From positions 1 through 24,300 of the IMG/VR virus record IMGVR_UViG_3300020045_002203: a DNA stretch of 24,300 bases. One strand, written 5' to 3'. Below are positions 1 to 24,300 of this stretch, in pieces. The stretch comes from a virus. Taxonomy: Duplodnaviria > Caudoviricetes. Made by a program: the position numbers and the translations under genes. The notes under the pieces were generated by a model that worked only from the letters and a program-made list of their open reading frames with translations, ran no database searches and was not told the origin of the DNA. Each line of letters begins with the position of its first letter. Position 1 is the first letter of the stretch.

Positions 1-873
1 TTCAAGGGCAAGGCTTGGGATAACATTAACATTGGTTCATGGGTTCCGATAGATCATGCTGGCATTACTGCCGGTGTTGAGGCTTGGCTTCGCAAAGATA
101 ATGTGACTCCAATTGCTATGGCCCCAAATGGTAAGCGCCTTATGGAAGCCAAAGGTATTGAGTGCGAGTATGTACCTCATGGAATTGATACCAAGATTTT
201 TAAGCCGACTGCCAAAATTCAGGGTGTGCCAGTTCGCGAGTTTATGGGTCTAACTGATGAGTTTGTTGTGGGCATGAACAGCGCAAATAAATCTAGCGGC
301 CTAATGCACCGAAAAAGTTTCTCAGAAAATTTACTTGCATTCGCTATTTTTCGCGAGCGCCACCCAGATGCAGTTTTGTATCTACACACCGAGCCTCTTG
401 GCTCTGCCGGTGGTTGGAATCTAATAAATATGCTTCAGGCTTTTGGTATTCCTAAAGAGGCGGTTATGTTTCCACCAATGGTGGATTACAAGTATGGAAT
501 GAGCCAAGAAGATTTGGCAGCTCTTTACTCGGCTATGGATGTTTTGCTTGCACCTGGATTAGGCGAGGGTTTTGGACTTCCAACTGTTGAGGCTCAATCT
601 TGTGGCACTCGAGTTATTGGTTCTAACTGGGCGGCTACCCCTGATCTTGTTGCTGAGGATTCTTGGCTTGTTGAAGGTCAGCCAACTTGGAATGCTGGGC
701 AGAATGCTATTTGGACTGTACCTTTGGTGACCTCTATTGTCAATGCTCTGGAACTGGCGTACAAAGCCGAGCGAGGCCCTAGCCAAATTGCTATGGATTT
801 TGCTAAACAGTTTGATGTGGATACTGTGTGGGATAAGTATTGGTTGCCAGTTATGAAGAAACTTTTGAAGTGA
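1..873 (+). CDS. GT-B fold glycosyltransferase (GT4 / Glycos_transf_1-like), 5'-truncated by the window edge
   Basis: Frame is open from base 1 (FKGKAWDNINIGSWVPIDH...). Contains VPHGID, LYSAMDVLLAP and the GT4 signature EGFGLPTVEAQSCG. Confidence 0.9.
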   Translation, partial: FKGKAWDNINIGSWVPIDHAGITAGVEAWLRKDNVTPIAMAPNGKRLMEAKGIECEYVPHGIDTKIFKPTAKIQGVPVREFMGLTDEFVVGMNSANKSSGLMHRKSFSENLLAFAIFRERHPDAVLYLHTEPLGSAGGWNLINMLQAFGIPKEAVMFPPMVDYKYGMSQEDLAALYSAMDVLLAPGLGEGFGLPTVEAQSCGTRVIGSNWAATPDLVAEDSWLVEGQPTWNAGQNAIWTVPLVTSIVNALELAYKAERGPSQIAMDFAKQFDVDTVWDKYWLPVMKKLLK

Positions 874-1517
874 TACCGGTTCTCGGATTCTGTACCCTAA
901 AGAGGTTTGACCTTGCTGACCGTTTGCTTGCTTCTATTGACTATCCTGTGGAGCATCTTGTTGTGGTTGATAATTCGGGATTACAGACTTGGACTCCAAC
1001 AAAGCCAGACTGTGTTGGGAAGCTTTGGACTATTCGCGTTCCTTTTGGGCTTGGCTTGGTTGGGGCTTGGAATCTAATAGTCAAGTCCACACCTTATGCG
1101 CCTTACTGGGTACTTGTAAATGATGATGCTCATTTTGCACCTGGCGCTTTAGAAACTATTGCCAAAGAGGTAGACACTCAAGCTCTGAACTTCCTAGACA
1201 TTGTTCCTCAATGGTCAGCGGTTGTCTTTGGCGAGGGCATGGTGGAAAAGGTGGGCCTGTATGATGAACGCTTTTATCCGCTCTACTTTGATGACAATGA
1301 CCTAGAGCGCCGAGTAGATAATGCTGGTGTGCCTAAGAAAACTATTCAGGCCAAAGTTCACCATGACAACTCCAGCACTCTAAACTCAGGTTTCCAGCAA
1401 GTAAATGGAAGAACCTATGCGGCTAACATGAGGCTATTTGATGACAAGCAAGCCGATGGTGATTTTAGTCAAGGCGAGTGGAGTCTAAAAGTAAGAAGGG
1501 CTAACCGATGGGATTGA
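870..1517 (+). CDS. GT-A fold glycosyltransferase (GT2-like)
   Basis: VVVDNS, GAWN, LVNDD (DxD-like) and VGLYDERFYPLYFDDND motifs. Start placed at GTG 870, which overlaps the upstream stop (GTGA). Confidence 0.85.
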   Translation: MIPVLGFCTLKRFDLADRLLASIDYPVEHLVVVDNSGLQTWTPTKPDCVGKLWTIRVPFGLGLVGAWNLIVKSTPYAPYWVLVNDDAHFAPGALETIAKEVDTQALNFLDIVPQWSAVVFGEGMVEKVGLYDERFYPLYFDDNDLERRVDNAGVPKKTIQAKVHHDNSSTLNSGFQQVNGRTYAANMRLFDDKQADGDFSQGEWSLKVRRANRWD

Positions 1518-1945
1518 GAGTCTATGCAGGTGGCTCATTCGATCTGTACCACTATGGCCACGCTGACTTCCTAAAGCGCTGTAAAGAACTAGCAGGTGAA
1601 GATGGGGAAGTCTTTGTATCCCTAAACACCGATGAATTTATCAAGGCCTATAAAGGAAAAGGATTGGTGATGAACTATGAGGAAAGACGGAAAGCGCTCT
1701 TGTCTTGTCGCTATGTTGATGGGGTTTTTGCTAATGTGGGCGGGGCTGATTCTACTATCGCTATTGATTTAGTAAACCCTGACCTTATAGTAGTTGGCTC
1801 AGACTGGGCTAGGAAAGATTATTATGCCCAGATGGGCTTTGACCAAGACTGGCTAGATCAGCGAGGGATAGGCCTTTGCTACATTCCTTACACTCAGGGA
1901 ATCAGCTCGACAGACATAAAGAGTCGCTTGCGGTTCGAGCGGTAG
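1508..1945 (+). CDS. Cytidylyltransferase-family nucleotidyltransferase (TagD/RfaE-like)
   Basis: GGSFDLYHYGH (HxGH), VSLNTDEF, GSDW and YTQGISST motifs typical of glycerol-3-phosphate cytidylyltransferase-like enzymes. Confidence 0.9.
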   Translation: MGLRVYAGGSFDLYHYGHADFLKRCKELAGEDGEVFVSLNTDEFIKAYKGKGLVMNYEERRKALLSCRYVDGVFANVGGADSTIAIDLVNPDLIVVGSDWARKDYYAQMGFDQDWLDQRGIGLCYIPYTQGISSTDIKSRLRFER

Positions 1946-1957
1946 AATAGTGTTATG
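1943..1957 (+). promoter_or_regulatory. Putative -10 box for a leaderless transcript (TAGAAT-N6-ATG)
   Basis: ggTAGAATagtgttATG with no Shine-Dalgarno; the same layout recurs at several gene starts. Confidence 0.55.
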
Positions 1958-2554
1958 GCAATCTCAAATGGATACGCAACTCTAGCCGAGGTAAAGGCTG
2001 CTCTTCGCATTACTGACACCATTGATGACAGTTTGCTAGAAATGGCGATTGAGTCTGCCTCTCGCCTGATTGATGCTCATTGTGCGCGCTCTTTTTACAA
2101 TGCTGGAACTGCTGCTCGCTACTTTGTAGCCGACAATGACTATTTGACCAACATTGATGATGCAATCACTATTACTGAGGTTGCAACCGATACTTCAGCC
2201 GATGGAACTTATGATGTTGTCTGGCAAGCAGATGACTACCAACTAGAGCCTCTAAATGGGCGCGTAGACGGCCTTGTATGGCCTTACAACGCCATTAGAG
2301 CAATAGGTGACTACACCTTCCCAATCTGGGGCGGTGAGGGCTTGGTAAAGGTCACAGGCACTTGGGGCTTCTCGGCTATTCCTACCGCTATCAAGCAAGC
2401 AACCATTATTCAGGCAAGCCGAATCTTCAAGCGCCTAGACTCACCGCTTGGTGTTCTATCAAGCCCAGACCTCGGCTTTATCCGAGTTGGCTCACGCCTT
2501 GATCCAGATGTTTCTCAGTTGGTTGATTCTTACAGGATTGTGAAGTTCGCATAG
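1955..2554 (+). CDS. Head-to-tail adaptor (HK97 gp6 / SPP1 gp15-like)
   Basis: N-terminal YATLAEVKAALRI...DDSLLEMAIESASRLID and C-terminal WGFSAIPTAIKQA; first gene of the neck/tail block. Confidence 0.8.
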   Translation: MAISNGYATLAEVKAALRITDTIDDSLLEMAIESASRLIDAHCARSFYNAGTAARYFVADNDYLTNIDDAITITEVATDTSADGTYDVVWQADDYQLEPLNGRVDGLVWPYNAIRAIGDYTFPIWGGEGLVKVTGTWGFSAIPTAIKQATIIQASRIFKRLDSPLGVLSSPDLGFIRVGSRLDPDVSQLVDSYRIVKFA

Positions 2555-2961
2555 TGGCAAGCATTACCGCTATCCGCTCAGGGCTGGCTACCAGGCTGGC
2601 AACAATCACCGGACTTCGCTCAGGCGCAACTATCCCTGACAATGTGAATCCGCCTTATGCGATTATTGCGCCTTCATCTGTGGATTATCACCGAGCTTTT
2701 AACAACGCACTCTCAACCTACAACTTCACAGTCACTTTGGTTGTTGGTCGAGTGTCAGAGCGCACCGCTCAAAACAGTCTTGATGCCTATTGTTCCCCAA
2801 CTGGAACTGGAAGCATTAGGGTAGCCATTGAAGGAGATAAAACCCTCGGGGGAGTTGTCTTTGATACAATAGTTACAGGCATGAGAAACTACGGCTCGGT
2901 CACCATCGGCGAGAATACCTATCTTGCCGCTGAATTCGATATCGCTGTGCAAGCAGACTAA
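2554..2961 (+). CDS. Tail terminator / tail completion protein
   Basis: 135 aa with an N-terminal helix and PPYAII motif, directly before the tail tube gene; assigned mainly by synteny. Confidence 0.6.
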   Translation: MASITAIRSGLATRLATITGLRSGATIPDNVNPPYAIIAPSSVDYHRAFNNALSTYNFTVTLVVGRVSERTAQNSLDAYCSPTGTGSIRVAIEGDKTLGGVVFDTIVTGMRNYGSVTIGENTYLAAEFDIAVQAD

Positions 2962-2978
2962 ACAAAAGGAAAATCACA

Positions 2979-3389
2979 ATGAGTAAAACCGTTGTAACTA
3001 GCCGCTATGTCAGCATTGGCACAGCGGATGTATCATCAGCCCTATCTGGAGCTTCACTCGAGATAACTACTGAGAGCGTGGATAAGACATCTTTGGCCTC
3101 GGGTGGGTGGAGAGAAGTAGCCGCAGGTTTGAAATCTGCATCTGTAACTCTAAACTTCCAGCAAGACTTTGGTGTTGGTGGAGTAGATGCTTTGCTTTAC
3201 CCACTAATCGGAACAGAGGCTACTGTCACTATCCGCAGCTCGAGCGCAACTGTAAGCGCCACAAATCCTGCCTATTCGGGAGTATTTTTGGTGAATGGCT
3301 TCTCTCCAATCGCCGGATCAGTAGGCGATTTGGCTACATTCGATGTGACCTGGGAGTCAGTCGGGGCAATTAGCCGAGCTACAGCCTAA
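2979..3389 (+). CDS. Major tail tube protein
   Basis: 136 aa beta-rich protein (DKTSL..GWRE..AGLKS, SATNPAYSG, GSVGDLATFDVTW); SD AAGGA upstream; precedes the chaperone. Confidence 0.8.
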   Translation: MSKTVVTSRYVSIGTADVSSALSGASLEITTESVDKTSLASGGWREVAAGLKSASVTLNFQQDFGVGGVDALLYPLIGTEATVTIRSSSATVSATNPAYSGVFLVNGFSPIAGSVGDLATFDVTWESVGAISRATA

Positions 3390-3409
3390 TTACTAAATAA
3401 GGATAAACA

Positions 3410-3661
3410 ATGAAAATCAACCTACGCATCCTATTCCTTGATGGCAACAGCAAGGAAATCACCTGCTCTGCTTCAGACCTTGTAAAGTTTGAAGACAAGT
3501 TCAACATCTCAGTAAGCCGAATCCAGGAAGAAGTGCGAATCACTCACCTTCTGTTCTTGGCTTGGGCTTCTGAGAACCGCACCAAAGCAACCGCTCTGGA
3601 CTTTGATGCTTGGACTGAAACAGTTGAGTCTGTTGGAGCGAGTGAACTAGACCCAAAATAG
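3410..3661 (+). CDS. Tail assembly chaperone (gpG-like)
   Basis: Follows the tail tube gene; ends in GAC CCA AAA TAG (...DPK*), which contains a slippery heptamer. Confidence 0.8.
   Translation: MKINLRILFLDGNSKEITCSASDLVKFEDKFNISVSRIQEEVRITHLLFLAWASENRTKATALDFDAWTETVESVGASELDPK
3652..3658 (+). promoter_or_regulatory. -1 programmed ribosomal frameshift site C CCA AAA
   Basis: X XXY YYZ heptamer in the correct phase just before the stop, with an open -1 frame continuing 51 codons. Confidence 0.8.
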
Positions 3662-3813
3662 TTGGGCTTGGCGATTCATCAAGTCATTGGTACATCGCCA
3701 GCCTCGCTGTTGAAACTGGTATTGCACCTTCAGCTCTTATGGCTGAGTCAGACCGGATGTTGTGGACTATGGGCAGGTATCTTGTCTACCGGTCACAACA
3801 GATGAACAAATAG
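3658..3813 (+). CDS. Tail assembly chaperone frameshift extension (gpT part of gpGT)
   Basis: -1 frame reads IVGLGDSSSHWYIASLAVETGIAPSALMAESDRMLWTMGRYLVYRSQQMNK*; no own start or SD at its 5' end. Not in the ORF track. Confidence 0.75.
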   Translation: MVGLGDSSSHWYIASLAVETGIAPSALMAESDRMLWTMGRYLVYRSQQMNK

Positions 3814-3814
3814 A

Positions 3815-3844
3815 AAGACCCCCGACTACGCATCGGGGGCTTTT
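3815..3844 (+). terminator. Intrinsic terminator
   Basis: CCCCCGA-ctacgca-TCGGGGG 7-bp stem followed by CTTTT. Confidence 0.75.
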
Positions 3845-3855
3845 CGCTTCTAAGG

Positions 3856-3871
3856 TAGAATTGAACCTATG
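3856..3871 (+). promoter_or_regulatory. Putative -10 box for a leaderless transcript (TAGAAT-N7-ATG)
   Basis: ggTAGAATtgaacctATG immediately after the terminator; no SD. Confidence 0.6.
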
Positions 3872-4450
3872 GCTGATGAAATTGTGAAGTTCTATGGTGT
3901 GAAAGAAACCATTAGAGAGATGCGCAAATTCGAGCCAGAGATGCTAAAGGATTTGCGAAAGAACATTCGCCAAATTACTTTGCCAGCAGTATCAGCAATA
4001 AAAAGTAATTCTCCAAAAGTTGCACCTTTATCTGGTATGGCTGGAAATGGGCGAACCGCCTACACAACTCCTAAAGTAAATATTCGCATTACTCCAAGTG
4101 CAAAGTCATTTGGCTTTGGTTCAACTACCTCTAATCTTGTTTCTATAACAGCAACAGGCTCGGGCAATCAAGTTGGTTTTGATATTGCGGATATGGCTGG
4201 CCGAGGCCCTGGTGGCGGACAATATGCGCGAACAAGGCCTTTTATTGATCCTAGAACTGGCGCAACTGTTCGCAGAAAAATCAATGGTCAAGGTAAGAAT
4301 TTGATTGAGGTTTTGAATCAACGCAGTAAGAAATCACCATCAAGATATGTCTATGGTGGGCTTGAAGATAAGTTGCCAGCAATTAGAGCAGAAGTAGCAA
4401 AAGTCATTGGAAAAACTATGGATGACTTTAGCAGAAGGTTGAGAAAATAA
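3869..4450 (+). CDS. Basic neck/tail completion protein (HK97 gp10-like)
   Basis: Lys/Arg-rich; N-terminal VKFYGVKETIREMRKF and C-terminal SRYVY...helix resemble gp10-like proteins; lies in the tail block. Confidence 0.5.
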   Translation: MADEIVKFYGVKETIREMRKFEPEMLKDLRKNIRQITLPAVSAIKSNSPKVAPLSGMAGNGRTAYTTPKVNIRITPSAKSFGFGSTTSNLVSITATGSGNQVGFDIADMAGRGPGGGQYARTRPFIDPRTGATVRRKINGQGKNLIEVLNQRSKKSPSRYVYGGLEDKLPAIRAEVAKVIGKTMDDFSRRLRK

Positions 4451-6681
4451 TGGCAATCAAGGCGATAATTGCTACCCAGTTCGATGCAACTGGTATCAAG
4501 AACGCAACTAAAGAATTTGACAAACTTGGCAAAGGGCTAAGAAACACCCTTGGTGCTGTTGGTTTAGGTGTCGGTCTTGCTGCCATTACTAATGGACTAA
4601 AGGAATCTGCTAAAGCCGCTGTTAGCGATGTCAAGAGCCAGGTACTTCTAGCCCAGCAACTTCGCAACACTCTTGGTGCAACTGATGAGGCCATTGCTGG
4701 TTCAGAAGAGTTCATCAAGAAACTTATGCTTCAAACAAGCATTGCCGATGACCAACTCCGCCCAGCCCTTTCTAAACTTGCTGTTGCAACTGGTGATGTA
4801 AGTTCCGCTCAAACTTTGCTTGCATTAGCGACAGACATTTCTGCTGCCGGTTATGGTGACCTTGAATCGGTATCTAAGGCATTGGGTAAAGCTGCTGCTG
4901 GCAATACAACAACACTATTCAAACTTATTCCATCTCTAAAAGGTTCTGCTGATTGGGCAAAGCAAGCAACCCTTGAGTTTGGTGGCATGGCTGAGGCTGC
5001 CGCAAACAATGATCCTTTCCAGCGCATCAACATCATTATGGGTGAGATGCAGGAAACAATTGGTATGGCACTCTTGCCAACCCTGAATCAGTTCGCTGCT
5101 TGGTTTGCTTCACCTGAAGGTCAGGCAAAGGTTCAAGAATTTGTAGATGTCATTGTTGGTGCTATCAAGGTGCTTGTTGATTTTGCTAACTTTGTATCTG
5201 CCAACATTGATGTATTTACAGATTTGGCTATTGGTATCGGTGGCACAACTATTGCTATCGGTCTATTCAACCTGGCACTAAATACAAACCCTATCTTCCT
5301 ATTTATTGGCGCTCTTGGTGCGCTGGCAACTGCCCTGCAAGCCTTACAGCCAAACATCAATGCTGCTGCTAATGGAGTGCCAACCGCTGTAAACCGAGCC
5401 GCTTCAAAGGTTGGACAAGCCGCCTATGAAAAGGCTCTGCGCGACCCTAAGAACTTTGAGCAAACCTCGACTGGGCCGAAGCTAAAGACTGGTGCGGCTA
5501 TGGTTGCCGAGCAAGCCAGAATGAAGGCTTTCCAAGCTGAGATTGACAAATACAAGGCTAGTATCAAAGAGGCTGACAAGGCAGCACTAAATACAAAGTC
5601 AAACTCGCCATTTGTTCCCTCTACCTCAACTGGTGGATCAAAGGGTAAATCAAAGGCTGATGTTGCTCTTGAAAAAGCACAAAAAGCTCTTGATGGCTTC
5701 AAAACTTCACTAAGAGGTATGGCTGACTTTTCTGCTCTTACCAGTATTGAAAAAGAAGTTGGCGATTTCCAGAAATCAGTTATTGATTCTTTTGCACAGA
5801 TTTACAACAAGATTGCTGAGATGCCAGCCAAGACTAAGGGTCTTGACAAACTTCGCAACTTCCTAAAAGCCGAGCAAGCAATCCTTGAAGAAAATGCCCG
5901 CCAGCGCGATGCAGTAATCAAGAAGCGCTCACTTGCTCAAGCAATTATTGATGATGTCCGCTCTAGCCTTATGGGAACTGGCAACCTTGCCAGTCTTATG
6001 GAAGATCAGACTAAGTCAGTCACAACTACAGTCAGCAAGATTGTTGATGGCTTTACTGTTACCACTAAGCGTACAGTAGATGAGGTTGTTGGCGCTAAGG
6101 GTGTCATTGGCCGACTAAAAGATGTAGTTGCTAAGACTAAAGCCTTCGCGACTCAACTAACTGACCTAAAGGCGCTAGGGCTAAACCCTAACCTATTCAA
6201 GCAGATTGTTGATGCTGGCCCAGAAGTAGGTGGCGAACTTGCTAAGGAAATCCTTACCGGTGGCTCAGATTCAGTAAAAGCGCTAAACAACACCTTCAGC
6301 GAGCTAGAGAAGGTCACAGCCGAAGTATCGGAACAGACCGCAACAGTTATGCTTGAGGCTGGCGCAAAGATTGGTAGCGCACTTGTAGATGGGCTTTTGG
6401 CTGAAGAAGAGCGCCTAGTAAATGCTGCAAAGCAACTGGCTGATGCATTCAACAAGGCATATCAAGAAAACATTATGGCGCTATCTGTTCCAGATGCTCC
6501 AGCCGTCACACCAAAGGTAACTGCTAAGACAACAGTTATTGCTCCAAAGGTGACTATCAAGGCAACACCTCAGACCAAGACCGATGCTCAAAAGGCGGTA
6601 GCAACCATCAACAAGTATTACGCTGCTAACCCAACAGCAATCAAGCCAAGCGCCAACCCGAACTTCTACGCTCATGCCTGA
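4450..6681 (+). CDS. Tape measure protein
   Basis: Longest ORF (743 aa), Ala/Lys-rich and helical with a hydrophobic mid-segment; downstream of the G/GT chaperones. Confidence 0.9.
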   Translation: MAIKAIIATQFDATGIKNATKEFDKLGKGLRNTLGAVGLGVGLAAITNGLKESAKAAVSDVKSQVLLAQQLRNTLGATDEAIAGSEEFIKKLMLQTSIADDQLRPALSKLAVATGDVSSAQTLLALATDISAAGYGDLESVSKALGKAAAGNTTTLFKLIPSLKGSADWAKQATLEFGGMAEAAANNDPFQRINIIMGEMQETIGMALLPTLNQFAAWFASPEGQAKVQEFVDVIVGAIKVLVDFANFVSANIDVFTDLAIGIGGTTIAIGLFNLALNTNPIFLFIGALGALATALQALQPNINAAANGVPTAVNRAASKVGQAAYEKALRDPKNFEQTSTGPKLKTGAAMVAEQARMKAFQAEIDKYKASIKEADKAALNTKSNSPFVPSTSTGGSKGKSKADVALEKAQKALDGFKTSLRGMADFSALTSIEKEVGDFQKSVIDSFAQIYNKIAEMPAKTKGLDKLRNFLKAEQAILEENARQRDAVIKKRSLAQAIIDDVRSSLMGTGNLASLMEDQTKSVTTTVSKIVDGFTVTTKRTVDEVVGAKGVIGRLKDVVAKTKAFATQLTDLKALGLNPNLFKQIVDAGPEVGGELAKEILTGGSDSVKALNNTFSELEKVTAEVSEQTATVMLEAGAKIGSALVDGLLAEEERLVNAAKQLADAFNKAYQENIMALSVPDAPAVTPKVTAKTTVIAPKVTIKATPQTKTDAQKAVATINKYYAANPTAIKPSANPNFYAHA

Positions 6682-7897
6682 TCAGTTAGTTGAAATCGGT
6701 TTTGACCTAGTTCTCCCAACTGGGCCATTCTTTACTCTTGATGACCCAATCAAAGGGCAGTTAGACAACACAACCTATACCCTTGCCGGTTTTCAGTATT
6801 ATGACATCACAAACTATGTGACCAGTATTGAAGTGACCCGAGGTAAGTCCGATGACATTGCCACCATCTCTTCTGGAGAACTGGTTGTCGAGCTGAATAA
6901 CCGCACCCGAGCATTTGACCCAACCTATGAGGCTGGGCCTTACTTTGGGCAGATTATCCCTAAGCGCCTAGTTCGCTACTCAGTAAATGGAATCCAGCAA
7001 TACCAGGGAGTTCTAGATGACTGGGGTCTAAACTACACACCTGATGGCGATGCGGTTGCCAACTTTGTGGCCTCAGATGGCTTTGTGTACCTAAACAACC
7101 AGACCTTAGCGGCAGGAACAGCAACCCCTCAACTATCAGGCGCTCGAGTATCTGAAATCCTAGATAATGAGTTTGTCCAATGGCCGACAGATCAGCGCGA
7201 CATTGACCCAGGCTCAGTAACCCTCGGTGCTAACCCAGTAGATGAAGGTCAGCCGGTTCTAAGTTACTTGCAAGCAATTGAGCAGTCAGAGCTTGGATTG
7301 TTCTTTATTGACAAGACTGGCAAGGCAACCTTTAGGGATAGAACTCACAGCCCAATTACCACAGACCTTGTAAAGTTTGCCGATGATGGCACAGGCATTT
7401 CCTACCAGAATCTTCTAATCTCTTATGGGTCGGAAGACTTGGTAAATGAGGTTGTATCCACCTCGGTCATTACAACCACCGAAACAACCAGTATTGATGA
7501 GGCCTCGCAAGAAGAGTTCGGTATCTTCAATGCCACTTTCCCTGACTTGCTTCTTAGCACCGATGAGCAGGTAGCGGTTTACAACTCAACCCTCTTGGCT
7601 AAATACTCTCAGCCGGTCTACCGCTTCAGTGAACTAGAAGTGCGACTAAATGACCTAAGCGAAGCCGACCAGAATGCTGTGCTAAACCTAGAACTAGGTG
7701 ACTTTGTGCAGGTGGTTTTCACACCTAGCAACCTACCGCCAGCAATCAACAAATATGCAGCGGTGATCCGAGCCAACCACTCAGTAGACATCTCAGGCGA
7801 ACACATTGTGACCCTCGGGCTAAATACCCTAAACTTTACCTATCTAATCCTCGATGACACCATCTTTGGTAAACTAGATGAAGGCTCACTAAGCTAA
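6674..7897 (+). CDS. Tail tip / baseplate hub-type minor tail protein
   Basis: Acidic 407-aa protein straight after the TMP; DITNYV.SIEVTRG, LFFIDKTGKATFRDR and LELGD motifs. Confidence 0.65.
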   Translation: MPDQLVEIGFDLVLPTGPFFTLDDPIKGQLDNTTYTLAGFQYYDITNYVTSIEVTRGKSDDIATISSGELVVELNNRTRAFDPTYEAGPYFGQIIPKRLVRYSVNGIQQYQGVLDDWGLNYTPDGDAVANFVASDGFVYLNNQTLAAGTATPQLSGARVSEILDNEFVQWPTDQRDIDPGSVTLGANPVDEGQPVLSYLQAIEQSELGLFFIDKTGKATFRDRTHSPITTDLVKFADDGTGISYQNLLISYGSEDLVNEVVSTSVITTTETTSIDEASQEEFGIFNATFPDLLLSTDEQVAVYNSTLLAKYSQPVYRFSELEVRLNDLSEADQNAVLNLELGDFVQVVFTPSNLPPAINKYAAVIRANHSVDISGEHIVTLGLNTLNFTYLILDDTIFGKLDEGSLS

Positions 7898-7904
7898 GGA
7901 AATC

Positions 7905-8297
7905 ATGGCAGTCAGAAAAACTTTTACCGCAACCGAGGTTCTTACAGCGGCCAACACTAACCTGTATCTTTACAACAGGCCAGATGTCACCTCTTCAACC
8001 GCTACCGCTTACACAGCGACCACTAGCGATGTAAACAAGACCCTTCAGTTCACCGCTGCTTCTGCTGTGACTGTGACCATTTCTACCGCAACCGCCCTGG
8101 TTGCTGGTGAGGTTTTCAATGTTCTCCGCGATGGTGCTGGAACTGTTACTGTAACCGCTGCTTCAACTGCTGTGACTATCAAGGGTCGCGGAACAGCGGC
8201 TACTAACTATGCCATTGGCACACAATATGACATGATCTCGGTGCAATGTGTGGGAACTAATGATTACCGTGTTATCGGAAATGCTACTGCCAGCTAA
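7905..8297 (+). CDS. Minor tail / fibre-associated protein
   Basis: N-terminal KTFTATEVLTAANTNLYL anchor-type motif; Thr/Ala-rich beta content. Confidence 0.6.
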   Translation: MAVRKTFTATEVLTAANTNLYLYNRPDVTSSTATAYTATTSDVNKTLQFTAASAVTVTISTATALVAGEVFNVLRDGAGTVTVTAASTAVTIKGRGTAATNYAIGTQYDMISVQCVGTNDYRVIGNATAS

Positions 8298-8836
8298 TGC
8301 TTATTCCTTTTGGTGTTTTTAGTGCTGGAGTTAGTGCTGGGCCAACTAACTCTTTTGAGTTGATTAGCACTACAATTCTTGGTTCAACATCCTCAATCAT
8401 AAGTTTTACATCTATCCCATCAACTTATAAACATCTTCAAATTCGCTTTGCTCAGGTGGCTTCTGCTGGTAATGCTGGTTCTGCTATGAGTTTGACTTTT
8501 AACAGTGTTGGTGGAACTTCTTATGCTTATCACTGGCTTGTAGGTTCTGGTAGTTCAGTTTCTTCCGGAGCATCACCTGCTAGTCAGTCAATTATGAAAG
8601 TATTTGGTGAAATTGTGGGTACAGATACTACTAAGCCAACTGTCGGAATTATTGACATTTTTGATTATGCAAATACAACAACAAATAAAACAGTTAGGGC
8701 TTTTGCTGGTATTGCCACAGGTGAAGTTTCTTTGCACTCTGGAGTATTTATGAATACATCGGCTATTTCATCTTTGACTCTTGGTTCTCCAAGTGCTATT
8801 GGTAGCCGTTTTAGTCTTTATGGAATCAAGGGATAA
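8297..8836 (+). CDS. Putative tail fibre / receptor-binding subunit, paralogue 1
   Basis: LISTTILGS...FTSIPSTYKHLQIR...DYANTTTNKT...NTSAISSL...FSLYGI; shares these motifs with the next two genes. Confidence 0.55.
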   Translation: MLIPFGVFSAGVSAGPTNSFELISTTILGSTSSIISFTSIPSTYKHLQIRFAQVASAGNAGSAMSLTFNSVGGTSYAYHWLVGSGSSVSSGASPASQSIMKVFGEIVGTDTTKPTVGIIDIFDYANTTTNKTVRAFAGIATGEVSLHSGVFMNTSAISSLTLGSPSAIGSRFSLYGIKG

Positions 8837-8838
8837 TA

Positions 8839-9324
8839 ATGCCAACACCTACTTATACACCGCTGGCTAACATTACCCTTGGCTCAAGTGCTAACCCAGT
8901 TACTTTTTCAAGCATTAGCCAGTCTTATAAAGATTTAGTACTTGTTATTACTGGAAATATAGATGCTTCCGGTGCCACTATGGTTCGATTTAATTTGGAT
9001 TCTGGTTCTAATTATTCATATGTTCTTATGCAGGGTAACGGCTCGACAACTTTTTCAACTTCTGTTTCAACTAACCTAATTTATACAGGGGTTATGCCAA
9101 ATTCGACAACAAATGTCAGCACTTATACTGTGCAAATTATGGATTACTCAGCAACGGATAAGCATAAAACAGCTCTTGTTAGGTCTAGTGATTCAGCCAA
9201 CTTGGTTCATGCAATAGCGGGGCGTTGGGCAAATACCTCTGCTATTACAACTATTGAAGTATATGGTTCGGGTGCAAGTTTTCGGGCTGGAACAACAATG
9301 GCTCTTTATGGGATTGCGGCTTAA
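8839..9324 (+). CDS. Putative tail fibre / receptor-binding subunit, paralogue 2
   Basis: LANITLGS...FSSISQSYKDLVL...DYSATDKHKT...WANTSAITTI...MALYGI. Confidence 0.55.
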   Translation: MPTPTYTPLANITLGSSANPVTFSSISQSYKDLVLVITGNIDASGATMVRFNLDSGSNYSYVLMQGNGSTTFSTSVSTNLIYTGVMPNSTTNVSTYTVQIMDYSATDKHKTALVRSSDSANLVHAIAGRWANTSAITTIEVYGSGASFRAGTTMALYGIAA

Positions 9325-9326
9325 TT

Positions 9327-9857
9327 ATGGCTAATGAAACAATGACCTTAATTAGCACCGTAACTGTGGGGGCTGGTGGAGCTTCAACCATAGACTTCAC
9401 ATCCATTCCACAGACCTACACAGACTTAAAATTATATGTAAGCACCAGAACTACAAGTTCAGGAGCAGTAGGTGAAGTTGCTTACATTACTTTAAACGGT
9501 TCAACATCATCATTTACTGGAAGATACTTACAAGGTAGCGGTTCGGCTACAAGTTCTGGCTCACTAGGCAGATTTGCTGCTTTAAGCACAGATGGAAGTG
9601 CCACAGCAAATACATTTTCTAATAATGAGATTTATATTGCGAATTATGCTGGTTCTACATATAAAGCTTTTAGCGGTGATGCAGTAGTTGAAAATAACGC
9701 AACAACCTCATACCAAGAATTGCTTGCTAACCTTTGGTCTAATACAGCAGCAATTACATCTATCACTCTAAATACTTCTGGCGGTGTATTTGCACAATAT
9801 TCAACAGTCAGTTTGTATGGCATCCTAAAAGGCTCTGGCGGAGCAACTGTTTCTTAA
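9327..9857 (+). CDS. Putative tail fibre / receptor-binding subunit, paralogue 3
   Basis: LISTVTVGA...FTSIPQTYTDLKL...NYAGSTYKA...WSNTAAITSI...VSLYGI. Confidence 0.55.
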   Translation: MANETMTLISTVTVGAGGASTIDFTSIPQTYTDLKLYVSTRTTSSGAVGEVAYITLNGSTSSFTGRYLQGSGSATSSGSLGRFAALSTDGSATANTFSNNEIYIANYAGSTYKAFSGDAVVENNATTSYQELLANLWSNTAAITSITLNTSGGVFAQYSTVSLYGILKGSGGATVS

Positions 9858-9878
9858 TAACTAGCAAGGAAGAAAAAA

Positions 9879-10109
9879 ATGACTGAAACACTTACCAAAA
9901 TCCTGATTGATTGCAGCACAGGCGAACAGACTGTTGTTCCTTTGACTGCTGAGGAAATTGCACAGCGTGAAGCTGATGCTCTAGCGTATGCGGAACAAAA
10001 GGCAACTCAGGAAGCTGAGGAAGCTGCTAAAGCTGCGGCTAAAGCAAGTGCAGAGGCGAAACTTGCTGCTCTGGGTTTGACCGCTGATGAGATTGCAGCT
10101 CTCAAGTAA
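9879..10109 (+). CDS. Small fibre-associated protein (possible assembly chaperone)
   Basis: IDCSTGEQTVVPLTAEE followed by an Ala/Glu helix ending KLAALGLTADEIAAL; SD AAGGA; follows the fibre genes. Confidence 0.5.
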   Translation: MTETLTKILIDCSTGEQTVVPLTAEEIAQREADALAYAEQKATQEAEEAAKAAAKASAEAKLAALGLTADEIAALK

Positions 10110-10152
10110 AATAGACTAAACGGCCTACGCAACCGGACAAGAAAGACCGATT

Positions 10153-10371
10153 GTGTCAGATCAAGAAGTGCCAGTATGGGCGCAAGAACTCATAAGAGAA
10201 GTAACTATCCTGAATGAGCGCTTGCCTAACCACATAGATTACACAACCAGAAATATCTCGGATCATGAGGCAAGAATTAGAACCCTCGAGGCCTTCAGAT
10301 GGTTGCTGTTGGGTGTCGCATCTGTATCCGGTTTAGCCGGTGCTTGGATTTCTAAACTGCTAGGAATCTAA
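10153..10371 (+). CDS. Small membrane protein (coiled coil plus C-terminal TM helix; holin-associated / XhlA-like)
   Basis: DHEARIRTLE coiled coil followed by hydrophobic WLLLGVASVSGLAGAWISKLLGI. Confidence 0.55.
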   Translation: MSDQEVPVWAQELIREVTILNERLPNHIDYTTRNISDHEARIRTLEAFRWLLLGVASVSGLAGAWISKLLGI

Positions 10372-10374
10372 AAG

Positions 10375-11553
10375 ATGAAAGCCGTTAGATTATTAGCGGC
10401 TACTACGCTGGCCTTCAGTTCTCTTTTCCTTGCCACACCAGCTCAGGCTAACTGTGTCAATCCTGGTCAAACAGTTGAACCAACAACCGAGGTGGCAGTT
10501 CAAACTGTTATCACTTGCGGTGGCGATGATGTCGGCTACCATATCCCTTTATCTGTTGGGGTGACTTTTGATGGTCAAACCTTCGACAAGGTTTATGCCA
10601 CAACCAATTCAGTTATTACTTTTGGCGCACCTGATGGCACTTATTGGGATTACCCTCGCACCGCCTCTATAAGCCTTTACTCTATGGACTGGCTTATTTT
10701 GCCGTCTTACCGCACCGATGAACACCTGATTATTCAAAGCTCGCAAGGTGGGTTCTCGGTAGACATTTCAGCCCGACCTTATGGCAATTACAATGTGCTA
10801 CAACCAACCAACATTATTATTACCGCTGCTATCAACTATGACGGATCTGTGGCTATCTCTTACATGGTTGCTGGGCCTACTTATGACGGTCAAACTCGCA
10901 CCGGTGTCCGAACCACCGATGGGCAGATTATTACCCTAGAGGAATACGGCATAGTCCAGACTGAAGAGCCTGTTGTTTTGCCAGCCATTCCAGAGCCAAG
11001 CCCTGAGCCAGTAGTTCCGACCCCGACACCTGAGCCGACACCTCAGCCAACCCCTGAGCCAACAGTTGAACCCGCTCCACCTGCTCCAGAGCCACAGCCC
11101 GCTCCACCCGCTCCCGCACCTGAGCCAGAACCTATCCCAGAACCCGCTCCTGAGCCACCAGCCGAGCCAGAACCAGAACCTGAACCTGCACCTGCTCCAG
11201 CGCCCGAACCTGCTCCAGAGCCGCCTGTAGCGCCTGAGATAGCACCACCAATCGAACCAGAGCCACCAGTCATCTTGCCAGTAAGTCAAGAAGAACAAAT
11301 GGCAGTTTTAGCCGAGGAAGCAAAAGCAGATGACCCTGTTGTTCCTCAAGAACTGGCAGCAATCCCTCTAATTGGAGATGCTGCTGTCGCTGTTCTCGAA
11401 GCCTTCAACGCTCTTGGCAACTTGGGTGCTGATATTCGGCCAGAGGTTAGAGAAAAGGCGCAAGAAGTAGTTGTGTCATCTGTAATTGTTGGACAAATTG
11501 CTACCGCATCTATGGCAACTTCATCGGCTGCCAGTTATAGGAGAAATAAATGA
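10375..11553 (+). CDS. Exported protein with signal peptide, beta-rich domain and Pro/Glu-rich stalk
   Basis: MKAVRLLAATTLAFSSLFLATPAQA signal peptide (AQA cleavage site); ~170-aa globular region with two Cys; ~100-aa PE/PA/PT linker; helical C-terminus. Confidence 0.75.
   Translation: MKAVRLLAATTLAFSSLFLATPAQANCVNPGQTVEPTTEVAVQTVITCGGDDVGYHIPLSVGVTFDGQTFDKVYATTNSVITFGAPDGTYWDYPRTASISLYSMDWLILPSYRTDEHLIIQSSQGGFSVDISARPYGNYNVLQPTNIIITAAINYDGSVAISYMVAGPTYDGQTRTGVRTTDGQIITLEEYGIVQTEEPVVLPAIPEPSPEPVVPTPTPEPTPQPTPEPTVEPAPPAPEPQPAPPAPAPEPEPIPEPAPEPPAEPEPEPEPAPAPAPEPAPEPPVAPEIAPPIEPEPPVILPVSQEEQMAVLAEEAKADDPVVPQELAAIPLIGDAAVAVLEAFNALGNLGADIRPEVREKAQEVVVSSVIVGQIATASMATSSAASYRRNK
10972..11280 (+). 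repeat. Low-complexity coding repeat (PEP/PAP)
   Basis: Degenerate CCTGAGCCA / CCAGAACC / GCTCCA units encoding the proline-rich linker. Confidence 0.8.
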
Positions 11554-11711
11554 AATTCTTGAATGACTTGCTAGGTCAGTTATGGACTTTGGTCGGCCTC
11601 GGAGTTGCTTGGATTTTGCTTGAAGGAACAAGTCGCACAGTTGTTGGCTGGGTAATCCTTGCCTCATTAGCAATCTGGATGGCAACTTATCCGCTTCGCA
11701 ACCGCGAGTAA
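11550..11711 (+). CDS. 53-aa two-TM membrane protein
   Basis: MKFLNDLLGQLWTLVGLGVAWILLEGTSRTVVGWVILASLAIWMATYPLRNRE; SD AGGAG; ATGA overlap with the upstream gene. Not in the ORF track. Confidence 0.75.
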   Translation: MKFLNDLLGQLWTLVGLGVAWILLEGTSRTVVGWVILASLAIWMATYPLRNRE

Positions 11712-11721
11712 AATGGTAGAC

Positions 11722-11868
11722 ATGAACCGCTTACCTAGAGCTAAGGCTGAGGCTGATAAGTGGGTGAAGTGGTGGTTTGCTGACAAGCCAAATACCAGCC
11801 TTGAGGTTATTGCTAATGCTCGGCGCATCTTTATAGAGAAGTACCTTGACAACTACAAGGTAAAATAG
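11722..11868 (+). CDS. 48-aa hypothetical protein
   Basis: MNRLPRAKAEADKWVKWWFADKPNTSLEVIANARRIFIEKYLDNYKVK fills the gap; preceded by TAAAAT-N7-ATG. Confidence 0.55.
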   Translation: MNRLPRAKAEADKWVKWWFADKPNTSLEVIANARRIFIEKYLDNYKVK

Positions 11869-11872
11869 ACCT

Positions 11873-12382
11873 ATGACTTGTTTTTATGAACCTGTAAGAG
11901 GCCCAGGCCGAGAGCGCCGAGATGAACTTGGCAACACCGCGCCATACCGTACCCAACCACACAGAGGTTCGGACTGGGGTTTCACAAACGGCTCTGAGGG
12001 CAAAGAAATTTATGCCATGCACGCTGGCAAGGTCACAAAGGTAGAAAACAACCCAGCCCTCGGTTGGTCAGTTGTTATCAAATCGGTTTGCGACAATGCG
12101 GCTTGTGCCAAAGATCACATTGAATACAACCACATGCTTGAGAAGCCTCTTGTAAAGGTTGGCGATGAAGTCAAAGGCAACTACCAGTCAGTAATTGGCA
12201 AAATTGGTGCAACTGGAACTTCACTCTCAAAGTCGGGTGCTTTTCACCTTCACGCTTCATGCGCTCCAGCACCACAGCCACACGCCGCTGACCGCAAAGT
12301 TCTAAAAGACCTCTTCAAGCTGATTGACCAGTCTTCTGCTCAGCGCAAGGCAAACATGGAAGCCAAGAAGGCGGCTCAATAA
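11873..12382 (+). CDS. M23-family peptidase endolysin
   Basis: HRGSD (HxxxD), YNHM, VKVGDEV, IGKIGATG and HLH (HxH) zinc-peptidase motifs. Confidence 0.9.
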   Translation: MTCFYEPVRGPGRERRDELGNTAPYRTQPHRGSDWGFTNGSEGKEIYAMHAGKVTKVENNPALGWSVVIKSVCDNAACAKDHIEYNHMLEKPLVKVGDEVKGNYQSVIGKIGATGTSLSKSGAFHLHASCAPAPQPHAADRKVLKDLFKLIDQSSAQRKANMEAKKAAQ

Positions 12383-12696
12383 TGGCTCGAATCAAACTAA
12401 TCCTTAGCACCATTGGTGAAGTCCTTTGGCGCTCATTTGGCCTATACCTAAAGTTTCTAAAGTTTGGTGTTGTTTTTGGTGGAGTTGGCTCTGCAATTGC
12501 GGGCGATATCAAGATTCTTTTTATTGGCCTACTGGCTGCCTTTGTCCCTTCACTAATTGAAGCGGTGGCAGAATTGGGCGAAGAGATCACTCGAACAGGC
12601 AAATCCACAAAGCCTGGAATTAACCACGCTTTCAATAAGGCCGCTGACGCACTTGACAAGCAGGAAAAAAAGGCAGAAGAAAAGTCTGCTAAGTAA
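12382..12696 (+). CDS. Putative holin
   Basis: Two hydrophobic segments and a charged C-terminal tail; coupled to the endolysin by TAATG. Confidence 0.6.
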   Translation: MARIKLILSTIGEVLWRSFGLYLKFLKFGVVFGGVGSAIAGDIKILFIGLLAAFVPSLIEAVAELGEEITRTGKSTKPGINHAFNKAADALDKQEKKAEEKSAK

Positions 12697-12720
12697 GGAT
12701 TCCCTTGCTCAATCGCCTAA

Positions 12721-13059
12721 TTATTTGGCTACTTGTGATCCAGTCTTACTGGCTCTTGCGAAAGCGTAGATAGCTTTCCGGTCAGCGGCGCTTGTCCCAC
12801 CCCAAATACCATAAGGCTCATGGGCCAGAGTTGCATACTCAGCGCATAATGCCTTAACTGGGCAAAAATCGCAAATTAACTTAGCGTCCATCTCATCCTG
12901 ACGCATCTTCCTCATCTGGGCATTTGTTGGTGTGCCTGGGAGCATAGGCTCAACAAAGAACATCTCCATATATTGAGGTTCAGCGCATTGCGGGGGTTTG
13001 CCTAGTTCGGCTAGGGCTTGGCCCAGAGCTAGAAGGCTTTGTTGAATCTTTTTTGACAA
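12721..13059 (-). CDS. whiB: WhiB-family Fe-S transcription regulator
   Basis: C...CDFC-x5-C and GIWGG followed by a basic helix. Start placed at TTG 13059 behind AGGAG. Confidence 0.92.
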   Translation of the reverse strand: MSKKIQQSLLALGQALAELGKPPQCAEPQYMEMFFVEPMLPGTPTNAQMRKMRQDEMDAKLICDFCPVKALCAEYATLAHEPYGIWGGTSAADRKAIYAFARASKTGSQVAK

Positions 13060-13121
13060 CTTGCTCCTAAATGTCGGTGGTATCAACTAGGTTAGGCATA
13101 CAAGCAAGAAAGGGCAAATCC
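13060..13121. promoter_or_regulatory. Divergent promoter region whiB / recombination operon
   Basis: Short gap between head-to-head genes; ATGTCGGTGG then TAGGTT (13088-13093, TANNNT); SD GAAAGGG before ATG 13122. Confidence 0.5.
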
Positions 13122-13997
13122 ATGCAGATACTAAATGAGGCGCTTATCACCTCGGCAACGCTTTTGGGCCATTTTGAGAATGGCTCAGAGGACTGGCACA
13201 CCGCTCGCAATGAACCTGGTGCTATTGGCGGTTCGGACATTGGCGCAATCGCTGGTTGGAATCGCTGGGAGTCGGCAATTAGCAAGTGGGCCAAAAAGAC
13301 TGGCAAAATTCAGGACAACATTGTTCCAAGCCATCGGATGCGAATGGGAACAAAGTTTGAAGATGACCTTTTAGAAATTTACCAAGAGGATCACCCAGAC
13401 CAAGAGGTTCTAGTGACCGGAACTTGGGCTTCTATTGCTGAGCCGCTAAACCGAGCCAACCCTGACGCGGTTGTTATTGATGAGAATGGCGAGTTGCTTC
13501 TAATTGAGGTGAAGTTTATGGGTGACAACGCTTATGAAATTCCTCAGTCCTATAAAGCTCAGATGCAGTGGTATATGGGCATTCTGGGAATAAAGCGCGG
13601 GGTGCTTGTCGCTTGCGCTGGCTCTAATTATGTCGAGTTGCCTCTTGAGTTTGATGCTTTCGAGTTTGACACTCTTTGCCTACTGGCTGACCAGTTCCGC
13701 CGCTATGTCGAGAATGACATTATGCCGGACTGGGATGGCTCAAACAGCACTTATGAAACTATCCGAGCAATCAACCCAGACATTGACCCAGAAGCCTCAG
13801 AGGAACTAGGCGAACTTGGTATCCACCTGTCAAACACTTATGCTGAGTTGCAAGAGCTGGAAAGAAAATACAAAGAACTTCAGAGTCGAACCCTCGATGC
13901 GATGGGTAAGGCCAAATGGGGAACAGTAGATGATCAAAGGATTGTCTACAGAACTAGCAGAGCCGGTGGGCAACCCTACCTGGCTTGGAAGAAATAA
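13122..13997 (+). CDS. YqaJ-like (lambda-exonuclease family) recombination exonuclease
   Basis: SEDWHTAR..IGGSD, G..FE, ANPDA, LIEVK and QMQWYM motifs. Confidence 0.9.
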   Translation: MQILNEALITSATLLGHFENGSEDWHTARNEPGAIGGSDIGAIAGWNRWESAISKWAKKTGKIQDNIVPSHRMRMGTKFEDDLLEIYQEDHPDQEVLVTGTWASIAEPLNRANPDAVVIDENGELLLIEVKFMGDNAYEIPQSYKAQMQWYMGILGIKRGVLVACAGSNYVELPLEFDAFEFDTLCLLADQFRRYVENDIMPDWDGSNSTYETIRAINPDIDPEASEELGELGIHLSNTYAELQELERKYKELQSRTLDAMGKAKWGTVDDQRIVYRTSRAGGQPYLAWKK

Positions 13998-14008
13998 GAG
14001 AGGGAAAG

Positions 14009-14197
14009 ATGAATCTATTACTAAATGACCAGGTGCAGGTTTCTATTGAAACTCGCTTTGGACTGACACTAATAACGGGCAGCGTTATTAGTCTTGGTGA
14101 GGTACTAAACAAGCCAGATGTTTACTGGTTTCAGATTGCTGGGCTAACTAGCACTTTTTACACAGATGATGAACTAACAGTAAAGAAGGTTGGCTAA
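14009..14197 (+). CDS. Hypothetical protein (62 aa)
   Basis: SD GAGGG before ATG 14009; TAATG coupling to the next gene. Confidence 0.65.
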   Translation: MNLLLNDQVQVSIETRFGLTLITGSVISLGEVLNKPDVYWFQIAGLTSTFYTDDELTVKKVG

Positions 14198-14775
14198 TGG
14201 CTGCATTCAATCCAGCGGATTATGAAACCGTTGCCGAGCGCATCAAGCGCTTCTACGCCGACTATCCAGAAGGCAGAATTATCACTAAGAATCAGACAAC
14301 TAAGCAAGACCGCCTAGCAAGCACTTGGGTTGTCAAAGCTTCTATCTTTATTCCTAACTGGCAATTTGCCGATGAGAGTAAATACCTAGAGCAGTATGTC
14401 CTAAAAGCAACTGGCCTAGCCTTTGAAGTAGATGGTCAAGGAATGGCTAATAAAACCTCGGCGCTAGAGAATGCGGAAACCTCGGCTATTGGTCGCGCAC
14501 TCGCAAATGCTGGCTATTCAGGTGACAAGCGAGCCAGTAGGGAAGAAATGGAAAAGGTTGCCCGAGCTAATGCGCCTAAGAGAGATTGGCTTGCTGAGGC
14601 TGAAGCCTTTGCCCTTGTCTATGATGCAAATGGACTCCGTAAACTGTATTCAGAGGCAGTCGCTAACCGAGCTTTGCCAGACATTATAGAAAAGATAAAG
14701 GCTTATGGACAGGATGTCGCTTCAGGATCACAGGATTCTCAGGCTGGCCCTGATAGAGGTAAAGGAGTTGCATAG
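14197..14775 (+). CDS. Single-strand annealing protein (Rad52/Sak-like)
   Basis: YETVAERI, ATGLAFE and ENAETSAIGRAL motifs; adjacent to the exonuclease as in Red-like pairs. Confidence 0.75.
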   Translation: MAAFNPADYETVAERIKRFYADYPEGRIITKNQTTKQDRLASTWVVKASIFIPNWQFADESKYLEQYVLKATGLAFEVDGQGMANKTSALENAETSAIGRALANAGYSGDKRASREEMEKVARANAPKRDWLAEAEAFALVYDANGLRKLYSEAVANRALPDIIEKIKAYGQDVASGSQDSQAGPDRGKGVA

Positions 14776-14908
14776 TGAACTCATTGCCAACAACCAACTC
14801 ACAACAGCAACCAGTCTTATCCCCTGCATCTTTGACCGAGCCGAGCGACTCCATACCGGCAGATACTATGACAGGGATAGTCCAAGAACTCCACCGCATT
14901 CGGGCTGA
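14705..14908 (+). CDS. Hypothetical protein overlapping both neighbours
   Basis: 67-aa amphipathic ORF covering the gap 14776-14867; start uncertain (14705 or 14714). Confidence 0.45.
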   Translation: MDRMSLQDHRILRLALIEVKELHSELIANNQLTTATSLIPCIFDRAERLHTGRYYDRDSPRTPPHSG

Positions 14909-15194
14909 GGTTCAAAAGGGTATCTCTGTGCTTTATGACACCGAGTGCAAACTTGCCGATGCTGAAAATGCTTATGAGCGAGAACTACAACTGGCTTTCA
15001 TCAATGCTCAGGGAACTATTGCTGACCGCACCGCTATAAGCCGTCTACAAGCCTCTGAGAAGCGCCTACAAGCGGATTTGGCTAAGGCTGAGTGGAATAG
15101 GGTCAAGGCTAAACTCAAAGCCCTAGAAACCGCTCAGATGGGGATTCAAACCTCGGCTCGCCTAATGGAAACCGAGTTGAAAACCCTAAGATGA
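14868..15194 (+). CDS. Coiled-coil hypothetical protein
   Basis: Helical heptad-rich sequence from MTGIVQEL...; the longer GTG 14775 extension is low-complexity and less convincing. Confidence 0.6.
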   Translation: MTGIVQELHRIRAEVQKGISVLYDTECKLADAENAYERELQLAFINAQGTIADRTAISRLQASEKRLQADLAKAEWNRVKAKLKALETAQMGIQTSARLMETELKTLR

Positions 15195-15322
15195 TAGTCT
15201 TACTTTTATGGCTGGCTGCCTTGATTCTTTTGGCATCTATCCCTTCCAGGTGGTATTGGTCTTTTCTTTTCTGGCTGGAAATAAAGGTAATTAGCAAGTT
15301 CGGCAAAATAGAGGAATTATGA
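15191..15322 (+). CDS. 43-aa membrane protein
   Basis: MIVLLLWLAALILLASIPSRWYWSFLFWLEIKVISKFGKIEEL; ATGA overlaps at both ends. Not in the ORF track. Confidence 0.65.
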   Translation: MIVLLLWLAALILLASIPSRWYWSFLFWLEIKVISKFGKIEEL

Positions 15323-15663
15323 AGCTGCCTAGCAAGATTCGGATTGGCTCTCAGATTTGGGAGATTACCGAGCAAAAGCGCAAACACAATTCTGAGTTCC
15401 TTGATGGCACTTATGGGTTCACAGTAGATAAAGACAACACTATTGTTCTTGATGCTGAAATGGCTTCATCTATCCGCCGAGTCACTTTGTTCCATGAGGT
15501 GCTTCATGCTGTGAGATTTGTTTTTGGTGGTTCTTTTAAGCCTGGCAAAACAACAACTTATGAGGAATGGGAGCATTACTGGATTGGACTTTATGAAGAA
15601 CCGGTTTTGATGGTGCTTAGGGATAACCCAGAATTATTAGCCTTTTTATTGGCAGATGACTAA
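15319..15663 (+). CDS. HExxH zinc metallopeptidase (ImmA/IrrE-like)
   Basis: YGFT...IVLD...RRVTLFHEVLHA with a downstream EE. Confidence 0.75.
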   Translation: MKLPSKIRIGSQIWEITEQKRKHNSEFLDGTYGFTVDKDNTIVLDAEMASSIRRVTLFHEVLHAVRFVFGGSFKPGKTTTYEEWEHYWIGLYEEPVLMVLRDNPELLAFLLADD

Positions 15664-15989
15664 TGACACCTCGCGAGTTTCAAAAGTATCTTGATCGCGA
15701 TGGTTATGCCTGTTGGCATTGTGGAACAACCGAAACCCTAGTGCCTCAGCATCGAGCTGGGCGTGGTATGGGTGGCAGTAAAAAACAAACACCAGCAAAT
15801 ATTATTGTCTTATGCTCGCTGTTCAATGGTCTGATTGAGTCTGATGCTAAAGCGGCAGGTATGGCTTTGCGCTATGGATGGAAAGTTTCAAGGTATGAGA
15901 AGCCTGTAGAAAAACCTGTGTATAACATTGTGGAAGGCTTGTGGTATTTCCTAAATGATGATTACACGCGACAAGCTGTTATAGAATAA
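15663..15989 (+). CDS. HNH endonuclease
   Basis: RDGYACWHCG...QHR..RGMGGS....NIIVLCSLFN. Confidence 0.8.
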   Translation: MTPREFQKYLDRDGYACWHCGTTETLVPQHRAGRGMGGSKKQTPANIIVLCSLFNGLIESDAKAAGMALRYGWKVSRYEKPVEKPVYNIVEGLWYFLNDDYTRQAVIE

Positions 15990-15999
15990 AAAGGTAAAA

Positions 16000-16051
16000 C
16001 CCCAGCGTGACGGTAATCACCTGGGGCATGACCGACTAATAAGGAGTCAGT
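16000..16051 (+). promoter_or_regulatory. Two-hairpin structured leader overlapping the SD of the GIY-YIG gene
   Basis: CCCCAG-c-GTGA-cggtaa-TCAC-CTGGGG (10 bp, one bulge), then GACT-aataagg-AGTC containing AAGGAG; TAGAAT at 15982-15987 upstream. Confidence 0.65.
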
Positions 16052-16552
16052 ATGTCTAAGCCTAGCCCATCGGGCAATATCAGGCAATTTGAGCCACAGG
16101 TTTTATACCGATTCTGGCAAAATGAAACTTTACTTTACATTGGCATAAGTCAATCTTTTCTTAGCCGAATGGATCAGCACTACGCAACAAAAGAGTGGTT
16201 CAAATTTATTACTAACATTACTCTTGAGCATTTTCCTACTCGCTATGATGTAGAACAAGCTGAAAAGCAAGCAATCAAAAAAGAAGCGCCTATGTTCAAC
16301 TTGGTTTACAACACTAAGAATCTAAAAGGCATGACTCAGGTGACTAGACTAGAGAACCTATTACCCGATGATTACTTTTACAATTTGCCAGAAACCAAAC
16401 AAGAGCGTAAGGTATTCATCGAAAGCCTAAAATCAGAAAAGGGTGGCTATACAAGACTTACTCTTTCTAAACTCAGAGTTCCTTATCCACCGCCTAAAGC
16501 ATGGAGAAGTAAACTAATCGAGCATGGCAAGTTAGTAACCAAAACTAAATAA
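16052..16552 (+). CDS. GIY-YIG nuclease domain protein with an extra basic C-terminal module
   Basis: VLY...LLYIGIS...R..QH...AE..AI...P.FN pattern; C-terminal GGYTR..L..L.VPYPPPKAWR. Confidence 0.8.
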   Translation: MSKPSPSGNIRQFEPQVLYRFWQNETLLYIGISQSFLSRMDQHYATKEWFKFITNITLEHFPTRYDVEQAEKQAIKKEAPMFNLVYNTKNLKGMTQVTRLENLLPDDYFYNLPETKQERKVFIESLKSEKGGYTRLTLSKLRVPYPPPKAWRSKLIEHGKLVTKTK

Positions 16553-16558
16553 GCACCA

Positions 16559-16890
16559 AGTCAGAGGCCAGAGGCCGTTAGCCTGACTATAAGTCAACTT
16601 CCTGACCCTGATCCGGCCAGTTATCGAGCTTTAGAGGCTGCCGATTTACCATGCCTAAATAATCAAGTTAGGCTGACCGTAGGGAAAGACCACCGCTCAT
16701 AAAAACAGAGCGTAAAAGAGATGCATATTTGGTATGAACACACATCGCCTCATACCCCTGGCCTTACATGGACTATGCACCTAGTCAACCTGCTTATACA
16801 GGGCGCGATTCAGGGAAACCTGACAGTGTTGTAAACCTATACCGTACCTATACGGCTGGACTACAAGGCTGGCTTACTTAGCCAGTTTTT
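16559..16890 (+). ncRNA. Candidate large structured non-coding RNA or structured origin (unassigned)
   Basis: No convincing ORF. Stems include GCCTAA/TTAGGC, CGCTC/GAGCG, GGTATGA/TCATACC, GACTA/TAGTC, CCTG/CAGG, TCAGG-GAAA-CCTGA, and CCGTA/TACGG nested in TTGTA/TACAA; long-range AGGCCAG/CTGGCCT. Confidence 0.6.
16867..16890 (+). terminator. Intrinsic terminator-like hairpin
   Basis: CTGGCT-tactt-AGCCAG followed by TTTTT. Confidence 0.65.
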
Positions 16891-16935
16891 GTTCCCTACC
16901 CGAAACCTTCCGGCTGATACTGCTACAGTTATTGA

Positions 16936-17208
16936 ATGCTGGAAGAACAGAAACTTGTCTGCAAGAGATGTGGCTTTACTGAGTTTGTTCCGGCTGATAA
17001 GCGCAAGCGCAAAGATGAACTGTGTGTTGATTGTCGAAGAAGACCGGCTAAGACTATTAACTATGGGCTGGATAAGTCTTGTAAACCCTGGGGCGGAAGC
17101 TTTGATTTAGAGGACAATCCGGTTGAGTGGGGTCATCTTTTTCTACCTGGCAAGCGTGTTTGTGGTCACCGAGATTGTGTTGAGTTGTCGCACATTATTG
17201 TCGACTGA
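16936..17208 (+). CDS. Cys-rich zinc-binding protein
   Basis: CKRC, CVDC and C...CGHRDCV..SH; preceded by TGcTACAGT-N6-ATG. Confidence 0.7.
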   Translation: MLEEQKLVCKRCGFTEFVPADKRKRKDELCVDCRRRPAKTINYGLDKSCKPWGGSFDLEDNPVEWGHLFLPGKRVCGHRDCVELSHIIVD

Positions 17209-17269
17209 TTCTGCTAGTGTCTAACTACTTGCTACCCAGTAAGTAATAAAACTAATGAAAGAGCTAATT

Positions 17270-17701
17270 ATGGCTAAGTGTGTTATTCAGGTTAAGGGAA
17301 ACCTTGCCAGAGATGTTGAAGCAAAAGTATCTAAGGCTGGCAAGATGTATTCAGTCTTGAGTGTGGGATCTACACCTTCTAAAAAACTTCCTTCTGGTGA
17401 GTGGGAGAATGGCGAAACAATGTGGTTCAATGTCACAGTTTTTGCCGAGCTAAATCCTTTTGAGTTCAAGAAGGGTTCACCGGTTGAGGTTGAGGGAACT
17501 TTTGTTGCCAGACATTACACCAAGAAAGATGGAACTCAGGGTCTAAGCCTTGATGTGACTGCTGATGGGGAAAAGGTAAAGGTTGTTCCTCGCAAAGAGT
17601 CTGTAAGCCCTAATGCTGCTCAGGCTAAAGAAAACTGGAATGCTCCGGCTAACTGGAGTGAAGTGACTCCTCTAGTTGATTTGAGTGAAGCACCATTCTA
17701 G
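17270..17701 (+). CDS. ssb: Single-stranded DNA-binding protein
   Basis: GNLARDVE, WENGETMWFNVTVF, KKGSPVEVEG and an acidic tail ending EAPF. Confidence 0.92.
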   Translation: MAKCVIQVKGNLARDVEAKVSKAGKMYSVLSVGSTPSKKLPSGEWENGETMWFNVTVFAELNPFEFKKGSPVEVEGTFVARHYTKKDGTQGLSLDVTADGEKVKVVPRKESVSPNAAQAKENWNAPANWSEVTPLVDLSEAPF

Positions 17702-18117
17702 AACTCTACTTTCGAGTAAGCGGCTCGCCTACCCCTCAAGGCTCTAAAACAGCCTTTGTGCGCGGTGGGCGGGCTGTTCTAGTTGAGGCCAATAAGAAAC
17801 TCCCAGAGTGGCGCAGGGCTGTATCTGATGCCGCTTTATTAGCGCTGGCAGATCACCAAGCGATCAAGCCTTTTACTGGCCCTGTAAAGGTTGCTATCAC
17901 CTTTTACCTAGCCAAGCCAGCCAAGCCTAAGTGGGCTTTAGTTCCGGCCTCTAAGCCTGATTTGGACAAGCTCATAAGGGCAGTCCTAGATGGTTGCCTA
18001 CCGGTCTGGACTGATGATGCCTTAGTTGTCGAACTGGTGGCTAAGAAAATCTGGTGTTCAACAGACCCAGAATCCTACCCAGAGCCAGGTTGTTCGGTCT
18101 ATATCAAGGCTTTATAA
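17695..18117 (+). CDS. rusA: RusA-family Holliday junction resolvase (start codon uncertain)
   Basis: F.V.G.PTPQGSK N-terminal motif (17710-17748), KPDLDKLIRAVLDG and WTDDALVV catalytic aspartates. First canonical start (GTG 17758) lies after the N-terminal motif. Confidence 0.85.
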   Translation: MLELYFRVSGSPTPQGSKTAFVRGGRAVLVEANKKLPEWRRAVSDAALLALADHQAIKPFTGPVKVAITFYLAKPAKPKWALVPASKPDLDKLIRAVLDGCLPVWTDDALVVELVAKKIWCSTDPESYPEPGCSVYIKAL

Positions 18118-18183
18118 CAGTTTGATAACCGGCGTGTCTTTTTGCTAATTTGCTACATTTACCCCTGAAATAGTGCTACATTT
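18114..18183 (+). promoter_or_regulatory. Promoter/operator cluster ahead of the mini-gene operon
   Basis: ATAAC-N6-ATAAC, GGCGTGTC and two copies of TGCTACATTT (18151-18160 and 18174-18183; TGn-TANNNT form). Confidence 0.55.
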
Positions 18184-18227
18184 GTCTTACAGCCAAAAAG
18201 GCCTGAAAGATAAGAAGGGGAAACAAA

Positions 18228-18455
18228 ATGAACAAGGAACTAGCAAAACTACTAAAGGCTTCACTAAAGGTTCAGTTCCCATACTGCACATTCAAGGTAA
18301 CCACCCAGCGCGGAATTATGCTTGACCAAATCACCGTAAACTTCGATGGTGAAGTAGATGTGCAAGAGCTACGCGCTATCTGCCGCTCATGGTCTACTGA
18401 TGATCTAAGTGTTATTGCTCAGGGCAAGGCTTACACCTTGATGCAGGTGGCATAA
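18228..18455 (+). CDS. Hypothetical protein (resembles an LPD29-like domain)
   Basis: AKLLKASLK.QFP..TFKVT....ITVNFDG; SD AAGGGG. Confidence 0.55.
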   Translation: MNKELAKLLKASLKVQFPYCTFKVTTQRGIMLDQITVNFDGEVDVQELRAICRSWSTDDLSVIAQGKAYTLMQVA

Positions 18456-18625
18456 TGCGAAGCCTGATCAACTACCTCGGCGCACTAGCCGCATTCCTAG
18501 TGTTAGGCGCATCAATGGCTTTTGTCGAATGGATTGCTCAGTTTGAGTTCCTCGGCTGGCTTGCACTCGGCTTTATTTTCTTTGCTCCTATCTTTCTGGC
18601 AATCAAGTTTTGGAGAAGCCTCTAA
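18455..18625 (+). CDS. 56-aa two-TM membrane protein
   Basis: MRSLINYLGALAAFLVLGASMAFVEWIAQFEFLGWLALGFIFFAPIFLAIKFWRSL; TAATG coupling at both ends. Confidence 0.7.
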   Translation: MRSLINYLGALAAFLVLGASMAFVEWIAQFEFLGWLALGFIFFAPIFLAIKFWRSL

Positions 18626-18795
18626 TGACAACTCCAGTATTTGATCAGGTAAATGCAACTCATGACCTTTACCGAGCCACCGCAAGACTTGAGGCTCGCC
18701 GAGAACTGGCTGAGGAACTTCGCCAGATTCAAAAACCAACCAAGCAAGTTGTAGACATTATCAAGCGATTGGAAACCAATGCTGGAGATAACTGA
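18625..18795 (+). CDS. Hypothetical helical protein (56 aa)
   Basis: SD GGAG and TAATG coupling. Confidence 0.65.
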   Translation: MTTPVFDQVNATHDLYRATARLEARRELAEELRQIQKPTKQVVDIIKRLETNAGDN

Positions 18796-18955
18796 AACCG
18801 CTTTTGGCTCGGCTCTCAAGGAAACTCTTGAACTAGGTAGCCAGCAAGAAAGAGAAAGAATTATCCACCTGCTCAACAATGATGCAGTCCTACAGATGAA
18901 CCTTTCAGCGCAATGGCTGACCTACATAGTGGAGATGATTGAAGATGTGCAGTAA
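18779..18955 (+). CDS. ERERII-motif mini-protein 1
   Basis: MLEITETAFGSALKETLELGSQQERERIIHLLNNDAVLQMNLSAQWLTYIVEMIEDVQ. Confidence 0.65.
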   Translation: MLEITETAFGSALKETLELGSQQERERIIHLLNNDAVLQMNLSAQWLTYIVEMIEDVQ

Positions 18956-19142
18956 GCCAGGTTGCGATAAGCCGATAAGAGCTAGAGGCTTTTGTATCAA
19001 TCACTATGGGGCAGCAACACTTGAGGCTCGCAAGGCTTCAGGTTATGTTCCTGTTGATCTCCGCCGTAGCACCTCTAACTGGAGCGAAGCAGATTATGAA
19101 GATTACTGGCAGTTTGTAAAAAAGGAGTTGAACCTTGTTTAA
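18945..19142 (+). CDS. Small zinc-binding protein
   Basis: MCSKPGCDKPIRARGFCINHY (C-C-C-H); SD GGAG. Confidence 0.7.
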   Translation: MCSKPGCDKPIRARGFCINHYGAATLEARKASGYVPVDLRRSTSNWSEADYEDYWQFVKKELNLV

Positions 19143-19305
19143 GTCAAAGCAAAGAATTGCTTCAGCATGGGCTAAAGGTCTAATGCTTGGTAAGGCAGTT
19201 GGCGCTCGAGATGAGCGTGACCGAATTATTGACCTTTTGCAAGGTAAAGGTGTGGTTAGCTCAGATGTCATTATCAAACTAATCAAAGGCGCTAAAAATG
19301 ATTGA
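19135..19305 (+). CDS. ERERII-motif mini-protein 2
   Basis: TTG start behind AAGGAG; MFKSKQRIASAWAKGLMLGKAVGARDERDRIIDLLQGKGVVSSDVIIKLIKGAKND. Confidence 0.65.
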   Translation: MFKSKQRIASAWAKGLMLGKAVGARDERDRIIDLLQGKGVVSSDVIIKLIKGAKND

Positions 19306-19420
19306 CCTAGAAAGCCGGATTGAGATTATGCTGGCTTACTTCGCTGCCTCAAATGCAAGATTGCTAGAAATTGAAAAGAAACTAGAAAGGCTAGAACAAT
19401 GGCAGATGTCCTCGAAGTAA
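19298..19420 (+). CDS. 40-aa coiled-coil mini-protein
   Basis: MIDLESRIEIMLAYFAASNARLLEIEKKLERLEQWQMSSK; AAAGG upstream. Confidence 0.55.
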   Translation: MIDLESRIEIMLAYFAASNARLLEIEKKLERLEQWQMSSK

Positions 19421-19497
19421 TGGGCTGGTATTCAATCTTTATGGGTATCGCTTTATTGGTGATTATCTCTTACTTGATAAAGAAGAACAATGAGTAA
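19399..19497 (+). CDS. 32-aa single-TM mini-protein
   Basis: MADVLEVMGWYSIFMGIALLVIISYLIKKNNE; GAAAGG upstream. Confidence 0.55.
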   Translation: MADVLEVMGWYSIFMGIALLVIISYLIKKNNE

Positions 19498-19597
19498 GCA
19501 CCGAGGTCAGCGAGCTTATCCGCTCTACTGGGAACTTATCTATCTGAAGCGAATGTGGCATGGCAAGTGGAAATACAAACTAAGGGGAAAAAGATGA
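19490..19597 (+). CDS. 35-aa basic/aromatic mini-protein
   Basis: MSKHRGQRAYPLYWELIYLKRMWHGKWKYKLRGKR; overlaps both neighbours (ATGA at the 3' end). Confidence 0.5.
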   Translation: MSKHRGQRAYPLYWELIYLKRMWHGKWKYKLRGKR

Positions 19598-19845
19598 AGA
19601 AGGCTAACAAAGACTTCCTAATGGACTTGGAGCGAGAGCGCCTAGATCAGTCTTGGAAGACACCGAAAGAGATAGCACTTACTCAGTTCACCAAGATTAT
19701 CTACCGCGACAAGGTTGTGGATCACCGCTTCCGCGACAACATTATGTTCCACGCTGGGCGCTACTCAATGGGCGCTCGAGATACAGAGGCTCTAAATGGC
19801 CACAAGGTAGCAAGCAACCTAATTAGCAAGGAAGGTAAAAAATGA
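19594..19845 (+). CDS. Hypothetical protein
   Basis: SD AAGGGG before ATG 19594; ATGA coupling to nrdH. Confidence 0.65.
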   Translation: MKKANKDFLMDLERERLDQSWKTPKEIALTQFTKIIYRDKVVDHRFRDNIMFHAGRYSMGARDTEALNGHKVASNLISKEGKK

Positions 19846-20090
19846 AAGTTGTAATCTGGACAAAGAGTTTTTGTGTGCAATGCGAACAGACTAAGAAGCA
19901 GTTTGACAAACTAGGTATCGAGTATGAGGAACAAAGCCTGGAAGATAACCCTCTAGTGCTTGAGGGTTTCAAGCAGCAGGGCCTACTAGCAGCGCCAATT
20001 GTGACTACTGATACAAAGGCTTGGTCAGGTTTCAGACCTGACAAGATTCAATCGCTAGACCGCTATCTTAAGAGCTACGGGGAAAAGTAA
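19842..20090 (+). CDS. nrdH: NrdH-like glutaredoxin
   Basis: CVQC active site, AAPIV and WSGFRPDKI. Confidence 0.92.
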   Translation: MKVVIWTKSFCVQCEQTKKQFDKLGIEYEEQSLEDNPLVLEGFKQQGLLAAPIVTTDTKAWSGFRPDKIQSLDRYLKSYGEK

Positions 20091-20266
20091 TGGATACCGT
20101 ATACACCAAGGGTTTCATGTCAGGTACTGCTTTAGAGAGGGAACGCATTATCAAGTTGATAGAGAGTCAGATAACACCTTGCCTTTGTGAGCAAGGTTGT
20201 ATGGCTGATGATAACCCTGCCTATCAAGAACTAATTGAACTTATCAAGGGAGAAACAAATGAGTGA
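20090..20266 (+). CDS. ERERII-motif mini-protein 3
   Basis: MDTVYTKGFMSGTALERERIIKLIESQITPCLCEQGCMADDNPAYQELIELIKGETNE. Confidence 0.7.
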   Translation: MDTVYTKGFMSGTALERERIIKLIESQITPCLCEQGCMADDNPAYQELIELIKGETNE

Positions 20267-20462
20267 TTATGAGCTGCTAGATGAAGCAATAACCTTGCTA
20301 GAAACACCGCACCTAGTCTGGTCAGATGACTTTGAGATTATCCGCCATCATCTTTATGCCTTGCTAGTTAGTGAAAGAAAAAGCCTTGCACCACATGAGG
20401 CAACTTTTGACCTAGCCAAAGAACTACTTGACGGCTTTCATAATGACTTTCAGATAGGCTAA
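20259..20462 (+). CDS. Hypothetical protein
   Basis: SD AAGGGAG before ATG 20259 (MSDYELL...). Confidence 0.65.
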   Translation: MSDYELLDEAITLLETPHLVWSDDFEIIRHHLYALLVSERKSLAPHEATFDLAKELLDGFHNDFQIG

Positions 20463-20466
20463 AGGA

Positions 20467-20694
20467 ATGCTTGAAGACCTAACCGCTCCACCTTCTAAGA
20501 TTTGGACTTGTCGAGTTCGCACCTTAGCAAGTGAACTAAGCGACAAAGATGCCGCCATCCTTGCCGAAGCTATTGCCAATCCGCAATGGAAAGCCGAAAC
20601 CCTATCTAAAGCCCTAAACCAAAAAGGGCTAAAGATTGCCGGATCAGGTATCACTCGACACCGACAAGGAAACTGCTCATGCTCGAAAATTTAG
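20467..20694 (+). CDS. Small Cys/His helical protein (possible zinc- or DNA-binding partner of the phosphoesterase)
   Basis: C.V...L...D...L..A...LSKAL...G.....I.RHR.G.CSC pattern; overlaps the next gene. Confidence 0.65.
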   Translation: MLEDLTAPPSKIWTCRVRTLASELSDKDAAILAEAIANPQWKAETLSKALNQKGLKIAGSGITRHRQGNCSCSKI

Positions 20695-21824
20695 GCCCAG
20701 CACCAAAGATAGAAACACCTATTGGCTGGAAACCGGCAGTCGAGTTTGATGGCACAGAAGGTGTAGCAACAACACCTGGACTAGCAGACGGACTTGATTA
20801 CACCGAGTTCCTAGAGCAAGCCGGATACTCGCCAGACATCTATGAAGTGATTGGCGCACCTCGCACCTCTCGCTGGCAGGTCTATGACGGTTCTTGGCGC
20901 ACCTCTTACCGCTTCCACTTCCGCCTAAAGCCTGACAATGCAGTTGCATTACCTCTGCTCTACAAGGAAGCAAAGAAGACTAAGGTTAGTCCACCTAAAC
21001 TAACCGCTAATGGCAAGGTGCTAGTTATTGCCACCGCTGACTATCAGATTGGCAAAAAAGCGAGTAGAGGTGGAACACCTGAGTTGCTCGCAAGATTATT
21101 TACTTCTTATGCCAACATAACCAGTCATCTAAAAAAGAATAAGTATGAACAGATTATTATTCTGGATGCCGGTGACATTATTGAGAACTTTGGAAATGCC
21201 GCCGACCTAGCCCAACTCCAATCTAATGACCTCTCAATTCAGGATCAGATTGATTTAGCAGCGACATTACAATTTGACCTAATCAAGCTGGCTAATAAGT
21301 ATGCTCCAGTAACCTATGCCTCAGTAGGCTCTAACCATTGCCAATGGCGAGTTAATAAGCAGGTAGTGGGAAAGCCGGTAGATGACTGGGGAATCTTTAT
21401 TGTCAAGCAACTTCGCAAGATAACTACTGAAATTGGTATGGATGTCAAATACCTTATTCCAGGTGACTATGAAGAAACACTAGCCCTAGACCCTTTTGAG
21501 GATAAGTTCCATGTTGTAGGTCTATTTCATGGGCATCAAGCAGCAAGACCTGAGCAAGTTCCTAACTGGCTCGAGAAACAGGTTGCCGGACTACAACCTC
21601 TTATGAATTTCTCTGTTGCGGTGTCAGGCCACTATCACCATACTCGCATCCAGCAATTAGGTGCTGCTCATAATGGCGGCTCAAGATGGTGGATTCAAGC
21701 CTCAACAATGGACTCAGGAAGCGACTGGTTTAGATTGCGGTCAGGTCAGGATGCTACAACCGGAATCACAGCCTTTGAGTTAGAGAAGCAGGTGCTATTC
21801 AATGGGTCGGTGTTTAGATTTTGA
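20679..21824 (+). CDS. Calcineurin-like metallophosphoesterase (Mre11/SbcD-like superfamily)
   Basis: ADYQIG, GDIIE, GSNH, HGH and GHYH metal-binding motifs in canonical order. Confidence 0.85.
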   Translation: MLENLGPAPKIETPIGWKPAVEFDGTEGVATTPGLADGLDYTEFLEQAGYSPDIYEVIGAPRTSRWQVYDGSWRTSYRFHFRLKPDNAVALPLLYKEAKKTKVSPPKLTANGKVLVIATADYQIGKKASRGGTPELLARLFTSYANITSHLKKNKYEQIIILDAGDIIENFGNAADLAQLQSNDLSIQDQIDLAATLQFDLIKLANKYAPVTYASVGSNHCQWRVNKQVVGKPVDDWGIFIVKQLRKITTEIGMDVKYLIPGDYEETLALDPFEDKFHVVGLFHGHQAARPEQVPNWLEKQVAGLQPLMNFSVAVSGHYHHTRIQQLGAAHNGGSRWWIQASTMDSGSDWFRLRSGQDATTGITAFELEKQVLFNGSVFRF

Positions 21825-22003
21825 TGGAAAAAGAAGAAGTAATAGAAGCCCTCAAAGACTGGTACATAACTACTCATTGCATGGATGAACACAGTTGCCG
21901 CCAATACTCGCTATTTATCCAGCAAGTCATAAGAGTAATGGAAGATAAACAACCTGTGCCAGAAATGCCAGATTGCGACTGCTATGAATGTAAGGCTGCC
22001 TAA
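21824..22003 (+). CDS. Small Cys-rich protein
   Basis: HC...HSC and CDCYEC; TGATG and TAATG coupling. Confidence 0.6.
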   Translation: MEKEEVIEALKDWYITTHCMDEHSCRQYSLFIQQVIRVMEDKQPVPEMPDCDCYECKAA

Positions 22004-22233
22004 TGTGTCATTGTGGAGAAGCAATCAAAGCCAAAGGCCTATGCTCCAAGCATTACCTAGCAGACTACCGCCAGCGTAAACAGCAAGGCCTAATAAAAAA
22101 GACACCAATCATCGAACTCATCGAAGCAACCTACAAAGACACACCTAACTGTGGAGTATGTGGAGAACCTAAGCGAGCTAAGAACCTATGTACTAAGCAC
22201 TATTTTCAACTAAGAAGGGGAACAAATGATTAG
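22003..22233 (+). CDS. Protein with two tandem C-C-C-H zinc motifs
   Basis: CHCGEAIKAKGLCSKHY and CGVCGEPKRAKNLCTKHY. Confidence 0.7.
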   Translation: MCHCGEAIKAKGLCSKHYLADYRQRKQQGLIKKTPIIELIEATYKDTPNCGVCGEPKRAKNLCTKHYFQLRRGTND

Positions 22234-23791
22234 CCTACCGAATGCGACTGTGTATCACGGCTCTAACCTTGATGTACTACCAAGCCTGCCGGACAACTCG
22301 GTGGACTCGATTGTGACTGATCCGCCTTATGAACTGGGTTTTATGGGCAAGTCTTGGGATAACTCAGGCATTGCTTACTCGGTTGAGTTGTGGACTGAGT
22401 GTATGCGAGTGCTAAAGCCAGGTGGTCACTTGCTTGCCTTTGGTGGGTCTAGAACTTGGCACAGACTTGCGGTTGCGATTGAGGATGCTGGCTTTGAGAT
22501 GCGCGACTCGATTGCTTGGCTCTATGGCTCAGGCTTTCCTAAGTCAATGGATGTCAGTAAAGCTATTGACAAGATAAACGGTAAGCCTCGAAACCTAACA
22601 GATTTTACTCTTTGGCTAAGAACAACAGGTGTAACTATAAAACAAGTGACTCAAGTTTTGAGAGATGCAAAACTTATTTCCGAGAATGGAACAATGGCAT
22701 CACACTATTTTGCAATATCTGAAGCAGGACAGCCAGCCATTCCGACAGTTGCCATATGGAAAGTCATTAGGCCACTCTTAGCCGCAGTGCCTGAGTGGGT
22801 TGATGAAATGGTTACTCGCATTGAAGCTGAGCGTGAAGTGATTGGGAAAGGTGCTGATTATGGACATACATTGGAAAAAGAGATTGATCAAAAATTTGGT
22901 TTTAAGAAAGATTATGACATAACTGCACCTGCTACCCCCGAAGCTCAGAAATGGCAAGGTTGGGGAACAGCACTAAAGCCAGCCTTTGAACCTGTTGTTG
23001 TAGCTCGCAAACCTTTGATTGGAACTGTTGCCGCTAATGTGTTGGCTTATGGAACTGGTGGGCTAAACATAGATGCCAGTCGGATAGGAACAGAAAAGAT
23101 TTCCACGCACCACGCACCAAAGGGAACATTCGCTGGTGGTGAGCAAGACAGAGGATCTGACACTTCGACCTATCAGGAACACACAGGTCGCTGGCCAGCA
23201 AACATAATCCTTGATTCTTATACCGCTGAACTACTAGATGAACAGAGTGGAGTTAGCAAGTCAGGTAAGCCAGGCGCGCGCACCTCTGATGGATTCAATA
23301 CCAACTCTTATGGGCAAGGCATCGGCATCAAAGCAGGTCAAGATAATGGCGAGTATGGTGACTCTGGTGGCGCTTCTCGATTCTTTTATGTAGCCAAAGC
23401 ATCTAAGAAAGACCGCAATGAAGGACTGGAAGAACTAGAAGCACAACTAACTGCTGCTGCTAATTTCAGACCTAACCATATGGAAAAGGCACTAGAAGGG
23501 GAAAGCGGCAATCCATTCGGTCGCTTCCAACCGGTGAAGAACTTTCACCCAACAGTCAAGCCAACAGCACTAATGGAATACCTAATCAAACTGGTAACAC
23601 CTGAAGGCGGAACAGTCCTTGATCCTTTTACCGGCTCAGGCTCGACTGGCAAGGCTGCTCTACTCAACGGCTATCAGTTCATTGGTATAGAGCTAACAGA
23701 TGAATACCTGCCAATTATTGAAGGCAGACTCAAGTGGGCTAATGAGCAAGCCAGCAAGAAAGAAGAAGAAAAGAAAGAGGTGCTGTTCTAA
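22226..23791 (+). CDS. DNA amino-methyltransferase (N6-adenine / N4-cytosine, beta-class motif order)
   Basis: VTDPPY near the N-terminus; HPTVKP and VLDPFTGSGSTG near the C-terminus. Confidence 0.92.
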   Translation: MISLPNATVYHGSNLDVLPSLPDNSVDSIVTDPPYELGFMGKSWDNSGIAYSVELWTECMRVLKPGGHLLAFGGSRTWHRLAVAIEDAGFEMRDSIAWLYGSGFPKSMDVSKAIDKINGKPRNLTDFTLWLRTTGVTIKQVTQVLRDAKLISENGTMASHYFAISEAGQPAIPTVAIWKVIRPLLAAVPEWVDEMVTRIEAEREVIGKGADYGHTLEKEIDQKFGFKKDYDITAPATPEAQKWQGWGTALKPAFEPVVVARKPLIGTVAANVLAYGTGGLNIDASRIGTEKISTHHAPKGTFAGGEQDRGSDTSTYQEHTGRWPANIILDSYTAELLDEQSGVSKSGKPGARTSDGFNTNSYGQGIGIKAGQDNGEYGDSGGASRFFYVAKASKKDRNEGLEELEAQLTAAANFRPNHMEKALEGESGNPFGRFQPVKNFHPTVKPTALMEYLIKLVTPEGGTVLDPFTGSGSTGKAALLNGYQFIGIELTDEYLPIIEGRLKWANEQASKKEEEKKEVLF

Positions 23792-23967
23792 TGCCGACAT
23801 ACCTCTATGAATGTAAGACCTGTGAACAAAGGGTAAGTATCAACCGAGCAATCACAGACCAAGAGATTCCACCTATCTGTATAGAGTGTGCCAAGCCAAT
23901 GCTGAAACAGTTTGGGCTAACAGGTGTGACCTTCAAAGGCTCAGGCTGGGGAAAGGACAAGAACTAA
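23791..23967 (+). CDS. FmdB-family zinc ribbon protein
   Basis: MPTYLYECKTC...PICIEC...M.K......VTFKGSGW. Not in the ORF track. Confidence 0.85.
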   Translation: MPTYLYECKTCEQRVSINRAITDQEIPPICIECAKPMLKQFGLTGVTFKGSGWGKDKN

Positions 23968-24071
23968 TGACACCTATGGACATCGCATGGGGAATTGTAT
24001 TAGGTGGGCTAATACTAGGCGGAATAAGTTTTGTGCTATTACTGATTCTCGGTTGGTTGAGTGACCTATGA
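23967..24071 (+). CDS. 34-aa single-TM mini-protein
   Basis: MTPMDIAWGIVLGGLILGGISFVLLLILGWLSDL; SD AAAGGA; TAATG and ATGA coupling. Confidence 0.6.
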   Translation: MTPMDIAWGIVLGGLILGGISFVLLLILGWLSDL

Positions 24072-24300
24072 CTAATGGACATGGCAACCAGTCTTATCAG
24101 GAAAGAAACAACAGACCTGACAACTTTGGTGAAGAACTATTCATAGACCATTGCCGAGCGCATGGCCTGACCTGTAGGCGAATAGGCTTTGATGAGAAGC
24201 AAGGCTCAATCCCTAACTATTGGGATCTAAACAAAGTAATCCGCCAACTCCCAGACTTTGTATTGACCGGTTTGGTCTTTGGTCATTGCCCGCTGGAGTT
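24068..24300 (+). CDS. Partial ORF, possible PD-(D/E)xK nuclease (3'-truncated)
   Basis: MTNGHGNQSYQERN...GEELF...IRQLPDFVL, open to the window edge; E-helix plus PD motif, but the (D/E)xK is not visible. Confidence 0.45.
   Translation, partial: MTNGHGNQSYQERNNRPDNFGEELFIDHCRAHGLTCRRIGFDEKQGSIPNYWDLNKVIRQLPDFVLTGLVFGHCPLE

Follow-up and report, generated by a model that had tools for sequence, protein, structure and literature searches.

The 24,300 bp stretch of viral DNA analysed in this study (the window) is free of ACGA, TCGT and ACGT over its whole length (1..24300, both strands), and we propose that this absence most probably results from avoidance driven by a host defence.

Absence of ACGA, TCGT and ACGT

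Exact counts of the three words were 0, 0 and 0, which confirms what a sequence-only reading had noticed in the letters. Its rule that ACG is always followed by C or G, and CGT always preceded by C or G, proved exact for all 54 ACG and 38 CGT trinucleotides (ACGC 33, ACGG 21, GCGT 20, CCGT 18). TCGA, CCGA and GCGA are indeed common (56, 94 and 81 copies); ACGC and ACGG, also called common in that reading, are present, though ACGS as a class is itself depleted. From base composition (zero-order) 280.9 copies of the three absent words together are expected. A Markov model of order 2, in which the depletion of the ACG and CGT trimers is already allowed for, expects 29.3 (16.5 + 10.1 + 2.7), and shuffling of synonymous codons, which leaves all proteins and the overall codon usage intact, yields 122.5 sites with a minimum of 98 across 1000 shuffles. 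The observed counts are nowhere near expectation, and codon or dinucleotide bias, which the earlier reading had named as a possible full explanation, fails as one.

Words of the form ACGS/SCGT are also depleted approximately 3-fold, with 92 observed versus 317 expected from composition and 207 from the codon shuffle. The remaining nine NCGN words occur at expectation (665 observed; 680 from composition, 653 from the shuffle), so that the CpG observed/expected ratio (O/E) of 0.59 in the window is wholly an ACG/CGT effect. Both ACGA and TCGT are missing despite 41 of the 42 called genes lying on the + strand, and the target is therefore duplex DNA and not mRNA. All codon frames are affected, the codons ACG and CGT are rare (6 and 16), and the non-coding DNA, which makes up 11% of the window, likewise holds 0 sites, as had been remarked from the letters. 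The residual ACGS sites, 480 when pooled, revealed no clear rule for an extended motif; only few had G at position -2 and few were CACGG or ACGGG.

Restriction-site avoidance is recognized by a depletion which exceeds that expected under composition, Markov and codon-aware nulls, is strand-symmetric and independent of frame and coding status, and differs among related phages as differing host repertoires predict. All of this was found here.

Gene content and relatives of the window

Judged by its gene content, the window is a contig of a WhiB-bearing siphovirus resembling Pontimonas phage phiPsal1 (MG835450), which is its closest named phage. The two have the same order of capsid, glycosyltransferase, neck, tail, M23 peptidase, exonuclease, WhiB, resolvase, HNH, N6 methylase, SSB and repair nuclease genes. 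Gene order, together with homologues of tail, lysis and replication proteins and with WhiB, places the window in an informal group of phiPsal1-like aquatic actinophages. Unlike the window, phiPsal1 shows no motif purge (ACGA 122, TCGT 91, ACGT 145 in 31 kb; GC 53%).

Two predicted glycosyltransferases and a cytidylyltransferase-like gene (1..1945, + strand) lie upstream of the head-tail adaptor, placed as in phiPsal1. The tail module (1955..11553, +) holds 0 ACGW sites and comprises the adaptor, tail terminator, major tail protein, tape measure (4450-6681, +), a tail protein (6674-7897, +) that is 37.5% identical to its phiPsal1 counterpart, and small variable ORFs. The WhiB-like regulator (12721..13086, -), a marker of actinobacterial hosts, is the only gene called on the minus strand. 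It is adjoined by a RecE/YqaJ-type exonuclease (13071..13997, +) that matches 84 phage records, 82 of them with actinobacterial hosts. A second exonuclease (phrog_284; 20679..21824, +) is a family-wide marker and was used to collect 80 relatives.

Other nuclease genes include an HNH endonuclease (HNH1; 15663..15989, +), with homologues at 52-58% identity in both ACGA-free and ACGA-bearing relatives, a GIY-YIG endonuclease (16052..16552, +), which is probably a homing-type insertion, and HNH-like ORFs at 18939 and 22003. A DNA methyltransferase of 521 amino acids with a large insert (22226..23791, +) belongs by its sequence to the beta class of N6A/N4C enzymes, related to CcrM, RsrI and DpnA; G001, a complete genome among the relatives, has a 233-amino acid methyltransferase at the same position. 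The window enzyme could not be linked to any motif, and it was absent from the other purged contigs covered. The partial ORF at the end (24068..24298, +) has no family match, nor has its 151-amino acid counterpart in G001. Approximately 8 kb of the phage genome lies outside the window.

Distribution of the purge among relatives

Repeating the counts on related phages, as the sequence-only reading had suggested, gave the same absence in contigs of many separate metagenome assemblies: in pooled, partly related ACGA-free sequence from independently assembled relatives, there is 1 ACGW site in 116 kb. ACGW is at or near 0 in L003, L005, L007, L008, L012-L015, L017 and L002/L010, and also in L257, L263/G408, L277 and L283. 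In G002, G004 and L016, ACGT is 0 while ACGA is present. Distant relatives (G005, L020-L022 and phiPsal1) are unpurged. G001 lacks ACGT throughout but carries 40 ACGA/TCGT sites, which are confined to approximately 13 kb of blocks, and L009 and L025 are likewise block-wise.

Of all words that the family purges, ACGT is lost most often (37 of 62 and 34 of 59 loci), followed by GTAC (24 and 20 loci, respectively). Further purged palindromes are CGCG, ATAT, GATC, CCGG, GCGC, TTAA, CATG and TCGA. Among asymmetric words, CCTC, CTCC, GGAC and CGAG are fully purged in some relatives, and CGA and CTC are avoided as cores. We rejected the idea that a word lying a single mutation from two purged palindromes is itself purged, since in L151 ACGG adjoins both ACGT (0) and CCGG (0), yet occurs at expectation.

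A proposed ACG core with graded loss

No locus was seen to lack ACGA and retain ACGT; on the capsid tree this holds for six of six ACGA-free loci, and the purge label there needs 6 changes, with about 4-6 separate origins. The density of ACGS falls from approximately 17 per kb in the unpurged G005 to 7.5-11 per kb in those close relatives that have ACGA, and to 4.1 per kb where ACGA is missing. When sites one base away from ACGA were aligned, none of the 85 differed at position 4; in the frame which places both outer bases at third codon positions, the 5' A alone was changed at 14 sites and the 3' A alone at 0. Relative G407 has purged nearly the whole trinucleotide, with 28 ACG/CGT sites (O/E 0.03), while its other NCGN words have O/E of 0.96-1.56, except CCGG (0.24). 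A parallel series is centred on TCGA, in which TCGA is 0, ACGA approximately 0, CCGA low and GCGA intermediate. These patterns suggest that the ACGW purge has two layers, a widespread loss of ACGT and, within it, a rarer loss of ACGA, the core shared by both being ACG.

We propose that the selecting agent would be a host nuclease acting on double-stranded DNA, part of a DNA-cutting defence with an ACG core that would cut ACGT and ACGA best, and ACGG and ACGC less. Phages bearing such sites would be destroyed, and the surviving lineages would purge every site, for which synonymous changes alone would suffice. At positions where relatives have ACGA, the window mostly differs from them by a transition (ATGA, ACAA, GCGA), which may have gone in either direction. 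Recombination with relatives that are not purged would reintroduce sites block by block, and the specificity would widen from ACGT to ACGW to ACGN across host strains. That a single agent, or several related ones, with an ACG core is responsible has in our estimate slightly less than an even chance. A single enzyme fits poorly because the order of depletion of the ACGN words differs between lineages, being W << G < C in the window and T, C < A < G in G407.

Candidate hosts

The host is probably an actinobacterium, since a phiPsal1-like contig carries WhiB, but assignment to any particular host is weak. The best identity of the WhiB protein is 47% to a Nanopelagicaceae metagenome-assembled genome, while a shorter match to a Nocardia genome reaches 55%. 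No prophage or DNA-level link to a host emerged, because 20 kb of the window, compared as DNA with 401 Nanopelagicales genomes, matched them only in short stretches at chance level (E of at least 6e-7), and a scan of genome contigs with the tail protein found no relative. A near-identity search of a phage collection gave no match; a distant DNA search returned just 80-140-bp matches to Vibrio and Pseudoalteromonas phages, and the endolysin homologues were all unnamed metagenomic proteins, both of which are uninformative on the host.

Nanopelagicales, to which the phage is weakly linked, were sampled at 20 kb from each of 40 genomes. ACGT was under-used in all 40 (O/E 0.16-0.9), ACGA had O/E of 0.31-1.1, and GTAC fell to 2 of 77 in one genome. 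The sampled genomes carry approximately 2-9 ACGA/TCGT and 0.6-3.6 ACGT sites per kb. ACGN is their most depleted NCGN row, and some of the ACGS deficit of the phages may thus reflect a composition like that of the host and not selection acting directly.

Type I and type II restriction genes vary in a genomic island of Planktophila, according to the available text of a study which also describes its Nanopelagicales isolates as having no CRISPR-Cas genes (PMC12817590). The acI bins of the Lake Biwa SMRT survey were incomplete, and m5C is poorly detected. In the available part of that survey these bins are listed with 0 methylated motifs and 0 methyltransferases (PMC6329791), which does not favour restriction-modification in that host group.

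Alternative explanations

Two unrelated host systems, namely a common palindromic ACGT Type IIP restriction-modification system and a separate asymmetric ACGA/TCGT system (Type IIS, IIG or III-like) found only in hosts of the window's lineage, are a possible but rather unlikely source of the purge. Because purging of ACGT alone is common in the family, while ACGA ranges from normal to absent, a strict ACGT enzyme could exist on its own and ACGA could reflect a second, unrelated system. Asymmetric 4-bp agents are plausible, given the full purge elsewhere of CCTC, CTCC, GGAC and CGAG, which have no ACG core, and an ACGAG specificity has been verified for a freshwater verrucomicrobial enzyme in the available account (PMC6329791). 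Independent systems do not, however, lead one to expect that ACGA is never lost without ACGT over some 4-6 separate origins, that ACGS is co-depleted and never serves as an escape route, that the purge in G407 reaches all ACGN words with other CG words normal, or that a similar series surrounds TCGA.

The sequence-only reading had offered two interpretations, selection by a host defence recognizing ACGW or self-avoidance of a phage-encoded nuclease which degrades host or competitor DNA and leaves its own genome site-free. The former is the better supported, by the strand symmetry, the involvement of all frames and of non-coding DNA, the variation by relative and by block, and the family's purging of classic palindromes, and it stands as an inference; the latter found no support and we consider it improbable. 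The window does encode suitable candidates (HNH at 15663, GIY-YIG at 16052, the two HNH-like ORFs and two exonucleases), and a nuclease would be effective against candidate hosts so rich in sites. A gene in the 8 kb beyond the window could also track the purge, most ACGW-free relatives being fragments. Within the regions that the contigs cover, however, no nuclease gene was found to separate the two classes by occurring in every purged relative and in none of the unpurged ones. The GIY-YIG gene, one of those named in the earlier reading, occurs in 0 of 25 related loci, some of which, such as G003, are ACGW-free and span its position. HNH1, a second, has equally similar homologues in purged (L003 and L005, 58%) and unpurged relatives (L004, 58%; L001, 52%). 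For the third, the partial terminal ORF, a homologue sits in G001, which shares the replication module of the window and yet tolerates its 40 ACGA/TCGT sites. Neither the methyltransferase nor the terminal ORFs are common to the other purged contigs covered, and with more than 10 motifs purged across the lineages of the family, too many nucleases would likely be needed for genomes of approximately 30 kb.

Mutational decay or compositional bias, through methylation and deamination of ACG or a codon and dinucleotide bias derived from the host, would dispense with selection on the motif altogether, and is very improbable. It draws on the transition products ATGA (34 of 147) and ACAA (18 of 147), which are the commonest counterparts in the window of ACGA in aligned relatives, on the rarity of ACG and CGT codons, and on the under-use of ACGN in the sampled Nanopelagicales. 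But ATGA, ATGT, ACAA and ACAT have O/E of 0.76-1.14 in the window, with no excess of products, and the codon-preserving shuffle and the order 2 Markov model still expect 122 and 29 sites. One site in 116 kb demands an approximately 1000-fold, motif-specific excess of mutation. A genome-wide bias would not be expected to leave the sharp block edges of G001, L009 and L025, and O/E in the sampled Nanopelagicales never falls under 0.16.

A role for ACG/CGT as the PAM of a host CRISPR system, whereby the phage escapes acquisition and interference, is equally hard to credit. The avoided cores (ACG, CGA and CTC) are 3 nt long and PAM-like; the fourth base, however, is decisive (W versus S), and the words co-purged in the family are classic restriction palindromes. 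Reported PAM depletions in phages are weak. Such depletion has been proposed (PMC4246573, in the available text), but the Nanopelagicales isolates mentioned above have no CRISPR-Cas genes in the account available (PMC12817590), and their relation to the host of this phage is uncertain.

An artefact of sequencing, assembly or base modification which renders ACGW unreadable is extremely improbable, since we found no evidence in its support, the absence recurs across separately assembled metagenomes, and relatives at 75-90% identity bear the words normally. Misreading of a modified base, in particular, was rejected: no single-substitution neighbour is enriched, and the replacements in the alignments are diverse.

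Relation to known systems and significance

Restriction avoidance is textbook knowledge for palindromes of 4-6 bases, and the avoidance of palindromic restriction sites in phage genomes has reportedly been described by Sharp in 1986, Rocha et al. in 2001 and Rusinov et al. in 2018. The host-driven purge proposed here is like it in that short words are removed strand-symmetrically, in all frames, by lineage and via synonymous changes, and in that the top purged words of the family (ACGT, GTAC, CGCG, GATC, CCGG, GCGC, TTAA, CATG and TCGA) are classic Type II sites. It is unlike it in that ACGA/TCGT is non-palindromic and its purge total rather than partial, and in having a trinucleotide core, ACGS being lost by degrees and nearly all ACG being gone from G407.

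MaeII, TaiI and HpyCH4IV are Type IIP enzymes specific for ACGT, one of the three absent words and the most frequent purge in the family; to our knowledge they do not cut ACGA. Asymmetric or ultra-short specificities are those of MnlI (CCTC), AciI (CCGC), RlaI (VCW) and the chlorovirus nickase Nt.CviPII (CCD). They resemble the present case as natural 3-4-bp non-palindromic recognition, with CCTC fully purged in some relatives, but ACGA, ACGW and ACG are read by none of them. Those of chloroviruses are encoded by the virus and paired with self-methylation rather than with site avoidance. ACGT is presumably the MaeII-type specificity; no restriction enzyme that recognizes ACGA or ACGW is known to us, and a search of papers, as distinct from REBASE, found no cognate enzyme for either.

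The freshwater verrucomicrobial enzyme mentioned above is M.ObaBS10I, described in the available text as a Type IIG-like m6A enzyme from a metagenomic bin whose ACGAG specificity was verified experimentally (PMC6329791). Its asymmetric, ACGA-containing specificity from a lake community is a likeness to the agent proposed here. A 5-bp motif would, however, remove ACGAG only, and all ACGAN is absent from the window; the phylum also differs from that of the window's inferred host.

Total purging of a non-palindromic 4-mer, which in relatives extends by degrees to an entire trinucleotide, points to specificities of defence for which we know of no description and found none in the papers searched. 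They would belong to hosts that rank with the commonest aquatic bacteria and with those hardest to study. We tentatively suggest, as a reading somewhat less likely to be right than wrong, that uncultured aquatic actinobacteria carry an undescribed ultra-short asymmetric defence with an ACG core (ACGT, ACGW or ACGN according to strain) and the sister cores CGA and CTC, from which phages escape by deleting the whole trinucleotide, and that purge patterns are barcodes of the host's defence repertoire. If this is true, it predicts an enzyme activity, cleavage at ACGW or ACG with cognate methylation, in the genomic islands of the hosts or in metagenomic methylomes. It would also permit defence repertoires to be deduced, and phages linked to hosts, from sequence alone, and the block-wise return of sites in recombinants would offer a natural read-out of how fast sites are lost and regained during host switching.

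Tetranucleotide counts

An exact count over the 24,300 bp, the whole contig, returned no ACGA, TCGT or ACGT, so the absence first noticed in the sequence-only reading holds. Neighbouring words are present (ACGC 33, ACGG 21, GCGT 20, CCGT 18, TCGA 56, CCGA 94 and GCGA 81). For the three absent words summed, base composition predicts 281 occurrences and a second-order Markov model, which already takes the depletion of the ACG and CGT trimers into account, 29.3. Shuffling of synonymous codons, which preserves each protein and the global codon usage, gave an expectation of 122.5 (minimum 98 in 1000 shuffles), and codon and dinucleotide bias, which the same reading had named as a possible full explanation, does not account for the depletion. 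The observed codon usage shows that all three words are avoidable by synonymous choice in every frame; ACG supplies 6 of the 525 Thr codons and CGT is used 16 times. Since the other CG words match the shuffle (665 observed vs 653) and ACGS/SCGT, where S is C or G, fall below it (92 vs 207), the CpG ratio of 0.59 is wholly an ACG/CGT effect. At the fourth position after ACG, A or T (W) is wholly barred, and S is disfavoured some 2-3-fold. The absence of ACGW from the window is real and extreme.

Three palindromes also have long gaps. TTAA occurs 21 times vs 130 expected, with a 5.8-kb gap at 2699-8498, and GTAC 20 times vs 94, with a 3.3-kb gap at 16844-20123; ATAT is missing from 4.6 kb at 18101-22714. 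These gaps may be traces of other purges (near-total losses of a word) in mosaic blocks.

Gene content and probable host

PHROG and Pfam scans revealed the layout of a siphovirus. Two glycosyltransferases and a cytidylyltransferase (1-1945) lie between the capsid and neck genes, as they do in Pontimonas phage phiPsal1, and may serve in virion glycosylation, which has been described for other actinophages. Also recognized were a head-tail adaptor, tail terminator, major tail protein, tape measure and tail proteins, an M23 endolysin, WhiB on the minus strand, a RecE/YqaJ exonuclease, an HNH endonuclease, SSB, RusA, a second exonuclease, a GIY-YIG endonuclease (16052-16552) and a 521 amino acid N6/N4 methyltransferase with a large insert (22226-23791). 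The GIY-YIG gene looks like a homing-endonuclease insertion; alignment with G001, a complete relative, is broken over 15663-16918, the stretch that holds it. The methyltransferase cassette has been swapped at one position, the 521 amino acid gene of the window corresponding to one of 233 amino acids in G001 (record 17473-18174), and the flanking DNA is 90-94% identical.

The host is probably an aquatic actinobacterium, judging from matches to three proteins. RecE matched 84 phage records, 82 of them with actinobacterial hosts. The single good match of the tail protein was to phiPsal1 (37.5% identity, with identical gene order). The genome matches of WhiB were to Actinomycetota only, and those spanning most of the query belong to a Nanopelagicaceae MAG and an unclassified actinobacterial MAG (47% identity each). 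Genome-contig and DNA searches found no prophage or DNA-level host link. The host link of phiPsal1 derives from co-sequencing at 2% stoichiometry (PMC6106888), and excerpts of PMC10202952 describe cultured Planktophila phages carrying whiB and glycosyltransferases.

Related phages and mosaic blocks

The window belongs to a family of phages of about 30 kb that is large in IMG/VR. The same ACGW absence recurs in close relatives from other metagenomes (L003, L005, L007, L008, L012-L015 and L017), among them a 19.5-kb contig (G003, the source of L005) with 0 sites, and two further loci (L002 and L010) have 0-2. The ACGA-free pool, 116 kb and partly redundant, contains a single ACGW site and 480 ACGS sites. 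Other close relatives lack ACGT and retain ACGA/TCGT (G002, 85; G004, 40; L016, 51), and in more distant ones (G005, L020-L022 and phiPsal1) all three words are normally frequent. ACGA is present in every one of 54 unrelated contigs of at least 8 kb with a homologous methyltransferase. Some environmental phage contigs of this unrelated, methyltransferase-linked kind, such as L032, L033 and L044, have no CCTC/GAGG vs 54-136 expected, and several palindromes are missing from them too; the family of the window is thus not alone in losing an asymmetric 4-mer completely.

G001 (L107/L108; 32.5 kb, with terminal repeats) is free of ACGT throughout. Its 40 ACGA/TCGT sites fall within about 13 kb of blocks, at approximately 1-9000 and 13000-17000 of the record; the first runs from the glycosyltransferases to the tail genes, the second from portal to terminase. 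One such site in total lies in the capsid-protease block and the entire fibre-to-replication half, the latter 75-94% identical to the window. Purge boundaries are equally sharp in two other relatives (L009 and L025). From these boundaries, the purge is a heritable trait of DNA segments that is reshuffled by recombination, and the blocks of G001 indicate that purged and unpurged lineages recombined recently.

Words purged across the family

Words were scored as purged at an observed/expected ratio (O/E) of 0.05 or less. Among 62 loci of at least 7 kb collected via the exonuclease, ACGT was purged in 37, GTAC in 24, CGCG in 18, ATAT in 17, GATC and CCGG in 11 each, GCGC in 10, TTAA in 9, CATG and TCGA in 6 each, CCTC in 3 and ACGA in 2. 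The corresponding figures for 59 loci of at least 6 kb collected via the capsid protein were ACGT 34, GTAC 20, GATC 13, ATAT 10, CATG 10, GCGC 9, CCTC 9, CCGG 8, ACGA 5, TTAA 4 and CGCG 2, with CTCC, GGAC, CGAG and GGCC at 4 apiece. The purged words are mostly classic Type II palindromes, the pattern expected of restriction avoidance.

ACG as the core of the purge

Several lines of evidence suggest that the unit removed is ACG and not two unrelated 4-mers. ACGS falls from about 17 per kb in the unpurged G005 to 7.5-11 in ACGT-only close relatives and 4.1 in ACGA-free sequence. Opposite 147 aligned ACGA positions of relatives, the window most often has ATGA (34), ACAA (18), GCGA (16) or TCGG (10); 85 of the 147 are one base off ACGA, and none of these differs at the fourth position. 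In the one frame where both outer bases are synonymous third positions, the 5' A alone differs at 14 sites and the 3' A alone at 0 (unpolarised), and at further sites that keep CG the 5' A is altered in 13/13. ACGS clearly does not behave as an accepted alternative to ACGA.

The extreme case is a 26.2-kb relative, G407 (L335/L336; also L270 and L271), with 28 ACG/CGT sites (O/E 0.03): ACGT 0, ACGC 3, ACGA 9 and ACGG 16. O/E is 0.96-1.56 for its CCGA, GCGA, GCGC, CCGC and TCGA. The loss is even along this contig, most other CG words reach or exceed expectation, and GTAC has 1 site. G408 and L277, of 52% GC, are free of ACGW and have about half the expected ACGS; the words purged alongside, AGCT, GATC and GTAC, make up a different set. 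On a FastTree capsid phylogeny of 77 rows, built from short, mosaic loci, ACGA-free status requires 6 changes, and well-supported branches force at least 4 of these. The 6 rows free of ACGA all lack ACGT as well, vs 44/77 of all rows, and no survey contained an ACGA-free locus retaining ACGT.

Comparable series centre on other trimers. In L149, L151 and L153, TCGA is 0, ACGA 1-11, CCGA 7-14 and GCGA 14-67; this CGA/TCG purge mirrors the ACGN series of the window, and CCGG is 0 as well. G410 (L339/L340; also L286-L288, L291-L293 and L321) has 84 CTC/GAG sites (O/E 0.10), with GGAC 0, CTCC 2, CCTC 4, CGAG 5, CATG 0 and GTAC 0; it bears two N6_N4 methyltransferase genes. Of 114 loci of at least 8 kb, some being parts of a single contig, 27 had a trimer with O/E under 0.3 (ACG 15, CGA 6, CTC 5, CCG 1).

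Explanations for the purge

The ACGA/TCGT symmetry in a genome transcribed almost wholly from one strand is incompatible with a target at the RNA level and indicates recognition of duplex DNA. Host restriction appears to be the most economical reading. The host defence suggested by the sequence-only reading is well supported in kind, by this symmetry and by the palindrome purges of the family, its agent being putative.

Two or more overlapping host systems, instead of one enzyme, are a serious rival, because strict ACGT-only purging is common in the family and the window and G407 rank the ACGN words differently. Avoidance of a PAM is unlikely: the 3-nt cores agree with it, but the absolute W/S distinction and the palindromic co-purged words do not. 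Self-avoidance of a phage-encoded nuclease, also proposed from the sequence, was not borne out for the genes named, some 8 kb of the phage genome lying outside the window. GIY-YIG occurs in 0/25 related loci, even though G003 and G001 extend across its place; the similarity of HNH homologues is the same whether a relative is purged or not; G001, which tolerates ACGA, carries a counterpart of the partial terminal ORF; and the methyltransferase is not common to purged relatives. For the window genes compared, nuclease and methyltransferase content does not track the purge. Mutational decay fails, being contradicted by the codon-aware null and the block boundaries, with no product words enriched, and an artefact is excluded because independent assemblies show the same absence.

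As to candidate hosts, 20-kb samples from 40 complete Nanopelagicales genomes had ACGT under expectation in 40/40 (O/E 0.16-0.9). GTAC was lowest in L216 (G058:C1:400001-420000), with 2 sites vs 77 expected. Low ACGT and GTAC match the two top purges of the family, for a host assignment itself unproven. ACGN was the most depleted row in the seven samples tabulated for NCGN, and the ACGS deficit of the window could be partly host-like composition.

In the literature, ACGW as a whole word returned unrelated uses only, and ACGA with restriction-modification and methyltransferase nothing relevant; the main text of PMC8919816 does not mention ACGT, ACGA or TCGT. Portions of PMC6329791 describe a lake verrucomicrobium whose ACGAG methyltransferase was verified, and acI bins without detected motifs or methyltransferases. 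According to sections of PMC12817590, restriction genes of type I and type II vary in a Planktophila genomic island, and CRISPR-Cas is absent.

Under host restriction, a putative nuclease would cut ACGT and ACGA well and be less efficient on ACGG and ACGC. For comparison, ACGT is the site of MaeII, TaiI and HpyCH4IV, and short asymmetric specificities are those of MnlI, AciI, RlaI and Nt.CviPII. Restriction-site avoidance is reportedly the subject of papers by Sharp, Rocha and Rusinov; the probable avoidance here is new in being asymmetric and ACG-centred, up to loss of nearly the whole trinucleotide in one relative. Each site-carrying phage would be eliminated by the putative host nuclease, and lineages under longer exposure, or facing a broader variant of the nuclease, would be purged further.

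Follow-up and report, generated by a model that had tools for sequence, protein, structure and literature searches.

The stretch of DNA analysed here (24,300 nucleotides, hereafter the window) is a 24.3-kb fragment of the genome of a small tailed phage, estimated to be 78% complete. According to our protein scan, this phage encodes WhiB, a YqaJ exonuclease, a GIY-YIG endonuclease, SSB, and RusA. A scan of 15 window proteins revealed no initiator, helicase, primase, or polymerase, and the initiator and DnaB profiles run over all window ORFs returned no match, in agreement with the first-pass annotation, made from the letters alone, which had recognised none of these proteins. Between the GIY-YIG gene and the gene encoding a Zn-finger protein lies a gene-free element of about 360 bases (16559-16916), which we also find in other small freshwater actinobacterial viruses. 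Of the gaps between same-strand genes in the ORF list, the one that contains it (16553-16935) is indeed, as that annotation had noted, the longest, and a second, independent assembly contains 16047-16947 with 22 differences from the window. Since the sequencing runs containing the Zn-finger gene are freshwater and the closest cultured kin of this gene are in phages of Pontimonas and Microbacterium, the phage probably has its host among freshwater Microbacteriaceae. A small ORF of 67 aa (14705-14908), in an alternate frame over the junction of the annealase and the next gene, occurs in 6/7 genomes with the element and 0/5 genomes with an initiator, and has no family match. For this and the 90-aa Zn-finger protein, a protein-atlas look-up pointed to no replication function. 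The features of the locus are collected in Table 1.

Table 1. Features of the element and its surroundings (window coordinates; pairing percentages refer to alignments of homologues)
Feature	Position	Strand	Remarks
Predicted -10 hexamer TAGAAT	15982..15987	+	GTTATAGA.T context also in L021, L023, L203
Nuclease-cassette leader: hairpin and second hairpin hiding the ribosome-binding site	15999..16051	+	Fold z=-3.18
GIY-YIG endonuclease	16052..16552	+	PF01541, E=6e-6
5' domain: P1 16559-64/16583-88, P2 16566-69/16573-76	16559..16602	+	Both 100% paired, 23 sequences
Pseudoknot 1	16578-81/16598-601	+	78% paired; one clean G-C/A-U exchange, 12 vs 11; weak in window
Hairpins P3 and P4	16602..16645	+	92% and 94% paired
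Conserved P4 loop [G/T]T[C/T]AGA[G/T]	16630-36	+	Module in 27/30 family members and 11/13 cluster A origin regions
Hairpins P5 16653-73 and P6 16694-712	16653..16712	+	Equivalents 89% and 100% paired, 20 homologues
Purine segment GTAGGGAA	16679-86	+	Complementary to tail 16892-99
Core: P7 16722-27/16774-79, P8 16731-37/16750-56	16722..16823	+	Equivalents 86-99% paired; window by position
Pseudoknot 2, bulged C at 16804	16744-49/16802-09	+	Equivalent: 6/8 pairs compensatory; window by position
Inserted hairpin in core	16789-802	+	
GNRA hairpin P9	16810-23	+	GNRA loop called in 14/29 elements
Conserved CCT(T)ATA box, then repeat copy X1 (16853-58)	16842..16858	+	
Last hairpin P11 and U-tract	16867..16890	+	Terminator-like in window
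Pyrimidine tail (16892-99, complementary to 16679-86), then second repeat copy X2 (16911-16)	16891..16916	+	Predicted DNA-opening site
Predicted extended -10 promoter TG-C-TACAGT, leaderless Zn-finger/ssb/rusA transcript	16921..16929	+	From sequence; similar homologue hexamers by eye
Conserved 90-aa Cys/His-rich (Zn-finger) protein	16936..17208	+	Synteny marker; in element and initiator phages alike

In 22/29 elements, P1 is preceded by a TANNNT hexamer that ends 5-16 nt ahead of it, compared with a background of 0.11. This -10 hexamer adjoining the element is absent in the window itself, where a GIY-YIG cassette appears to separate the homologous hexamer from the element; the context of the predicted hexamer upstream of the cassette is found 10-13 nt ahead of the element in L021, L023, and L203, and the hexamer is likely the promoter of a transcript running through the GIY-YIG gene into the element. 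A GIY-YIG gene is directly upstream in 4/30 elements (the window, L157, L164, and L185), all of one subtype, while the remaining 26 come after methyltransferases, HNH genes, or unrelated genes. In our view, the endonuclease is no obligatory part of the element and is probably a homing nuclease that has entered between the latter and its promoter. The two-hairpin leader of the cassette, with the ribosome-binding site in a stem, also precedes an HNH-like gene on another contig (L008, 2820-2881); leader and gene together make up a nuclease cassette that is mobile and has translational damping built in. In addition, L164 (3197-4139, minus strand) carries a recombinant element after its GIY-YIG gene, with a 5' half near-identical to that of the window and a 3' half of the L021/L025 type, which fits co-conversion by homing and shows that the halves of the element are exchangeable.

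Homologues of the element, collected by pattern scans and subsequent profile filtering, occur on a further 31 contigs, of which 16 are viral and 15 metagenomic; two of the homologues are truncated by contig ends. A search based on SSB yielded eight loci, all bearing a related element ahead of the same Zn-finger gene. Chance pattern matches that proved not to be elements comprised all 42 loci in bacterial genomes, 62 of 78 loci in metagenomes, and 105 of 108 matches to the 3' pattern. Six unrelated viral contigs (L315, L317, L340, L342, L373, and L382) with telomere-like short-repeat arrays were among the chance matches to the 3' pattern. The dense folding reported by the first-pass annotation was borne out, as 16559-16890 on the plus strand has a z-score of -3.29 with 0/100 shuffles folding as well; the minus strand also folds better than shuffles (z=-2.80, 1/100), the z-scores are weak in some family members, and they do not discriminate the strand. 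No conserved ORF crosses the element, only 237 of 1319 pairwise indels being multiples of three, and the Rfam scan gave no relevant match in the window or its homologues, so that two checks proposed in the first-pass annotation turned out in favour of a noncoding, unclassified RNA. Likewise, we detected no match to the covariance model of any family in Rfam 15 (among them ribozymes, introns, RNase P, HEARO, GOLLD, ROOL, ARRPOF, GEBRO, and Polynucleobacter-1), no tRNA or tmRNA in the element, and nothing meaningful by blastn against cultured phages and plasmids. A published description of the family was not found in the literature searched, mostly openly available papers, with Rfam as the catalogue of RNA families covered. 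In a metatranscriptome assembly, contigs lie over ssb and none over the element, a result from one sample and assembled contigs alone that is uninformative on expression; of the three RNA-labelled runs examined for expression, two were probably DNA.

Compensatory changes among the homologues back about ten helices and two pseudoknots. In the 5' third (23 sequences), pairing amounts to 93% and 17 of 27 pairs are compensatory, with 20-47% pairing for slid partners, and in the middle part (20 sequences) the corresponding values are 91%, 36 of 45 pairs, and 35-44%; covariation, another check put forward by the first-pass annotation, is hence found in both parts. Since the structures were derived from the same sequences as those counted, and relatedness inflates the shuffle control, the exchanges at individual pairs are the better evidence, as in P1 (AGTCAG 16559-64/CTGACT 16583-88), which is 100% paired with 4/5 pairs compensatory. 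The counted 5' alignment includes the window row and the counted middle alignment does not, and the middle helices of the window were therefore assigned by position. In pseudoknot 2, the loop of P8 takes part in an 8-bp pairing, and a long P7 encloses P8. G-U pairs on the plus strand are frequent in the middle-part alignment, and invariant unpaired bases are present among the homologues.

All inverted repeats listed in the first-pass annotation are present in the sequence, although the homologues support only part of them. GCCTAA/TTAGGC, CGCTC/GAGCG, GGTATGA/TCATACC, the GAAA-capped hairpin, and the last hairpin are supported through their equivalents in homologues, and TGCATA/TATGCA, which had been proposed as an alternative pairing, sits where the conserved helix P7 lies. 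Instead, no support was seen, upon inspection of the alignment by eye, for GACTA/TAGTC, AGGCCAG/CTGGCCT, and CCCTGA/TCAGGG, nor for TGACT/AGTCA, which is displaced by P1. The two pseudoknots, the conserved loop at 16630-36, and the tail to 16916 with its covarying direct repeat were not part of that description.

Two features of the 3' end covary between elements. The hexamer X1 recurs as X2 51-62 nt further on, beyond the last hairpin, with a spacing that follows no helical phase. The two copies are identical at 6/6 positions in 24/29 elements and at ≥5/6 in 29/29; over 8 distinct variants, 46/48 positions agree compared with a permutation mean of 30.6 (p=1/40320), the anchor of X2 having been defined independently of the letters of X1. 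A ninth hexamer variant, found after this test in L318, is again identical in both copies, and no common position was found for a site within the RNA complementary to the X hexamer (best, 6/13). The other feature is the complementarity of the purine segment to the element's own tail, for which the duplex energies of 13 representatives sum to -215 kcal/mol versus -176 kcal/mol when permuted (p=7e-5). The last hairpin is present in all full-length homologues, where the U-tract is mostly weaker. In the window this hairpin looks like an intrinsic terminator, so that the tail and X2 would be largely untranscribed, which points to their pairing as RNA-DNA, with intramolecular RNA pairing as the alternative.

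When the loci of the Zn-finger gene were inspected (the best 80 of 87 matches, giving 79 loci), 10 were found to carry the element and no initiator or DnaB gene, 68 to lack the element and have upstream a lambda-O-like initiator and/or DnaB, and the remaining one, with only 632 nt upstream, to have neither; the element loci rank first in this search because the query came from an element phage. For these loci, this answers in the affirmative the question, posed by the first-pass annotation, of whether relatives carrying the element lack a rep gene. The PHROGs labels of the exchanged genes are replication initiation (lambda O-like) and DnaB-like helicase, neither of which was detected among 105 of the 233 ORFs of four complete element genomes, taken from outside the structural module. 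The domain DnaB_C is absent from G001-G010 and the initiator domain HTH_36 from G001-G009, the latter being present in G010 and in 5/5 control genomes; six complete element genomes (G001-G006, 98-100% complete) thus have neither initiator nor DnaB. Conversely, the element is absent from four near-complete initiator genomes and from phiPsal1. Initiator and DnaB are the only sense-strand families found in 4/5 initiator genomes and 0/7 element genomes, while several families of 57-97 aa occur in 5-6/7 element genomes and 0/5 initiator genomes, none of them in 7/7; one such element-specific small protein could be an unrecognised replication factor. The tree (88 columns, long branches) needs two exchanges, with one also possible, so that the exchange rests on few independent swaps, about two, and the genes flanking the element vary between lineages.

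G010 carries the element on one strand and, on the other, a short initiator accompanied by iteron-like repeats. Its two opposed early modules and two annealases suggest a mis-join, and we consider this genome a probable chimera. The initiator piece looks like a 13-kb phage; at L213 7207-7690 it has an HTH_36 initiator gene (117 aa), behind which lie three to four direct repeats of 16-19 nt and an A-rich tract, and the rest of the contig is the opposed piece bearing the element. GC skew shows no sign change at the element and is uninformative. The head module of G001 differs, and among the genes of this element phage are those for an RNA ligase and a polynucleotide kinase (L262, 17729-19605).

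RNA-based phage origins are known for prophage maintenance in cluster A. In five non-RepA mycobacteriophages, the ~600 bp upstream of parA express an RNA and are sufficient for plasmid replication without any ORF; these origins are antisense to parA of parABS and maintain prophages, and their deletion leaves lytic growth normal, with no structure or mechanism given in the available part of the report (PMC7157519). We compared 13 cluster A origin regions with the element family. The loop hairpin [G/T]T[C/T]AGA[G/T] occurs, in the same variants, on the RNA strand of 11/13 of them and is missing from the origins of Et2Brutus and 40AC; the loop pattern was set before the cluster A regions were examined, the module descriptor partly after both families were known. 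By chance, the loop module appeared in 6-20 of 3000 shuffles, and the loop and 5' modules in order in 0, 1, and 0 of 3000, where the 11 loop-bearing regions, being homologous, count as one event. The 5' P1-A-P2 descriptor has a match at the expected place in 6/13 regions. Like the element phages, the cluster A phages concerned infect actinobacteria and have no Rep protein, and their origins are ORF-free; a further hairpin precedes the loop hairpin (11/13), several of them share the 5' P1-A-P2 module, and the box and hexamer are repeated, by eye, after a final hairpin and pyrimidine tail, the hexamer being invariant there. However, the cluster A origins are parA-antisense prophage origins, whereas the element belongs to an early operon, in place of initiator and DnaB. 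Neither parA nor an integrase was detected in the set of 105/233 ORFs mentioned above, from outside the structural module of the four complete element genomes, and one ParB-like domain was found in G001, beside terminase. Similarity between the two families was detected neither by blastn nor by nhmmer, covariance models of the element family against cluster A were not significant (best E 5.4), and in the reciprocal search the element matches (E 1.7-5) ranked below unrelated ones. In view of this lack of a significant profile or covariance link, the relation is one of shared design or remote kinship, not of membership. The cluster A origin regions (L271-L283) have clear covarying helices of their own and no Rfam match in the six scanned. 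Et2Brutus and 40AC have the 5' module in common with the others and differ downstream, which suggests two types of origin RNA.

In ColE1, an upstream repeat segment of RNA II pairs with the template strand near its 3' end. The ColE1 sequence has G6 at 926-931 and again, close to the 3' end, at 1175-1180, and the element has the same relation of an upstream segment identical to a downstream one, as a relation of sequence alone, with the hybrid predicted. ColE1 is, moreover, an initiator-free replicon with a long folded transcript from an upstream promoter (PMC5043065), although RNA II measures about 550 nt and the element about 360, and the repeat of the latter is a variable hexamer with copies 51-62 nt apart. 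The ColE1 RNA II-like option of the first-pass annotation was not upheld as far as sequence kinship is concerned, as there was no profile match, 11/14 members fell within the shuffle range, and a resemblance of the 3' end noticed by eye failed against shuffles. Polynucleobacter-1 (RF01718) shares the freshwater setting and, by eye, a UUAGAG hairpin and GGAGAYA in some alignment rows, and its table row assigns no function (PMC2864571); it belongs to another host group, and its model gave no match at E≤10 in 5 element genomes. ARRPOF, GEBRO, and PAGEV are structured motifs of 223-349 nt associated with replication regions (PMC5737381), but they are from other phyla and the element has no Rfam or plasmid match. 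By-eye likenesses to motifs of RNase P, group I P7, group II domain V, and HEARO were dropped, since they are not conserved across homologues.

Given the fold, the exchange of genes, and the two covarying features of the 3' end that we observe, the element probably acts in cis as an RNA-based origin for lytic replication. The first-pass annotation had offered such an origin among its options; its RNA part is supported by covariation and the absence of an Rfam match, while the origin part is inferred from the exchange in the initiator's slot and the modules shared with cluster A. The element apparently represents a novel RNA family and, within RNA-based origins, a novel variety. As to the mechanism, we tentatively propose, at somewhat less than even confidence, a clamp on both DNA strands, formed by X1 with the template strand and by the purine segment with the non-template tail. 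Host RNA polymerase would transcribe the element from the TANNNT promoter, and the folded RNA would present X1, for which, as X1 and X2 are identical in sequence, the template strand at X2 is a possible partner; on the other strand, the purine segment could pair with the pyrimidine tail that separates the last hairpin from X2. About 25 bp would be kept open as an R-loop immediately beyond the terminator-like hairpin, and host Pol I would extend a 3' end left by termination or by RNase H, with the helicase loaded by the host restart primosome on the displaced strand, helped by phage SSB; these latter steps are modelled on ColE1 (PMC5043065).

Among the other explanations, the one we take most seriously, while judging it unlikely, is that of a regulatory or stand-alone RNA (an antiterminator, early-operon leader, or protein scaffold) in phages that replicate otherwise, for instance through recombination-dependent priming or with a small initiator that escaped recognition; the exchange would then reflect shared ancestry. 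The few independent swaps, the position of the element between promoters in early regions, the presence of exonuclease, annealase, SSB, and RusA in all these phages, the element-specific small proteins, and the co-occurrence of element and initiator in G010 are all compatible with it. It is, however, at odds with the flanking genes varying between lineages and with the lack of an element-specific protein common to 7/7 element genomes, and it leaves unexplained both the covarying direct repeat and the modules in common with the tested cluster A origins. The latter are transcribed (PMC7157519), which also speaks against an origin made of DNA, be it single-stranded DNA folded into a signal for priming or primosome assembly, or repeats bound by protein. 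We hold this to be distinctly improbable, even though covariation does not separate RNA from single-stranded DNA (PMC5737381), both strands fold, and direct repeats are typical of DNA origins, because a -10 hexamer stands at a set distance in 22/29 elements, GNRA loops and many plus-strand G-U pairs are present, and the distance between X1 and X2 is variable, at 51-62 nt, and keeps to no helical phase.

The two remaining explanations had both been raised in the first-pass annotation. For a ribozyme cleaving or processing the transcript we found nothing in support beyond its compatibility with the size, the two pseudoknots, the invariant unpaired bases, and the RNA ligase and polynucleotide kinase of G001; as no Rfam ribozyme or intron matches, no gene is interrupted by the element, and the exchange of genes would be left unexplained, it is very unlikely as the main function, though self-processing could be one step of primer making. 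A guide or scaffold RNA of the adjoining GIY-YIG nuclease is scarcely credible. The element begins 7 nt past the GIY-YIG stop codon and four elements of one subtype come after such a gene, but the varied upstream genes of the other 26/30 speak against a fixed nuclease linkage, and the L164 recombinant, in which a window-like 5' half is joined to another 3' half, is what co-conversion through a homing nuclease would be expected to yield.

Recognisable replication genes are missing from many small tailed phages, for which an RNA-based origin, i.e., a folded RNA in the initiator's slot, is a candidate answer. We venture, as a rather doubtful generalisation, that such a "ribo-initiator" supplants initiator and phage helicase in lytic phages through a two-strand grip and forms a superfamily that includes the cluster A origins, in which case it would provide the missing mechanism of the latter. 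The loop hairpin and the repeat pair are mutable predictions, applicable to the existing Mycobacterium smegmatis origin plasmids, and a protein-free replicon of 0.4 kb might serve as a vector for freshwater Microbacteriaceae. As a minor observation on annotation, the homologue of the Zn-finger gene in phiPsal1 (L099, about 26740-27000) is left unannotated in the GenBank record.
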